Assembly: GCA_964016885.1 (NCBI GenBank)
Contig: OZ024740.1
Coordinates: forward strand, 141,856,001 to 141,920,000
From: Eledone cirrhosa
Lineage: Eukaryota
Direction: 5' to 3'
DNA length: 64,000 bases
Shown: positions 1 to 64,000 of the stretch, piece by piece
How positions within the stretch are numbered: the stretch's first letter is position 1
Layout of the letters: the number at the start of each line of letters is the position of its first letter
Made by a program: the position numbers and the translations under genes
Notes under the pieces: model-generated
The model's database searches: none
What the model was told of the DNA's origin: nothing
Seen by the model: the letters and a program-made list of their open reading frames with translations, nothing else

Positions 1-23
1 AGACTCATTGCCCCTGTTGTGTT

Positions 24-71
<48 letters not shown>

Positions 72-90
72 CTCTATTTGCTAGACCTTG

Positions 91-163
<73 letters not shown>

Positions 164-262
164 ATACTTTGGGAGGGTCATGTTGCCAATAAGAAACACA
201 CGCACCAGTTTTCAGATAAAGAATCTTGCTAAACAAATTCAGAGACGAAATATATATATATT

Positions 263-295
<33 letters not shown>

Positions 296-303
296 TTTTA
301 TAT
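24..303. repeat. (TA)n microsatellite cluster
   Basis: Three TA runs separated by short unique spacers. Confidence 0.95.
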
Positions 304-950
304 AGGAGAGTATTGAAGTTTGCTTGAAGCATTGTGTAAGAATACATTTTTTTTTTGTCGTTTTGGAAGCTTCAACAATGCAGATGGGTATTTCTCTGGG
401 TAATAGGATCCGGTGGTGAAGAGAGAGATGTAAGGGAATGTAGAATGAGACGTCTAGAGTGTGTAGAGGAACGTAGGAAAGAGCGTAAAAAATAAAAATA
501 ATAACACGAGATAGAGTTACCTTGGGAGAGATTTAATTGTCTCTATATTTCGGATTCGCATCCATCAACTGGGGGTTTCCCGGGGGGGGGGGGGGAGTTA
601 TCTGTCGGAGTGGAACGGTACGTGGCCTCTGTTGTCCGCTGTTTGTGTGTAACAAACAGCGGACAACAGAGGCCACGTACCGTTCCTCTCCGACAGATAA
701 CTTCCCCCCCCCCCCCGGAAAATCCCCCAGTTGATGGATGCGAATCCGAAATATAGAGACAATTAAATCTCTCCCAAGGTAACTCTATCTTGTGTTATTA
801 TTTTTAATTTTTACGTTATTTCCTACGTTCCTCTACACACTATACATCTCATTCTAAATTCCCTTACATCTCTCTCTTCACCACCGGATTCTGTTACACG
901 GAGATTTACCCATCTGCATTATTGAGGCTTCCAAAACGACAAAAAGAAAT
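304..950 (-). mobile_element. Hairpin+tail element E1 (~300-bp inverted arms, 5-nt loop, ~42-nt tail); probable Penelope-like pLTR remnant
   Basis: Arm 346-646 is the reverse complement of 652-950 (loop GTGTA 647-651). Unpaired 304-345 lies on one side and (TA)n on both flanks. Confidence 0.7.
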
Positions 951-986
951 TTATATATATATATAATATATATATATGTGTGTATA

Positions 987-1268
987 TAGAAGTAGTTCCA
1001 CAACAGTTAGTTCACCATACCTAGAATAAATGTTTCACCTTATGCTCGGTCTGAGTGAAGTTGTACGGAAAAGGAAAAACAACCGTATGAATACGCATGC
1101 GCAGAAACGGTCACTTCTCCTGGGAAATGTAATCCCACGGTCGAAGATTTGGATAAGGTGAAACATTTGTTCTCGGTATGGTGAACTAAGTGGAGCTACT
1201 TCTACCAAACTCGTCCCATGGACTGAGTACTCTGCTACTACGAATATAACCCTCCAGTGTTCTACTAT
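987..1268 (+). mobile_element. Hairpin+tail element E2 (~55-bp arms, ~110-nt spacer, ~64-nt tail)
   Basis: 987-1043 is inverted at 1153-1204 (5-nt indel, few mismatches). Tail contains GAGTACTCT (1225-1233). TA-type repeats on both sides. Confidence 0.65.
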
Positions 1269-1299
1269 TATATATATATATATATATATATATAAACAC

Positions 1300-1432
1300 A
1301 CAGCGGGTTTCTGCAATGTATCCCCATACCAAATTTAATAACGAATCATTGATCGACCCATAAAAAGCCAAGGTGCCACCAAATTGAAAACCACCTGGTT
1401 GTGAAGTGAACTTCTGGAAACAAAACACAGCT
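1300..1432 (-). mobile_element. Degraded tRNA-derived SINE remnant
   Basis: Minus strand ...CAACCAGGTGGTT...GTGGCACCTTGG... resembles cephalopod SINE heads (recognised from memory, not searched). Confidence 0.45.
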
Positions 1433-1880
1433 TTATCCCTTTCTTATTCTTTTCCATTCCATCAATAAGATATGCATAACTCCCATTCTACTACCACCCC
1501 TTCCTTTCTCATGCACTCTCTCTCTCTCTCTTTCTGTCACAATCTCTTTCTTTTCATCAATTTCCTTGAGTTTCTGATTGTTAAGAAATTATCTTAATTT
1601 ATTCGGTTGTCATAACTAAATTTAGATTTCAAATTTGCACTGATGATATCTTTTGAAATTGAAACACGTACGCACATGCAACTGGAATATTATCATGAAA
1701 CAAATAAGAACTAGATTATACCCGTCATTATTTTCCTCTTTTTAAAATTCATTTTCTAAATATATATTTTTTTAATAATACTTTTTAAAATGTTATTCCA
1801 AATAGCAAAAAAAATAATAAAATTTCTCACATGCCAATTTTTTCTTTCACAAATAACACATGGATCAAGGAAAAAGTGCG

Positions 1881-1892
1881 ATATATATATAC

Positions 1893-1982
<90 letters not shown>

Positions 1983-2073
1983 ATATGTATATATATAGAT
2001 GTATATATATATGTAAAAATATATGTATATATATATATATTTATATATACATATATATATACATATATATATA

Positions 2074-2122
<49 letters not shown>

Positions 2123-2224
2123 TATCTATACATACATATATATATGTATATATATATATGTATGTATATATATATATATATCTTTATACAAAAATACGTA
2201 CACATACGAGCACACACCCCACTA

Positions 2225-2289
<65 letters not shown>

Positions 2290-2305
2290 ACACACATATA
2301 TGTAT
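1881..2305. repeat. (TA)n/(TACA)n microsatellite block
   Basis: Direct inspection. Confidence 0.95.
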
Positions 2306-2671
2306 GTGGCTAAAAGACATTCTGATGGTGCTCCACCATAGTTTCAATAATTCAGCAAGCGCTTCATTACTGTCAGTAAAGCCGTCAGCAGTGTTGTTAA
2401 CCTCACAAATTGGGCACAACTTGAAACAGCTAACTATCTCCCTCACTAACTAACTAAATAAATAATATACATATTGATAACGAACATAAAAGTGATGTGC
2501 CGTAGGAATAAATAATACGACACACACACATACGCGCACGTGTTTATTGGTTTTTCTTACTACAAGTGTAAGAGAGAACCGTTTCAAATGCGTACTCAAT
2601 GCAAAATACGTGAGAATATAGATTTATTTGATGTAATTTATCGCTTCACGACAGATCTGTTCTACTAGGGA

Positions 2672-4050
2672 ACAAGTCGCAGGTGGCGGATAGTGATACG
2701 GCCACCAGATATGATAGTTAGTAGTGATATAAGCAGGCTCATGCCGGACGAATAAGCAATCTCGTACCAACAGCGATAAACTACCAAGGGGGATGGAGCA
2801 ATGGATGACACTGCTAGCTCAACAGAAAATTCTCACAATCCAGTGATGTAGCTACGACAAGTCAAGTAAGGGCCGCCTCTAAAAAAGCGGGTCTGAGAAA
2901 AGTACCAAATTAGTGACTGGTGCAAATAATACTACCAAAACACTGCAATATGGTTTGACACAACAAAGATAGTCATACCACATCGTCCTTAATGCAGGAT
3001 AGCAAAGGACATATTCAGGCCTTTCGTAGAGGGCATGTTCGAAAAAATATTTTACTGTCTCCACTCATCATTACAAGAACTGGGGATGGGCCTGTCCTTG
3101 GAAGCATGGAATGTAAGCACAAAGATTACGTATCCCGAAATCCCAGAGAGGCTCCAGAAGAGAGCAAACCTTGACTATTGGTAACTGGAACGTTACAACA
3201 TTTACAGGCAATGAATAGAAACTAGTGGAGGAAACCTGGTGCTCCCGGATAGGTATAGTCGGGGATTCTTCAACAAAACCCCGTGGCTTTGGTACTGTAA
3301 ATTTGAATAGAGAATGGAAACTCGACTAGTCAGGTGTGGAGGCAGTATTAGGATACTCACAACTCCCCGGCTGTCAGAATGTGTTATGGACTCGATTCCA
3401 TTAGGAGGGAGGATTTGCCTCGTGAAGCTTAAACTGAAATACAGATCACTGTAGGTGGCGCAGTTTATGCACCAGAGAGTCCGAATACATATCCTACCTT
3501 TCTGATGTCACTGCAGCATTATATGTATTTAAAACTGAATCATATCCTTGTGGGAGGCTTCAATGTACATGTTGGCACTCACTACATGACATGGAAAGGA
3601 GTGATTGGAAAGATCGGCGATCCCGATCTAAATACGAAGGGAGAGGCCTTATTAGAGTTCTGTTCTAGTAATGAGTTCTCCATAATGAACACCTTCCAGC
3701 TCAAAGATATCCACAAATATACATGGTATAAGGGAAATCGAGGATAGAGATCAGTAATTAACTTTGTTATTCTCTCTGATCTCTTTGATCCTGTACTGGA
3801 TGTTCGTGTTATGAGAGGGGCTGAGCTGTCAACTGATTACTATCTAGTTATTTGCAGCCTGAGCTTATCTAAAACAAAGAGAGCTCAACTTACAGGATAA
3901 AGTGGGAAGCGTTGGCAGATAAGGAAGTCATAAGCTGGTTTGCGGATACTTTTGCATCCAAATTCAGAGAACTCCCAGAGAACTTTTGTTGGTCCATTTT
4001 GTCTCCACTGTTACAGGTTCGGCTGCCTGAGCCAACTTTCTCTCCTGCTC
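2672..4050 (+). mobile_element. Degraded RTE-clade LINE 5' part (5'UTR + APE endonuclease pseudo-ORF)
   Basis: LTIGNWNVTT (~3171), GGFNVHVG, FSIMNTF..KYTWY and DVRVMRGAELSTDYYLV are APE motifs of RTE/Expander type; several stops and frameshifts. Confidence 0.75.
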
Positions 4051-4104
4051 AAATCTATATGGAACAATTCCATATTCTTTTCATCCGTTGCTGCAAACGT
4101 GCTT

Positions 4105-4255
4105 TTGTAGTTGTTGCTGCTGTTGCTGCTATTGTTGTTGGAGATGTTGTTGTTGCAGCTGCTGTTGTCATTGTTTTCGTTGTTTTTGCTATTGTTATTA
4201 TTATTGTTGCCGTTGCTTCTGCTTCTCTTGTTGTTACTGTTTCTGCTGCTGCTGC

Positions 4256-4310
<55 letters not shown>

Positions 4311-4345
4311 GGTGGTGGTGGTGGAGGTGGTGGTAGTGGTAGTGA
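4105..4345. repeat. (GTT)/(GCT)/(GGT) triplet low-complexity tract
   Basis: Direct inspection. Confidence 0.9.
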
Positions 4346-4744
4346 TGAAGGCGGTCTTATTGGTGATGAGCATAAATTTAAAGTGTAAAGCTCAAATATT
4401 TGTCGAAGGTCAAAATATGAGCTTCCTTTCTTCATGGCAAAGATTGGTGCCTTGTGTCCTCTTTGTAACTAAAACATTATACAAAACAACGATTTAAATA
4501 TGAAAAGCAACAAACTTATTGGAGCTTGAAATAACACCTCTACACAAACCAATAATAATAATAGTAACTCCAGGACTTAAAAAATATATACAGCATACAA
4601 AACACTTCGCACTGCACACATATTACGAAAAATACTATCAATACAATAGAAACAACATCAGCAAAAACCACACTGTTCATACCCAAGGCGCACAGAACTG
4701 TGCCCGGTAAAGCAGTAATGATGCGCAATAAAATTAATAATGGA

Positions 4745-4775
<31 letters not shown>

Positions 4776-4788
4776 TAATAATAATAAT

Positions 4789-5050
4789 AGGATTTGGAAC
4801 TGCCATGAAGTCAAAGTGATCCCGATTGTCATAGGCGCACTGGGGACTATCTCCAAAAGTTTCCAGGGATGGTTAAAGAAAATCGGCCCCTTCACGCTTT
4901 TTGGAACGCTTCAAAAGGCATGCTTGCTTGGAACAGCAAGAACCCTCCGATACGTCCTGAATATCTGAGGCTGCAGGTAGTGGCTTGATATTCAATCCAA
5001 CGGACTTTCCAGTTAACCAACATCAATGACTGAGATTCAAGGAATAACAA
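4789..5050 (+). mobile_element. 3' fragment of RLE LINE family A (R4/Dong-like) in (TAA)n
   Basis: Nearly identical to 15078-15340 (IWNCHEVKVIPIVIGALG...YVLNI* + 3'UTR); (TAA)n on both sides. Confidence 0.92.
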
Positions 5051-5051
5051 C

Positions 5052-5101
<50 letters not shown>

Positions 5102-5103
<2 letters not shown>

Positions 5104-8100
5104 TTTTCTTTATTGGCCACAAGGGCTGACATCAAGAAAAACATTACAGATGGCACAGGACGGTACAGGACAGTACGATGTGGGTTTTGTGCGTGTAAAG
5201 ATTTTTATTATTTATATAAGAAAAGAAAAAAAAGGACATAGAAACATATATATATATATAAACAATAAAAATGAAAATTGAAACAATGAAAAATTCCCCA
5301 ATAGGAGGGAAACCTCTGAGGGTTACTCGTGGCGAAAACCACACAAAAGACCACGGCCACCCTGACCACCAGGGCAAGCGCCCTCTCTCAATTTTTCCAT
5401 TTCTCAAACTACAGGCGTATATTCAGAGCGGCCCCGTTTACTCGGACCATTCTCGCTACATTCACCCATCTTTCAACAAACTTGTTAGAATGCAGCACTT
5501 GCCTCTCCACCCTGATTTTCCTTTTCAAGTGAAACTTGAAAAAGTTAATTAGGGATTCGCCGAAGAGGAAAGTATCTGTCTTTAACCCTTTCAACATTGT
5601 CCAACACACAATCTCTTTCGCCATGGCCACCAGGCAGATGAAAACCGCCTGCCCTTCCTCCTCGAAGGAAGACGGCGAGACCATCTGCACAATAGACTCA
5701 GTCGATAACTGGATCAGTACCACACGCGACAGCAACTGTTCAACATAGCTCCACAAGTTAGCAATGCTCGAACATTGAACGAGTGCATGCACGACGGTTT
5801 CGTCGCTCTGCGCGCATCTCGGACTGGCTCTGCTGACGGCACTTCCGTGCCTGTAGAGCTTATCTTGAACCGGCAATGCCCCCGGTAGCACTGCCAGGCC
5901 AGGGATTTCTGGAAGTTATCCATAGGCCCTGGGCTGAAAGTTCTCCGGAAGAGAGCAAACCGCTGATCTTCTTCGACGCCCAGGATCTCTCCGAAAAGGT
6001 GGTCTCTCTTCTCCTCCATTAGTCCTCAATAGAACGCCGAGGTGGATGTTCCACCGATACTGGTGCCCAGCTGGCAGAGGGCAGTGAGCACCTGGAGACA
6101 TTCCAGTTTCCAAGCGCTATCCCTCGGTCTTTTCCTGACCCAGGACTGCAGGCCCATTTCTGAGTGAGGGAGGCCACCTTGCTCGTCACCTCCCTCCAGT
6201 TTTTCTCCATCTGGAGGTCCGGTCCGAACCAGACCCCGAGCAATTTAACAGGTCCGTCCGTCCTACGCCCCACGACGCTGTCGGACGGCATGGACTTGCC
6301 TCTCCAGGTGCCGAGCTGCAAGCCCACCGACTTTTCCTGGTTTATTTTTGCTCCTGTCACCGCTTCGTATTCCTTGAGAGCGGTGCCGAGCACCTGGACG
6401 TGTCTGGTGCTCGACACCACCACGGTAATGTCGTCGGCGGAAGCCGACTCGGATTTCCCGCATCCTAGTTCGCGTGTGTGCAAGTAACGGCTCGAGAGTC
6501 AATACGTACAAGAGGGACGAGAAGGGACAACCCTGGCGGACCGAGCGCACGATGCTGAACGGCTGCGACAGGTGACCGTTCACCCTCACAATTGAGCAGA
6601 TGTTGCTGTACATCGCAGCGATCCAACCCCTGAAAACGGGCCCGAAACCGGCTGCCTCGAGGACCGCCGCCAGGTACCGATGGTCGACCCTATCGAATGC
6701 TTTGGATTGATCCAAGTTGATCAGGCCCCACCCGTGCCAGGTTCCTTGACCACCCTCTCTATTATGTATCGCATGAGTTGGAGGCTGTCGTGTATGGATA
6801 TGTCCGGAATGGGACATGTCTGCGCCTCTCACACCAGACCCTTGACGACAAGCGCCAACCCCGTTGCTAACACCTTGGCCAAAATATTGAACTCTGCGTT
6901 TAGCAGGGTTATGGGCCTGAAGTTATCGATAACATCCCCCTTGTTCGGGTCTTTTCTCAGCAGCCCCACCGCTCCCCAGCTCACAAAACTGGGAATGCTC
7001 CCGTTCTGCTGCCAGTTGCAGTAGACGTCTGCCAAGAGGTCACCGAACAAGTCTGGCATAAATGCATAAAGCTCGCAGGGCAGACCATCCAAACCTGGCG
7101 ATTTACCCCTCATGCAGTTAGCCATCGCTTCCCGTATTTCACCGGCTGTTATTGGCTTTTCGCAACACTGTACTGCGGTCATCGAGAGCCGAGGCAGTCC
7201 GTCGCGGTATGCACTGAAATCCATACCCCGATCCGGCCCGTTGCTGCTCCGGAACAGTTCAGCAAAGTGCTGCTGAAAAGCTTCACACATCTGCTCGGGT
7301 TGGAGCAACACGCGCCCGTTTTGATCAGATAAAGACCGAATTGTGGCTTTGTTGCCACGTCGCGGCTCTGCCACCTGGGCCCATTGGTCGGCTTTTGTTC
7401 CCTCGTGTTTCAGAGCTCTAGCTCTGACAACGCAGCCTTCGTGTTTTGCGTTGAAGAATTGGTCGAGTGCCAATATTGCCGCAAGCACGTGGGTTGCGAT
7501 GCCTGTCCTAAACGCCTCTTCTAGCTTTCTGACTAGCTCTGCCTCTACTCTATTTTCTTCTATCACTAGTTCTTTGCGAAACCTAATCGACTCTACTTTA
7601 ATTACCCTTTTCAGGGCGAACCACCACCTGTTGTTGACGACCGCTCCCGTAACGCTCGCTTAACTAATATGCTAATCCGGTCTCTGTAGGCTTTGCGCGC
7701 CGGGAAAGACGCGTTCAGCTTCCAGTAACCGGGTCCTTGTCTATGAAGTCTGTCTATGTCGATATCACAGATCACACATTTGTGGTCTGTGTAGTCGACT
7801 ATTTTAAATTGTGGACAACTTATACTAGCCTTATCTAGTTCTCTGCAGAATACCCTATCGAGATACGATCTGGATGACCCGATGCGGTTTGTCCATGTCC
7901 ACATTGGCACATTCGGGTGATCCAGTCTATACCTGTCAGACAGTTCAAAACGTCTGAGCAGGTTGGTGAGGCTCTTGCACCCTCCTTTCTATCCACTAGT
8001 CCCACACAAAACCCGCGTGCATCCAAGATACCGTTCCAGTCGCCCACTAACACTAAAGAGCGGGACGTTCCAAGAAAGGTCTCTAGACGTCTGAAGAAAT

Positions 8101-10130
8101 CTGGCCGTCCTGTCCCTGCCGGAGCATAGACGGTTACTAGCCTGAAAGCGTTGCCTTCGGTGCCGCTTACATCCAGCACCACCGACTTACCTTCTGGGTC
8201 CAGGAAAATGGTCCGTATGGCGAGACCCAAGCCTTTCCTAAACAACACAGCCACTACGCTCCCCGCTCCCGGACGGATCGGAGATGCGTACACCTCGTAA
8301 CCGTCCAAGATCGGTGCGAAAGCTTGCGTTTCAGAGATTCTCGTCTCGCTGATGGCCACCACATCTATGTTTAGTGACCTCAGGTCGTTAAGCAAGTGAC
8401 CCTGCTTCCAAACCGAGCTCAAGCCACGCACGTTTACATTTCCGATCCTGAATATGGCCATGTTGGGTGAGGAACGGGGCAAGTGAGAAAGGATCACTTA
8501 CCTTGATCGTCTGCTGAAGGAACCGTTGGATCGTCCCTTCGGCTGGTCGTCGGCTCCTTTGTGAGTATATCCGACTATACTCTCCGGTTGAGTGTCCCTC
8601 CTAAGTCTCTGAAATCACCAACTGCGTTGGGGAATTCATTTTAATGTTTGTGTATTGTTTCTGTGATATCCTTACCAGTCTTATGTCCGTTGGTGTTTTG
8701 ATTGGTGCTGGTATTATGTAATCGTGCTGTGAAATGTCTGTGTGTTCAATTATGTAAGTCATTAGTTTCTTGTTGTGTATATTTATTGTTGTGCATTTCT
8801 TTTTCTGGGGGTGGGGGTGTGGTTCTGCTATTTTCTTGTCGTTGTTGCTGGGTGTGTGTGTTTTGTTGTTGTGTTTGCGATGTTGGTGCTTGTGGTAGTG
8901 TTGTTGAAGGTGTTGTTGTTGTTGGCGGTGGGGTTGCCGCCGGTGGTGATGGTAGTGCTAGTGTGGGTGGTGATGGTGTTGGCGATGTTGCTGCTGCAAG
9001 TCTCTTTGCTGTAGCCTTCACACTTTTTTCATTTCTTCCCTTCCTTTTCAAAGGCGACGATGTGCTGCTTCTACGTTTGTGCCTCCTTGCGACCTTTTTC
9101 CATCCCTCTCCCACGTCACACTCCATGTCCGATTCTGTGAGGTCGGGGAGGTGTACCAGCTCCACTCTTTCACTTGTTCTTGTTGGTGATGGTTGCAGTG
9201 GAGTCTCTGTTGCAGCTGCAGTTGGTATTACTGTTGTTGTTGTTAATACTTCCACTGCTGCTGCTGTTCTTGATTTCCGTGGCGTGGGTATGGGTTCCAC
9301 GGACCTATCCTTCCTGCTTGCCGCCTCTCCTGTTGCTGGTAGCCGTGGAGCCGGTTTCGGTAGGAGGGGGTTTTCTCTTTTCTCAGGGTCTTCTCATTGC
9401 AGAAGGCCCTGAGGTGAATAATAGACCCACAGGGAATGCATTTCGGGCGTTTGCCCTCAACACATCGAAGTCTATCACATCCTGGATAGCTTCGATGCAC
9501 TCCTGGTTGGTTTGAATTAAAATCTCAATGGACGCGCCGACCCAATCTTCTCGTACTTTTTTCTGTACTTGCAATATGGTTGTTTTGTCCTCGATTCCGA
9601 CAAGGACAGACGCGGCCAGCCAAGAAGGGGCCATCTCGGGGGGGGGACTTGGGTCAGTTTGACCCTCACAATGTTTACCCGCAGTAGGAGGGCACCAACA
9701 TCATTTCCTCGCTCCTTAGTGTTACTAAGGATTGAGCCTTTGCCTCCTGGGCTGTGGCAAAAAGCACGTCCACGGTGGCATATTTCTTGCCTCGGGTGAT
9801 ATGCGTGTTCCGTTGCCACACATACCCTAAGGCTTTTTGTATTTGAGCCTCTGTGGCTGTTTCAACTCTACGTGATTTTGTGCTTACTGTACGGTACGTG
9901 ACCGTACAGTGCTGTGGGGTTTCGAAAAATTCTTCGGCTGCCTTGCATATTGCTCGGTGTCCGGTTTTCGTCACCATCTTCCTTGCTTCCTGTAATTCCT
10001 CATTTGTTATAAGGATGGTTTCCAGGTCCTTTGCGATACCTGCAAACGAGATTCGTTTTTCTTTCTTGTTATTGTCGTCATATCCGCTGTTGCTGTTGTT
10101 GTTGTTGTTGTTGTTGCTGTTGCTGCTGCT

Positions 10131-10162
<32 letters not shown>

Positions 10163-10771
10163 TGTTGTTGTTTATGCTGCTGCTGATGTTGTTGCGGCTG
10201 CTACTAGTATTTTCCTGGCCACTGTTGCTGCTGCTGCTGTTATTATGGCCGCTGCTGCTATTCTTCATGACGTCAGACGAATGAAATGGCTTTCCGTATT
10301 TACCGCACACATCTTTCGTTGTTGTCGTCGTGAAGAAATGTTCCACGGAATGCGCGTTCTCTTGATGAAGAACGCTACGAGAAACTACATTTTCCTTTTT
10401 CTTTAATGGCGTCGCTTGCGAAAGAGGCGACAGAGGCGACACCACGTTTAGAGAAGGGAAGGAGAGAGACAATATTTTCTCTGACGTAATGACGATTGGG
10501 GAAGAGGAAGACGGAAGGAGTGGGAGTGACTTGTGAAAATTATTCTTTGTAGATATGTTTTTTTACAGTTTAAAATGAATATTGGGCGCAAATCCCCAAT
10601 AACTGGTTATTTAACCCCGAAGGGCCAAATAACGGGCAGAAAGACCCCTCTCACGAGGAGGAGGGTGTCTTTATCTACAATTTAGTTCAAGTTTTAAACA
10701 ATTTACAATTGTTATAACGGTTAAAAATTACAATATCTTACAGAGCCGAGCCTCCGTCAAACATGGCATTC
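5102..10771 (-). mobile_element. Full-span, mutated Tx1-like (L1 group) LINE, copy 1
   Basis: ORF1 remnants ~10472-8500. ORF2 has APE (NVNVRGL, ISETR, VGDWN, TDH), RT (FRPITLLN, DQSKAFDRV, RQGCPFS, ADD) and C-terminal ETVVHALVQC. AATAAA near the 3' end; (TTA)n at both ends. Confidence 0.92.
5409..8497 (-). pseudogene. Tx1-like ORF2 (APE-RT-Zn finger), frameshifted
   Basis: Split among ORFs 7835-8497, 7611-7910, 6829-7566, 6263-6832, 6019-6483, 5714-6019 and 5409-5891. Confidence 0.9.
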
Positions 10772-10827
<56 letters not shown>

Positions 10828-10829
<2 letters not shown>

Positions 10830-11130
10830 GGTAGAAAATTAACCGATACCAGAACTTAAAGTGGGAGTTAAAAAGGATTTGGAACTGCCATGAAATCAAG
10901 GTCGTCCCGATTGTCATAGGCGCACTAGATACTATCCCAAAGAGTTTCCAAGGATGGTTAAAGAAGATTAGACCAGCCCCTCTTTTTGGAACACTTCAAA
11001 AGGCATGCTTGCTGAGAACATCAAGAACCCTCCGATACGTCCTGAATATCTGAGGCTGCAGGTAGCGGCTTGATATTCATTTCAACAAATTTTCCAGTTA
11101 AATAACATCAATGAATGAGACTCAAAGAAC
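10828..11130 (+). mobile_element. 3' fragment of a diverged RLE family-A subfamily
   Basis: Similar to 15036-15335 with more substitutions; (TAA)n flanks. Confidence 0.88.
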
Positions 11131-11193
<63 letters not shown>

Positions 11194-11195
<2 letters not shown>

Positions 11196-11338
11196 TTTCA
11201 TTTATTAGCCACAAGGGCCGACATGTAGGGGACAATACAAAGACAGGGACAGTGGGGGTTTACAATAAGGTCGAGTAAAAGTGCACAATGGCAAGACTAA
11301 TTTAACAATGAAAATATAAAAATATAAAATAAACTATG

Positions 11339-11340
<2 letters not shown>
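11194..11340 (-). mobile_element. Tx1-like 3' tip
   Basis: Minus strand CCCTTGTGGCTAATAAATGAAATC(ATT)n matches the 3' end of copy 1. Confidence 0.7.
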
Positions 11341-11385
<45 letters not shown>

Positions 11386-12273
11386 TGGAAAATACCCAGA
11401 AAGAGCTAACAATCCTGATGTTGACAACACTTTAACCCATCAGTGGTTGGCATCCTCTGGACTGAAATCGATGACTGAAGGACTGATTATATCAGCACAA
11501 GATCACTGTCTGCCAACAAAAAATTACCAAGCCAACATAATAAAAAATGGATGCAGCCCATTATGCCGTGTATGTAAAAAACAACCAGAGACCATTGATC
11601 ATATAATTTCAATGTGCAGTCCTATAGCTCCAACCGAATACCTAAACAGGCATGACAGAGCTGCACAATACATACATTGGATAATGTCAGCATTTTGACC
11701 TGCCCCATCAAAAGAATTGGTAGGAGCATCAACCACCTCCCATACTTGAAAAAGATCACATCTCAATCTTGTGGAACTTTAGCATCCAAACAGACCGAAA
11801 AATAGATGCAAATAGACATGATATAATACTGAGGGACTTTAAAAAGAGGGTATGCCTGCTAATTGATATGTCCGTTCCAATAGACAAGAATGTATCTATA
11901 AAAACATTTGAAAAATTGAGCAAGTATAAGGACCTGGAGATAGAAATTGGAAAAAATGTGGAAATTGAGAACTAAAACAATACCAGTGGTTGTAGGCGCT
12001 CTAGGAATGATACCTAAGGGGTCTAATGATTACTTATCGTAAATCCCAGGAAACCCGCGTATAGGAGAAATACAAAAGATAGTACTAATGGGAACTGCCC
12101 ATATACTAAGGAAGATTCTGTCAATATAAGTACATCACAAGTCTAAGCACCTAAAGATGCATGTGTGAGTATGTATGTTCTTTCTTGAACATGGCGGACC
12201 TTGTTGTCTCTTGAGGTCACTGGTTGTGACTTGGTGATAACTCGTATGAACATAAAGCAAGATAAATGCAGCT

Positions 12274-12274
<1 letters not shown>
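11386..12274 (+). mobile_element. 3' fragment of RLE LINE family B
   Basis: CRVCKKQPETIDHIISMC knuckle, RHD, NRHDIILRD..LIDMSVP..KYKDL, VVGALG; (TAA)n flanks; homologous to 55174-55756. Confidence 0.9.
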
Positions 12275-12360
<86 letters not shown>

Positions 12361-12362
<2 letters not shown>

Positions 12363-15340
12363 TCGGTTGACATCCTAAAGATTCGGTTGACATCCTAAAT
12401 TTAGTGGAAGATGAGTTGAACAATGATAGTGGGAGACCTATGAACCTAAGATTTGTAGACAGGAAAAAGTTAAAAGAAACAACAGCTAAGGTAAACAAAG
12501 TCATCCCATACCTTGAGGCGAGGAGTCTTCACCAGTGCAACAATATCCTCAAAGCAACAGCAAATACGGTGAGGAAACTACTTGGTATAAAAGCGAGAGG
12601 AAACAACAGACAAGAAAGAGCAGAGCCGTGGTGGAAGAAGCGACTGAGTGGGCAAATCGGGGAAATGAGAAATGACATAGGAAAGCTTGAGTCACTACTG
12701 AATGGGACACTAAAAAACATAGGCACTAAAAATAGACTGGAAATAAAATACAAAACTAGGAGTAAAAAGCTAAATATTATCATAGAGGAATTGAAGCAAC
12801 GCATTGTAGCAAAGAGTGCCAAAATCAGGCGATACGAGAACAGAGTCAGTCAGTATAAACAGAACCGCATGTTCGACAACAACCAGAAGATGCTGTTTGG
12901 ACAGCTTGAGGGGAAAGAAAGAGGCAACGACTTGATCCCTGGGGCGGAACAAGCTAAAACATTCTGGAGAGGAATATGGGAGCAGGATGTTAGACACAAT
13001 GCCCAGGCAGGGTGGATTGAGACAGTACAGAGGGAGATCGGTGAGCAGGCACAGCAACAGACTGATTTGAGTATCACAGTTGAAACTCTTAAGGGGCAAG
13101 CCAAAAAACTAACCAACTGGAAATCACCAGGCCCAGATGGTGTGCAGGGGTATTGGATTAAACATTTAACATCCCTCCACCCGAAGCTGACGGCCATGTT
13201 CAATGACTGCTTGGTGTCGGGTGAGGTGCCAGAGTGGTTGACAAAAGGTACCACAGTTCTGATAATGAAAGACCGAATCAAGGGTAATGATGTTACCAAC
13301 TATAGACCTATCACATGTCTGCCCGTAATGTGGAAACTGTTGACGAGCATTGTGTCTGAGGAAATCTACCATCACCTCCACACAAACAACTTGTTGCCGG
13401 ACGAACAGAAAGGATGCCGAAAGAAGTCACGTGGTACAAAGGACCAGTTGCTTATTGATAAGATGGTAATGGGGAATTGCAGGAGGAGACACACTGATCT
13501 TGCCATGGGATGGATAGACTACAGAAAGGCATTTGACATGGTGCCTCATTCCTGGATCACCAAAAGCCTGGAGATCTTCAGGGTGGCAGATAACATCAGA
13601 CAGTTGCTGGGCAGGAGTATGGGGTCATGGGAGACAGAGTTGACATCAACTGGAGTATCCTTGGGAAGCGTGAAGATCAAGAGAGGTATCTTCCAGGGAG
13701 ATAGCCTGTCCCCTCTGTTGTTTGTCCTTGCCCTGATGCCCTTGACCATTATGCTGCGAAAAGTGAGAGCAGGATACAAGTTGGGAAGGGGAGAGCTTAC
13801 CATCAATCACCTCCTCTTCATGGACGATCTTAAGCTCTTCGGGAAAAGTGAGAAGGAGTTGGATGTGCTTGTTGACACTGTCCGTATTTTCAGCAGTGAT
13901 ATATGTATGCAGTTTGGTATTGGTAAATGTGGAGTCATTGTGATGAGGAGGGGTAGGTTGAGCAGAAGTAACGGGATCCAGATACCAACAGGTGAGATGA
14001 TAAAGGAAATTGACTCTGAGGAAGGATACAAGTATTTGTGCGTTCTGGAGGCTGATGGCATAAAGAACAAAAAAATGAAGGAATTGTTAAGAACTGAATA
14101 CATTCGGAGAGTAAGGAGCGTATTGAAGTCACATCTGAACAGCAGAAATGCCATAAGCGCAGTAAATTCCCGAGCTGTGTCTATTATTAGGTACAGTGCG
14201 GGAATTCTGAGATGGAATGTTGCTGAACAAAAAGAAATGGATAGGAAGACTAGGAAGCTATTGACTATCTACAACATGTTCCACAAGAGGAGTGATGTCG
14301 ATAGACTCTACCTAAGGAGATCTGAGGGTGGAAGAGGTCTTATCAGCATAGAGGACTGTGTTCAGATGGAGAAAAACAACCTATACAAATACGTGACCTA
14401 TAGTAAGGAGCCAATGCTCAGAGCTGTACTGAAGGAGGGGACAGTAGGCCAGGGGATATCCAAGGAGGAAATAACATCAAGGAGGAAGAGCAGCCTTAAG
14501 GGAAAATCCCTTCATAGTACCTTCTTTGAGAAAACTGAATTTAGAGATCCACAGACATGGAACTGGTTGAGAAGAGGAGACCTCAAAAAGGCTACAGAAG
14601 GAATGCTAATGGCTGCGCAGGAGCAGGCCCTCAAAACGAAGTGGTTGAAGCACCATATCTACAAGGAGGAGGCTAGCCCACTGTGCAGGATCTGTGGAGA
14701 GAGAGAGGAGACTGTGGCTCACATTGTGTCCGAGTGTAAACACCTAGCCCAGACCCACTATAAGGGCTGGAGACACGATGTGATGGGCAGGGTGATCCAC
14801 TGGCACCTGTGCAAAGTAAACAATCTACCACATTCTGAGAAATGGTATGAGCATAGGCCAGAGGCGGTGATGGAGAACAGTCAGGTGAAGGTGCTGTGGG
14901 ATTTTAGGATACAGACGGACAAAAAACTGGAACACAATAGACCTGACCTGGTGGTTGTGGACAAAGAAAAAAGATCGTGCCTGATTGTGGATGTGGCCTG
15001 CCCGTTCGACACGAGAGTGCAAGAGAAGGAGAGGGAGAAAATTAACCGATACCAGGACCTAAAGTGGGAGGTGAAAAGGATTTGGAACTGCCATGAAGTC
15101 AAAGTGATCCCGATTGTCATAGGCGCACTGGGGACTATCTCCAAAGGTTTCCAGGGATGGTTAAAGAAAATCGGCCCCTTCACGCTTTTTGGAACGCTTC
15201 AAAAGGCATGCTTGCTTGGAACGGCAAGAACCCTCCGATACGTCCTGAATATCTGAGGCTGCAGGTAGTGGCTTGATATTCAATCTAACGGACTTTCCAG
15301 TTAACCAACATCAATGACTGAGATTCAAGGAATAACAATA
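12361..15340 (+). mobile_element. 5'-truncated RLE LINE family A (R4/Dong-like), young copy
   Basis: Uninterrupted 950-aa ORF and short 3'UTR; (TAA)n on both sides. Confidence 0.95.
12404..15256 (+). CDS. Non-LTR polyprotein: RT + CCHC zinc knuckle + restriction-like endonuclease (N-terminus probably missing)
   Basis: KSPGPDG, NYRPITCL, IDYRKAFDMV, GIFQGDSLSP, LFMDD, CRICGEREETVAHIVSEC, RHD, RPDLVVVD..IVDVACP..K..RY. Confidence 0.93.
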   Translation: MEDELNNDSGRPMNLRFVDRKKLKETTAKVNKVIPYLEARSLHQCNNILKATANTVRKLLGIKARGNNRQERAEPWWKKRLSGQIGEMRNDIGKLESLLNGTLKNIGTKNRLEIKYKTRSKKLNIIIEELKQRIVAKSAKIRRYENRVSQYKQNRMFDNNQKMLFGQLEGKERGNDLIPGAEQAKTFWRGIWEQDVRHNAQAGWIETVQREIGEQAQQQTDLSITVETLKGQAKKLTNWKSPGPDGVQGYWIKHLTSLHPKLTAMFNDCLVSGEVPEWLTKGTTVLIMKDRIKGNDVTNYRPITCLPVMWKLLTSIVSEEIYHHLHTNNLLPDEQKGCRKKSRGTKDQLLIDKMVMGNCRRRHTDLAMGWIDYRKAFDMVPHSWITKSLEIFRVADNIRQLLGRSMGSWETELTSTGVSLGSVKIKRGIFQGDSLSPLLFVLALMPLTIMLRKVRAGYKLGRGELTINHLLFMDDLKLFGKSEKELDVLVDTVRIFSSDICMQFGIGKCGVIVMRRGRLSRSNGIQIPTGEMIKEIDSEEGYKYLCVLEADGIKNKKMKELLRTEYIRRVRSVLKSHLNSRNAISAVNSRAVSIIRYSAGILRWNVAEQKEMDRKTRKLLTIYNMFHKRSDVDRLYLRRSEGGRGLISIEDCVQMEKNNLYKYVTYSKEPMLRAVLKEGTVGQGISKEEITSRRKSSLKGKSLHSTFFEKTEFRDPQTWNWLRRGDLKKATEGMLMAAQEQALKTKWLKHHIYKEEASPLCRICGEREETVAHIVSECKHLAQTHYKGWRHDVMGRVIHWHLCKVNNLPHSEKWYEHRPEAVMENSQVKVLWDFRIQTDKKLEHNRPDLVVVDKEKRSCLIVDVACPFDTRVQEKEREKINRYQDLKWEVKRIWNCHEVKVIPIVIGALGTISKGFQGWLKKIGPFTLFGTLQKACLLGTARTLRYVLNI

Positions 15341-15366
15341 ACAACAATAATAATAATAATAATAAT

Positions 15367-15801
15367 GATTTCTTTATTAACCACAAGGGTTTACATAAAG
15401 TAGACATTAAGGACAGTGCAGGTCAATACAGGACGGTACAAATGGGCATTTCTGCGTGTAAAAACAAAAACAGAGGATGTAACAAAAAAATAACAATGAA
15501 AAATTCCCCAATAGAGGGGGGACTTCGGAGAAAGCCCAGTAAAATGCCACAGTGACCCTGACCACCAAGGCAAGTGCCCTCTCCCAGTTTTCCATCTTTA
15601 ATTTACAGACACATACTCAGAGTAGGCCCATTCACTTGGGTCATTCTTGCCTCTCTCACCCATCTTTCAACAAAATGCTGGGAAGAGAGCACCTCCCTCT
15701 CTACACTGATTTTCCTTTGCAAATGAAATTTGAAAAAGTCAATCAGGGCATCACCGAAGAGGTAAGTGCTCGTCTTCAGCCCTTTCAAACATGTCCACCA
15801 T
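15367..15801 (-). mobile_element. Tx1-like 3' fragment
   Basis: FFKFHLQRKISVEREVL..FVERWV is homologous to 5409-5600; same 3' end; (TAA)n flanks. Confidence 0.88.
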
Positions 15802-15825
15802 ACTAATAATAATAATAATAATAAT

Positions 15826-15893
15826 TGTTTCTACTTTTGGCACAAGGCCAGTAATTACCCAGTGTATTACTGGTACTTTATTTTATCGACCCC
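15826..15893 (-). mobile_element. SINE 3' fragment in (TAA)n
   Basis: Minus GGGGTCGATAAAATAAAGTACCAGT..CACTGGG..GGCCTTGTGCC..GAAAC resembles cephalopod SINE 3' ends (recognition). Confidence 0.5.
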
Positions 15894-15925
<32 letters not shown>

Positions 15926-15977
15926 GATTTCATTTATTGGTCACATGGGCCGACATGTAGGGGACAATAATAATAAT

Positions 15978-16022
<45 letters not shown>

Positions 16023-16100
16023 AACAATTTCATTTTATTTGCCTGCAGGGATGTCGAATCAAGGGTACATTACAAAGACAGGTTACATAAAGTGTGGACC
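15926..16100 (-). mobile_element. Two further Tx1-like 3' tips separated by (TAA)/(CAA)n
   Basis: 15926-15965 is almost identical to 11194-11233; ~16027-16090 is a diverged version. Confidence 0.6.
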
Positions 16101-16549
16101 ATTACATAAAAATAGATTGAAAAAGAAATGATGATGATAATGAAAGAAAAAAAACCGTCCTATTGTAGACAGTATCTCACAGCTACCGCCATATTTCCAT
16201 ATATTCTTTGCAACTAGCAACGGATAAAAATATCAAACGTGAAGGGCTGAAATTAATTAGAGCAGTATTTATTGTTCGTATTTAGTGATGCGGTGCACGT
16301 CTGGACGCCAAACTTACGCTTTCTAAATTGGGTTATTATTGTGGCGATATATACACAATTTTGGGGGTTTTGGTTTGACTTTTGTTATTTTTTCTAGTTT
16401 TTTTTTTGATTCTGTGGCTGCCATGACTTTTGGTTTTACTTTTGTTTTCTGTTGTTTTTTTAATTTTTTTTATTAACTGTTTGATTCCTTTACCACGTGG
16501 GGATGAGAAGGGGATTGCTTCTTTTCGAGCATTTTATTGTGGGATGTTA

Positions 16550-16603
16550 GCTATTATCATCATCATTATCATCATCATAATCATCATCATAATCATCGTC
16601 ATA

Positions 16604-16666
<63 letters not shown>

Positions 16667-17330
16667 GTGGTTGTTGCTGCTTTTGCTGCTACACCTCTTC
16701 ATAATTTTGTTTTAGTTTTAGAACAACAACAACAACAACAAAAAATCTATATAGCAAACACATAAATGTGTTTAGAATAAAAAAATATGATTAAACTTTT
16801 AAAAAATCCTTCCTAAGAACTCACGTGACTATGTCTCCCTCACTCCTTTTCGTGCTGTCTGTTCCATTCTTCATCTCCAAATGAAGCATGACATTGGTGA
16901 GGATAACGTCAGGAAAATGTCAAAATGTTGCTGGTCCGTTGTTGCAGCTGTCGCTTTCGTGGTGGTTGTTGAGGTTGTTATTGTGGTAATTATTCTTGTT
17001 GATGTTGTTGGTATCGTTGTGGTTGCTGTGGTCGTTGTTGCGGTCGCTGTTGTTGTTGTCGTCCTTGTTGTTGTCTCTGTTGAATTTGTTGTTGGTGTTG
17101 TTGCTGTCGTTGTTGAATTTGTTGTTGGTGTTGCTGCTATCATTGTTGTTGTAGCTGTTACCGTCGTTGTTGTTGTAGTTGTTGCTGTCGTTGAGGTTGG
17201 TGTTGTAGGTGTTGCTGCTGTCATTGTTGTTGTAGCTGTTCCTGCCATTGTTGTTGTTGTTTCAGTTGATGCTGTCGTTGTTGTAGTTGTCATTGTTAAT
17301 GTTGCTGCCGTTGTTGTTTTGGTTATCGTC
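16550..17330. repeat. (CAT)/(CTA)/(GTT) triplet low-complexity tracts
   Basis: Direct inspection. Confidence 0.85.
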
Positions 17331-17439
17331 CTCTTCTTTATTATTATTGTCGGTTTTCGTCGTTATTGTTTTTTTTCTCAGGAAAATTTACCGCGAAACA
17401 AGTATAACATGGCTGGCCTTTTGAATTAGCGGTACAACT

Positions 17440-17569
17440 AATTTCATTTCAGCTAATTGTACCGCAACAGCGTGAAATAAAGTATCTTGCCGAAAGACAC
17501 ATTAAGCCACCGCAAATCAAACTTACGTCCATACGACCGTGAACTGAGCACCCTAATCACTAGGCCATG
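17440..17569 (-). mobile_element. Degraded tRNA-derived SINE head
   Basis: Minus CATGGCCTAGTGATTAGGGTG (A-box-like)...GTTTGATT (B-box-like)...GGCAAGATACTTTATTTCAC. Confidence 0.55.
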
Positions 17570-17578
17570 TAACTTTAC

Positions 17579-17759
17579 CAGCAAATATTGTAGCTGGTCT
17601 GTTACTTCGGGTTATTGGACGTTTGATCATTAAACTAACTACTTCAGCACAAATCTTAAGAAACTCAGCCGCAAAAATCAGAAAAGACGCAGCTAAGGTA
17701 ATTACGATTATAAATATTTTAACAGTGTTAAAATATCTATAATGTTCCGGAAATCTAAC
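17579..17759 (-). CDS. Candidate host-gene exon encoding a transmembrane segment
   Basis: tacag|GTT...GCTG|gtaaag; 181 nt open: VRFPEHYRYFNTVKIFIIVITLAASFLIFAAEFLKICAEVVSLMIKRPITRSNRPATIFA(G). Confidence 0.3.
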
Positions 17760-17988
17760 CTGTAGTATGTACATATGCACACATATATATACACATAAGA
17801 CGAAATAAACACATCTACGCATGAAATGACACACATACCAGCACACACACACACACACGCACACGCGCACATACAAACATGCATACATACATACACACAT
17901 ACATACATACACACATGCATACATACACACTTACATACATATATACATACAGACATACATACATACATACATCCATCCATCCATACAT

Positions 17989-18330
17989 GATGGCTGCCCC
18001 CTTGTTATCGAGTATGGCCATTGCACGTTATACTTTTATTAATAATTATTAATTAATTCTATCGTGCAATGCCTGTGCATGAAGATATTTTTTAAAGTGA
18101 GGAAAGACTGTGCACTGAGCCAATCCCACTCTCTGAGCAACAGTAGCTATAACCCGAAAAGAAGAAAAGATCAACATCATCGGTAACTACTGAGCCGCAG
18201 GTTTTATATCGGAGTTATCCCAGTTTCCTGAGTTGCCTACTAGAAGAATGCCCTGACAAAGGCTAGGGTCCTTCACTCCCAGTGGTTTAACCGCGCGATC
18301 GGGTGTCCAGCCATACCTTTTCTATGTCCC
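17989..18330 (-). mobile_element. RTE-related short non-autonomous element ending in stem-loop + (TATG)n
   Basis: 3' end TGGCCATACTCGATAACAAGGGGGCAGCCATC-(ATGT)n is shared with 18540-18580, 20863-20903 and 54398-54431; upstream part is RTE-5'UTR-like. Confidence 0.45.
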
Positions 18331-18675
18331 CGCGCATATACATACACATGCACCCATGTATATACACATATACATATACATATACATATACATACACATG
18401 TACATGTGTATATACATAATTACACACTTTTGGATGGCCGTTGACTCTTATGAGTTTTTCCGCCCTTCTATCTATCCATACATACATACATACATACATA
18501 CATACATACATACATACATACATACATACATACATACATGATGGCTGCCCCCTCGTTATCGAGTATGGCCATTGCACGAGAAAAAAAAAAAAAAATAATA
18601 ATAATAATAATAAAAATAATAATAAATAAATAAAAAAAAATAATAATAATAATAATAACATTTTTTTAAAAATTA

Positions 18676-18828
18676 TCTGAGACGAGGCTAGCTGGAGATG
18701 GTCATCTTACGGAATTTTGTGGAGAATATACATTCTTCTGGAAAGGAAGAGATGAAGGAACCAGAAGAGAGGCTGGGGTAGGAGTGGCTGTTAAGACTGT
18801 GCTTGTGAACAAATTAGAAGAATTCCCA
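18676..18828 (+). mobile_element. RTE APE endonuclease fragment
   Basis: SETRLAGDGHLTE..YTFFWKGR...REAGVGVAVK. Confidence 0.75.
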
Positions 18829-18859
18829 TACATACATACATACATACATTTAACGTAAT

Positions 18860-19200
18860 ATGGCCAAATAGTTCAGAAGTTAGCTTCGCTTTGTTAAGGT
18901 TCTGGGTTTGATACCACTGCGAGGCATTAGATCAGGTATCATTTTTCTTAGCCTCTGGGTTTTCCAAGTTAGCTGATGAAAAATGAGTGGATAGAAACTG
19001 GTCAGAACCACGTCGGGTAGAGTGCACCTGTAGTTCAAAAGGCCACCATTATTACACACTCTGTTAGAGTGGAAATTCTTACCTTAAGGGCATAGATATC
19101 TGGAAAATGCTCAGCTACCTGCACATTAATTTTACAAGCAGGCTGTTCCATTGATCGAATAACTGACACACTCATCGTGGAAACTGACAGAAGCCCATTT
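18860..19200 (+). mobile_element. Degraded SINE remnant(s)
   Basis: GGTTCTGGGTTTGATACCACTGCG (B-box-like) and GCAGGCTGTTCCATTGATCG..AACTG segments (recognition). Confidence 0.4.
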
Positions 19201-19410
19201 ACAGTTTTTACATATATATATACATATGTTCGTACATACGTACATGCACACATACGTACATGCACACATACGTACATGCACACATACGTACATGCACACA
19301 TACGTACATGCACACATACGTACATGAACACATACATATATACATAGATATACATACAGAAGGACAACACATACACATATATTCATATAAACATTCATAG
19401 ATCAATACGT

Positions 19411-19625
19411 ACATACATGGTGATTGCTTCATCTTTGCAGATGATTGCCGTCTTCCTATTCACCCCCAACAACCGACACCAACTTTAAACGCCCGTTCAT
19501 GGCCTCTTAGGTAGCTTTTAGGTCCAGCTGCAGATTTGCACGATCTGCAGCAAATGTGACAGACATTGGATTGATTGAGTTAGTTAGTGGGATGTCAGTT
19601 TGTGGGATGTCATACTTATGTACCC
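19411..19625 (-). mobile_element. RTE 3' fragment with C2H2-like finger
   Basis: Minus VCHICCRSCKSAAGPKSYLRGH; ends ...ATCACC-ATGTATGT. Confidence 0.7.
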
Positions 19626-19735
19626 TCGTACTCCTTTTAAGACGGTATATACATACATAGACACACATACACAGACATACACATATATTTATACATACGT
19701 ACGTACACATGTACATACATATATACTTATATACA

Positions 19736-19769
<34 letters not shown>

Positions 19770-20184
19770 CATACATACGTACATACATACGTACATACAT
19801 ATATACATACATAGACACACATACACAGACATACACATATATTTATCAATACGTACGTACACATGTACATACATATATACTTATATACATACATACATAC
19901 ATACATATATACATACATACATATATACATATATACATACATAGACACACATACACATACATACACACATACAAACACATATTTATACATACGTACGTAC
20001 ACATGTACATACATATATACTTATATACATACATACATACATACATACTTACATACATACATACATATATACATACATACGCACATACATATATACATAC
20101 ATAGACACACATATACATACATACACACATACAAACACATATTTATACATACGTACGTACACATGTACATACATATATACTTAT

Positions 20185-20215
<31 letters not shown>

Positions 20216-20329
20216 CATACATACGTACATACATATATACATACATAGACACACATACACATACATACACACATACAAACCCATATTTATACATACGTAC
20301 GTACACATGTACATACATATATACTTATA

Positions 20330-20363
<34 letters not shown>

Positions 20364-20481
20364 CATACATACGTACATACATATATACATACATAGACAC
20401 ACATATACATACATACACACATACAAACACATATTTATACGTACGTACGTACACATGTACATACATATATACTTATATACA

Positions 20482-20515
<34 letters not shown>

Positions 20516-20860
20516 CATACATACGTACATACATATATACATACATAGACACACATACACATACATACACACATACAAACACATATTTATACATACGTAC
20601 GTACACATGTACATACATATATACTTATATACATACATACATACATACATACATACATACATACATACATACATACATACATACATACATACATACATAC
20701 ATACATACATACATACGTACATACATAAATACATACATAGACACGCATACACATACATACACACATACAAACACATATTTATACATACGTACGTACACAT
20801 GCACATACATATATACTTATATACATATATACATATATACATACATATATGCATACATAT
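19626..20860. repeat. (CATA)-derived minisatellite, ~8 units of ~140-190 bp
   Basis: Landmark ACGTACGTACACATGTACATACATATATACTTATATAC recurs at ~19697, 19851, 19991, 20151, 20296, 20443, 20595 and 20787. Confidence 0.85.
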
Positions 20861-21184
20861 ATGATGGCTGCTCCCTCGTTATCGAGTATAGCCACTGCAC
20901 GAGGAGAAAAAAATATATATATATATACATACATATATACATACATATATACATACATATATACATACATACATACATATATACATACATATATACGTAC
21001 ATACATATATACATACATAGACACACATACACAAACATACGCACAGAGAAACACATATCCATACCTACGTACATACACACGTATATACAAACGTAGATAC
21101 ATACATACATGCATACATACATACATACATACATACATACATACATACATACATACATACATACATACATACATACATACATAC

Positions 21185-21357
21185 AAGCGCAGCTCCCTAA
21201 TTCATAGTCTACAAATGGCTGCGATAGCTGGCACCTTCAAAATTTGCAAAACATACTTTCGATTCAAGGGATGACAATTTCTTTTCTTTTACAATCTTGC
21301 CACCAGGAAGGTGGCCGGTCAAAAAAATATACTCGAAATTAAGAGAAAGAGATAATA
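21185..21357 (+). mobile_element. 3' tip of RLE family C inserted in (CATA)n
   Basis: SLQMAAIAGTFKICKTYFRFKG* parallels QSINGTVKICKTF (~53960-54020) and KICKTLLRFKG* (~52980-53015); CATA arrays on both sides. Confidence 0.7.
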
Positions 21358-21441
21358 TACAAACATATATACATACATACATACATACATACATACATAC
21401 ATACATACATACATACATACATACATACATACATACATACA

Positions 21442-21507
<66 letters not shown>

Positions 21508-21513
21508 CATACA

Positions 21514-21547
<34 letters not shown>

Positions 21548-21553
21548 CATACA

Positions 21554-21587
<34 letters not shown>

Positions 21588-21613
21588 CATACATACATAC
21601 ATACATACATACA

Positions 21614-21647
<34 letters not shown>

Positions 21648-21717
21648 CATACATACATACATACATATATACATATATACATACATACATACATATATAC
21701 ATACATATATACATATA

Positions 21718-21751
<34 letters not shown>

Positions 21752-22067
21752 CATATATACATATATACATGCATACATACATACATATATACATACATAC
21801 ATACATATATACATACATACATACATACATATATACATACATACATATATACATATATACATGCATATATACATACATATATACATATATACATACATCG
21901 TATTTCCCTGTCTACAGATGTTGCTGTCAAAATTCCCATAATTGAGATTTCTTTCTTACACTCTGGCATGCGTTTAATAAAAAAAAAAAAAAAAAAAGCC
22001 ATGCAAGCATGTTCATACACACGTATCCTCGCCACACACTCACACACGTACCACTGCGTGCACACAT

Positions 22068-22159
<92 letters not shown>

Positions 22160-22260
22160 CCAAAATTAAATTAAGGGTTGTATGTATTTATTTTATATAT
22201 ATATATGTCAATCTATTTCTAGTTGATATATATATATGTATACATATATATGTATACATA

Positions 22261-22350
<90 letters not shown>
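21358..22350. repeat. (CATA)n and (TA)n microsatellites
   Basis: Direct inspection. Confidence 0.95.
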
Positions 22351-22352
<2 letters not shown>

Positions 22353-22439
22353 TACATGTACATTCACACATCCATAATGATGTATATATAGACACACAGA
22401 ATATAAATATAAAATAATAATAAAGAAATCGTTATTTTG

Positions 22440-24490
22440 ATCATCCTCATCATCATCATCATCCTCATCCTCCTCCTCCTCATCATCCTCATCATCATCC
22501 TCATCCTCATCCTCATCCTCATCATCATCCTCATCATCATCATCCTCATTATTATTATTACATGTTTTTCACCCGAAAGCAGGTGACATTGACAGGAATT
22601 CATATTTTATCATCATCATTATTGACATCATCACCACTACCATCGTCATCATCAGTTTCAGCTTCCCCATCATCATATCATCATAAACCCCTACACTTCT
22701 TTCACTACCATCATCATTATAACTCCCACCACTACCACCACCACCACCACCACCACCACCACCACCACCACCACCACCACCACCACCACCACCACCACCA
22801 CCACCACCACCACCACCACCACCACCACCACCACCACCTCCACCACCACCACCACCACCACCACCACCAACACCACCACCACCACCACCACCACCACCAC
22901 CACCACCACCACCACCACCACCACCACCACCACCACCACCACCACCACCTCCACCACCACCACCACCACCAACATTACCACCATTAGCACCAACACCAAC
23001 ACCTACCACCACCTCCAACACCACCACCACCTCCAACACCACCACCACCTCCAACACCACCACCACCTCCAACACCAACATTACCACCAACATTACCACC
23101 ATTAGCACCAACACCAACACCTACCACCACCTCCAACACCACCACCACCTCCAACACCACCACCACCTCCAACACCACCACCACCTCCAACACCAACATT
23201 ACCACCATTAGCACCAACACCAACACCTACCACCACCACCACCTCCAACACCACCACCACCTCCAACACCACCTCCAACACCACCACCACCTCCAACACC
23301 AACATTACCACCATTAGCACCAACACCAACACCTACCACCACCACCACCTCCAACACCACCACCACCTCCAACACCACCTCCAACACCACCACCACCTCC
23401 AACACCAACATTACCACCATTAGCACCAACACCAACACCTACCACCAACACCACCTCCAACACCACCACCACCTCCAACACCAACATTACCACCATTAGC
23501 ACCTCCAACACCAACATTACCACCATTAGCACCAACACCAACACCTACCACCACCACCACCACCTCCAACACCACCACCACCTCCAACACCACCACCACC
23601 ACCACCACCACTCCAACACCACCACCACCTCCAACACCAACATTACCACCATTAGCACCAACACCAACACCTACCACCACCACCTCCAACACCACCACCA
23701 CCTCCAACACCACCTCCAACACCACCACCACCGCCAACACCAACATTACCACCATTAGCACCAACACCAACACCTACCACCACCACCACCTCCAACACCA
23801 ACATTACCACCATTAGCACCAACACCAACACCTACCACCACCACCACCTCCAACACCACCTCCAACACCACCACCACCTCCAACACCAACATTACCACCA
23901 TTAGCACCAACACCAACACCTACCACCACCACCACCTCCAACACCAACATTACCACCATTAGCACCAACACCAACACCTACCACCACCACCACCACCTCC
24001 AACACCGCCACCACCTCCAACACTATCACCATTACCAACACAACCACCAGCAATACCACGACCACTACTACCACCACCACCACCACCACCACCTCCAACA
24101 CTACCACCATTACCAACACGACCACCAGCACTACCACGACCACTACTACTACCACCACCACCACCACCACCACCATTACCACCACCACCAGCAGTACCAC
24201 CACCACCACCACCACCAGCTCTACCACTACCACCACCACCTTCAGCAGTACCAGCACCACCACCATCAGCTCTACCACCACCACCACCACCACCACCAGC
24301 AGTACCACCACCACCACCAGCTCTACCACCACCACCAGCAGTACCACCACCACCACCACCACCACCAGCAGTACCACCACCACCACCACCACCTCTACCA
24401 CCACCACCACCACCACCAGCAATACCACCACCACCACCGCCATCACCACCAGCAGTACCACCACCACCACCACCACCAGCAGTACCACCA
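22440..24490. repeat. (CAT/CCT)n, (CCA)n and a CCA-derived ~106-bp minisatellite (~22970-23990)
   Basis: Landmark CCACCATTAGCACCAACACCAACACCTACC recurs about 11 times, several at exact 106-nt spacing. Confidence 0.9.
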
Positions 24491-24523
24491 TCTACACACA
24501 ATTGTCTGTGTGAGATAAGGTAC

Positions 24524-24571
24524 CTGACCATAGTCTTGTATGTCTGTGACAGCCTTCGCCACTTTCCAGAG
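24524..24571 (-). CDS. Candidate 48-nt host exon (LWKVAKAVTDIQDYGQ)
   Basis: ttttcag|CTC...CAG|gtacct; phase 0-0, compatible with 17579-17759; unique island between simple repeats. Confidence 0.25.
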
Positions 24572-24897
24572 CTGAAAATCGAATTTTTTTAACTGCAGCA
24601 GATAAAATTAAAATCACTTTGTTGTAGCCATGACAACCACAGCAGCTCCACATTCTCTGAGACAGCCTGGCGTTATTTCTCTGTGATGATAGAGAAGTAT
24701 TGGTTGGCGATGTTCATAGTGATGGTGGTGGTGGTGCTGGTTGTAGTGGAGGTTGTAGTTATAGTGGTGCTGGGCTGTTGTGTTGGTGGTTGTAGTAGCG
24801 GTGTTTGTAGTTATAGTGATGCAGGATTGTAGTGTTGGTGGTCATGATAGTGATGGATGTAGTTATGGTGCTAGTTGTCCTGGGCTTTACTACTAGT

Positions 24898-25460
24898 GGT
24901 TGTGGTGCTATTGTGGTTGCAGTTATAGTGGTACTGGGCTGTAGTGTAGGTGGTTGTGGTGGTTGTGGTGCTATTGTGGTTGCAGTTATAGTGGTACTGG
25001 GCTGTAGTGTAGGTGGTTGTGGTGGTTGTGGTGCTATTGTGGTTGCAGTTATAGTGGTACTGGGCTGTAGTGTAGGTGGTTGTGGTGGTTGTGGTGCTAT
25101 TGTGGTTGCAGTTATAGTGGTACTGGGCTGTAGTGTAGGTGGTTGTGGTGGTTGTGGTGGTGCTATTGTGGTTGTAGTTAAGGTTATAGTGGTACTGGGC
25201 TGCAGTGTAGGTGGTTGTGGTGGTGGCTGCAGTTGTAGTTAAGCTTATAGTGGTACTGGGCTGTAGTGTACGTGGTTGTGCTGGTGCTATTGTGGTTGTA
25301 TTTAAGGTTATAGTGGTACTGAGCTGTAGTGTGGGTGTTTGTGGTGGTGGTGTTGGTGGTTGTAGTTGTGGTACTAGTTGTACTGGGCTGTAGTGTAGGT
25401 AGTTGTGGTGGTGGTGGTTGTAGTTGTGGTGCTAGCTGTACTGGAATGTAGTGTTGATGG
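24898..25460. repeat. 63-bp GGT/GTA-rich minisatellite (4 near-perfect copies, then decaying)
   Basis: TGTGGTGCTATTGTGGTTGCAGTTATAGTGGTACTGGGCTGTAGTGTAGG at 24901, 24964, 25027 and 25090. Confidence 0.9.
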
Positions 25461-26138
25461 TTGTGGTGGCTGTAGTTGTAGTTATAGTACTAGTGATACT
25501 GAGTGTAGGGTCTTGTCGTAGTGTTTTGATGGTAAGGGAGTTGGAGTTGTATTGGTGGTGGTTGTGGTAGTGGTGATGTGTGATGTTGTGGTAGAGGCTA
25601 TGGTGATAGCAGTGTTGTTGGTTGTAGTAGTGGAATTGAATATCGTTATGGGAGTGGCTATAGTGATAGTAAAATTGTTTGGACTATAGTGTTGGTAGTT
25701 TTAATAGTATTTAGTTTAGTTGTAGTGATTGTAGCGGTTGTTGTGATAGTGGTACTGAATTACAGTATTGGGGGTTATAGCAGCGATTTTAATTGTTGTG
25801 GTTGTGGTGATATGGAGACAGTTTGAGCTATAACGATAGCGATTCTCGCGGCAACGGTGTTATGTATTATTGTAGTGGTGATTATGCTGATTGTAGTATT
25901 GGCAGTTATGTTAGTGGTGTTGAGTATTTTTGTAGTGGCTACTATGATGAGAGTAGTGTTGGTAGTTGTGTTAGTGGTGTTGAGTATTGTTGTGGTGGTG
26001 GCTGCCGTCATATTGAGAGAGTGTGGGGGTGTAGAGTTAGTGGCAGTAGTTTTACTAAAAGCAAAGGTTGAAGTGACGGCTGTTGTTAACGTAGTAGTAA
26101 CATCTGTAATACACGTTAATATTCTGTAATCCCAGGAC

Positions 26139-26300
26139 AAGGCGGTGAAATGCTAGAGTCATTAGAATGTGGGATAGAATGCTTTGCAGCATTGGTTCCG
26201 ACTGTCTATGTTCTCATTTCAAATCATGCCGAGGTCAACTTTGCTTTTCATCATTTCGAAGTCAATTACCAGGCCTGAACTAGAGTCGACACCCCTTCTC
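26139..26300 (+). mobile_element. Degraded SINE
   Basis: AAGGCGGTGA...TTCAAATC..GCCGAGGTCAACTTTGCTTTTCATC resembles a common cephalopod SINE (recognition). Confidence 0.55.
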
Positions 26301-26867
26301 TCTCTTTCTCTTTCTCCGTCTCTCACTCTCTCTCTTTCTGGAAGATATCGACTGTTTAGACATAGAAAGTGATGGGCTCGCCGGGTTTATATGCCCGAGA
26401 AGCGCCGTATATCACAACTGCGCTCCCACTACTCTACCAGCAGTTCAGGTTCCATGGATGGTCCATGTAACACTAGGTCAAACCTAATAGAATGTTGTTA
26501 GTGGAACAGATGACGAAGTAGATTTCAGAGATCCATCTTCCCAGATATAACATTTCTCCAACTAGCTTAAGTATATCCTGCCATACTGCAGAATCAAACG
26601 TTACCTGTCTTATGATAAACAAGTAAGTTTCGGAGTACACGTTTACCATTATGGGCAGCAGTATGTAAATAAATAAAAAATACCTTATATATATAGGTGT
26701 GTGTGTGTGCATGTAGATTACCGAGTTGTGACGGGGGCAATCACAGTTAAAAAAGGCAGACATTCCTGGTGATTTCATACGAATAGAACAGTTCTAGTCA
26801 TGTAGAAGTCATTTCTGTATATATATATATATATTATTATTATGTAATAAACAACATAAGGCAATTA

Positions 26868-26927
26868 TTCCATTTACCAGTGGTTTCTTAAAAGCAAAAG
26901 GTTTTGCTTTCAATCCTCAGAATGAAA
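26868..26927 (-). ncRNA. Type I hammerhead ribozyme (mirror copy in E3)
   Basis: Exact reverse complement of 27001-27060. Confidence 0.8.
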
Positions 26928-27000
26928 AATCCTGGTTTGTTTATTGAATATGGATTCTAAAAACTTTTTAGAATCCATATTCAATAAACAAACCAGGATT

Positions 27001-27060
27001 TTTCATTCTGAGGATTGAAAGCAAAACCTTTTGCTTTTAAGAAACCACTGGTAAATGGAA
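27001..27060 (+). ncRNA. Type I hammerhead ribozyme
   Basis: TTTCATT-CTGAGGA-[TTGAAAGCAAAA cc TTTTGCTTTTAA]-GAAA-CC act GG-TA^-AATGGAA: 7-bp helix I, intact CUGANGA/GAAA core, GUA site (predicted cut after 27053). Confidence 0.85.
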
Positions 27061-27187
27061 TAATTGCCTTATGTTGTTTATTACATAATAATAATAATTA
27101 AGCTCTGTTGCCTACATAGAGCACTCTTTTTTCCTGGACTTTTCCGATGGAATTACTTCATTCACACACATATATATATATATATAT

Positions 27188-28593
27188 GTATTGAAATTTC
27201 CGTTGAAAACAGAAAAGGTCATAGAAGTGAAGAGTGCTCTATGTAATAACCAGAGCAAAATTTTATGTATAAAAATCAATACAATATAATTACCTCATTA
27301 CCAGAGGTTTCCCGAATGAGGCGAATTCGAAAGAAACGTCTTCATTCGTTCGTCAGACGAGGCAATATAAAACATGGCTAAATACTTGGAAAGTCTCATC
27401 AAGAAAAGCCAAAAAAATTATATAAATATAGACAAAGGAATTACAATAGCCATATGAAATATATAAAAATCTTTCAAGAAATATAGTTAGGTGTGTGTAT
27501 ATGTATGTATATACGCTCACAGATGTACATATGTGTGTATGTACAAATGTGTACGTATAGTGAAAAAGTGTGCGTAAATATATGTGTTAGGGCGGTGTAT
27601 CTGTGTATCTGCAACTACAGACAGACATGATGTGGTTGTCTGTTTAGCAGGTACACAGAAAAAACGGGGTATTAGATACATTATAAGAATATGAAGGCAC
27701 GCGTATCAACACACCCACACGCACGTACACTTATATGCGGAAGTAAAAGAGGTAAGGGAGTGTAATAATTAAAAGAAAGTATCATTCTCGATATATTTAT
27801 AAAAATGGAACAATAATTTAGAAAGAAAAAATTAAAGAAAAGAAGACAAACAAGGTACACGCGTACACACACACGTATATCTACAAGAAACGTATATCTA
27901 TAAGAAATATATATATATATACACGCAAAAACGTGCAGACAAAAGCGTATGCAAGCACACATACACACATAGGATGCACATATATACGCATATACGCCTC
28001 GCCCCATGTATATCTAATCACGCGCACGCACGCGACTGTATACACACTCGCACACACACACACACGCAAAAATATACATGCTTATATACATACGCACACT
28101 TACACATCCATACTTTCGGTACGTACACACACACACACACACACATACATACACTCACGCATATTGACCTGTTTACATGCACACACATAAAAATGAGGAT
28201 GTAAAAAAAGAGAAAAAACAAAACAAAAACAAAAAACATAGATGTAAAAACACAGATATAAAGACACATATACATACACATATATATATATATACACGCA
28301 CGCGCGCGCACATACGGCGGCGTTCGTGTACATATATAGAATGTATACACACATTAAGGCGTTCAGACACATAGATACAGGGTGTAAAAAGCTTTGTGGA
28401 TAAGTAAGTACAAATATAAAATTATAAGATTGGCTGCGAAATAACAAAAAATATCTGGAGTGGAAAACGCAAGTGACTTTGGTAATCAGTTAGTGAAGAA
28501 AATAAGGAAGTAAAAAGTGGAAAGTGAAGGTATTCGCCTCATTCGGGAAACCTCTGATAATGAGGTAATTATATTGTATTGATTTTTATACAT
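27188..28593 (-). mobile_element. Hairpin+tail element E4: 62-bp inverted arms (27265-27326 / 28532-28593), 1.2-kb interior, ~77-nt tail
   Basis: Arms differ by 1 nt; tail (27188-27264) is homologous to the E3 tail in opposite orientation; (TA)n flanks. Confidence 0.75.
27289..27366 (-). ncRNA. Type I hammerhead ribozyme (E4)
   Basis: Minus: ATTGCCTCGT-CTGACGA-a[CGAATGA...TCATTCG]g-GAAA-CC tct GG-TA^-ATGAGGTAAT; 10-bp helix I; first helix II pair is an A.G mismatch. Confidence 0.8.
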
Positions 28594-28606
28594 TATATAT
28601 ATATAT

Positions 28607-28800
28607 ATAGGAACGAGTAGGACCCCGACGGCTGAGCTCAAGCCGTTTGGACGGCTAATTCGGGTCCAGAATTAGCTGTCGAAACGGCTTGAGCTCAGCC
28701 GTCGGGGTCCTACTCGTTCCTATTACCCACTCTACTACCCTAAGTATTGAGTACTTTGGTGCGTTATGGTCCACCTGGTTCCTTACCACATTTCTTCCGT
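28607..28800 (+). mobile_element. Hairpin+tail element E5: 117-bp palindrome with the 3' half of a hammerhead + ~77-nt tail
   Basis: 28607-28723 is palindromic. Right arm reads [helix II]-GAAA-CGGCT tgagctc AGCCG-TC^-GGGGTCC. Tail GAGTACTTT at 28749-28757; (TA)n on both sides. Confidence 0.8.
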
Positions 28801-28877
28801 TATATATATATATATATATATATAAAAGAATAGAGACACATTCCTACTGACCGATCCCTCTACCACGAATTACTCTG

Positions 28878-28918
<41 letters not shown>

Positions 28919-29016
28919 TCTTAATAGGCATCTGAACTGTTGACCTGTCAACAAACTGCAATTCACACACACATCCCTACTGACCATTATCACAACAATG
29001 AACCTCTTTACTACTA

Positions 29017-29050
<34 letters not shown>

Positions 29051-29079
29051 TTGTCTTGAAAGACTTATTTTTCAGTGAC

Positions 29080-29340
29080 TTCTCAATCAGCCGAGACAAA
29101 CCTACATTTGGCGCAAAATCAATTTTTAACATTCACATGACCTCTACCGACCAATCAAAATTGTTTTGACCACAAGAATTTTTGCAACACGAATTGGCGC
29201 GAAACTTATTTTAATACATCTGGAGCCACTTTTTTCACATAAAAAAGGTAGAATTTCCAAAACTAATCAGATTAGAGCAAACATCACGGGCGCTCTATCT
29301 CAAAATTATTTTTGAAAAGCATTAGAAATGCGCAACCGGT
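29080..29340. promoter_or_regulatory. Candidate promoter (E2F-like sites, CCAAT box, CHR-like motif)
   Basis: TTTGGCGC 29107-29114, CCAAT 29151-29155, TTGGCGCGAAA 29194-29204 and TTTGAA 29311-29316 in a non-repetitive island. Confidence 0.35.
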
Positions 29341-29490
29341 AAAAACTTAAAACCAAAACTGAATACTAACCAATACTATTACTAATTTTTACTTATTCCT
29401 AATTAAACTATTTTTCACTGGGAAAAATTTGTCAGCATTTTCTTTTCCTTTTACCAATATATATATATATATATATATGTATATGTGTGT

Positions 29491-29564
<74 letters not shown>

Positions 29565-29731
29565 AATAACCCCCCCCCCCAAAAAAATATATATAAATGT
29601 ACTACGTCTGCATTTGGATAAAAAGGTTCACAATATAATGTTCATATTGGACAACTATAAATTATATGAGGAGAGCACAGCGATTTGAGAACAAATAAAG
29701 AAAAAAATATAGAAAAGAAATATATATTTTC

Positions 29732-32700
29732 ATGAATGTATATTTCATTCATCAAAATGAAATATACATTGAGCGGATGAAAAGAAAAACCAAAAGCAAT
29801 GAGTCGCCGGAAAATGAGTATATGATTGTGCACGGGCTTTCATTTCAGCGTTCGTATACCTATCCCACTCCTTGCCAACCGCTGTATACCTATCTCACTC
29901 CATGCCAACCACTGTATACCTATCTCACTCCATGCCAACCACTGTATACCTATCTCACTCCATGCCAACCGCTGTATACCTATCTCACTCCATGCCAACC
30001 GCTGTATACCTATCTCACTCCATGCCAACCACTGTATACCTATCTCACTCCATGCCAACCGCTCTATACCTATCTCACTCCATGCCAACCGCTGTATACC
30101 TATCTCACTCCATGCCAACCGCTCTATACCTATCTCACTCCATGCCAACCGCTGTATACCTATCCCACTCCATGCCAACCACTGTATACCTATCTCACTC
30201 CATGCCAACCGCTCTATACCTATCTCTCTCCATGCCAACCACTGTATACCTATCTCACTCCATGCCAACCACTGTATACCTATCTCACTCCATGCCAACC
30301 ACTGTATACCTATCTCACTCCATGCCAACCGCTGTATACCTATCTCACTCCATGCCAACCACTGTATACCTATCTCACTCCATGCCAACCACTGTATACC
30401 TATCTCACTCCATGCCAACCGCTGTATACCTATCCCACTCCATGCCAACCACTGTATACCTATCTCACTCCTTGCCAACCACTGTATACCTATCTCACTC
30501 CATGCCAACCACTGTATACCTATCTCACTCCATGCCAACCGCTCTATACCTATCTCACTCCATGCCAACCGCTGTATACCTATCTCACTCCATGCCAACC
30601 ACTCTATACCTATCTCACTCCATGCCAACCGCTGTATACCTATCTCACTCCATGCCAACCACTCTATACCTATCTCACTCCATGCCAACCGCTGTATACC
30701 TATCTCACTCCATGCCAACCGCTGTATACCTATCTCTCTCCCTGCCAACCACTGTATACCTATCTCACTCCATGCCAACCACTGTATACCTATCTCACTC
30801 CATGCCAACCACTGTATACCTATCTCACTCCATGCCAACCACTGTATACCTATCTCACTCCATGCCAACCGCTGTATACCTATCTCTCTCCCTGCCAACC
30901 ACTGTATACCTATCTCACTCCATGCCAACCACTGTATACCTATCTCACTCCATGCCAACCACTGTATACCTATCTCACTCCATGCCAACCACTGTATACC
31001 TATCTCACTCCATGCCAACCGCTGTATACCTATCTCACTCCATGCCAACCGCTGTATACCTATCTCACTCCATGCCAACCGCTGTATACCTATCTCACTC
31101 CATGCCAACCGCTGTATACCTATCTCACTCCATGCCAACCGCTGTATACCTATCTCACTCCATGCCAACCGCTGTATACCTATCTCTCTCCATGCCAACC
31201 ACTGTATACCTATCTCACTCCATGCCAACCACTGTATACCTATCTCACTCCATGCCAACCGCTCTATACCTATCTCACTCCATGCCAACCGCTCTATACC
31301 TATCTCTCTCCATGCCAACCACTGTATACCTATCTCACTCCATGCCAACCACTGTATACCTATCTCTCTCCATGCCAACCACTGTATACCTATCTCACTC
31401 CATGCCAACCACTGTATACCTATCTCACTCCATGCCAACCACTGTATACCTATCTCACTCCATGCCAACCGCTCTATACCTATCTCACTCCATGCCAACC
31501 GCTGTATACCTATCTCACTCCATGCCAACCACTCTATACCTATCTCACTCCATGCCAACCGCTGTATACCTATCTCACTCCATGCCAACCACTCTATACC
31601 TATCTCACTCCATGCCAACCGCTCTATACCTATCTCACTCCATGCCAACCGCTGTATACCTATCTCACTCCATGCCAACCGCTGTATACCTATCTCACTC
31701 CATGCCAACCGCTGTATACCTATCTCTCTCCATGCCAACCACTGTATACCTATCTCACTCCATGCCAACCGCTGTATACCTATCTCACTCCATGCCAACC
31801 GCTGTATACCTATCTCACTCCATGCCAACCGCTCTATTCCTATCTCACTCCATGCCAACCGCTGTATACCTATCTCACTCCATGCCAACCACTGTATACC
31901 TATCTCACTCCATGCCAACCGCTCTATACCTATCTCTCTCCATGCCAACCACTGTATACCTATCTCACTCCATGCCAACCATTGTATACCTATCTCACTC
32001 CATGCCAACCACTGTATACCTATCTCACTCCATGCCAACCGCTCTATACCTATCTCACTCCATGCCAACCGCTGTATACCTATCTCACTCCATGCCAACC
32101 ACTCTATATCTATCTCACTCCATGCCAACCGCTGTATACCTATCTCACTCCATGCCAACCACTCTATACCTATCTCACTCCATGCCAACCGCTGTATACC
32201 TATCTCACTCCATGCCAACCGCTGTATACCTATCTCTCTCCATGCCAACCACTGTATACCTATCTCACTCCATGCCAACCACTGTATACCTATCTCACTC
32301 CATGCCAACCACTGTATACCTATCTCACTCCATGCCAACCACTGTATACCTATCTCACTCCATGCCAACCGCTGTATACCTATCCTACTCCATGCCAACC
32401 GCTGTATACCTATCTCACTCCATGCCAACCGCTGTATACCTATCTCACTCCATGCCAACCGCTGTATACCTATCTCACTCCATGCCAACCGCTGTATACC
32501 TATCTCACTCCTTGCCAACCGCTGTATACCTATCTCACTCCTTGCCAACCGCTGTATACCTATCTCACTCCATGCCAACGGCTGTATACCTATCTCACTC
32601 CATGCCAACCGCTGTATACCTATCTCACTCCTTGCCAACCGCTGTATACCTATCTCACTCCATGCCAACCGCTGTATACCTATCTCACTCCTTGCCAACC

Positions 32701-35700
32701 GCTGTATACCTATCTCACTCCTTGCCAACCGCTGTATACCTATCTCACTCCTTGCCAACCGCTGTATACCTATCTCTCTCCATGCCAACCGCTGTATACC
32801 TATCTCACTCCTTGCCAACGGCTGTATACCTATCTCACTCCTTGCCAACCGCTGTATACCTATGTCACTCCTTGCCAACCACTGTATACCTATCTCACTC
32901 CTTGCCAACCGCTGTATACCTATCTCACTCCATGCCAACCGCTCTATACCTATCTCACTCCATGCCAACCGCTGTATACCTATCTCACTCCTTGCCAACC
33001 GCTGTATACCTATCTCACTCCTTGCCAACCGCTGTATACCTATCTCACTCCTTGCCAACCGCTGTACACCTATCTCACTCCTTGCCAACCGCTGTATACC
33101 TATCTCACTCCATGCCAACCACTGTATACCTATCTCACTCCATGCCAACCGCTGTATACCTATCTCACTCCATGCCAACCGCTGTATACCTATCTCACTC
33201 CATGCCAACTGCTCTATACCTATCTCACTCCATGCCAACCGCTGTATACCTATCTCACTCCATGCCAACCGCTGTATACCTATCTCACTCCTTGCCAACC
33301 GCTGTATACCTATCTCACTCCATGCCAACCGCTGTATACCTATCTCACTCCTTGCCAACCGCTGTATACCTATCTCACACCTTGCCAACCGCTCTATACC
33401 TATCTCACTCCTTGCCAACCACTGTATACCTATCTCACTCCTTGCCAACCACTGTATACCTATCTCACTCCATGCCAACCGCTGTATACCTATCTCACTC
33501 CTTGCCAACCGCTGTATACCTATCTCACTCCTTGCCAACCGCTGTATACCTATCTCACTCCTTGCCAACCGCTGTATACCTATCTCACTCCATGCCAACT
33601 GCTGTATACCTATCTCACTCCTTGCCAACCGCTGTATACCTATCTCACTCCATGCCAACCGCTGTATACCTATCTCACTCCATGCCAACCGCTGTATACC
33701 TATCTCACTCCTTGCCAACCGCTGTATACCTATCTCACTCCATGCCAACCGCTGTATACCTATCTCACTCCTTGCCAACCGCTGTATACCTATCTCACTC
33801 CATGCCAACCGCTGTATACCTATCTCACTCCATGCCAACCGCTGTATACCTATCTCACTCCTTGCCAACCACTGTATACCTATCTCACACCATGCCAACC
33901 GCTGTATACCTATCTCACTCCATGCCAACTGCTCTATACCTATCTCACTCCATGCCAACCGCTGTATACCTATCTCACTCCATGCCAACCGCTGTATACC
34001 TATCTCACTCCTTGCCAACCGCTGTATACCTATCTCACTCCATGCCAACCGCTGTATACCTATCTCACTCCATGCCAACCACTGTATACCTATCTCACTC
34101 CATGCCAACCGCTGTATACCTATCTCACTCCTTGCCAACCGCTGTATACCTATCTCACTCCATGCCAACCGCTGTATACCTATCTCACTCCTTGCCAACC
34201 GCTGTATACCTATCTCACTCCATGCCAACCGCTGTATACCTATCTCACTCCTTGCCAACCGCTGTATACCTATCTCACTCCATGCCAACCGCTGTATACC
34301 TATCTCACTCCTTGCCAACCGCTGTATACCTATCTCACTCCATGCCAACCGCTGTATACCTATCTCACTCCTTGCCAACCACTGTATAGCTATCTCACTC
34401 CATGCCAACCGCTGTATACCTATCTCACTCCTTGCCAACCACTGTATACCTATCTCACTCCATCCCAACCGCTGTATACCTATCTCACTCCATGCCAACC
34501 GCTGTATACCTATCTCACTCCATGCCAACCGCTGTATACCTATCTCACTCCTTGCCAACCACTGTATACCTATCTCACTCCATGCCAACCGCTGTATACC
34601 TATCTCACTCCTTGCCAACCACTGTATACCTATCTCACTCCTTGCCAACCACTGTATACCTATCTCACTCCATGCCAACCGCTGTATACCTATCTCACTC
34701 CTTGCCAACCGCTGTATACCTATCTCACTCCATGCCAACCACTGTATACCTATCTCACTCCATGCCAACCCCTGTATACCTATCTCACTCCTTGCCAACG
34801 GCTGTATACCTATCTCACTCCATGCCAACCTCTGTATACCTATCTCACTCCATGCCAACCGCTGTATACCTATCTCACTCCTTGCCAACCGCTCTATACC
34901 TATCTCACTCCTTGCCAACGGCTGTATACCTATCTCTCTCCATGCCAACCTCTGTATACCTATCTCACTCCATCCCAACCGCTGTATACCTATCTCACTC
35001 CATGCCAACCGCTCTATACCTATCTCACTCCTTGCCAACGGCTGTATACCTATCTCTCTCCATGCCAACCTCTGTATACCTATCTCACTCCATGCCAACC
35101 GCTCTATACCTATCTCACTCCTTGCCAACCGCTGTATACCTATCTCTCTCCATGCCAACCTCTGTATACCTATCTCACTCCATCCCAACCGCTGTATACC
35201 TATCTCTCTCCATGCCAACCACTGTATACCTATCTCACTCCATGCCAACCGCTGTATACCTATCTCACTCCTTGCCAACCACTGTATACCTATCTCACTC
35301 CTTGCCAACCACTGTATACCTATCTCACTCCATGCCAACCGCTCTATACCTATCTCACTCCTTGCCAACCGCTGTATACCTATCTCACTCCATCCCAACC
35401 GCTGTATACCTATCTCACTCCATGCCAACCACTGTATACCTATCTCACTCCTTGCCAACCGCTGTATACCTATTTCACTCCATGCCAACGGCTGTATACC
35501 TATCTCACTCCTTGCCAACCGCTGTATACCTATCTCACTCCTTGCCAACCGCTCTATACCTATCTCACTCAATGCCAACCGCTTTATACCTATCTCACTC
35601 CATCCCAACCACTGTATACCTATCTCACTCCATGCCAACCACTGTATACCTATCTCACTCCATGCCAACCGCTGTATACCTATCTCACTCCTTTCCAACC

Positions 35701-38700
35701 GTTGTATACCTATCTCACTCCTTGCCAACCGTTGTATACCTATCTCACTCCTTGCCAACCTCTGTATACCTATCTCACTCCTTGCCAACCACTGTATACC
35801 TATCTCACTCCTTGCCAACCACTGTATACCTATCTCACTCCATGCCAACCACTGTATACCTATCTCACTCCATGCCAACCGCTGTATACCTATCTCACTC
35901 CTTGCCAACCACTGTATACCTATCTCACTCCTTGCCAACCACTGTATACCTATCTCACTCCATGCCAACCGCTGTATACCTATCTCACTCCTTGCCAACC
36001 ACTGTATACCTATCTCACTCCATGCCAACCACTGTATACCTATCTCACTCCATGCCAACCGCTGTATACCTATCTCACTCCTTGCCAACCACTGTATACC
36101 TATCTCACTCCTTGCCAACCACTGTATACCTATCTCACTCCTTGCCAACCACTGTATACCTATCTCACTCCATGCCAACCGCTGTATACCTATCTCACTC
36201 CATGCCAACCACTGTATACCTATCTCACTCCTTCCCAACCACTGTATACCTATCTCACTCCATGGCAACCACTGTATACCTATCTCACTCCATGCCAACC
36301 GCTCTATACCTATCTCACTCCTTGCCAACCACTGTATACCTATCTCACTCCTTGCCAACCACTGTATACCTATCTCACTCCATGCCAACCGCTCTATACC
36401 TATCTCACTCCTTGCCAACCGTTGTATACTATCTCACTCCTTGCCAACCACTGTATACCTATCTCACTCCTTGCCAACCACTGTATACCTATCTCACTCC
36501 TTGCCAACCACTGTATACCTATCTCACTCCATGCCAACCACTGTATACCTATCTCTCTCCATGCCAACGGCTGTATACCTATCTCACTCCTTGCCAACCG
36601 CTCTATACCTATCTCACTCCATGCCAACCACTCTATACCTATCTCACTCCATGCCAACCACTCTATACCTATCTCACTCCATGCCAACCACTCTATATCT
36701 ATCTCACTCCATGCCAACCGCTGTATACCTATCTCACTCCATGCCAACCACTCTATACCTATCTCACTCCATGCCAACCGCTGTATACCTATCCTACTCC
36801 ATGCCAACCGCTGTATACCTATCTCACTCCATGCCAACCGCTGTATACCTATCTCACTCCATGCCAACCGCTGTATACCTATCTCACTCCATGCCAACCA
36901 CTGTATACCTATCTCACTCCTTGCCAACCGCTGTATACCTATCTCACTCCTTGCCAACCGCTGTATACCTATCTCTCTCCTTGCCAACCGCTGTATACCT
37001 ATCTCACTCCTTGCCAACCGCTGTATACCTATCTCACTCCTTGCCAACCGCTGTATACCTATCTCTCTCCTTGCCAACCGCTGTATACCTATCTCACTCC
37101 TTGCCAACCGCTGTATACCTATCTCTCTCCTTGCCAACCGCTGTATACCTATCTCACTCCTTGCCAACCGCTGTATACCTATCTCACTCCTTGCCAACCG
37201 CTGTATACCTATCTCTCTCCTTGCCAACCGCTGTATACCTATCTCACTCCTTGCCAACCGCTGTATACCTATCTCTCTCCTTGCCAACCGCTGTATACCT
37301 ATCTCACTCCTTGCCAACCGCTGTATACCTATCTCACTCCTTGCCAACCGCTGTATACCTATCTCACTCCTTGCCAACCGCTGTATACCTATCTCACTCC
37401 TTGCCAACCGCTGTATACCTATCTCACTCCATGCCAACCGCTGTATACCTATCTCACTCCTTGCCAACCGCTGTATACCTATCTCACACCTTGCCAACCG
37501 CTCTATACCTATCTCACTCCTTGCCAACCACTGTATACCTATCTCGCTCCTTGCCAACCACTGTATACCTATCTCACTCCATGCCAACCGCTCTATACCT
37601 ATCTCTCTCCATGCCAACCGCTGTATACCTATCTCACTCCTTGCCAACGGCTGTATACCTATCTCACTCTTGCCAACCGCTGTATACCTATGTCACTCCT
37701 TGCCAACCACTGTATACCTATCTCACTCCTTGCCAACCGCTGTATACCTATCTCACTCCATGCCAACCGCTCTATACCTATCTCACTCCATGCCAACCGC
37801 TGTATACCTATCTCACTCCTTGCCAACCGCTGTATACCTATCTCACTCCTTGCCAACCGCTGTATACCTATCTCACTCCTTGCCAACCGCTGTATACCTA
37901 TCTCACTCCATGCCAACCGCTGTATACCTATCTCACTCCTTGCCAACCGCTGTATACCTATCTCACTCCTTGCCAACCGCTGTATACCTATCTCACTCCT
38001 TGCCAACCGCTGTATACCTATCTCACTCCATGCCAACCGCTCTATACCTATCTCACTCCTTGCCAACCACTGTATACCTATCTCACTCCTTGCCAACCAC
38101 TGTATACCTATCTCACTCCATGCCAACCGCTGTATACCTATCTCACTCCTTGCCAACCGCTGTATACCTATCTCACTCCTTGCCAACCGCTGTATACCTA
38201 TCTCACTCCATGCCAACCGCTCTATACCTATCTCACTCCTTGCCAACCACTGTATACCTATCTCACTCCTTGCCAACCACTGTATACCTATCTCACTCCA
38301 TGCCAACCGCTGTATACCTATCTCACTCCTTGCCAACCACTGTATACCTATCTCACTCCATGCCAACCACTGTATACCTATCTCACTCCATGCCAACCGC
38401 TGTATACCTATCTCACTCCATGCCAACCGCTTTATACCTATCTCACTCCATGCCAACCGCTGTATACCTATCTCACTCCTTGCCAACCGCTGTATACCTA
38501 TCTCACTCCTTGCCAACCACTGTATACCTATCTCACTCCATGCCAACCACTGTATACCTATCTCACTCCATGCCAACCGCTGTATACCTATCTCACTCCA
38601 TGCCAACCGCTTTATACCTATCTCACTCCATGCCAACCACTGTATACCTATCTCACTCCATGCCAACCACTGTATACATATCTCACTCCATGCCAACCGC

Positions 38701-41700
38701 TGTATACCTATCTCACTCCATGCCAACCGCTTTATACCTATCTCACTCCATGCCAACCGCTGTATACATATCTCACTCCATGCCAACCGCTGTATACCTA
38801 TCTCACTCCTTGCCAACCGTTGTATACCTATCTCACTCCTTGCCAACCACTGTATACCTATCTCACTCCTTGCCAACCACTGTATACCTATCTCACTCCT
38901 TGCCAACCACTGTATACCTATCTCACTCCATGCCAACCACTGTATACCTATCTCTCTCCATGCCAACCGCTGTATACCTATCTCACTCCTTGCCAACCGC
39001 TCTATACCTATCTCACTCCTTGCCAACCACTGTATACCTATCTCACTCCTTGCCAACCACTGTATACCTATCTCACTCCATGCCAACCACTGTATACCTA
39101 TCTCACTCCATGCCAACCGCTGTATACCTATCTCACTCCTTGCCAACCGTTGTATACCTATCTCACTCCTTGCCAACCACTGTATACCTATCTCACTCCT
39201 TGCCAACCACTGTATACCTATCTCACTCCTTGCCAACCACTGTATACCTATCTCACTCCATGCCAACCACTGTATACCTATCTCTCTCCATGCCAACCGC
39301 TGTATACCTATCTCACTCCTTGCCAACCGCTCTATACCTATCTCACTCCATGCCAACCACTCTATACCTATCTCACTCCATGCCAACCACTGTATACTTA
39401 TCTCACTCCATGCCAACCACTGTATACCTATCTCACTCCTTGCCAACCACTGTATACCTATCTCACTCCTTGCCAACCACTGTATACCTATCTCACTCCA
39501 TGCCAACCACTGTATACCTATCTCTCTCCATGCCAACCGCTGTATACCTATCTCACTCCTTGCCAACCGCTCTATACCTATCTCACTCCATGCCAACCAC
39601 TCTATACCTATCTCACTCCATGCCAACCACTGTATACTTATCTCACTCCATGCCAACCACTGTATACCTATCTCACTCCTTGCCAACCACTGTATACCTA
39701 TCTCACTCCATGCCAACCACTGTATACCTATCTCACTCCATGCCAACCGCTGTATACCTATCTCACTCCTTGCCAACCGTTGTATACCTATCTCACTCCT
39801 TGCCAACCACTGTATACCTATCTCACTCCTTGCCAACCACTGTATACCTATCTCACTCCTTGCCAACCACTGTATACCTATCTCACTCCATGCCAACCAC
39901 TGTATACCTATCTCTCTCCATGCCAACCGCTGTATACCTATCTCACTCCTTGCCAACCGCTCTATACCTATCTCACTCCATGCCAACCACTCTATACCTA
40001 TCTCACTCCTTGCCAACCACTGTATACCTATCTCACTCCATGCCAACCGCTGTATACCTATCTCACTCCATGCCAACCGCTGTATACCTATCTCACTCCA
40101 TGCCAACCGCTGTATACCTATCTCACTCCTTGCCAACCGCTGTATACCTATCTCACTCCTTGCCAACCGCTGTATACCTATCTCACTCCATGCCAACGGC
40201 TGTATACCTATCTCACTCCATGCCAACCGCTGAATACCTATCTCACTCCTTGCCAACCGCTGTATACCTATCTCACTCCATGCCAACCGCTGTATACCTA
40301 TCTCACTCCTTGCCAACCGCTGTATACCTATCTCACTCCATGCCAACCGCTGTATACCTATCTCACTCCATGCCAACCGCTGTATACCTATCTCACTCCT
40401 TGCCAACCGCTGTATACCTATCTCACTCCTTGCCAACCGCTGTATACCTATCTCACTCCATGCCAACGGCTGTATACCTATCTCACTCCATGCCAACGGC
40501 TGAATACCTATCTCACTCCTTGCCAACCGCTGTATACCTATCTCACTCCATGCCAACCGCTGTATACCTATCTCACTCCTTGCCAACCGCTGTATACCTA
40601 TCTCACTCCATGCCAACCGCTGTATACCTATCTCACTCCTTGCCAACCGCTGTATACCTATCTCACACCTTGCCAACCGCTCTATACCTATCTCTCTCCA
40701 TGCCAACCACTGTATACCTATCTCACTCCTTGCCAACCGTTGTATACCTATCTCACTCCTTGCCAACCACTGTATACCTATCTCACTCCTTGCCAACCAC
40801 TGTATACCTATCTCACTCCATGCCAACCGCTCTATACCTATCTCTCTCCATGCCAACCGCTGTATACCTATCTCACTCCTTGCCAACGGCTGTATACCTA
40901 TCTCACTCCTTGCCAACCGCTGTATACCTATGTCACTCCTTGCCAACCACTGTATACCTATCTCACTCCTTGCCAACCACTGTATACCTATCTCACTCCT
41001 TGCCAACCACTGTATACCTATCTCACTCCATGCCAACCGCTCTATACCTATCTCTCTCCATGCCAACCGCTGTATACCTATCTCACTCCTTGCCAACGGC
41101 TGTATACCTATCTCACTCCTTGCCAACCGCTGTATACCTATGTCACTCCTTGCCAACCACTGTATACCTATCTCACTCCTTGCCAACCACTGTATACCTA
41201 TCTCACTCCTTGCCAACCGCTGTATACCTATCTCACTCCTTGCCAACCGCTGTATACCTATCTCATTCCATGCCAACTGCTCTATACCTATCTCACTCCA
41301 TGCCAACCGCTGTATACCTATCTCACTCCTTGCCAACGGCTGTATACCTATCTCTCTCCATGCCAACCTCTGTATACCTATCTCACTCCATGCCAACCCC
41401 TGTATACCTATCTCACTCCTTGCCAACGGCTGTATACCTATCTCACTCCATGCCAACCACTGTATACCTATCTCACTCCATGCCAACCGCTGTATACCTA
41501 TCTCACTCCTTGCCAACCGTTGTATACCTATTTCACTCCATGCCAACGGCTGTATACCTATCTCACTCCTTGCCAACCGCTGTATACCTATCTCACTCCT
41601 TGCCAACCGCTCTATACCTATCTCACTCCTTGCCAACCACTGTATACCTATCTCACTCCTTGCCAACCACTGTATACCTATCTCACTCCATGCCAACCAC

Positions 41701-44700
41701 TGTATACCTATCTCACTCCATGCCAACCGCTGTATACCTATCTCACTCCTTGCCAACCGTTGTATACCTATCTCACTCCTTGCCAACCGCTGTATACCTA
41801 TCTCACTCCTTGCCAACCACTGTATACCTATCTCACTCCATGCCAACCACTGTATACCTATGTCACTCCATGCCAACCGCTGTATACCTATCTCACTCCT
41901 TGCCAACCGTTGTATACCTATCTCACTCCTTGCCAACCGCTGTATACCTATCTCACTCCTTGCCAACCACTGTATACCTATCTCACTCCATGCCAACCAC
42001 TGTATACCTATCTCACTCCATGCCAACCGCTGTATACCTATCTCACTCCTTGCCAACCGTTGTATACCTATCTCACTCCTTGCCAACCACTGTATACCTA
42101 TCTCACTCCTTGCCAACCACTGTATACCTATCTCACTCCTTGCCAACCACTGTATACCTATCTCACTCCATGCCAACCACTGTATACCTATCTCTCTCCA
42201 TGCCAACCGCTGTATACCTATCTCACTCCTTGCCAACCGCTCTATACCTATCTCACTCCTTGCCAACCACTGTATACCTATCTCACTCCTTGCCAACCAC
42301 TGTATACCTATCTCACTCCATGCCAACCACTGTATACCTATCTCACTCCATGCCAACCGCTGTATACCTATGTCACTCCTTGCCAACCGTTGTATACCTA
42401 TCTCACTCCTTGCCAACCACTGTATACCTATCTCACTCCTTGCCAACCACTGTATACCTATCTCACTCCTTGCCAACCACTGTATACCTATCTCACTCCA
42501 TGCCAACCACTGTATACCTATCTCTCTCCATGCCAACCGCTGTATACCTATCTCACTCCTTGCCAACCGCTCTATACCTATCTCACTCCATGCCAACCAC
42601 TCTATATCTATCTCACTCCATGCCAACCGCTGTATACCTATCTCACTCCATGCCAACCACTCTATACCTATCTCACTCCATGCCAACCGCTGTATACCTA
42701 TCTCACTCCATGCCAACCGCTGTATACCTATCTCTCTCCATGCCAACCACTGTATACCTATCTCACTCCATGCCAACCACTGTATACCTATCTCACTCCA
42801 TGCCAACCACTGTATACTTATCTCACTCCATGCCAACCGCTGTATACCTATCTCACTCCATGCCAACCGCTGTATACCTATCCTACTCCATGCCAACCGC
42901 TGTATACCTATCTCACTCCATGCCAACCGCTGTATACCTATCTCACTCCATGCCAACCGCTGTATACCTATCTCACTCCATGCCAACCGCTGTATACCTA
43001 TCTCACTCCTTGCCAACCGCTGTATACCTATCTCACTCCTTGCCAACCGCTGTATACCTATCTCACTCCATGCCAACGGCTGTATACCTATCTCACTCCA
43101 TGCCAACCGCTGAATACCTATCTCACTCCTTGCCAACCGCTGTATACCTATCTCACTCCATGCCAACCGCTGTATACCTATCTCACTCCTTGCCAACCGC
43201 TGTATACCTATCTCACTCCATGCCAACCGCTGTATACCTATCTCACTCCTTGCCAACCGCTGTATACCTATCTCACACCTTGCCAACCGCTCTATACCTA
43301 TCTCACTCCTTGCCAACCACTGTATACCTATCTCACTCCTTGCCAACCACTGTATACCTATCTCACTCCATGCCAACCGCTCTATACCTATCTCTCTCCA
43401 TGCCAACCGCTGTATACCTATCTCACTCCTTGCCAACCGCTGTATACCTATGTCACTCCTTGCCAACCACTGTATACCTATCTCACTCCTTGCCAACCGC
43501 TGTATACCTATCTCACTCCATGCCAACCGCTCTATACCTATCTCACTCCATGCCAACCGCTGTATACCTATCTCACTCCTTGCCAACCGCTGTATACCTA
43601 TCTCACTCCTTGCCAACCGCTGTATACCTATCTCACTCCTTGCCAACCGCTGTATACCTATCTCACTCCTTGCCAACCGCTGTATACCTATCTCACTCCT
43701 TGCCAACCGCTGTATACCTATCTCACTCCATGCCAACTGCTCTATACCTATCTCACTCCATGCCAACCGCTGTATACCTATCTCACTCCTTGCCACCGGC
43801 TGTATACCTATCTCTCTCCATGCCAACCTCTGTATACCTATCTCACTCCATGCCAACCCCTGTATACCTATCTCACTCCTTGCCAACGGCTGTATACCTA
43901 TCTCACTCCATGCCAACCACTGTATACCTATCTCACTCCATGCCAACCGCTCTATACCTATCTCACTCCTTGCCAACCACTGTATACCTATCTCACTCCA
44001 TGCCAACCGCTGTATACCTATCTCACTCCATGCCAACCACTGTATACCTATCTCACTCCATGCCAACCACTGTATACCTATCTCACTCCATGCCAACCGC
44101 TGTATACCTATCTCACTCCATGCCAACCACTGTATACCTATCTCACTCCATGCCAACCGCTGTATACCTATCTCACTCCATGCCAACCACTGTATACCTA
44201 TCTCACTCCTTGCCAACCGCTGTATACCTATCTCACTCCATGCCAACCACTGTATACCTATCTCACTCCATGCCAACCGCTGTATACCTATCTCACTCCA
44301 TGCCAACCACTGTATACCTATCGCACTCCATGCCAACCGCTGTATACCTATCTCACTCCATGCCAACCACTGTATACCTATCTCACTCCATGCCAACCGC
44401 TGTATACCTATCTCACTCCATGCCAACCACTGTATACCTATCTCACTCCATGCCAACCGCTGTATACCTATCTCACTCCATGCCAACCACTGTATACCTA
44501 TCTCACTCCTTGCCAACCGCTGTATACCTATGTCACTCCATGCCAACCACTGTATACCTATGTCACTCCATGCCAACCGCTGTATACCTATGTCACTCCA
44601 TGCCAACCACTGTATACCTATCTCACTCCATGCCAACCGCTGTATACCTATCTCACTCCATGCCAACCACTGTATACCTATCTCACTCCTTGCCAACCGC

Positions 44701-47700
44701 TGTATACCTATGTCACTCCATGCCAACCACTGTATACCTATGTCACTCCATGCCAACCGCTGTATACCTATGTCACTCCATGCCAACCACTGTATACCTA
44801 TCTCACTCCATGCCAACCGCTGTATACCTATCTCACTCCTTGCCAACCGCTGTATACCTATCTCACTCCATGCCAACCACTGTATACCTATCTCACTCCT
44901 TGCCAACCACTGTATACCTATCTCACTCCATGCCAACCGCTGTATACCTATCTCACTCCTTGCCAACCGCTCTATACCTATCTCACTCCTTGCCAACCGC
45001 TGTATACCTATCTCACTCCTTGCCAACCGCTGTATACCTATCTCACTCCTTGCCAACCGCTGTATACCTATCTCACTCCTTGCCAACCGCTGTATACCTA
45101 TCTCACTCCATGCCAACCGCTGTATACCTATCTCACTCCTTGCCAACCGCTGTATACCTATCTCACTCCTTGCCAACCGCTGTATACCTATCTCACTCCT
45201 TGCCAACCGCTCTATACCTATCTCACTCCTTGCCAACCACTGTATACCTATCTCACTCCATGCCAACCGCTGTATACCTATCTCACTCCATGCCAACCGC
45301 TGTATACCTATCTCACTCCATGCCAACCGCTGTATACCTATCTCACTCCATGCCAACCACTGTATACCTATCTCACTCCATGCCAACCGCTGTATACCTA
45401 TCTCACTCCTTGCCAACCGCTGTATACCTATCTCACTCCATGCCAACCACTGTATACCTATCTCACTCCATGCCAACCGCTGTATACCTATCTCACTCCT
45501 TGCCAACCGCTGTATACCTATGTCACTCCTTGCCAACCACTGTATACCTATCTCACTCCTTGCCAACCGCTCTATACCTATCTCACTCCATGCCAACCGC
45601 TCTATACCTATCTCACTCCTTGCCAACCACTGTATACCTATCTCACTCCATGCCAACCACTGTATACCTATCTCACTCCATGCCAACCACTGTATACCTA
45701 TCTCACTCCATGCCAACCACTGTATACCTATCTCACTCCATGCCAACCACTGTATACCTATCTCACTCCATGCCAACCGCTGTATACCTATCTCACTCCT
45801 TGCCAACCGCTGTATACCTATGTCACTCCTTGCCAACCACTGTATACCTATCTCACTCCTTGCCAACCGCTCTATACCTATCTCACTCCATGCCAACCGC
45901 TCTATACCTATCTCACTCCTTGCCAACCACTGTATACCTATCTCACTCCATGCCAACCGCTGTATACCTATCTCACTCCTTGCCAACCGCTGTATACCTA
46001 TCTCACTCCATGCCAACCACTGTATACCTATCTCACTCCATGCCAACCGCTGTATACCTATCTCACTCCTTGCCAACCGCTGTATACCTATGTCACTCCT
46101 TGCCAACCACTGTATACCTATCTCACTCCTTGCCAACCGCTCTATACCTATCTCACTCCATGCCAACCGCTCTATACCTATCTCACTCCTTGCCAACCAC
46201 TGTATACCTATCTCACTCCATGCCAACCACTGTATACCTATCTCACTCCATGCCAACCACTGTATACCTATCTCACTCCATGCCAACCACTGTATACCTA
46301 TCTCACTCCATGCCAACCACTGTATACCTATCTCACTCCATGCCAACCGCTGTATACCTATCTCACTCCTTGCCAACCGCTGTATACCTATGTCACTCCT
46401 TGCCAACCACTGTATACCTATCTCACTCCTTGCCAACCGCTCTATACCTATCTCACTCCATGCCAACCGCTCTATACCTATCTCACTCCTTGCCAACCAC
46501 TGTATACCTATCTCACTCCATGCCAACCGCTGTATACCTATCTCACTCCATGCCAACCACTGTATACCTATCTCACTCCATGCCAACCACTGTATACCTA
46601 TCTCACTCCATGCCAACCACTGTATACCTATCTCACTCCATGCCAACCACTGTATACCTATCTCACTCCATGCCAACCGCTGTATACCTATCTCACTCCA
46701 TGCCAACCGCTGTATACCTATCTCACTCCTTGCCAACCGCTGTATACCTATCTCACTCCTTGCCAACCACTGTATACCTATCTCACTCCTTGCCAACCGC
46801 TGTATACCTATCTCACTCCTTGCCAACCGCTCTATACCTATCTCACTCCTTGCCAACCACTGTATACCTATCTCACTCCATGCCAACCGCTGTATACCTA
46901 TCTCACTCCATGCCAACCGCTCTATACCTATCTCACTCCATGCCAACCGCTGTATACCTATCTCACTCCATGCCAACCACTGTATACCTATCTCACTCCT
47001 TGCCAACCGCTGTACACCTATCTCACTCCTTGCCAACCGCTGTATACCTATCTCACTCCTTGCCAACCGCTGTATACCTATCTCACTCCATGCCAACCAC
47101 TGTATACCTATCTCACTCCTTGCCAACCGCTCTATACCTATCTCACTCCATGCCAACCGCTGTATACCTATCTCACTCCATGCCAACCACTGTATACCTA
47201 TCTCACTCCTTGCCAACCGCTGTATACCTATCTCACTCCATGCCAACCACTGTATACCTATCTCACTCCATGCCAACCGCTGTATACCTATCTCACTCCA
47301 TGCCAACCACTGTATACCTATCTCACTCCTTGCCAACCGCTGTATACCTATCTCACTCCTTGCCAACCGCTCTATACCTATCTCACTCCATGCCAACCAC
47401 TGTATACCTATCTCACTCCATGCCAACCGCTCTATACCTATCTCACTCCTTGCCAACCACTGTATACCTATCTCACTCCATGCCAACCGCTGTATACCTA
47501 TCTCACTCCATGCCAACCGCTCTATACCTATCTCTCTCCATGCCAACCGCTGTATACCTATCTCACTCCATGCCAACCACTGTATACCTATCTCACTCCA
47601 TGCCAACCACTGTATACCTATCTCACTCCATGCCAACCACTGTATACCTATCTCACTCCATGCCAACCGCTGTATACCTATCTCACTCCATGCCAACCAC

Positions 47701-50700
47701 TGTATACCTATCTCACTCCATGCCAACCACTGTATACCTATCTCACTCCATGCCAACCACTGTATACCTATCTCACTCCATGCCAACCGCTGTATACCTA
47801 TCTCTCTCCATGCCAACCCCTGTATACCTATCTCACTCCATGCCAACCACTGTATACCTATCTCACTCCATGCCAACCGCTCTATACCTATCTCTCTCCA
47901 TGCCAACCCCTGTATACCTATCTCACTCCATGCCAACCGCTGTATACCTATCTCACTCCATGCTAACCGCTGTATACCTATCTCACTCCATGCCAACCAC
48001 TGTATACCTATCTCTCTCCATCCCAACCGCTGTATACCTATCTCACTCCATGCCAACCGCTGTATACCTATCTCACTCCATGCCAACCGCTGTATACCTA
48101 TCTCACTCCATGCCAACCGCTGTATACCTATCTCACTCCATGCCAACCGCTGTATACCTATCTCTCTCCATGCCAACCACTGTATACCCATCTCTCTCCA
48201 TCCCAACCGCTGTATACCTATCTCACTCCATGCCAACCGCTGTATACCTGTCTCACTCCATGCCAACCGCTGTATACCTATCTCTCTCCATGCCAACCCC
48301 TGTATACCTATCTCACTCCATGCCAACCACTGTATACCTATCTCACTGCATGCCAACCGCTCTATACCTATCTCTCTCCATGCCAACCCCTGTATACCTA
48401 TCTCACTCCATGCCAACCGCTGTATACCTATCTCACTCCATGCCAACCGCTGTATACCTATCTCACTCCATGCCAACCGCTGTATACCTATCTCTCTCCA
48501 TGCCAACCACTGTATACCTATCTCTCTCCATCCCAACTGCTGTATACCTATCTCACTCCATGCCAACCGCTGTATACCTATCTCACTCCATGCCAACCGC
48601 TGTATACCTATCTCACTCCATGCCAACCGCTGTATACCTATCTCACTCCATGCCAACCGCTGTATACCTATCTCTCTCCATGCCAACCACTGTATACCTA
48701 TCTCTCTCCATCCCAACCGCTGTATACCTATCTCACTCCATGCCAACCGCTGTATACCTATCTCACTCCATGCCAACCGCTGTATACCTATCTCACTCCA
48801 TGCCAACCGCTGTACACCTATCTCACTCCATGCCAACCGCTGTATACCTATCTCTCTCCATGCCAACCACTGTATACCTATCTCTCTCCATGCCAACCGC
48901 TGTATACCTATCTCACTCCATGCCAACCGCTGTATACCTATCTCTCTCCATGCCAACCCCTGTATACCTATCTCACTCCATGCCAACCGCTGTATACCTA
49001 TCTCACTCCATGCCAACCGCTGTATACCTATCTCTCTCCATGCCAACCCCTGTATACCTATCTCACTCCATGCCAACCGCTGTATACCTATCTCTCTCCA
49101 TCCCAACCGCTGTATACCTATCTCACTCCATGCCAACCGCTGTATACCTATCTCACTCCATGCCAACCGCTGTATACCTATCTCTCTCCATGCCAACCAC
49201 TGTATACCTATCTCTCTCCATCCCAACCGCTGTATACCTATCTCACTCCATGCCAACCGCTGTATACCTATCTCTCTCCATGCCAACGGCTGTATACCTA
49301 TCTCACTCCATGCCAACCGCTGTATACCTATCTCACTCCATGCCAACCACTGTATACCTATCTCACTCCATGCCAACCGCTGTATACCTATCTCACTCCA
49401 TGCCAACCGCTGTATACCTATCTCACTCCATGCCAACCACTGTATACCTATCTCACTCCATGCCAACCGCTGTATACCTATCTCTCTCCATGCCAACGGC
49501 TGTATACCTATCTCACTCCATGCCAACCGCTGTATACCTATCTCACTCCATGCCAACCGCTGTATACCTATCTCACTCCATGCCAACCGCTGTATACCTA
49601 TCTCACTCCATGCCAACCGCTGTATACCTATCTCTCTCCATGCCAACGGCTGTATACCTATCTCACTCCATGCCAACCGCTGTATACCTATCTCACTCCA
49701 TGCCAACCACTGTATACCTATCTCACTCCATGCCAACCGCTGTATACCTATCTCACTCCATGCCAACCGCTGTATACCTATCTCTCTCCATGCCAACCAC
49801 TGTATACCTATCTCACTCCATGCCAACCACTGTATACCTATCTCACTCCATGCCAACCACTGTATACCTATCTCACTCCATGCCAACCGCTGTATACCTA
49901 TCTCACTCCATGCCAACCGCTGTATACCTATCTCTCTCCATGCCAACGGCTGTATACCTATCTCACTCCATGCCAACCGCTGTATACCTATCTCACTCCA
50001 TGCCAACCACTGTATACCTATCTCACTCCATGCCAACCGCTGTATACCTATCTCTCTCCTTGCCAACCACTGTATACCTATCTCACTCCATGCCAACCGC
50101 TCTATACCTATCTCTCTCCATGCCAACCACTGTATACCTATCTCACTCCATGCCAACCACTGTATACCTATCTCACTCCTTGCCAACCACTGTATACCTA
50201 TCTCACTCCATGCCAACCACTGTATACCTATCTCACTCCATGCCAACCACTGTATACCTATCTCACTCCTTGCCAACCACTGTATACCTATCTCACTCCA
50301 TGCCAACCACTGTATACCTATCTCACTCCTTGCCAACCACTGTATACCTATCTCACTCCTTGCCAACCGCTCTATACCTATCTCACTCCTTGCCAACCGC
50401 TGTATACCTATCTCACTCCTTGCCAACCACTGTATACCTATCTCACTCCTTGCCAACCGCTGTATACCTATCTCACTCCATGCCAACCACTGTATACCTA
50501 TCTCACTCCTTGCCAACCGCTGTATACCTATCTCACTCCTTGCCAACCACTGTATACCTATCTCACTCCTTGCCAACCACTGTATACCTATCTCACTCCA
50601 TGCCAACCACTGTATACCTATGTCACTCCTTGCCAACCACTGTATACCTATCTCACTCCTTGCCAACCACTGTATAGCTATCTCACTCCTTGCCAACCGC

Positions 50701-51476
50701 TCTATACCTATCTCACTCCTTGCCAACCGCTGTATACCTATCTCACTCCTTGCCAACCACTGTATACCTATCTCACTCCATGCCAACCACTGTATACCTA
50801 TCTCACTCCATGCCAACCGCTGTATACCTATCTCACTCCTTGCCAACCGCTGTATACCTATCTCACTCCATGCCAACCACTGTATACCTATCTCACTCCA
50901 TGCCAACCACTGTATACCTATCTCACTCCATGCCAACCACTGTATACCTATCTCACTCCATGCCAACCGCTGTATACCTATCTCACTCCTTGCCAACCAC
51001 TGTATACCTATCTCACTCCATGCCAACCACTGTATACCTATCTCACTCCATGCCAACCGCTGTATACCTATCTCACTCCTTGCCAACCGCTGTATACCTA
51101 TCTCACTCCATGCCAACCACTGTATACCTATCTCACTCCATGCCAACCACTGTATACCTATCTAACTCCATGCCAACCACTGTATACCTATCTCACTCCA
51201 TGCCAACCGCTGTATACCTATCTCACTCCTTGCCAACCACTGTATACCTATCTCACTCCATGCCAACCGCTGTATACCTATCTCACTCCTTGCCAACCAC
51301 TGTATACCTATCTCACTCCTTGCCAACCACTGTATACCTATCTCACTCCATGCCAACCGCTGTATACCTATCTCACTCCTTGCCAACCACTGTATACCTA
51401 TCTCACTCCATGCCATCCGCAAGTAGAAGGTGCTCATCTTAGACGTGTCAAATCTGATCTTTCTAAGCGCTGTTAA
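29732..51476 (+). CDS. Hypothetical giant (YTYLTPCQPL)n repeat protein; needs two frameshift corrections and has one in-frame TAA (47964-47966)
   Basis: ATG 29732 and acceptor AG 29847-29848 lead into the frame where the commonest array variants are synonymous; the frame closes at TAA 51474-51476. Confidence 0.25.
29854..51420 (+). repeat. 30-bp tandem satellite, ~720 units, consensus RCTGTATACCTATCTCACTCCWTGCCAACC
   Basis: Strict 30-nt period with only two 1-nt deletions (~36429, ~37669). Confidence 0.99.
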
Positions 51477-52400
51477 AAGCGTTTCTCATGTCTAAATTCA
51501 CCATGAGACGAGGTGACAAAGGAGGGCGTGTGCGCAATGAAGTGTCTGATCGTAAGGGCTGACGCCTCACATCCGCCTTTAACCTCTACTCCGAGCTAGA
51601 CAGGGCATAACTCCTCGCTTAAGCCTACCATGACTGATCTGCAGGCTATCTAGTTTGCAAGTCATCAAAAGATGTTGCCCACTGCATAAGTCGGATGTCT
51701 CTGTCATTGTTCAATGCAGTCAGATTGGCTGAGAAGCAAAGATCATGCGCATGTTAAGGAGGTCGGCTAGAAGACGATTTTGTTAGAGCAGTAATTGACC
51801 GAGGCAAACGTACTCCTATCTCAGTGGTGTATAGTGAGGTTAGATCATGTAGATGGCTGGGACGAAGGCCATCTACTCCGCCACAGCTGCTGAAGGATTT
51901 CTGGACAGCACCAACATCTTCACTGGAAGCGGTCAAGGAGATGTCACTGGCGGGGTCTTGAAAGTGCCTGATATTGACCGGGGTGACTGGATGTTTAAGG
52001 CAAAGCCAGTCAAGACATCTGGTATGGGCCTGAGAAGCCAGTGTAAGCAACGCATCAGAAACGACGCTTCAATCAGTTTACAATGAACTTGTCTATGGAG
52101 ATATTTCATGCAGTCGGACGACAGGAGAGAAAGGAGAGGGTAGTCAGAGCGGGTAGTAGAAAGAAGCGATGCTGAATTTGAGCCCCGAAGACAGAGAGGG
52201 GACCGAAACCTCCCAACCCACCAGGATCCCAAGTGCGAGTTTAGCAAAACTGAGTAGCTTGTTTAAATCTTGCGGATTGTTGGTATCAAGCGCCTGATCG
52301 ATGGACGACGTTACCGCTTCAGTCGCGAGAATGGGGGCAGCTTTGGGGAATAATAACCTGAGGTGGGAGATCACTATCAAGATCTCGTCCGGGCTGAGGG
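51421..52400 (-). mobile_element. Degraded CRE-clade-like non-LTR RT fragment
   Basis: Minus: SFSSCGGVDGLRPSHLHDL, FSANLTAL..DIR, LGVEVKGGCEA, DMRNAFNS; many stops; ends at the satellite edge. Confidence 0.65.
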
Positions 52401-52959
52401 GGTGTTAGATAACCAGTGTTTACCTGTGGCGTCGAGAGGGTTAAACAGCGCGGATACTGACACCAGTGCAGGGGTTTCGACGCACATCTAGTGAGTTTAA
52501 CGCGAGAAAGGTGGACAAATTGTAATATTTGGAATATTCCCTTCTCTTCTTCCGACTATTCGACGTGACACATGAGTGACACTGCTCGACACTTTGCTCA
52601 GTGGAAGCTGAGGAGCGAATACATGTGGAGGAGCCCTGGGCATTAGTATTTTCAAAGCAACATTATATTGCGCTATGTCCTGCAGCGATGAAACAACGAT
52701 TCTTCAAATAGTTTCCATCCTCCTAAAAATATGAGTCTTTAAATCCTATAAAACAGTATATCTGGTATTAAAAAAAGGCACTTCAAATATACTTTACTCT
52801 CTTTTCAAAGCATCAGTGGTAAGAAACTCTCAGGAGAGCTGGACAGCAGAAGGTCTTCAGAGAAGAAATCCCCTTGAAGCAAATGTTTCGTGAAATAACG
52901 TTTCTTTAAATTATTTGCATCCTCCTGGTAGCAAGGTTGTAAAGAAAACAATATTTCTG

Positions 52960-53721
52960 TCGCCTCTTGTGTAAGCGTTCATCCTTTGAATCTTAAGAGT
53001 GTTTTACAGATCTTGCGTTCTTTCTCCAAGAGTTCAAATTCAGTCATAATTTGGCCCGGGCAACTTTGTTTATATCCTCTAACTCCAATCAATAAAAGCT
53101 ATGAATCTGAACGTCTAATCTGGTTACTGGATCTGCAAACTCCCCATGAATGGTCCGTAGATATCTTCTTTTTCTTGCATTTTTCTTATTACATTGATAT
53201 TGAGTGGACAGCTGACTTCTACAACAAAGCATGTTTTCAATCTGTGATCTCAACACAGCAATATCAGATCGTTTGTTTTAATTTGGTAGTTTTTATTTTT
53301 AGGTTTCACCGATATTCTGTTGAGCCATCACTCAACATATTCGTCATTAATTGTTCTTCCGTAATGCATTTCAGAGTGCTCTGTCTATCATATTATGTCC
53401 CACGGGAAGGTAGTAACGAGAAGACATTTTTTCGCGGTTGACAACAATGTGACTAACATCTTTGGTCTTTATTTTGTACAACCTACATTTATTGTCAGCC
53501 ACTGGTTTTCCTTTTCCTTTGAATAGTTTGTACTTGGGGGAGATTTCTTGTTGCTGGATTGCATGTAGGTATCTTACAAGGTCGACTGATATAAACTTAC
53601 CGAGACCCCATGTCAGGCTTTAGTGTGGTTTATCCTCTCAATGGACTTCGTTTTTCGTGCCAAGTACCCATGTAAAATCTTCATGGTGAACTGGTCAGTT
53701 CTTTTTCTTTTAAATTAAATT
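52960..53721 (-). mobile_element. Old RLE family-C 3' fragment
   Basis: Minus: KILHGYL, YLHAIQQQEI, DNKCRL..DVSHIV, CFVVEVSCP..EKEDIYGP, KICKTLLRFKG*; 5' end abuts (TATG)n. Confidence 0.75.
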
Positions 53722-53734
53722 GTATGTATGTATG

Positions 53735-54205
53735 TTCTTCTGGTTTTATAATTTCACAAGGTTTTACAAATAGAGAGAGAGACGGTTTCTAACATAGACA
53801 CAAGACTCTCTCATTGGAATTTACACAACATCAACTAGATAGATATGTATGTATGCATGTGTACATATGGATGTTATTGTATGTGTGGATGTGGATGTTT
53901 TGAGTTGTATGTGTGCATGTGTATATGCTTTGTATCTGTACATGTGTATATGCAGTTATTAGATGCAACATTTTCGGAATGTTTTACATATTTTTACTGT
54001 TCCATTAATGGATTGTACTTGTAATTTCCTAACTAGTTGTGTTCTTTCTGTTCCTGTGAAGCCTAGCTTCTCAAGATTTGTATTGAGGCAGTTACTAACA
54101 TATCCCAGTGCCCCAATAATCACAGGCATAAATCTGAAGGTGTAATCAGGGTGGAGTATCTGCAGATTTTTCATCAGTTCTGCATAAATATTCTCCTTTT
54201 CACTA

Positions 54206-54206
<1 letters not shown>
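53735..54206 (-). mobile_element. RLE family-C 3' fragment flanked by (CATA)n
   Basis: LQILHPDYTFRFMPVIIGALG...GTVKICKTF + 3'UTR; TATG arrays at 53722-53734 and 54210-54280. Confidence 0.8.
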
Positions 54207-54238
<32 letters not shown>

Positions 54239-54282
54239 TGTATGTATGTATGTATGTATGTATGTATGTATGTATGTATGTG

Positions 54283-54431
54283 TCAGTAATTGTCACAAGT
54301 GTAGTGTTTATACCAGAGTTTTCAAGTAGCTGGCTGGACTAAAACGTCACACTCGTTCAGCGCATCGGTAGAGGTTCTCCTACATGGATATAAAGTAGTG
54401 GCCGTACTCGAAAACGAGTTGGCAGCCACCA
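54283..54431 (+). mobile_element. RTE 3' tip with terminal stem-loop and (TATG)n tail
   Basis: LAGLKRHTRSAHR*, then GGCCGTACTCGAAAACGAGTTGGCAGCCACC-(ATGT)n. Confidence 0.7.
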
Positions 54432-54534
54432 TGTATGTATGTATGTATGTATGTATGTATGTATGTATGTATGTATGTATGTATGTATGTATGCATGGAT
54501 GTATATATGCGTGTATGTATGTATGTATTTTTTG

Positions 54535-54992
54535 TGGAGTGAGGGCCTCCTAGTCTTTATTCAGACATCTCTGCATATGAGGGGAAAGTTGCCTTTGAGG
54601 CATCTCGAATTGCATACGAGAAAGTAAAAGAGGATGTAAGGAAGGGCATTGCTGTTGCATTTCCAGACAGCGAAGGTCCTCCTATGGCGCTGACATGCAG
54701 CGTCTGTGCAAGACTTTGCCTCAGCAAAGTTGGACTCGAAAGTCAACTTCGCAGTCATAAAGTGAGACCAGTGGTTGACTACCAGGCTGCTGTTGGAGAT
54801 GCTACTCATCATGCCTGCCAAGCATGTGGAAGAGAGTGTAGATCAGCACAAGGGATCAAACGACATGCAAAAGTACATGAACTCCAACCACAGCCGGCTA
54901 TTGCCAGTGGATGTTTTGGTTGCCGACTCTGTGCAAGACATTTTAGATCATTGGCTGGACTAAAAAGCCACATTCGATCGCAGCACCGTTAA
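54535..54992 (+). mobile_element. RTE C-terminal fragment with three C2H2-type fingers
   Basis: CSVCARLCLSKVGLESQLRSH, CQACGRECRSAQGIKRHAKVH, CRLCARHFRSLAGLKSHIRSQH*. Confidence 0.7.
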
Positions 54993-55173
54993 TTGTTACT
55001 ATATATGTGTGTATATGTATGTGTGTATATGTATGTGTGTGTATATGTATATATAGATATGTATGTGTGTGTGTATGTGTATGTATGTATGTGTGTGTAT
55101 ATATGTATATATATATATATATAATTTATTATTATTATTATCATCATCATTATTAGCATTATTATTATTATTA

Positions 55174-55756
55174 CAGTTGCACTTATCTTGCTCTATGTTC
55201 ATACGAGTTATCACCAAGTCACAACCAGTGACCTCAAGAGACAACAAGGTCCGCCATGTTCAAGAAAGAACATACATACTCACACATGCATCTTTAGTGT
55301 TTAGACTTGTGATGTACTTATATTGACAGAATCTTCCTTAGTATATGGGCAGTTCCCATTAATACTAACTTTTGTATTTCTCCTATACGCGGGTGTCCTG
55401 GGATTTGCGATAAGTAATCATTAGACCCCTTAGGTATCATTCCCAGAGCGCCTACAACCACTGGTATTGTTTTAGTTCTCAATTTCCACATTTTTCCAAT
55501 TTCTATCTCGAGGTCTTTATACTTGCTCAATTTTTCAAATGTTTCTATAGATGCATTCTTGTCTATTGAAACAGACATATCAATTAGCAGGCATACCCTC
55601 TTTTTAAAGTCCTTCAATATTATATCAGGTCTATTTGCATCTATTTTTCGGTCTGTTTGGATGCTAAAGTTCCACAAGATTGAGATGTGATATTTTTCAA
55701 GTATGGGAGGTGGTTGATGCTCCCACCAATTCTTTTGATGGGGCAGGTCAAAATGC
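55174..55756 (-). mobile_element. 3' fragment of RLE family B
   Basis: NRPDIILKD..IDMSVS..KYKDL..VVGALG..ILRKILSI*; homologous to ~11690-12274; (TTA)n flanks. Confidence 0.92.
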
Positions 55757-55772
55757 TTATTATTATTATTAT

Positions 55773-58544
55773 TCCTTGAATCTCAGTCATTGATGTTAGT
55801 TAACTGGAAAGTCCGTTGGAATGAATATCAATGCACTATATGGAATGAATATCAATGCACTACCTGCAGCCTCAGATATTCAGGACGTATCGGAGGGTTC
55901 TTGCTGTTCCCAGCAAGCATGCCTTTTGAAGCGTTCCAAAAAGCGTGAAGGGGCCGATTTTCTTTAACCATCCCTGGAAACTTTTGGAGATAGTCCCCAG
56001 TGCGCCTATGACAATCGGGATCACTTTGACTTCATGGCAGTTCCAAATCCTTTTTACCTCCCACTTTAAGTCCTGGTATCGGTTAATTTTATCCCTCTCC
56101 TTCTCTTGCACTCTCGTGTCGAATGGGCAGGCCACATCCACAATCAGACACGATCTTTTTTCTTTGTCCACAACCACCAGGTCAGGTCTATTGTGTTCCA
56201 GTTTCTTGTCCGTCTGTATCCTAAAATCCCACAGCACCTTCACCTGATCGTTCTCCATCACCGCCTCTGGCTTATGCTCATACCATTTCTCAGAATGTGG
56301 TAAATTGTTTACTTTGCACAGGTGCCAGTGGATCACCCTGCCCATCACATCATGTCTCCAGCCCTTATAGTGGGTCTGGGCTAGGTGTTTACACTCGGAT
56401 ACAATGTGAGCCACAGTCTCCTCTCTCTATCCACAGATCCTGCACAGTGGGCTAGCCTCCTCCTTGTAAATATGGTGTTTCAACCACTTCGTTTTGAGGG
56501 CCTGCTCCTGCGCAGCCATTAACATTCCTTCTGTAGCCTTTTTAAGGTCTCCTCTTCTCAACCACTTCCATGTCTGTGGATCTCTAAATTCAGGTTTCTC
56601 AAAGAAGGTACTATGAAGGGATTTTTCCTGAAGGCTGCTCGTTCTCCTTGATGTTATTTCCTCCTTGGACATCCCCTGGCCTATTGTCCCCTCCTTCAGT
56701 ACAGTTCTGAGCATTGGCTCCTTACTATCAGTCACGTATTTGTGTAGGTTGTTTTTCTCCATCTGAACACAGTCCTCTATGCTGATAAGACCTCTTCCAC
56801 CCTCAGATCTCCTTAGGTAGAGTCTATCGACATCACTCCTCTTGTGGAACATGTTGTAGATAGTCAATAGCTTCCTAGTCTTCCTATTCATTTCTTTTTG
56901 TTCAGCAACATTCCATCTCAGAATTCCCGCACTGTACCTAATAATAGACACTGCGCTTATGGCATTTCTGCTGTTCAGATGTGACTTCAATACGTTCCTT
57001 ATTCTCCGAATGTATTCAGTTCTTAATAATTCCTTCATTTTTTTGTTCTTGATGCCATCAGCCTCCAGAACGCCCAAATACTTGTATCCTTCCTCAGAGT
57101 TAATTTCCTTTATCATCTCACCTGTTGGTATCTGGATTCCGTTACTTCTGCTCAACCTACCCCTCCTCATCACAATGACTCCACACTTACTAATACCAAA
57201 CTGCATACATATATCACTGCTGAAAATACGGACAGTGTCAACAAGCACATCCAACTCCTTCTCACTCTTCCCGAAGAGCTTAAGATCGTCCATGAAGAGG
57301 AGGTGATTGATGGTAAGCCCTCCCTTTCCCAACCTGTATCCTGCTCTCACTTTTCGCAGTACACTGGTCAAGGACAAACAACAGAGGGGACAGGCTATCT
57401 CCCTGGAAGATACCTCTCTTGATCTTCACGCTTCCCAAGGATTCTCTAGTTGATGTCAACTCTGTTTCCCAGGACCTCATACTCTTGCCCAACAACTGTC
57501 TGATGTTATCTGCCACCTTGAAGATCTCCAGGCTTTTGGTGATCCAAGAATGAGGCACCATGTCAAATGCCTTTCTGTAGTCTATCCATCCCATGGCAAG
57601 ATCAGTGTGTCTCCTCCTGCAGTTCCCCATTACCATCTTATCAATAAGTAACTGGTCCTTTGTACCACGTGACTTCTTTCGGCATCCTTTCTGTTCGTCC
57701 GGTAACAAGTTGTTTGTGTGGAGGTGATGGTAGATTTCCTCAGACATAATGCTTGTCAACAGTTTCCACATTACGGACAGACATGTGATAGGTCTATAGT
57801 TGGTAACATCATTACCCTTGATTCGGTCTTTCATTATCAGAACTGTGGTACCTTTTGTCAACCACTCTGGTACCTCACCTGACATCAAACAGTGATTGAA
57901 CATGGTTGTCAGTTTCGGGTGGAGGGATGTTACATTTTTAATCCAATACCCCTGCACGCCATCTGGGCCTGGTGATTTCCAGTTGGTTAGTTTTTTGGCC
58001 TGCCCCTTGAGAGTTTCAACTGTGATACTCAAATCAGTTTGTTGGTGTGCCTGTTCACTAATCTCCTTTTGTACTGTCTCAATCCACACTGCCTGGTCAT
58101 TATGTTTAACATCCTTCACCCATATTCCTCTCCAGAATGTCTTAGTTTGTTCCGCCTCAAGGATCAAGTCGTTGCCTCTTTCTTTCCCTTCAAGCTGTCC
58201 AAACAACATCTTCTGGTTGTTGTCAAACATGCGGTTCTGTCTATACTGACTGACTCTGCTCTCGTATCGCCTAATTGTTGCACTCTTTGCTACAATGCGT
58301 TGCTTCAGTTCCTCTATGATAATATTTAGCCTTTTCCTCCTAGTTTTGTACATTATTTCCAGTCTATTTTTAGTGTCTATGTTTTTTAGTGTCCCATTCA
58401 GTAGGGACACAAGCTTTCCAATGTCATTTCTCATTTCCCTGATTTGACCATTCAGCCGTTTCTTCCACCAAGGTTCTGATCTTTCTTGTTTGTTGTTTCC
58501 TCTCGCTTTTATGCCAAGTAATTTCCTCACCGCATTTGCTGTTG

Positions 58545-58546
<2 letters not shown>
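55773..58546 (-). mobile_element. 5'-truncated RLE family-A LINE, disrupted ORF
   Basis: ORFs 57280-58530, 56427-57377 and 55872-56414 are homologous to 12404-15256; (TTA)n on both sides. Confidence 0.95.
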
Positions 58547-58588
<42 letters not shown>

Positions 58589-58926
58589 GATTATTATTAT
58601 TGAATGCTATGGTTGACGGAGGCTCGGCTCTGTAATGTATTGTAAATTTTGACCACTATAACAATTGTAAATTGTTTAAAACTTTAACCAACTTGTAGAC
58701 AAAAACACCCTCCTCCTCGTGAGAGGTCTTTCTGCCCGTTATTTGGCCGTTCGGGGTTAAATAACCGCTTATTGGGGTTTTGTGCCCAATATTTATTTTA
58801 AACAAAAAAAACAACATGGCTACGAAAAAGAATTTTCATAGGTCACTCCCACTCATTCCGTCTTCTTCTTCCTCAATCGTCACTACAGCAGAGAGAAGAT
58901 TGTCTCTCTCCCTCCCTTCTTAAAAT

Positions 58927-60896
58927 GTGTCTCTCTCCCTCCCTTCTCTTTCGCAAGCGACGACAGAAAAGAAAAATCTCGTGCAAAGCGTGCAAGATTT
59001 CTCCACGACGACGACGACAACGACGAAACAGGTGTGCGGGAAATACGAAAACCCATTTCATTCGTCTGACGTCAGGAATAATAGCAGTAGCAGCCGTAAT
59101 AACAACAGCAACAGTGACAATGAAAACAACAGTAGCAGCCGCAACAGCATCAGCAGCAGCATAAACAACAACAGCATTAGCAGCAGCAACAACAACAACA
59201 ACCACAGCAACAGCGGCGGCGGCAGTAGTCGTAGTACCTGCAGCAACAACAAAAGTAACAGCAGCTCTGACGACAACAACAACAACAGCAGCAAAGAAAA
59301 ACCAATCTCGTTTGCAGGTATCGCAAAGAACCTGGAAACCATCCTCATAACAAATGAGGAATTAGAGGAAGCGAAGAAGATGGTGACAAAAACTGGTGAC
59401 GAAACCCAACAGCACTGTACGGTCACGTACCGTACAGTAAGTACAAAATCCCGTAGGGTTGAAAGAGCCACAGAGGCTCAAATACAAATAGCTTTGGGGT
59501 CTGTGTGGCAGCGGAAAACGCACATCACCCGAGGCAAGAAATATGCCACCGTAGACGTACTTTTTGCCACACCCCAGGAGGCAAAGGCTCAATCCTTAGT
59601 GACCCTAAGGAGCGAGGAAATGATGTTGGTGCCTTCCTACTGCGGGCAAAAAATTGTGAGGGTCAAACTGACCCCCCCCCCCCCCCCCCCCCCGGGATGG
59701 CCCCTTCTTGGCTGGCCGCGTCTGTCCTCGTCGGAATCGAGGACAAAACAACTGTACTGCAAGTACAGAAAAAAGTAAGAGAAGATTGGGTCGGCACCTC
59801 CATTGAGATGTTAATCCAAACCAACCAGGAGTGCATCGAAGCTATCCCGGATGTGATAGACTTCGATAACGGCACTCAACTGCCCATATGTGTTGAGGGC
59901 AAACGCCCGAAATGCTTTCGCTGTGGATCGAAGACTCATCTCAGGGCCTTCTGCAACGAGAAGACCCTGAGAAAGGAGAAAACCCCCTTCCTTCCGAAAC
60001 CGGCTCCACGGCTACCAGCAACAGGATAAGCGGCAACCAGGAACGATAGGTCCGTGGCACCCATACCCACGCCACGGAAATCAAAAACAGCAGCAGCAGT
60101 GGAAGTATTAACAACAACAGCAATACCAAATGCAGCTGCAACAGAGACTCCAGTGCAAACATCACCAACAACAACAAGTGAAAGAGTGGAGCTGGTACCC
60201 CTCCCCGACTTCACAGAATCAGACATGGAGTTTGAGGTGGGAGAGGGATGGCAAAAGGTCGTAAGAAGGCACAAACGCAGAAGCAGCGCATCGTCGCCTT
60301 CGAAAAGGGAGGAAAAAATGAAAAAAAGGGTAAAGGCTACTGCAAAGAGACTCACAGCAGCAACACCACCAACACCATCACCACCCACACTAGCACCACC
60401 ATCACCCCCGGCGACAACCCCACCGCCAACAACAACAACACCTTCAACACCACCACCACAAGCACCAACATCGCAAACACAACAACAAAACACACACACC
60501 CAGCAACAACGACAAGAAAATAGCAGAACCACACCCCACCCCCAGAAAAACAAATGCACGGCAATAAATACACACAACAAGAAACTAATGACTTACATAA
60601 TTGAACACACAGACATTTCACAACACGACTACATAATACCAGCACCAATCAAAACGCCAACTAACATAAGACTGCTAAAAATAGCACAGAAACAATACAC
60701 AAACATTAAAACGAAATTCCCCAACGCAGTTGGTGATTTCAGAGACCTAGGAGGGACTCTCAATCGAAGAGTATATTCGGACATACTCATAGAAGAGCCG
60801 ACGACCAGCCGAAGGGACGATTCAACGGTCCCTTCACCAGACGATCAAGTGAAAAGGGATGGAAAAACCATCCCTCCTCTACGAAAGGTACGGTAA
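58927..60896 (+). pseudogene. Tx1-like ORF1 (gag-like, CCHC knuckle, N/S- and P/T-rich tracts), broken
   Basis: ORFs 58927-59778, 59505-60029 and 60054-60896. Confidence 0.8.
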
Positions 60897-60931
60897 GTGG
60901 TCTTTCCCATCTTTTCCACTCTATTTTAAAC

Positions 60932-63900
60932 ATGACCTCACTCAGAATAGGCAGCATAAATGCTCGTGGCTTGGGGTCGTCATGGAACAGGATCACCTGC
61001 TCAACGACCTCAGGTCATTAAACATAGATGTAGTGGCCATCAGCGAGACCAGAATCTCCGAAGCACGGGCCTTGGCACCGATCTTCGGCGGCTGCGATGT
61101 GTACGCATCTCCCAGCCGTCCTGGATCGGGGGAAGAGTTGCTGTGCTTTTTCGGAGAGGTTTGGATCTCGCCATACGGGCCATCTTCCTGGACCCAGAGG
61201 GTAAGTAGGTGGTGCTGGACGTGACCAACGGAGACGGGCAAGCTTTCAGGCTAGTGGCCGTCTATGCCCCGACAGGAGCAGGGCGGCCTGATTTCTTCTG
61301 GCGACTGGAGACCTTTCTTGGAACGTCCCGCTCTTTAGTGTTAGTGGGCGACTGGAACGGGATCTTAGATGCACCCTGGGACTGTGTGGGATTAGCGGAT
61401 AGGGGTGGAGGGTGCAAGAGCCTCACCAACCTGCTCAGGCGTTTTGAACTGTCTGACAGGTACCGATTGGATTTCCCGAATGTGCCAATGTGGACTTGGA
61501 CAAATCGCATAGGGTCATCCAGATCATATCTAGATAGAGTATTTTGTAGGGAAATATATAGGTCTAGCATAGGCTGTCCACAATTCAAGATAGTCAGCTA
61601 CACTGACCACAAATTCGTAATCTGTGTGCTTGACTTAGATAGGCTTCATAGACGAGGACCCGGCTACTGGAAGCTAAACGCCTCCTTACCAGCGCGCAAG
61701 GCATACAGAGACCGGATTAGCGAACTAGTTAAGCGAGCGTTGACGGGGGCCATCGTCAACAACAAGTGGTGGTTTGCTCTGAAAAGAGCGGTTAGAATAG
61801 AATCCATTAGGTTTAGTAAGGCTTTAGCAATAGAGAAAAATAGAGCAGAGGGAGAACTAGTTAGAAAATTAGACGAGGCGCTTAGCAAAGGCATCGCGAC
61901 CGACGTGCTTGCGGCGAAATTGGCCCTTGACCAATTCTTCAATGCAAAGCACGAAGGCTGCGTTGTCAGAGCTAGGGTGCGTGCTCTCAGACACGAGGAG
62001 ACGAAAGCCGTTCAATGGGCCCGAGTGGCGGAGGCGCGTCGTGGCAACAAAGCCACGATCCGGTCTTTGGTGGACCACGACGGGCGCATGCTACTCGATC
62101 CCGGGCAAATGTGTGACGCTTTTCAGCGACACTTCACTCAGCTGTGCGGGGGCAGCGGTGGGCCAGGTCGAGGGATGGACTTTAGTGTCTACCTCGACGG
62201 ACTGCCGCGGCTCTCGGCCACTGAGGCGGAGTGTTGCGAAAAGCCGATAACAGCCGCTGAAGTAAGGGAGGCAATGACTGGCTGCAGAAGGGGTAAATCG
62301 CCTGGTTTGGATGGTCTGCCCTATGAACTTTACGTACAGATGCCAGACTTGTTCGGAGGCCTCTTGGCGGACGTCTACTGCAACTGGCAACAGAAGGTGA
62401 GAATTCCCAGTTCTGTGAGCCGAGGAGCGGTGGCACTGCTGAGAAAGGATCCGAACAAGGGGGATAACATAGATAATTTCAGGCCCATAACTCTGCTAAA
62501 CACAGAGTTCAAGATTTTGGCCAAGGTGCTAGCAAAGAGGTTGGCCCTTGTCGTTGGTGGTCTGGTGGGAGAGGCGCAGACATGCGCCATTCCCGACAGA
62601 TCCATCCACGACAACCTCCACCTCATGCGATACATCGTAGAGAGGGTAGCTAGGGAACGTGGCACGGGTGGGTCCTTGATTAATTTAGATCAGTCGAAAG
62701 CTTTCGATAGGGTCGACCATCGTTACCTAGCGGCAGTCCTGAGGGCGGCTGGCTTTGGGCCCGTCTTCAGAGGCTAGATCGCTGCCATGCACAGCGACAT
62801 CTGCTCTGTGGTGAGAGTGAACGGTCACCTGTCGGAACCGTTCAACATCATGCGCTCGGTCCGCCAAGGATGTCCCCTCTCGTCCCTCTTGTACGTATTG
62901 ACTCTCGAGCCGTTACTGCACAAACAGGAGACGTTGAGGGGCATCCCGTGCGAACTAGGATGCAGAAGATCCGTGTCAGCATATGCGGACGATGTCACCG
63001 TAGTGGTGTCGAACGCCAAACACATCGAGGCGATCGGCACTACACTAAGAGAATACGAAGCGGTGACAGGAGCAATGATCAACCAGGAAAAGTCAGTGGG
63101 CCTGCAGCTCGGCACCTGGAGAGGCAGATCCATGCCGTCCAACAGCGTCGTCGGACGCTGGACGGACGTACCGGTTAAATTGCTAGGGGTCTGGTTCGGT
63201 CCGGACCTCCAGACGGACAAAAACTGGGACGAGGTGACGAGCAGGGTGGCTTCTCTCACCCAGGAATGGGAGGCTTTTTGTGGAAGGGACGCGCTCCGAT
63301 GGTCAGGCGGTCCATCTGTTGTCAACACCCGCTACGTGGAGGGCTGGGCATGCCGTGGCTGATGATGCGCAGGCACGCGCTCAGGCTACGACATCTCCAC
63401 CTCTTCCTCGACGGTGATCAGGTGTGATCGCCGTTTGCTAGACACGTATTTCCCCAGCTCGTTTCCTTGACGGAGCTGCAGTCCTGGGTCAAGCGAAGAC
63501 CGAGAGGGAGCGCCTGGAGACTGGAATGTCTTCAGGCGCTCACAGCCCTCGACCAATCGGGCAATGTGATCGGTGGAAACTCCACCTCGGCGTTCTATAG
63601 AGGATTAGTGGAGGGGAAGAGCGACGACGTACTTGGGGAAACTCTAGGCGTCGACGAAAATCAACTAGCCAATCTCTTCGGAAGAACTTTCGGGCCAGGG
63701 CCTATGGACAACTTCCAGAAATCTCTGGCCTGGCAGTGCTACCGAGGAGCCTTGCCAGTTCGGGATAAACTCTACAGGCATGGAGGTGCCGTCAGCCGGG
63801 CATGTCCGAGATGCCCGCAGGGCGACGAAACCGTCCTGCACGCACTCGTCCAGTGTCCGAAAATTGCTGACTTGTAGGTTTATGTCGAACACCTGCTGTC

Positions 63901-64000
63901 GCGTTTAGGACGGATCCGGCTATCATCTGAGTCCATCGTGAGGATTGCCCCGCCCTCCTCCTTTAGACGGGAAGGGCAGGCAGTTTTTATCTGTCTGGTG
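60932..64000 (+). pseudogene. Tx1-like ORF2 (APE-RT-Zn finger), with stops and frameshifts
   Basis: MTSLRIGSINARGL, ISETR, VGDWN, YTDHK, NFRPITLLN, RQGCPLS, AYADD, CPRCPQGDETVLHALVQC. Confidence 0.9.

What the first reader, a model, noticed from the sequence alone, without database searches (positions are those of the whole stretch)
1205..28800. Conserved GAGYACTYT motif at fixed distance in four tails
Seen: GAGTACTCT (1225), GAGCACTCT (27119), GAGCACTCT (minus, 27231-27239) and GAGTACTTT (28749) begin 21, 23, 26 and 26 nt beyond the point where the inverted arm stops. Inference: a cis signal (endonuclease/RT recognition, internal promoter or priming site) that fixes where the inverted copy ends. 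I know of no description of it.
Basis: partly seen in the sequence, partly recalled or inferred. Interest (0 to 1): 0.7.

Follow-up and report, generated by a model that had tools for sequence, protein, structure and literature searches.

The report
Twin RNA hairpins set retrotransposon ends
The motif is one arm of a small bulged hairpin that one group of Penelope-like jumping genes carries twice in front of its gene, and inserted copies end about six bases before one hairpin or the other, so the hairpins likely tell the element's reverse transcriptase where to start copying and would explain the one-sided 'tail' of these elements.

Summary
The four motifs and distances are real. The four tails are 3' ends of four high-copy Penelope-like retrotransposon families with Hydra-clade protein motifs, inserted in (TA)n. 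The 9-mer is not the conserved unit: family B mostly reads GAGTGCTCT, and only 7 of 31 units chosen by eye in this genome match it. The conserved unit is a bulged hairpin, RCTC-[inner hairpin]-UN-GAGY, with compensatory pairs (11 A-U, 19 G-C, none crossed). Read-through copies carry it twice before the ORF. In an unselected 600 kb sample, 33 of 39 TA-flanked copy ends lie 0-10 nt before hairpin 1 or 2 (12% expected), mostly compatible with 6 nt. Metagenome relatives at 31-38% identity carry two units in 21 of 32 families, and 12 of 20 copy ends obey the rule. Six non-Hydra families lack the unit. Best reading (0.6): each hairpin positions one reverse-transcription start on the RNA, and the tail is the spacing between starts. 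An endonuclease cut or RNA 3'-end signal is not excluded. Tails and internal initiation are published; I found no description of the hairpins. This scan reported the same thing four times elsewhere in this genome.

The parts
987..1204 (+). Family B fold-back: inverted 5'-truncated copy (from 987) joined to the direct copy ending at 1204; hammerhead core degenerate in this copy
   Evidence: ORF upstream of the same end in L166
1205..1268 (+). Family B tail, followed by (TA)n
1209..1228 (+). Hairpin 1 of family B: ACTC / inner hairpin / 1-nt U bulge / GAGT
   Evidence: pair probability 0.92-0.99
26832..27096 (+). Family C fold-back, 132-nt perfect arms; hammerhead core CTGAGGA at 27008 and GAAAC at 27041 in the direct arm
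   Evidence: ORF upstream in L156
27097..27167 (+). Family C tail, followed by (CA)/(TA)n
27102..27122 (+). Hairpin 1 of family C: GCTC / inner hairpin / UA bulge / GAGC
27188..27264 (-). Family D tail, followed by (TA)n
27236..27256 (-). Hairpin 1 of family D: GCTC / inner hairpin / UA bulge / GAGC
27265..28593 (-). Family D insertion: about 1.27 kb direct 3' UTR/pLTR copy with hammerhead core (27356-27350) plus a short inverted copy (about 28530-28593)
   Evidence: ORFs in L162 and L164
28607..28723 (+). Family E fold-back, arms of about 58-60 nt
   Evidence: ORF upstream in L161
28724..28800 (+). Family E tail, followed by (TA)n
28729..28752 (+). Hairpin 1 of family E: ACTC / inner hairpin / UU bulge / GAGT (not the minimum-energy fold of the isolated tail)
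   Evidence: pair probability about 0.2

Best explanation
The motif is the 3' strand of a bulged hairpin present twice in the leader of Hydra-type Penelope-like retrotransposons, and each hairpin likely binds the element's protein on the RNA and places a reverse-transcription start about 6 nt 5' of its stem. Shown: the leader runs hammerhead - site 2 - hairpin 1 - tail - site 1 - hairpin 2 - ATG; copies end at site 1 (with tail) or site 2 (without); both ends sit in (TA)n; either arm can be the longer. Inferred: the GIY-YIG endonuclease cuts (TA)n on both strands; each DNA 3' end pairs with the UA found 6-5 nt before a stem and primes cDNA there; one end starts at site 1 and the other at site 2 on the same or an identical RNA; the two 5'-truncated cDNAs are joined head to head by end joining. 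This gives an inverted repeat with a one-sided tail whose length is the spacing of the two hairpins. That two protein copies act together is a guess.
For: Two peaks of copy ends per family, just before hairpin 1 and hairpin 2: 198 of 216 TA-flanked ends in all own-genome loci and 33 of 39 in 60 evenly spaced 10-kb stretches, against 12% of TA/AT positions in those windows. An offset of 6 nt lies in the modal junction range at 17 of 24 sites and is tied at 3 more; TA stands at -6/-5 in 16 of 31 own units, T at -6 and A at -5 each in 30 of 48 metagenome units. Covariation: outer pair A-U 11, G-C 19, crossed 0, one U-C; next inner pairs 29 of 31 and 29 of 31 paired against 18.0 and 14.8 in shuffles, 0 of 5000; metagenome first inner pair 47 of 48 (17 U-A, 30 C-G) against 36.4, 0 of 5000. 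Relatives picked by protein alone: two units in 21 of 32 families, one in 6, none in 5; 1 of 9600 shuffled leaders has two; 1 unit in 150 ORF windows. Twelve of 20 partial copies in those contigs end 0-6 nt before a stem. Hairpin 2 lies outside tailed inserts, so it acts on the template or an intermediate. Inverted arm longer by over 10 nt in 7 of 57 fold-backs, direct longer in 13, within 3 nt in 23 (10.9 by permutation, 0 of 10000). In vitro, the anole PLE cuts and extends both strands, starts at two internal RNA sites that bound the tail, and needs RNA 3' of them (PMC11167929).
Against: No experiment or RNA data. The strand test was inconclusive: G.U 11 against A.C 7, p=0.48, so RNA versus antisense DNA is open. 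The TA at the junction fits endonuclease preference equally well. Folding support is uneven: the stem is in the minimum-energy fold for 3 of 4 window tails, family E has probability about 0.2, and both hairpins appear for only 2 of 6 full leaders. The 31 own-genome units were chosen by eye, families are related, and a strict automatic scan found hairpin 1 in 13 of 41 cluster representatives. Six of 39 random ends, and 9 of 10 ends without a microsatellite, fall elsewhere. One hairpin 2 (family E, one copy) has a broken pair. The anole element is of another clade, and the RNA stretch in its Fig. S1 shows no such motif.
Confidence: 0.6

Rival explanations
1. The hairpins form in a single-stranded DNA or hybrid intermediate and direct the GIY-YIG endonuclease to cut about 6 nt away; the ends are cut sites that resolve a longer cDNA, not start sites.
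For: Craig et al. attribute the tail to endonuclease resolution (PMC8557442); PMC11167929 cites earlier work that the Drosophila tail is needed for endonuclease recognition. TA at the junction matches the target preference. The stems also fold on the antisense strand in 3 of 4 tails; strand test inconclusive.
Against: The only full-length in vitro PLE system maps tail ends to reverse-transcription starts. A DNA intermediate would have to extend past hairpin 2 and be single-stranded at both sites.
Confidence: 0.2
2. The hairpins direct RNA 3'-end formation (cleavage or termination) just 5' of each stem; reverse transcription then starts at ordinary RNA 3' ends.
For: Same geometry as the best reading. 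PMC11167929 reports RNA-seq read ends at the two start sites.
Against: In that paper, adding or trimming 3' sequence did not change the product and RNA 3' of the starts was required. Cutting at site 1 or 2 would separate the leader from the ORF in tandem transcripts, and a hammerhead already lies upstream.
Confidence: 0.13
3. A linear double-stranded DNA signal (internal promoter or palindromic protein site) fixes the arm end, as one of the first reader's options.
For: GAGYRCTC is a near-palindrome; sequence after GAGY is conserved in metagenome relatives, 29 of 52 matching GAGYACTYT.
Against: The second half varies freely in this genome (7 of 31 exact), distance to the end follows loop length, and the halves of the stem covary.
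Confidence: 0.04
4. The motif is inherited residue without a role in setting ends (for example a translation or packaging signal that happens to lie there).
For: All carriers are related; hairpin 2 lies close to the ATG.
Against: Ends track both hairpins across spacings of 55-106 nt and across families at 31-38% protein identity.
Confidence: 0.03

Closest known systems
Hydra clade of C-terminal EN+ Penelope-like elements (Craig et al. 2021, PMC8557442)
   Same: Single ORF with RWK/RWR, DKT, CxCx5C linker, C-terminal GIY-YIG-like domain without CCHH, CxxC and CxH; hammerhead in the pLTR; (TA)n targets; inverted 5'-truncated copy and one-sided tail. By eye, the published Hydra-1_Ajap consensus has both hairpins and Hydra-2_Amil and Hydra-2_Ajap end with hairpin 1 plus tail; Crog and Obim have imperfect variants.
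   Different: The passages and section I read do not mention the hairpins or a rule for the ends. Tails here are 60-140 nt rather than 30-40, and units are longer (family F tandem period 4011 nt) because of microsatellite-rich 3' UTRs.
Poseidon element PAc of Anolis (Frangieh et al. 2024, PMC11167929)
   Same: Both strands cut and extended; two internal reverse-transcription starts bound the tail; RNA 3' of the starts is needed.
   Different: Other clade; starts lie inside the ORF in an AC-rich stem-loop; no repeated, covarying signal was defined; the stretch shown in Fig. S1 lacks the motif.
Neptune-type PLEs of the same genome (L136-L152)
   Same: Same insertion anatomy: flush inverted copy, tail, (TA)n.
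   Different: CX2-5CxxC linker and cysteines between GIY and YIG; tails of 33-61 nt without the hairpin.
Structured RNA start signals of other reverse transcriptases (hepadnavirus epsilon, telomerase template boundary, R2 3' UTR; recalled, not tested)
   Same: A protein-bound RNA structure sets the register of cDNA synthesis.
   Different: Here the signal lies 3' of the start, is not copied at site 1, is doubled, and the primer is cut genomic (TA)n.

Membership tests
EN+ Penelope-like element | RT plus C-terminal GIY-YIG endonuclease in one ORF upstream of the repeat end | tested here: met
   ORF pieces upstream of B, C, D, E ends; intact 737-aa ORF in family F; profile match to a Pfam-positive RT/GIY-YIG ORF, probability 97%. 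Pfam itself gave no hit for 7 of 7 Hydra-type pieces.
EN+ Penelope-like element | pLTR, inverted 5'-truncated copy, one-sided tail | tested here: met
EN+ Penelope-like element | Hammerhead motif in the pLTR | tested here: met
   CTGANGA...GAAA cores in C and D in the window, in other copies of B and F; E core non-canonical; Rfam gathering search found none; cleavage untested
Hydra clade | RWK-type motif and DKT in place of DKG | tested here: met
   D: RWK, DKT; E and F: RWR, DKT; N-termini of B and C not recovered
Hydra clade | CxCx5C linker, no CCHH, CxxC and CxH near the C-terminus | tested here: met
   read in F, B and E translations; C-terminal CxH in C and D; definition from PMC8557442
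Hydra clade | Insertion into (TA)n | tested here: met
Hydra clade | Generally short (<3 kb) | tested here: not met
   family F tandem period 4011 nt; a stated tendency, not a strict criterion
Hydra clade | Placement in an RT tree with the published Hydra proteins | not tested
   published consensus sequences were read but not used in a computation
Penelope/Poseidon or Neptune clade | CCHH motif with two cysteines between GIY and YIG | tested here: not met
   one or no cysteine there in F, E, B; present in L138-type ORFs
MITE / DNA transposon | Fixed terminal inverted repeats around a fixed interior | tested here: not met
   arm lengths and centres vary from copy to copy; many copies have no inverted arm

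The most novel reading that the evidence does not exclude
Hydra-clade elements use a doubled, portable RNA ruler: two bulged hairpins each dock one reverse transcriptase, so both ends of a double-strand break in (TA)n are extended from one RNA at two programmed internal starts 6 nt 5' of each stem. The hairpin alone would then set the start on any RNA placed in front of it.
Probability: 0.4. Interest if true: 0.8.

Novelty: new variant of a known kind. Interest (0 to 1): 0.62.

Why it matters
The origin of the PLE tail and of the inverted 5' copy is a stated open question (PMC8557442), and the in vitro study found two internal starts but no signal that sets them (PMC11167929). A 25-nt structure with a fixed offset, conserved across distant animals, gives exact bases to mutate and move, with an intact young ORF family on hand (family F, many 738-codon frames). 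PLE reverse transcriptases are the sister group of telomerase, so a defined RNA start signal bears on how template registers evolved, and it gives annotators a rule for Hydra element boundaries.

Tried and rejected
Rfam at gathering thresholds: no match in the window. My first label, Poseidon clade (note), was dropped after the motifs were read against PMC8557442. Pfam found nothing in the Hydra-type ORFs; no solved structure matched. MAFFT did not align the 5' stem strands across variable loops, so pair counts were made by script and the count of structure pairs was not used. The first unit scan had a cut-off error and the first own-genome table mis-parsed three rows; both were rerun and only the reruns are cited for units. 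Strand test by G.U versus A.C: inconclusive. Dimer prediction for the N-terminal 240 residues: no answer. Fold-back of a single cDNA from the tail end was rejected as the only route, since the inverted arm is the longer in 7 of 57. The class of family A (window 303-955) could not be found: no linked ORF in 20 loci. Sequence that looked like hairpin 2 after B and c3 tails (L046, L238) matches another family's tail, so it was not counted; no read-through copy of B was found. Literature: nine searches found no description of the hairpins; the library lacks most subscription papers and Repbase reports, and Fig. S2 and the GenBank file of PMC11167929 could not be read.
Full report
Observation. The count alone is modest: 5 matches against 1.47, 2 of 100 shuffles. 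The fifth match at 53373 has no bulge or partner strand and lies in a decayed frame. A fifth hairpin-plus-tail element at 303-955 has no motif.

What the elements are. The window is G000:C1:141856001-141920000 of a 3.0-Gb genome, likely a cephalopod (inference; nearest named homologs are from Argonauta hians). Each tail belongs to a high-copy family, with 2145 (B), 1048 (C), 1719 (D) and 436 (E) first-look candidates, which are not copy numbers. In fetched copies the inverted arm stops at a family-fixed point: gap to the motif 25 nt in 16 of 20 E copies with a partner, 23 nt in 7 of 9 D, 18-25 nt in 10 of 11 C, 19-27 nt in 9 of 13 B; the other fetched copies (of 25, 25, 30 and 25) had no partner in range. 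Long copies lead upstream into RT and endonuclease coding sequence for all four families. The proteins show RWK/RWR, DKT, a CxCx5C linker, no CCHH, and CxxC and CxH, the features that define the Hydra clade in PMC8557442 (passages; section 15; supplement parts 2 rows, 52, 53). Pfam missed 7 of 7 such pieces; a 30-sequence profile matches a Pfam-positive RT/GIY-YIG ORF at 97%. No tree was built.

The 9-mer is not the unit. Family B reads GAGTGCTCT in 15 of 25 copies and GAGTACTCT in 3. An automatic search for flush-arm-plus-tail elements in 1.67 Mb of fetched DNA gave 165 elements in 40 clusters. From these and from read-through leaders I picked by eye 31 units of the form RYTC - inner hairpin - UN - GARY. 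The 5' strand was fixed by position and the 3' strand by the first GAGY, without using pairing. Only 7 of 31 match GAGYACTYT. The outer pair is A-U in 11, G-C in 19, crossed in none, U-C in one. The first two inner pairs are each formed in 29 of 31 (shuffles 18.0 and 14.8; 0 of 5000). The bulge starts with U by the rule and is 2 nt in 30 of 31. The distance from stem start to GAG runs from 12 to 71 nt. These families are related, so the shuffle numbers are not probabilities. A stricter scan found hairpin 1 in 13 of 41 cluster representatives; it missed six that I count (arm end mis-called, tail cut short, or an imperfect pair) and many clusters are not tails. Five families linked to Neptune-type ORFs and one linked to another CCHH-type ORF have tails without the unit.

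Two hairpins, two ends. Where the tail reads through into the ORF (families C, D, E, F, H, M, c6, and leaders in L278 and L013), a second unit starts a few bases after the tail end. Copy 3' ends form two peaks per family. For seven leaders, 198 of 216 TA-flanked ends lie 0-10 nt before hairpin 1 (88) or hairpin 2 (110). Most of those loci were fetched with tail queries, so the fair test is the 60 evenly spaced 10-kb stretches: 33 of 39 (16 and 17), against 55 of 450 TA/AT positions in those windows. Ends without a microsatellite fell elsewhere in 9 of 10. Allowing for overlap with the TA target, an offset of 6 nt is in the modal range at 17 of 24 sites, tied at 3, and absent at 4 (one true exception, one reference error, two from a diverged reference); B and K were not computed. 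TA stands at -6/-5 in 16 of 31 units.

Other animals. A profile search of metagenome contigs gave 78 loci at 31-41% best-segment identity; 53 had the N-terminal anchor, 42 had at least 200 nt upstream, and these form 32 families. Two units occur in 21, one in 6, none in 5; some of the last have foreign flanking DNA. One of 9600 shuffled leaders had two, and 150 ORF windows held one unit. The first inner pair is formed in 47 of 48 (17 U-A, 30 C-G; shuffle 36.4), usually U-A in hairpin 1 and C-G in hairpin 2; spacing is 55-74 nt. Twelve of 20 partial copies, from 10 leaders, end 0-6 nt before a stem; 5 of the 8 others come from one chimeric leader. By eye, three of six published Hydra consensus sequences carry clear units and two carry imperfect ones.

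Shape of the fold-backs. Of 58 fold-backs one did not align. In 57, the inverted arm is longer by over 10 nt in 7, the direct arm in 13, and the arms are within 3 nt in 23 (10.9 by within-family permutation, 0 of 10000). Junctions are mostly flush, short overlaps or small templated inserts. Either arm being longer needs two cDNA starts; the excess of equal arms suggests one shared template end (inference).

Mechanism. Best reading (0.6): the protein binds each hairpin on the RNA; a cut (TA)n end pairs with the UA just 5' of the stem and primes there; one end of the break starts at site 1 and keeps the tail, the other starts at site 2; the cDNAs are joined head to head. The geometry and covariation are shown; binding, priming and joining are inferred. 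The model leans on PMC11167929 (parts 1 and 2 of 4 read; Fig. S1 text), where an anole element extends both strands from two internal starts that bound the tail. Against: no RNA data here; G.U versus A.C counts do not pick a strand (11 to 7); folding puts the stem in the minimum-energy structure for 3 of 4 window tails and both hairpins for 2 of 6 leaders, with mostly weak z-scores. An endonuclease cut signal on a single-stranded intermediate (0.2) and an RNA 3'-end signal (0.13) remain.

Novelty. Tails, inverted copies, hammerheads, TA targeting and internal initiation are published. Nine searches found no account of the twin hairpins or the offset; subscription papers and Repbase notes are not covered. 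I reached this reading before consulting the scan's notes (notebook); four earlier reports on other pieces of this genome say much the same and are not independent support. Verdict: new variant of a known kind, interest 0.62.

Noticed in passing
window 29854-51420: A 30-bp satellite of 719 copies, 95% matches, with stop-free frames of up to 6992 codons and strong GC skew.
   Followed up: no
window 303-955: A fifth fold-back with a 41-48 nt tail on its left end and no hairpin motif; family of 1403 first-look candidates; no ORF linked in 20 loci.
   Followed up: partly
L144:7590-7720 (-), L138:1915-2010 (+): In two Neptune-type read-through leaders the start of the tail pairs with sequence just beyond the tail end, a single helix that loops out the outer end; not the minimum-energy fold in a third copy (L150). 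May be that clade's own start signal.
   Followed up: partly
L164 and L290 leaders (families D and C): Hairpin 2 encloses a 65-nt insert in both sister families, while most units enclose 6-17 nt.
   Followed up: no
L180, L278, L013, L164 leaders: Within a family the bases after GAGY are often the same in both hairpins but differ between families, as expected for a family-specific protein contact.
   Followed up: no
G000:C7:78454703-78463084 and many other places: Family F is young: at least 30 places identical over the N-terminal 120 residues, many with 738-codon frames, including a three-unit tandem of period 4011 nt.
   Followed up: partly
L046, L238, L166: Some copies consist of little more than the tail and begin just before hairpin 1, as if cDNA from site 1 stopped near site 2.
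   Followed up: no
window 52900-53450 (-): Decayed frame resembling the restriction-like endonuclease end of a non-LTR element (recalled, not tested); holds the fifth 9-mer match.
   Followed up: partly
window 12371-15256, 56427-58545, 61209-62777, 5409-8497: LINE-type RT and AP-endonuclease fragments, one 961-codon frame.
   Followed up: no

What the first reader, a model, noticed from the sequence alone, without database searches (positions are those of the whole stretch)
26832..27096. Perfect palindrome placing an intact hammerhead motif on each strand
Seen: 132-bp arms with no mismatches and a 1-nt loop; hammerheads at 27001-27060 (+) and 26868-26927 (-) point outward. Helix III segment ACCACTGGT is almost self-complementary. 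Known: minimal PLE hammerheads cleave best as dimers via palindromic helix III. Inference: a very recent insertion. Read-through RNA from either strand would form a 132-bp duplex competing with ribozyme folding and could be an ADAR or Dicer substrate.
Basis: partly seen in the sequence, partly recalled or inferred. Interest (0 to 1): 0.8.

Follow-up and report, generated by a model that had tools for sequence, protein, structure and literature searches.

The report
Head-to-head Penelope retroelement ends
The palindrome is two head-to-head copies of the end of a common Penelope-like retrotransposon, which is a known arrangement, but an extra G at the join in many sister copies likely marks the capped start of an RNA that was copied twice.

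Summary
The perfect palindrome (132-bp arms, 1-nt centre) and both hammerhead motifs are real. It is not a one-off. It is a solo pseudo-LTR insertion of a young, high-copy Hydra-like Penelope element in a (TA)n tract: a direct arm with a 64-nt tail and an inverted arm without it. Thirty loci in this genome fold back at the same point. Inverted 5' copies, one-sided tails, (TA)n targets, quasi-palindromic helix III and a hammerhead on each strand are all published for this clade (PMC8557442).

The new lead is mechanistic. Copies that start at the palindrome centre carry a non-templated G (53 places against 5 with A). This suggests the centre is the capped 5' end of a sense RNA and the arms are two separate cDNAs joined head to head. 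The published alternative is self-priming on an antisense template.

In read-through RNA the hairpin is predicted to beat the ribozyme fold by 90 kcal/mol. Cleavage, editing and siRNA production are untested. The exact centre of this locus was not recovered in four sequencing runs.

The parts
26818..26831 (.). Left (TA)n target tract; the boundary with the arm is ambiguous by a few bases and no target-site duplication can be read
   Evidence: sequence; TA or CA runs follow the tail in 26 of 30 tail-query loci
26832..26964 (-). Inverted, tail-less pseudo-LTR arm, element positions +133 back to +1; the centre C is the complement of the element's +1 G
26868..26927 (-). Type I hammerhead motif in the inverted arm, predicted cut at 26875
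26964..26965 (.). Head-to-head junction at element position +1/+2, the inferred RNA 5' end; this copy itself has no extra G
   Evidence: 30 loci join here; extra G in 53 places against A in 5
26965..27096 (+). Direct pseudo-LTR arm, element positions +2 to +133
   Evidence: 100% identical over 136 nt at 40 of 40 scored places, one being this copy
27001..27060 (+). Type I hammerhead motif with quasi-palindromic helix III, predicted cut after 27053
27051..27056 (+). 5' splice donor inside hammerhead helix III, two bases before the predicted cut
   Evidence: one contig of run X4 leaves the element at the mirror of 27051 and enters a host exon after an AG, 4.6 kb from a sister copy on C15
27097..27160 (+). 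64-nt tail present on the direct arm only, with a hairpin shared with the neighbouring family
27161..27188 (.). Variable CA/TA run, right side of the target tract

Best explanation
The palindrome is a short, 5'-truncated insertion of a Hydra-like Penelope retrotransposon made of two head-to-head copies of its pseudo-LTR, likely formed when both nicked strands of a (TA)n tract primed reverse transcription on the element's capped, unspliced sense RNA and the two cDNAs were joined where they ran off its 5' end. Shown: identity of the arm, parent ORF, (TA)n target, fixed outer ends at +133 and +197, pile-up of inner ends at +1, and the extra G in sister copies. Inferred: +1 is the transcription start and the G is the copied cap; +133 and +197 are two reverse-transcription start sites; each arm is its own cDNA. 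The hammerhead on each strand is a passenger of the duplication. The template was evidently not cut at +90, since the copies run through the site. In read-through RNA the hairpin is predicted to suppress the ribozyme.
For: Arm found at 100% identity in 40 of 40 scored places of 1168 candidates. It precedes a 710-aa ORF and recurs 4.1-4.3 kb downstream. The ORF has RWK, DKT, YRDD, CxCX5C, CxxC and CxH, the Hydra signature of PMC8557442 section 11. In 34 of 34 short two-arm loci one arm ends at +197 and the other at +133 to +137 (3 single-arm rows of 37 dropped). Thirty loci join at +1 with varied centres, reversed-pattern control 0; by my hand count 21 of the 30 have an extra G on at least one arm. 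Intact copies have T or C before +1 in 100 of 100 listed of 395 places. G stands there in 53 places and A in 5. All 30 fetched G-start places lack the intact upstream sequence. In 6 loci the tail-less arm reaches +1 with the extra G while the tailed arm is shorter inside, so neither arm is a plain copy of the other. Two internal start sites that define the tail, and cleavage and extension of both target strands, were shown in vitro for a Poseidon element (PMC11167929). An extra G marks full-length L1 5' ends (PMC11702581).
Against: This copy has no extra G; its arms end at +1 and +2. No 5'-end RNA data were available, so cap and start site are inferred. In the third family inner ends also pile up (71 of 82 arms at -7 to +3), but G is not clearly preferred (8 of 15 at offset 0, 7 of 17 at +1). 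Later deletion at a palindrome centre could mimic the 6 asymmetric loci. The one-sided tail is not absolute: the large inverted locus L031-L032 and family-3 locus L074 have tails at both ends. The A control is the only one possible, since T and C are templated. Pfam does not recognise the ORF directly. The centre of this locus was not seen.
Confidence: 0.68

Rival explanations
1. Same element, but the palindrome arises by self-priming: one nucleic acid (a first cDNA, or an antisense template as proposed for rotifer Penelopes) folds back and is copied, and the endonuclease resolves the far end at +133.
For: This is the published reading of head-to-head Penelope palindromes (PMC3846280 Discussion). 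Arms share subfamily variants in L098, L116 and L118. Short local fold-backs occur at some centres, e.g. L010 and L130.
Against: An antisense template gives no reason for an extra sense-strand G at +1 (53 against 5 places). A 1-nt centre cannot be a hairpin loop without slippage. In 6 loci each arm holds sequence the other lacks. Shared variants are also expected of two RNAs from one source locus.
Confidence: 0.2
2. The palindromic unit is itself a mobile non-autonomous element (MITE-like or retrozyme-like) that spreads as a unit, with a ribozyme on each strand for its own processing.
For: Terminal inverted repeats in TA tracts look like a MITE. Three loci share an identical centre string and a few other centres recur in pairs.
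Against: Most of the 30 centres differ. The ends are asymmetric. The arm is part of a retroelement with an ORF. There is no tandem array as in retrozymes. The hairpin is predicted to block the ribozyme.
Confidence: 0.05
3. This particular palindrome is a read fold-back or assembly artefact.
For: No contig or read crossed 26965-26967 in four runs, although the left flank is present at depth about 12 in X1 and X3.
Against: An artefact would not stop at the family's +133 site and rejoin a TA tract. The same anatomy with different centres occurs at 30 loci. Raw Illumina reads of a separate study hold fold-back joints of this family (7 reads, 3 starts, joint 26929-26999). The tool warns that a hole proves nothing, and those runs may be of individuals without the insertion.
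Confidence: 0.04
4. The locus is a host-selected regulatory hairpin or ribozyme switch (siRNA or ADAR source).
For: A 132-bp perfect duplex would form. siRNAs map to inverted regions of Penelope in transformed Drosophila (PMC3681739). A sister copy is spliced to a host exon.
Against: The copy is identical to dispersed siblings, so no selection is shown. I recognised no host gene nearby: ORFs at 22500-29700 are simple-repeat frames, and of 8 longer ORFs scanned 4 are reverse transcriptases and 4 have no Pfam match.
Confidence: 0.03

Closest known systems
Hydra clade of Penelope-like elements, closest by eye Hydra-1_Obim (Craig et al. 2021, PMC8557442; abstract, passages, sections 10 and 11, supplement passages and part 2 read)
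   Same: C-terminal-endonuclease ORF with RWK, DKT, CxCX5C, CxxC and CxH; (TA)n target; hammerhead with a 4+1+4 quasi-palindromic helix III (Hydra-1_oBim has acca-a-tggt, this one acca-c-tggt); Penelope-13_HM is listed with an inverted 5' copy and a hammerhead on each strand.
   Different: The unit is 4.1-4.3 kb rather than the usual under 3 kb, because of a 1.7-kb microsatellite-rich 3' region holding a second hammerhead with a GUG triplet. The tail is 64 nt, not 30-40. Helix I and II sequences differ from Hydra-1_oBim. No percent identity or tree against the published families was computed.
Penelope/Poseidon PAc of Anolis (Frangieh et al. 2024, PMC11167929; parts 1 and 2 of 4 read)
   Same: AT-rich target, two fixed 3' ends separated by a tail, uncleaved RNA as template.
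   Different: There the start sites lie 111-118 nt inside the ORF and the hammerhead overlaps the start codon. Here both ends lie upstream of the ATG (+317), inside a predicted 119-nt intron (+88 to +206).
Adineta vaga Penelopes with palindromes at the inverted junction (Arkhipova et al. 2013, PMC3846280; abstract start and 8 passages read)
   Same: Head-to-head inverted pseudo-LTRs, optional tail, solo repeats.
   Different: Explained there by self-priming on an antisense template, with an unspliced sense template not excluded. The extra G here points to a capped sense template.
Minimal and dimer-type hammerheads of metazoan Penelope-like elements (Cervera and de la Pena 2014, PMC4209133; parts 1 and 2 of 4 read)
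   Same: Type I topology, long helix II, weak palindromic helix III; dual motifs on opposite strands 100-700 bp apart were already noted in Schistosoma.
   Different: This motif lacks the G10.1-C11.1 pair they found highly conserved, and its helix III overlaps a splice donor.
L1 twin priming and cap-derived extra G (PMC11702581; passages read)
   Same: Second priming from the other target end; extra G at complete 5' ends; end-joining with microhomology or filler.
   Different: L1 twin priming inverts non-overlapping parts of one RNA. Here both arms copy the same 133 nt from fixed start sites.

Membership tests
Endonuclease-containing Penelope-like element | Single ORF with reverse transcriptase and GIY-YIG endonuclease | tested here: met
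   710-aa ORF with YRDD at 346 and SVVY/YVG at 573/594. Pfam finds nothing in it directly. Of 25 aligned sequences 4 match RVT_1 and 1 GIY-YIG. Atlas neighbours at 0.96-0.99 carry HTH_animal, GIY-YIG and RVT_1. Support is by motifs and relatives; the structure job did not finish.
Endonuclease-containing Penelope-like element | Pseudo-LTRs from partial tandem copies, direct or inverted | tested here: met
   The arm precedes the ORF and recurs 4.1-4.3 kb downstream; large and small inverted copies.
Endonuclease-containing Penelope-like element | [quoted passage not shown] | tested here: met
   34 of 34 short two-arm loci; 64 nt; two exceptions among other loci.
Endonuclease-containing Penelope-like element | Transcription start and 5' UTR intron inside the pseudo-LTR | tested here: inconclusive
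   Start inferred from the extra G. Donor use seen in one contig of a run whose kind is not on record. Own acceptor only predicted, shared as YAG-CTCC by three families.
Hydra clade | RWK, DKT instead of DKG, CxCX5C linker, CxxC and CxH, no CCHH finger | tested here: met
   RWK 37, DKT 114, CxCX5C 555, CxxC 658, CxH 689; DKG and CX2-5CxxC absent; no cysteine between the two halves of the GIY-YIG-like motif.
Hydra clade | (TA)n target and canonical hammerhead | tested here: met
   26 of 30 tail ends run into TA or CA tracts, the other 4 into the element body; hammerhead.
Hydra clade | Placement in the Hydra clade on a reverse transcriptase tree | not tested
   Only a by-eye comparison with Hydra-1_Obim.
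Type I hammerhead ribozyme | CUGANGA and GAAA core, NUH triplet, three helices | tested here: met
   Across 39 variants helix I changes keep pairing (neighbouring family has a different 7-bp helix) and N7 takes all four bases. The search required the core and at least 6 of 7 helix I pairs, so invariance of these is built in.
Type I hammerhead ribozyme | G10.1-C11.1 closing pair (typical, not universal) | tested here: not met
   U and A flank helix II. Many published Hydra hammerheads also have an extra base on each side. Rfam hammerhead models give no match.
Type I hammerhead ribozyme | Site-specific self-cleavage | not testable with these tools
   Needs an in vitro assay.
Non-LTR retrozyme | Tandem units each with a hammerhead, no coding parent in the unit | tested here: not met
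   Inverted, not tandem; no such array at the locus.
MITE | Symmetric terminal inverted repeats and a constant interior across copies | tested here: not met
   Ends asymmetric and centres variable.

The most novel reading that the evidence does not exclude
These palindromes are double strong-stop products that record the Penelope mechanism in the genome: both target strands prime on capped, unspliced sense RNA at two start sites inside the 5' UTR intron, and the cDNAs join at the cap. This would explain head-to-head palindromes, the one-sided tail and intron retention in this family at once, without an antisense template. The hammerhead cut site overlaps the intron's donor, so splicing, self-cleavage and reverse transcription would compete for the same few bases. 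Each such insertion could act as a two-way first exon.
Probability: 0.5. Interest if true: 0.68.

Novelty: new member of a known kind. Interest (0 to 1): 0.38.

Why it matters
As a single feature it is ordinary: one of at least 30 near-identical palindromes of a known class. Its value is as a sample. How Penelope-like elements make inverted repeats and keep their introns is named as open in PMC3846280 and PMC8557442. This family offers a sharp genomic signature (fixed ends at +1, +133, +197 and a G-specific extra base) and an intact young ORF, which make the question directly testable by 5'-end mapping and an in vitro reaction. It also shows that the same pseudo-LTR can be spliced to a host exon.

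Tried and rejected
Rfam at gathering threshold: nothing; at E<=10 only generic hairpin families below their thresholds, rejected as hairpin matches. Pfam and PDB sequence searches on the parent ORF: nothing significant (the profile gave two retron-type RT chains at E about 0.4). Structure prediction was submitted but never finished. Sequencing runs: no RNA holder listed; this is no evidence on expression. The exact centre was not seen in X1, X2, X4 or X10. My first BLAST mapping dropped low-complexity segments and was replaced. The local aligner over-extended inner ends for L178, L193, L194 and L199; I read those. I first took L123 for a full-length copy starting at the G; one search showed it is a short partial tandem with two G starts. 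The idea that the centre is a splice acceptor was rejected because the copies retain the T-rich AG. The idea that it is the ribozyme cut was rejected because that site is at +90. The neighbouring 27102-27258 inverted match looked like a MITE but is the tails of two related families facing each other. Earlier scan findings: none. Literature searches for a cap or twin-priming reading of Penelope inverted junctions listed no paper that, from listing or passages read, states it; subscription papers such as the original Penelope promoter and structure papers are not in the library, and I saw only parts of one supplement.

Full report
Observation. The palindrome is as described: arms 26832-26963 and 26965-27096, no mismatch, one C between them. 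Each arm holds a type I hammerhead motif reading away from the centre, with GUA at the predicted cut after 27053. My descriptor found these two and none in 200 shuffles of the window. Rfam does not recognise them.

What it is. The right arm matched 40 of 40 scored places in G000 at 100% over 136 nt, one being this copy, out of 1168 first-look candidates. In longer copies it sits just upstream of a 710-aa ORF and again 4.1-4.3 kb downstream, so it is a pseudo-LTR. The ORF has YRDD, a C-terminal SVVY/YVG pair, RWK, DKT, CxCX5C, CxxC and CxH, and lacks DKG and CX2-5CxxC. That is the description of the Hydra clade of Penelope-like elements (PMC8557442 section 11), and by eye it is collinear with Hydra-1_Obim. 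Domain support from libraries is weak: no direct Pfam match, RVT_1 in 4 and GIY-YIG in 1 of 25 aligned sequences, Atlas neighbours with those families.

Anatomy. Numbering the G that mirrors window 26964 as +1, the direct arm runs +2 to +197 (to about 27160) and the inverted arm +1 to +133, both ending in TA runs. Among 37 distinct short loci examined, 34 have two arms, and in all 34 one ends at +197 and the other at +133 to +137. These loci were chosen for having inverted arms or a G start, so this is not a frequency. In a sample fetched with the tail alone, 6 of 30 loci have an inverted arm within 350 nt, and 4 of 30 begin at +1 or +2 (L098, L116, L118, L123). Tails at both ends occur in L031-L032 and L074. 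An inverted 5'-truncated copy and a one-sided tail are the published anatomy (PMC8557442 Fig. 2 legend). The same paper's File S2 lists 4+1+4 quasi-palindromic helix III in most Hydra hammerheads and a hammerhead on each strand for Penelope-13_HM.

The centre. A pattern for a fold-back at this point gave 30 loci, including this one, with a reversed control of 0. The centres vary. By my hand count 21 of 30 carry an extra G before +1 on at least one arm; this copy is among the 9 that do not. Intact copies have T or C there in all 100 listed of 395 places. G stands there in 53 places (some are two arms of one insertion) and A in 5, one being this locus. All 30 fetched G-start places lack the intact upstream sequence: 27 abut an inverted copy and 3 a TA-rich flank. 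An extra G at complete 5' ends is read as the copied mRNA cap in L1 (PMC11702581), and the start site lies in the pseudo-LTR in Penelope and Chlamys-3. I infer that +1 is the capped start of the RNA. The third family in this window shows a similar pile-up (71 of 82 arms within 11 nt) but no clean G preference, so the replicate is only partial.

Mechanism. In vitro, a Poseidon protein nicks and extends both strands of AT-rich DNA and starts at two internal sites that bound the tail, using uncleaved RNA (PMC11167929). Applied here: both target ends prime, one at +197 and one at +133, both cDNAs run to the 5' end, and they are joined bluntly, by microhomology or through a few added bases. In six loci the tail-less arm has the G start while the tailed arm is shorter inside, which a single fold-back does not give unless the centre was later deleted. 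The published alternative is self-priming on an antisense template, with a sense template left open (PMC3846280). I put 0.68 on the two-cDNA model and 0.2 on self-priming. The identity of the element is much more certain than either.

Ribozyme and splicing. Helix III is weak as a monomer (pair probability 0.12). A swapped dimer is calculated at -31.2 against -22.2 kcal/mol for two monomers, in line with dimer-type motifs, whose activity in vitro was low (PMC4209133). The inverted layout cannot supply the partner in cis. For a read-through RNA the hairpin is -207.5 kcal/mol and forcing the hammerhead costs 90. RNAs starting at the centre would carry one arm only and form no hairpin. The cut site (+90) lies two bases into a splice donor (+88). 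One contig of run X4 leaves the element exactly there and continues into a host exon that follows an AG on C15, 4589 nt from a same-strand sister copy. The run's kind is not on record and this is one contig of another copy. A matching acceptor at +206 is predicted and shared by three families. Both fixed 3' ends lie inside that predicted intron, so only unspliced RNA could be copied.

Artefact, age, context. The centre of this locus was not recovered in three contig sets and one RAD read set, while the left flank was. Fold-back joints of the family at another point occur in raw Illumina reads of a separate study (7 reads, 3 starts). The insertion is young by identity to dispersed copies; the arms alone bound divergence below about 2.2%. 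I recognised no host gene nearby, so read-through, editing and siRNA production are unshown, though siRNAs from Penelope inverted repeats have precedent (PMC3681739 passages).

Verdict. A new member of a known kind, interest 0.38. The cap-at-the-centre signature is the part worth following. My searches did not list a paper stating it, but the library lacks most subscription papers.

Noticed in passing
window 27189-28598: A second, related Penelope-like family on the minus strand shares the same TA tract: tailed end at 27189, hammerhead at about 27289-27360, and a tail-less inverted piece at 28532-28598. 2136 first-look candidates in G000.
   Followed up: partly
window 28607-28800: A third family with the same anatomy: 58-nt inverted arms plus a one-sided tail of about 77 nt in a TA tract. 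17 of 30 tail-query loci have a close inverted arm. No hammerhead core was seen in the part present and its parent ORF was not sought.
   Followed up: partly
L205:4998-5203 and L202 (G000 C15:42162450-42167202): A sister pseudo-LTR is spliced from the donor in helix III to a host exon with an ATG in one contig of run X4. The exon's product resembles a small heat-shock protein by recall; Pfam gave no match on the 100-aa piece.
   Followed up: partly
L035:6040-6100: The full element carries a second hammerhead in its 3' region, about 83% identical, with GUG at the cleavage triplet, which breaks the NUH rule (recalled) but keeps the GT donor.
   Followed up: partly
L203:4885-5385: A partial tandem whose two units both start with the extra G, suggesting template jumping at the RNA 5' end.
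   Followed up: partly
window 27041 (run X4): Another X4 contig enters the arm right after a pyrimidine-rich AG at the end of helix II, which may be use of a splice acceptor inside the hammerhead.
   Followed up: no
window 29854-51500: About 21 kb array of a 30-nt satellite with strong strand skew and open frames of up to 6992 codons, probably open only because the unit lacks stops.
   Followed up: no
window 12371-15256, 56427-58545, 61209-62777: LINE-type reverse transcriptase ORFs, one with an endonuclease/exonuclease/phosphatase match below the Pfam cut-off.
   Followed up: no
L203:8395-9912: An ORF of a further Hydra-like family with the same reverse transcriptase motifs by eye, on the minus strand.
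   Followed up: no

Follow-up and report, generated by a model that had tools for sequence, protein, structure and literature searches.

An Inverted Stub of a Hydra-Type Penelope-like Retroelement in Eledone cirrhosa, Probably Built from Two cDNAs of the Same RNA 5' End

Introduction

EN+ Penelope-like retroelements (PLEs) are described, in the available parts of PMC3846280 and PMC8557442, as leaving inverted 5'-truncated pLTRs with one-sided tails and junction palindromes. Both sources, in those parts, name the origin of the inverted repeats as unresolved, and PMC3846280 proposes self-priming. For the Anolis Poseidon protein, the available parts of PMC11167929 report that both strands are cut and extended in vitro, with two internal RT start sites, and that a dimer is predicted; the formation and joining of inverted arms fall outside the parts of that study covered here. 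An internal promoter within the pLTR is described for D. virilis Penelope in the available part of PMC2377424. In the literature searched, which excludes most subscription journals, we found no paper proposing or testing two-ended priming for PLEs. PLEs are the closest relatives of telomerase. In LINE-1 twin priming, both cut ends of the target prime cDNA on one RNA and the products are joined through microhomology, which inverts sequence without duplicating it.

Here we analyze an insertion, E5, in a window of 64,000 nucleotides from Eledone cirrhosa (the whole stretch of DNA that was analyzed). Its structure is ordinary for a known class, and its layout is already published. E5 resembles the inverted pLTRs of EN+ PLEs in its head-to-head arms, its junction palindrome, the tail on one arm and its AT-rich repeat target, but differs from them in measuring ~195 bp in all, in having no ORF and in its at least 11,703 copies; its tail is 79 nt long, compared with 30-40 nt in the EN+ PLE insertions described. 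Unlike in LINE-1 twin priming, the same 60 nt would here be copied two times, with each cDNA extending to the 5' end of the RNA. E5 is also like the non-LTR retrozymes (available part of 10.64898/2026.07.22.740005), which are small, non-coding, PLE-related repeats derived from hammerheads; however, retrozymes are tandem units with complete hammerheads, whereas E5 consists of one inverted stub whose arms each hold half a hammerhead. What its family offers is thousands of independent junctions that discriminate between models of PLE inversion, and it names exact positions on the RNA (the 5' end, +39 and +118).

Results

E5 contains an inverted repeat at 28607-28723, with arms of 55 bp (28607-28661 and 28669-28723) on either side of the 7-nt spacer GGGTCCA (28662-28668). 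A sequence-only reading of the window had reported this palindrome, with its centre directly before GAAA, and we confirm it; the interval given there, 28607-28723, omits a one-sided tail of 79 nt (28724-28802) and the (TA)n runs on either side. As RNA, E5 folds with -111.9 kcal/mol (z = -18 against 200 shuffles). Its features are as follows.

28594..28609, no strand: (TA)n target, left side, from the sequence
28607..28661, minus strand: untailed inverted arm; TAT is common to arm and target
28662..28663, plus strand: two G's at the junction, absent from the parent (TTA or TCA here) as well as from the left arm's continuation
28664..28802, plus strand: tailed arm, the 5' end of the element RNA (3' part of the pLTR), matching L228, a natural parent copy, at 92% over 141 nt
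28664..28680, plus strand: hammerhead helix II, the 3' strands of its inner and outer stems, from pairing in 15 intact parent copies and the L196 fold
28681..28708, plus strand: hammerhead 3' half, with GAAA at 28681-28684 and helix III, with its palindromic loop, at 28685-28701
28704..28708, plus strand: predicted helix I 3' strand, preceded by UC with a predicted cut after 28703
28724..28802, plus strand: one-sided tail between the two start sites, with a small bulged hairpin at about 28729-28752
28801..28824, no strand: (TA)n target, right side, from the sequence

On the 3' side of the centre, GAAA is followed by helix III with its palindromic loop, UC and GGGGT. Upstream of GAAA this copy contains no CTGANGA, and Rfam gave zero hammerhead matches across the whole window at E <= 1. 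The 5' strands and loop of helix II are missing; without these, the 5' strand of helix I and the 5' half of the core, E5 itself does not qualify as a hammerhead. Its arms depart from perfect pairing twice (G.G at 28649/28681 and G.T at 28653/28677), at the positions that the sequence-only reading had given and had used as an argument for helix II. Among 29 comparison loci, picked by likeness to the right arm of E5, the position of 28649 is C in all 29 and that of 28677 is C in 26. The mismatches are private changes and therefore carry no information on helix II, so that the positions stand and the argument does not.

The host site of E5 is a TA run located where a truncated hammerhead remnant belonging to another family (28532-28593, plus strand) has its 3' end, and a longer copy, with a CTGACGA core, lies nearby at 27180-27420 (minus strand). 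The window holds two further long palindromes, at 576-722 and at 26827-27101, the latter with a CTGAGGA..GAAA motif on both arms. It also contains ~719 copies of a 30-nt tandem repeat (~29850-51300) and inverted copies of one long repeat (~5600-15300 and 55300-64000), 78-97% alike in pieces.

Seven of 30 unselected tailed arms extend upstream into a common sequence, that of the intact parent, which is carried by 3,397 arms genome-wide. The parent is a 3.5-kb Hydra-type PLE; head-to-tail units of ~3.54 kb exist, and the unit holds ~1.3 kb of 3' non-coding sequence. In L228 a single ORF, lying upstream of the common sequence, forms a stop-to-stop frame of 710 aa, whose motifs (YRDD and IY..YIG) correspond to RT and to a GIY-YIG domain at the C-terminus. 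Pfam returned no family for the parent protein at E <= 0.001, and the domain names are therefore motif-based. An ATG-opened reading frame begins 210 nt after GAAA, and the tail runs on into the ORF in 389 places. Head-to-tail arrays of the 3.5-kb unit, candidate source loci, are found at L292-L295 (G000:C1:91.47-91.49 Mb) and at C1:437.20-437.21 Mb. An early view of the family, as a stand-alone 150-nt SINE RNA with no helix II, was dropped once the parent was found.

Judged by its motifs, the parent protein appears to match the description of the Hydra clade of C-terminal EN+ PLEs in the available parts of PMC8557442. Like that clade, it combines RT with a C-terminal GIY-YIG, and it has DKT at 109 (instead of DKG), the CxCX5C linker CNCPDRSIC at 564 and, near its C-terminus, CxxC (CNLC, 662) and CxH (CKH, 690); the element shares the (TA)n target and the pLTR hammerhead. 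The endonuclease core is without the CCHH motif, having a single Cys between IY and YIG. Unlike the clade as described there, the parent has RWR (at 27 in L228) in place of RWK, a 3.5-kb unit where described members are mostly <3 kb, and a U3-A8 hammerhead core with a long helix II.

In intact copies the 5' strand of helix I is followed by the core (T/C)TGANAA, a G, the 5' strand of helix II (CGGCTAT), ~30 nt that contain the inner stem, and then the E5-like sequence; the whole reads ACCCC-(T/C)TGANAA-G(C/T)TCGGCTAT.. with the 30-nt loop region. This is predicted to be a type I hammerhead with a U3-A8 core, a described PLE variant (available part of PMC4209133), and a long helix II. The U3-A8 core is present in 14 of 15 aligned copies (E5 excluded), and helices I-III pair in 14-15 of the 15 at most positions, with slight covariation because the copies are closely related. 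Unconstrained folding gave the three-way junction in one copy and not in three others tested. One subfamily carries C3.A8, and the core CTGAGAA, whose C3.A8 mismatch may weaken cleavage, recurs in many intact copies, among them L172 from the subfamily of E5.

The intact copies bear on several claims of the sequence-only reading. It had placed the centre of E5 in helix II, and the sequence before GAAA is indeed the helix II 3' strand of a real hammerhead; its claim that the 5' half of the core was replaced by an inverted copy is likewise borne out. The left half of the central stem, which it had taken for the parental 5' strand, is instead the inverted copy. It had also predicted intact copies of the form GGACCCC-CTGANGA-GAC..; there are 77 matches to CTGANGA before helix II, none of the predicted form among those listed, and the 41 of the 77 that were read in context were junction inserts or neighboring elements.

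Exact patterns found at least 11,703 long-form palindromes of the E5 kind in its own 3.0-Gb genome and 27,842 tailed arms genome-wide, and reversed-pattern controls gave 0 matches. A DNA search of the same genome returned 2,101 first-look candidates, nearly all of the scored ones sharing E5's inverted arm. Contigs from three sequencing runs also contain the family, and the parental loop sequence occurs in two other organisms. The same stubs are made by a sister family whose helix III loop differs (flank of L002).

For the junctions, 97 of the first 100 palindrome places were fetched and 95 parsed, from which two second readings of two-tailed copies were dropped (n = 93). The outer ends of the arms are fixed, at +39 and +118 after GAAA. 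The sequence immediately before the untailed arm is TATA in 82 of the 93 copies, and (TA)n stands at the outer ends in 82 and 83 of them. The untailed arm of E5 would represent cDNA begun at the inner site (+39), and the tailed arm cDNA begun at the outer site (+118). Small bulged hairpins lie just 3' of both sites in E5; in natural tandem units a bulged hairpin is clear after +118 in four of four and after +39 in one of four. As in Anolis Poseidon (available parts of PMC11167929), the putative start sites bound the tail and lie downstream of the hammerhead in the pLTR-ORF junction. Some untailed arms (L006, L030) end right at GAAA beside (TA)n, a possible third start site.

The inner ends of the arms are concentrated at one spot. 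Of 186 arm ends in the 93 copies, 172 fall within -6..+5 of the A of AGTCC, inside helix II, so that the inversion centers are non-random, as the sequence-only reading had anticipated; the untailed arm of E5 stops 6 nt before this hot-spot A. Its two junction G's are probably non-templated, and junctions differ from copy to copy: we found 80 different strings in the 93 copies (68 after trimming), and nine junction types occur in more than one subfamily. This diversity, together with the recurrence across subfamilies, indicates that junctions are formed anew at each insertion. Junction runs of up to ~18 T, as though A's had joined a cDNA end, were seen in L078 and others.

In the 5' direction the tailed arm reaches further in 45 copies, the untailed arm in 21 and the two equally in 27 (n = 93; p = 0.004). 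Under perfect pairing the spacer is 0 nt in nine copies, 1 nt in 15 and 2 nt in ten; a tetraloop snap-back would suit the 2-nt cases, for which reason these 34 of 93 with a loop of <3 nt are not all counted against fold-back. Genome-wide, there are 223 insertions in which each arm ends on the hot-spot A and carries one additional G, the two arms being separated by 0-2 nt. A single cDNA folding in cis cannot yield an untailed arm holding bases that are missing from the tailed arm, save by a flip of the spacer or by added bases; nor can it copy its own last base across a loop of 0-2 nt, save by a later flip or several fitting added bases. Flipped junctions, which may stem from later inversion of the spacer, number six among the 41 copies whose arms are identical and 15 among the other 52 (p = 0.14). 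The junction class of E5 itself is compatible with both two cDNAs and fold-back.

The same asymmetry is seen in longer insertions. Among 20 head-to-head long pairs, chosen because both arms were intact, exactly one arm is tailed in 19; the tailed arm is longer in 12 and the untailed arm in four (L232, L234, L238, L240), the remaining four being equal, two-tailed or interrupted. At seven of 20 further long-arm loci there is an untailed arm and no inverted partner within 5.5 kb. These solo untailed arms imply that the +39 end is the start of a first strand and not the end of a second-strand copy.

The two arms of an insertion almost always share a source: in the sample they are of identical subfamily in 81 of 93 copies, and the other 12 are one site apart (shuffled mean 18). 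Nine palindromes pair one subfamily B arm with one subfamily C arm, compared with ~1,670 expected from a shared pool if B and C, both young, were active at the same time. From this rarity of mixed palindromes, one RNA, or RNA of one source, would mostly have supplied both cDNAs. Other elements are joined head to head in L031, L058 and L033, which were chance finds.

Arm lengths are coupled. Among 23 short tailed arms the partner is short in 21, absent in two and long in none, whereas the 32 insertions with a long arm (38 places) have a long partner in 15 cases, a short one in one, only an inverted internal piece in four and none in 12; a short partner thus accompanies 21 of 21 short arms vs 1 of 16 long arms (p = 1.7e-9). 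This points to the end of a template rather than to a pause, because a pause made independently at helix II would mostly leave long arms with short partners. In junctions with both arms complete, the base added past the cDNA end is C in 1,758 and T in 359, although ~23 of 100 listed C rows can also be read as the parental TCAGT of the other arm; an enzyme preference for C at uncapped ends may be another source of the excess. An extra C opposite the RNA cap is established for other retroelements. The hot-spot site reads TTAGT or TCAGT, which is initiator-like. Among 30 ORF-linked upstream pLTRs, six begin at the hot spot, 17 keep the whole ribozyme and seven are cut elsewhere; the 17 imply that read-through RNAs or DNA tandems also exist. 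The hot spot is therefore likely to be a putative capped RNA start inside helix II. For an HDV-like ribozyme that would cut at the hot spot, inspection by eye found no clean P1 partner, and the idea was dropped.

Discussion

We consider E5 to be a stub of a Hydra-type PLE in a TA repeat, and think it likely that its arms are two cDNAs of the same RNA 5' end, each primed separately and then joined head to head. In the mechanism that we propose, tandem masters would be transcribed from the initiator-like site (TTAGT/TCAGT) within helix II, and the resulting RNA would start with a capped A and be without the 5' half of the ribozyme. The GIY-YIG endonuclease would cut both strands within (TA)n, and each DNA end would prime reverse transcription at one of the two internal start sites in the upstream pLTR, which are separated from the 5' end of the RNA by only ~60 and ~140 nt. 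The templates would mostly be the same RNA molecule, or RNA of the same source. Both cDNAs would run off the 5' end, often with added C or A's; one cDNA end would anneal to or jump onto the other via 0-3 nt of microhomology, and each joined cDNA would be the template for the second strand of the other. Priming at the downstream pLTR would give the long head-to-head insertions by the same process. PLE RT is not known to have an RNase H domain, which suggests that the RNA would be spared for a second round of copying.

Two separately primed cDNAs are favored by the longer untailed arms (21 of 93 stubs and four of 20 long pairs), by the solo untailed arms (seven of 20), by the 223 double-G insertions and the spacers of 0-1 nt, and by the nine two-subfamily palindromes, the joins with other elements and the variety of the junctions. 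The two-strand extension in vitro (available parts of PMC11167929) and the pLTR promoter (available part of PMC2377424) speak for them as well, and the step of the RNA start is favored by the coupling of arm lengths, the excess of C and the six of 30 pLTRs that begin at the hot spot. Against this reading count the excess of longer tailed arms (45 vs 21; 12 vs 4), because fold-back in cis predicts it, and the near-uniform subfamily of the arms, because copying in cis explains it without extra assumptions. The trend of flips with age, the ambiguous C rows and the 17 of 30 pLTRs with a whole ribozyme also count against it.

In the sequence-only reading, the cDNA pauses at helix II and then, having snapped back on the complement of that helix, serves as its own primer. 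The centers do sit inside helix II, and self-priming is the proposal for PLE junction palindromes in the available parts of PMC3846280. However, a product of snap-back at helix II has to retain the parental loop together with some of the 5' strand, because folding is possible only once these have been copied. Exact patterns found one outer-stem and two inner-stem products genome-wide, three insertions that retain the parental loop, vs 11,703 palindromes (the patterns overlook mutated copies of both), and none among the 93 sampled copies. The arms end before the loop is reached, on the 3' strand, at a point where the cDNA still has no complement, 3,397 arms read through helix II, and the mismatches of E5 are private; we regard this explanation as very improbable. 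A different form of self-copying, in which one cDNA reaches the RNA 5' end, adds non-templated bases, folds back through microhomology and copies itself to +39, with flips arising from later recombination or replication slippage between the arms, seems to us unlikely and deserves more weight. It fits E5's own junction, the excess of longer tailed arms (45 vs 21), the near-perfect concordance of the arms and the weak trend of flips with age. Several classes nevertheless argue against a single self-copying cDNA: longer untailed arms, solo untailed arms, zero-spacer and double-G junctions, and mixed-template joins; in addition, the share of flips is similar whether the arms measure 55 bp or 0.4-1.2 kb. 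Such fold-back may account for a minority of copies.

It is about as doubtful that two cDNAs were joined but that the hot spot marks a cut in the RNA, or a block on each molecule by a folded or protein-bound helix II. The hot spot lies within a predicted stem, arm ends are spread across ~11 nt, and coupled arm lengths are also expected if the block belongs to each RNA molecule. On the other hand, the extra G is at a single position on both arms, the base at the hot spot bears an initiator-like motif, and the hot spot lies 4-5 nt within the inner stem, not at the base of the helix. That the family is a self-contained, non-autonomous palindrome copied whole from a palindromic master, with the hairpin tip mutated later, would suit the fixed outer ends and the very high copy number. 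Most copies, however, differ in their junction, junctions recur across subfamilies (the opposite of tracking phylogeny), and the geometry stays unchanged however long the arms are, up to 3.4 kb, so we give this origin hardly any credence.

The junctions of the family reject snap-back on the ribozyme helix and weigh against self-priming generally, including that proposed in the available parts of PMC3846280. Extended from E5 to PLEs at large, the reading with two cDNAs becomes tentative, with the balance slightly against it: PLEs would insert by copying one RNA twice, once per cut end, the joined cDNA ends would prime each other's second strand, and more than 11,000 stubs would record a capped start. 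If true, a single step, the copying of one RNA twice, would account for inverted pLTRs, tails and second-strand synthesis alike, and the position of the transcription start would disable the transcript's own 5' ribozyme.

As a separate observation, head-to-tail jumps to other elements or to the element's own ORF start occur at L041, L054, L066 and L280, and these jumps end at the same 5' spot.

Follow-up and report, generated by a model that had tools for sequence, protein, structure and literature searches.

Long minisatellites and midisatellites at a single locus represent a known class of tandem repeats. Mussel foot protein 1, with its decapeptide, and proteins with Cys/Pro/Gln-rich repeats of the cornifin or keratin-associated type contain short repeats with abundant Tyr, Pro, Thr or Cys. 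For the spidroin repeats MaSp1, TuSp1 and AcSp1, Ka/Ks is 0.19–0.27 from published values (available sections of PMC3563967). A further case is orf143 in VPS9D1-AS1, a de novo ORF that gained length from tandem repeats and the translation of which was shown (available sections of PMC12888051).

Analysis of a window of 64,000 nucleotides of the Eledone cirrhosa genome (contig OZ024740.1; positions below are those of the window) showed the presence of a long tandem array:

29854–51420, + strand: tandem array of 719 units of 30 bases with sharp edges, reading (LYTYLTPCQP)n in one + frame

The commonest unit is CTGTATACCTATCTCACTCCATGCCAACCG; the array has a period of 30, 719 copies with 95% matches and a length of 21.6 kb. 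In the genome of ~3 Gb, all exact matches of the unit (349/349), all matches with silent positions left free (635/635) and all matches with up to three mismatches (717/717) lie inside the array, and no paralogue of the unit was found elsewhere in these whole-genome searches. The sequence-only reading had named many arrays in unrelated contexts as an argument against its coding interpretation; the unit proved to be confined to one locus. In a protein-level genome search, all 139 matches were in the array, but distant paralogues are barely constrained by it, since only 150 of 51,981 candidates were scored. Runs of variant units recur, representing blocks of several units duplicated within the array, and common variants are mostly unlinked (4/6 pairs with P > 0.3). 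The array corresponds to long minisatellites, with head-to-tail units of 10–100 bases over many kb, a confined unit and block turnover, and shares with them units of tens of bases, an extent of tens of kb and homogeneity of ~95%. Unlike the chromosome-end minisatellites of this genome, it lies in the interior of a 443-Mb chromosome. In two of three read runs of one sample, available as contigs and behaving like DNA, the left joint of the array is bridged by a contig without difference.

At the protein level, the array resembles mussel foot protein 1 and the cornifin or keratin-associated proteins in a 10-residue or short repeat rich in Tyr, Pro, Thr or Cys, and differs from them in the lack of a sequence match, the absence of Lys and ~10 times more units. 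Arg is scarce in the repeat. With spidroins, as described in the available sections of PMC3563967 and PMC5765351, it has in common homogenised repeats, Ka < Ks (Ka/Ks 0.11 here) and many kb in one stretch. Similar to orf143, an open frame enters an expanding array from non-coding flanks; unlike orf143, as far as the available sections of PMC12888051 describe it, the array is far longer and is known from DNA sequence alone. No homologue was found by shared words with queries of 110 to 5,985 residues. Among 150 of 452 HMMER matches listed, only period-10 look-alikes without a shared peptide were present, the best identity of a recurring 10-mer being 6/10, in 4 of these 150; the named proteins among ten look-alikes looked up are bacterial, algal, fly and fish. 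The best Atlas look-alike (score 0.88) and one with the Cornifin family (score 0.86) are leads only. Pfam gave no matches on the first 200 residues, and a literature search for the peptide and unit sequences found nothing.

Substitutions were counted in 714 full units, and 37 distinct ones were found. Most frequent are A>T at place 21 of the unit (262 copies), G>A at place 30 (261 copies) and G>C at place 3 (79 copies). All three leave the LYTYLTPCQP peptide unchanged but alter amino acids in each of the remaining three open frames, as the sequence-only reading had proposed. Besides the other open frames that it had seen, there is one on the − strand, the fourth in all. It had also correctly named T>S as the main replacement (60 copies, the fourth commonest variant) and described the unit's CpG, where the silent G>A greatly outnumbers C>T (P>L; 6 copies). 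The rarer silent variants that it had listed are all present; one of them, C>T at place 15, is always accompanied by T>C at place 14 (3/3 copies), the codon then being Pro. About 20 rare replacements had been estimated by eye: 23 of the 37 distinct variants are replacements or stops and 14 are silent, but for several replacements 'rare' does not apply (P>R with 22 copies, L>V with 18 and C>S with 12), and the recurring replacements include P>R, C>S and L>P. The peptide is changed in 129/714 units. No recurrent frameshift or stop was found among the units of the array.

Between units, Ks is 0.163, Ka 0.0175 and Ka/Ks 0.11 in the LYTYLTPCQP frame. The copy-weighted silent-site skew in this frame is genuine: tested as the best of the four open frames, it has permutation P 0.002–0.022, and P 0.009–0.024 under a same-base null. 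In this respect the earlier description of a 21.6-kb satellite with coding-like variation is borne out. Just three variants contribute 602 of 653 silent copies; excluding places 3, 21 and 30, there are 29 silent vs 146 replacement copies. When each variant is counted once, 14/37 are silent vs 23/90 possible, and the synonymous excess that the sequence-only reading had expected after collapsing of duplicated variants is not significant (best-of-frames P 0.07–0.08), nor is it with the mutation-preserving, same-base null (P 0.12–0.27; best-of-frames P 0.14–0.27). Recurrent replacements are no milder than random changes (P 0.41). The silent share is 13/23 in recurrent variants vs 1/14 in singletons (Fisher P 0.004, post hoc). 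The skew remains without the three hot places (6/16, P 0.027) and without CpG and 10-base-register variants (8/12, P 0.001; one frame, post hoc).

Arrays of more than 9 kb with private units of 18–58 bases were found in 9 of 16 sampled 50-kb chromosome-end blocks of the same genome. Controls for silent skew were 11 chromosome-end arrays with 66 frames, the studied array being internal. A control whose 31-base unit is unable to maintain a reading frame showed Ka/Ks 0.08 with P 0.004 (log) and 0.002 (linear), and a control with a 58-base unit gave P 0.011 and 0.004, respectively, in a stop-containing frame. Log P of 0.011 or below was found in 3 of the 66 control frames vs ~0.7 expected, so the permutation null is somewhat lenient. 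The studied array is the most extreme of the 12, with log P 0.001 vs 0.004 in the best control and recurrent-variant P 0.001 vs 0.025; its skew is stronger than in 11/11 controls. The controls with 53-, 31- and 19-base units parsed poorly in this analysis. The studied array contains fewer indel variants than most long controls, although the indel/stop deficit is not significant (P 0.10–0.17) in comparison with the eight control arrays suitable for this count (3 of 11 parse badly).

On balance, the array is probably, though not securely, a giant non-coding minisatellite of a single locus. One locus, sharp edges, block duplications, repeat-derived flanks and many like-sized private arrays support this. 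The array likely grew in place, next to a truncated retroelement, from a 30-base seed that was unique; slippage, unequal exchange and conversion would have copied blocks of units, and three early variants may thereby have spread to 11–37% of units. By chance, all three would have hit four-fold third codon positions in one of the four open frames; scanning of many arrays would single out such a case. Points against a non-coding array are its extreme place among the 12 arrays, its Ka/Ks, no higher than that of spider silk repeats, the silent bias of recurrent variants, the skew surviving removal of the hot places and of CpG and 10-base-register variants, the absence of recurrent frameshifts and stops (a deficit not significant against controls), and an acceptor-like TTTCAG on the same strand. 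The latter belongs to the left flank:

29678–29788, no strand assigned: old AT-rich dispersed-repeat fragment, matching 12 other places at 77–95% and containing the ATG at 29732
29765–29853, no strand assigned: short spacer, the sole genome match of which is itself
29839–29848, + strand: putative acceptor-like site ending in TTTCAG, 5 bases 5′ of the first unit and in phase 0 to the LYTYLTPCQP frame

The chance of such a site per 10-base window is from 0.4% (exact hexamer) to 4% (looser score). The dispersed-repeat fragment contains a 15-base hairpin with arms at 29735–29749 and 29756–29770 (by eye). The in-frame ATG at 29732 is missing in that register from 11 fetched copies of this repeat (by eye), and no signal peptide was found after it. 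A single-exon gene from this ATG to the TAA ending at 51476, as originally delimited, is unlikely, since its start codon belongs to a dispersed repeat and its C-terminal end is read from the antisense strand of a retroelement. The coding interpretation retains the skew and the single locus in its favour and loses the collapsed test and the single-exon form; a repeat exon reached by splicing, whether live or broken not long ago, is possible judging from the sequence.

A live giant exon, spliced at 29849 to an unseen upstream exon and encoding an (LYTYLTPCQP)n structural polymer, is considered unlikely. Its product would have ~6,000 residues up to an internal TAA, or ~7,200 (near 0.85 MDa) if the TAA is also an error, and the Tyr/Pro/Thr/Cys polymer would be cross-linked via Cys and Tyr. 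The copy-weighted skew with its Ka/Ks of 0.11, the acceptor-like site and the single locus argue for such an exon, but the replacements P>R, C>S and L>P are recurrent, the distinct-variant test is not significant and only period-10 look-alikes were found in place of a homologue. A crude scan for upstream signal-peptide exons also argues against it: one candidate, which is TG-repeat-like, was found vs 5, 1 and 9 in controls. The frame is further interrupted in the assembly by two frameshifts and one TAA, located where the sequence-only reading had seen them:

36428–36429, + strand: first one-base deletion, CC to C, frameshift in the assembly
37669–37670, + strand: second one-base deletion, CC to C, frameshift in the assembly
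47964–47966, + strand: lone TAA (Gln codon, C>T) in the LYTYLTPCQP frame of one copy

These breaks count against a live exon, in which the frameshifts would have to stem from errors of the assembly or from a null allele; in its favour, all three are single-copy and each deletion removes one base from a CC pair, a common long-read consensus error. At the first deletion, the spanning contig listed for each of the three read runs of the sample carries C, and none shows the deletion; these contigs neither prove nor exclude an assembly error, because their depth is that of several like units and contigs drop rare variants. Unit variants at depth 9–12 do persist in the same read runs.

The right flank is represented by a mobile element:

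51421–52812, − strand: decayed non-LTR retroelement fragment, 64–79% to other copies, with reverse-transcriptase motifs seen by eye

The fragment is broken inside the reverse-transcriptase region, precisely at the array edge, and Pfam gave no matches on its four frameshifted frames. Homology begins at 51421, with no unique coding DNA between the last unit and the retroelement; the final 18 codons and the stop at 51474–51476 are retroelement antisense. The lack of a non-repetitive C-terminal region and the only weak donor-like sites speak against a live exon. A lineage-specific gene, in which a 21.6-kb exon would encode an (LYTYLTPCQP)n polymer of 6,000–7,200 residues without homologue and with a stop borrowed from the antisense retroelement, is given a low probability.

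The abrupt end of the retroelement, whose continuation did not turn up from position 24,000 to the left array edge, is also consistent with a recently broken repeat exon, homogenised while coding and later damaged, a reading to which we likewise attach little probability. One deletion would have removed the 3′ end of the gene with the 3′ half of the adjoining retroelement, after which stops, frameshifts and replacements would build up. The silent bias of the older (recurrent) variants, not seen in the newer (single) ones, the single-copy stop and frameshifts and the retained acceptor-like site agree with this, and dead repeat-protein genes exist (available sections of PMC5765351). However, other copies of this old retroelement likewise break off near the same point, singletons are expected to lack signs of selection under the live-gene and non-coding readings too, and neither a paralogue in the genome nor a homologue elsewhere was found; the silk pseudogene described in the available sections of PMC5765351 lost repeats and did not keep hundreds.

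Another copy of the same retroelement contains its own 79-base array, showing that tandem arrays do arise from mobile elements in this genome. Derivation of the unit studied here from a mobile element or a simple repeat of 10 bases, with the skew produced by a codon-blind copying bias, is nevertheless very improbable. Compared with a profile of 24–25 retroelement copies (5–6 of 30 were omitted, as the stretch was not reached or they had their own array inside), the unit matched no better than shuffles (P 0.30–0.96), and derivation from the adjoining retroelement in either orientation was rejected. No dispersed copy of the unit exists in the genome; it was not found inside copies of a dispersed element, as in transposon-derived tandem repeats, and a Helentron-type carrier was rejected for the same reason. 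A 10-base origin is suggested by lag 10 as the best internal period (13/30, P 0.04, uncorrected for 15 lags) and by 7 of 11 variants with at least 5 copies, in which the new base equals that at a distance of 10 (P 0.016; post hoc, without CpG transitions), but the silent excess stays after removal of 10-base-register variants; as a trimer of a 10-base motif the unit is weakly explained and the skew unexplained.

No cellular gene was found near the array among 239 unmasked ORFs of at least 75 aa over 464 kb (239 of 240 were scanned, one crossing the locus border), a screen by ORF and Pfam that short exons would escape. The matches are to RT, PIF1, GIY-YIG and an ND3-like piece; the GIY-YIG ORF also has a sub-threshold galactose-binding-like match.

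If the array is non-coding, as we lean to believe, it belongs to the ordinary giant minisatellites and serves as a warning about silent-site skew: non-coding arrays can reach Ka/Ks of ~0.1 in their best frame, so a skew from few founder variants is weak evidence for a gene. If it is coding, it would give a novel biomaterial protein, rich in Tyr and Cys and ~0.85 MDa in size, and would be a clean example of a giant exon masked as a satellite and hidden from annotation. In that less probable case, a minisatellite would have been converted into, or preserved as, a simple-repeat structural protein among the largest of that type.

The sequence-only reading described a 21.6-kb array with two frameshifts and one TAA, and all of these were recovered in the window (positions 141,856,001–141,920,000 of contig OZ024740.1, chromosome C1, in the 3.0-Gb assembly GCA_964016885.1 of Eledone cirrhosa):

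29854–51420: tandem array, period 30, 719 copies, 95% matches (Tandem Repeats Finder)
~36428 and ~37670: one-base losses in a CC pair, in two array units
47964–47966: TAA in one array unit
from 51421, − strand: old non-LTR retroelement homology

The array edges are sharp on both sides, and the left joint was bridged unchanged by a contig in two of three sequencing runs of one sample. The unit reads open in four of six frames. The 714 full units carry 37 distinct substitutions, and variant units form runs recurring as blocks. Occurrence in many arrays in unrelated contexts, named beforehand as evidence against coding, was not found: all 349 genome matches to an exact 26-mer of the unit, all 635 to the unit pattern with silent places free and all 717 to a 27-mer with ≤3 mismatches fall within this array, the last search detecting neither a second array nor a dispersed monomer in the assembly.

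In the + strand frame reading (LYTYLTPCQP)n, silent changes make up 14 of the 37 distinct variants (23 of the 90 possible single changes are silent) and 653 of 799 variant copies. Between units, Ks is 0.163 and Ka 0.0175, a ratio of 0.11; the other open frames give 2.2–6.3. For spider silk repeats, values in PMC3563967 give ratios of 0.19–0.27. Permutation P values, taken for the best of the four open frames, were 0.002–0.018 weighted by copies and 0.08 unweighted; 0.002–0.022 and 0.07–0.08 when whole positions were moved; and 0.009–0.024 and 0.14–0.27 when the exact base change was kept. Accordingly, the dominance of silent variants claimed earlier holds for copies (weighted P 0.002–0.024), and the count of synonymous versus replacement variants loses its support when each variant is taken once (P 0.07–0.27). 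Three variants account for 602 of the 653 silent copies; with the three hot places removed, 29 silent copies stand against 146 replacement copies, and recurrent variants are still silent-skewed (6/16, P 0.027). Overall, 13 of 23 recurrent variants are silent versus 1 of 14 single-copy variants (P 0.004, post hoc). The 10-base substructure of the unit is weak and does not account for the silent excess, which persists (8/12 versus 15/61). The peptide is altered in 129 of 714 units, replacement copies including P>R (22), L>V (18) and C>S (12); recurrent replacements were not milder than random (P 0.41).

The same test was repeated on 11 chromosome-end arrays (66 frames) of this genome. Arrays longer than 9 kb, with private units of 18–58 bases, were found in nine of sixteen 50-kb blocks taken at chromosome ends, a sample in which scaffold ends are likely enriched for giant arrays. 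The best control P on the log-weighted statistic was 0.004, for a 31-base unit (Ka/Ks 0.08) that cannot keep frame and is poorly parsed; a 58-base unit, in a frame holding a stop, and an 18-base unit built on CAA each gave 0.011. Since three control frames lie at ≤0.011 versus about 0.7 expected among 66, the null is somewhat lenient. The 30-base array reached 0.001 on both the log and recurrent statistics, the best controls 0.004 and 0.025, respectively. Its skew is therefore the strongest of the 12, yet of a size approached by non-coding arrays. Frameshift-size indels in the array (2 single, 0 recurrent) are not significantly fewer (P 0.10 and 0.17) than in eight pooled controls (60 single and 25 recurrent, versus 393 and 302 substitutions). 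Among the sampled ends of C1–C5 and C7 (L134–L213), each that holds a giant array has a unit of its own, of 45, 18, 58, 19, 21, 53, 31 or 33 bases. Where C2 begins, the CAA-derived array of 18-base units shows recurrent indels in multiples of three only.

The array is probably a non-coding minisatellite grown in place, the silent phase of three variants being a coincidence. A 30-base seed beside the truncated retroelement may have been duplicated and extended via slippage and unequal exchange; the three variants now at 11–37% would then be early ones that by chance are all silent in the same open frame. The single locus, block structure, repeat-derived flanks and many like arrays are the observed basis for this.

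The ATG at 29732, with which the earlier frame opened, sits in a dispersed, AT-rich repeat that also occurs at 12 other places; by eye, none of 11 fetched copies has an ATG in the same register, and no signal peptide was seen in the 41 codons before the array. The unique spacer between this repeat and the array ends, 5 bases short of the first unit, in TTTCAG, a candidate splice acceptor of good shape; such a site is expected in 0.4–4% of local 10-base windows. Donor-like sites in the right flank are weak. The coding readings stay alive because the silent skew and the acceptor-like site are jointly rare. The array could be a live exon, its breaks being errors or a null allele, which we consider unlikely. 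A decaying exon, which lost its 3′ end in the same deletion that cut the retroelement, also seems improbable; such loss is possible, as silk pseudogenes show (PMC5765351).

Other left-flank elements include a foldback or MITE-like element at 28607–28723 (58-base arms, 95% complementary, 1 base between), with a relative in locus L020 (88% over 231 bases); a young high-copy repeat at 29050–29450 (40 scored matches at 98–99% identity, among 1,781 candidates); and, at 22726–26000, a 1.8-kb array derived from CCA, with higher-order units, and after it a GGT/GTT-rich stretch in the opposite orientation, with units of 52–63 bases.

Because the − strand retroelement homology starts at 51421, the last 18 codons and stop of the earlier frame are, judged by homology, antisense retroelement DNA. 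The element, presumably CRE-like going by its RT motifs, stops short within the reverse-transcriptase region (read by eye); Pfam gave no hits on its frameshifted frames, and from 24,000 up to the array no continuation of the element was detected. Derivation of the unit from this element was rejected by comparison with it. Another copy of the family carries a 79-base × 14 tandem array that grew within its reading frame (L062 665–1766; C7, about 57,538,660–57,539,770). LINE-type RT and endonuclease frames lie at 6263–8497, 12371–15256 (open for 961 codons, RVT_1 and zf-RVT), 55872–58545 and 61209–63362.

Around the array, ~61% of 464 kb is masked as repeat. No cellular gene was found there: the only hits among 239 unmasked ORFs, in a screen that would miss short exons, were domains of mobile elements and an ND3-like piece. 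The latter (L106 6363–6596, PF00507, E 4e-05) probably represents mitochondrial DNA copied into the nucleus, and PIF1 helicase pieces (L086 2184–3228) are likely a Helitron remnant. At C1:141799429–141802333, 7.1 perfect copies of a 311-base unit directly adjoin a further 2.2 perfect copies, apparently inverted, on their downstream side. Upstream of the array, a rough search for first exons encoding a signal peptide gave one candidate, versus 5, 1 and 9 in control directions. Word-based protein searches (queries of 110–5,985 residues) found no homologue, HMMER matches share a common 10-residue period and not the peptide, and the literature searched held no mention of the peptide or unit words.

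The earlier coding interpretation is partly supported, by the weighted silent skew, the single locus and the acceptor-like site, and is opposed by the ATG in a dispersed repeat and the antisense retroelement tail; the weight given to each of the three readings is a matter of judgement, not computation. A young ORF lengthened by a tandem array is on record in PMC12888051, and there is a small chance that the array encodes a giant, so far unknown structural protein.
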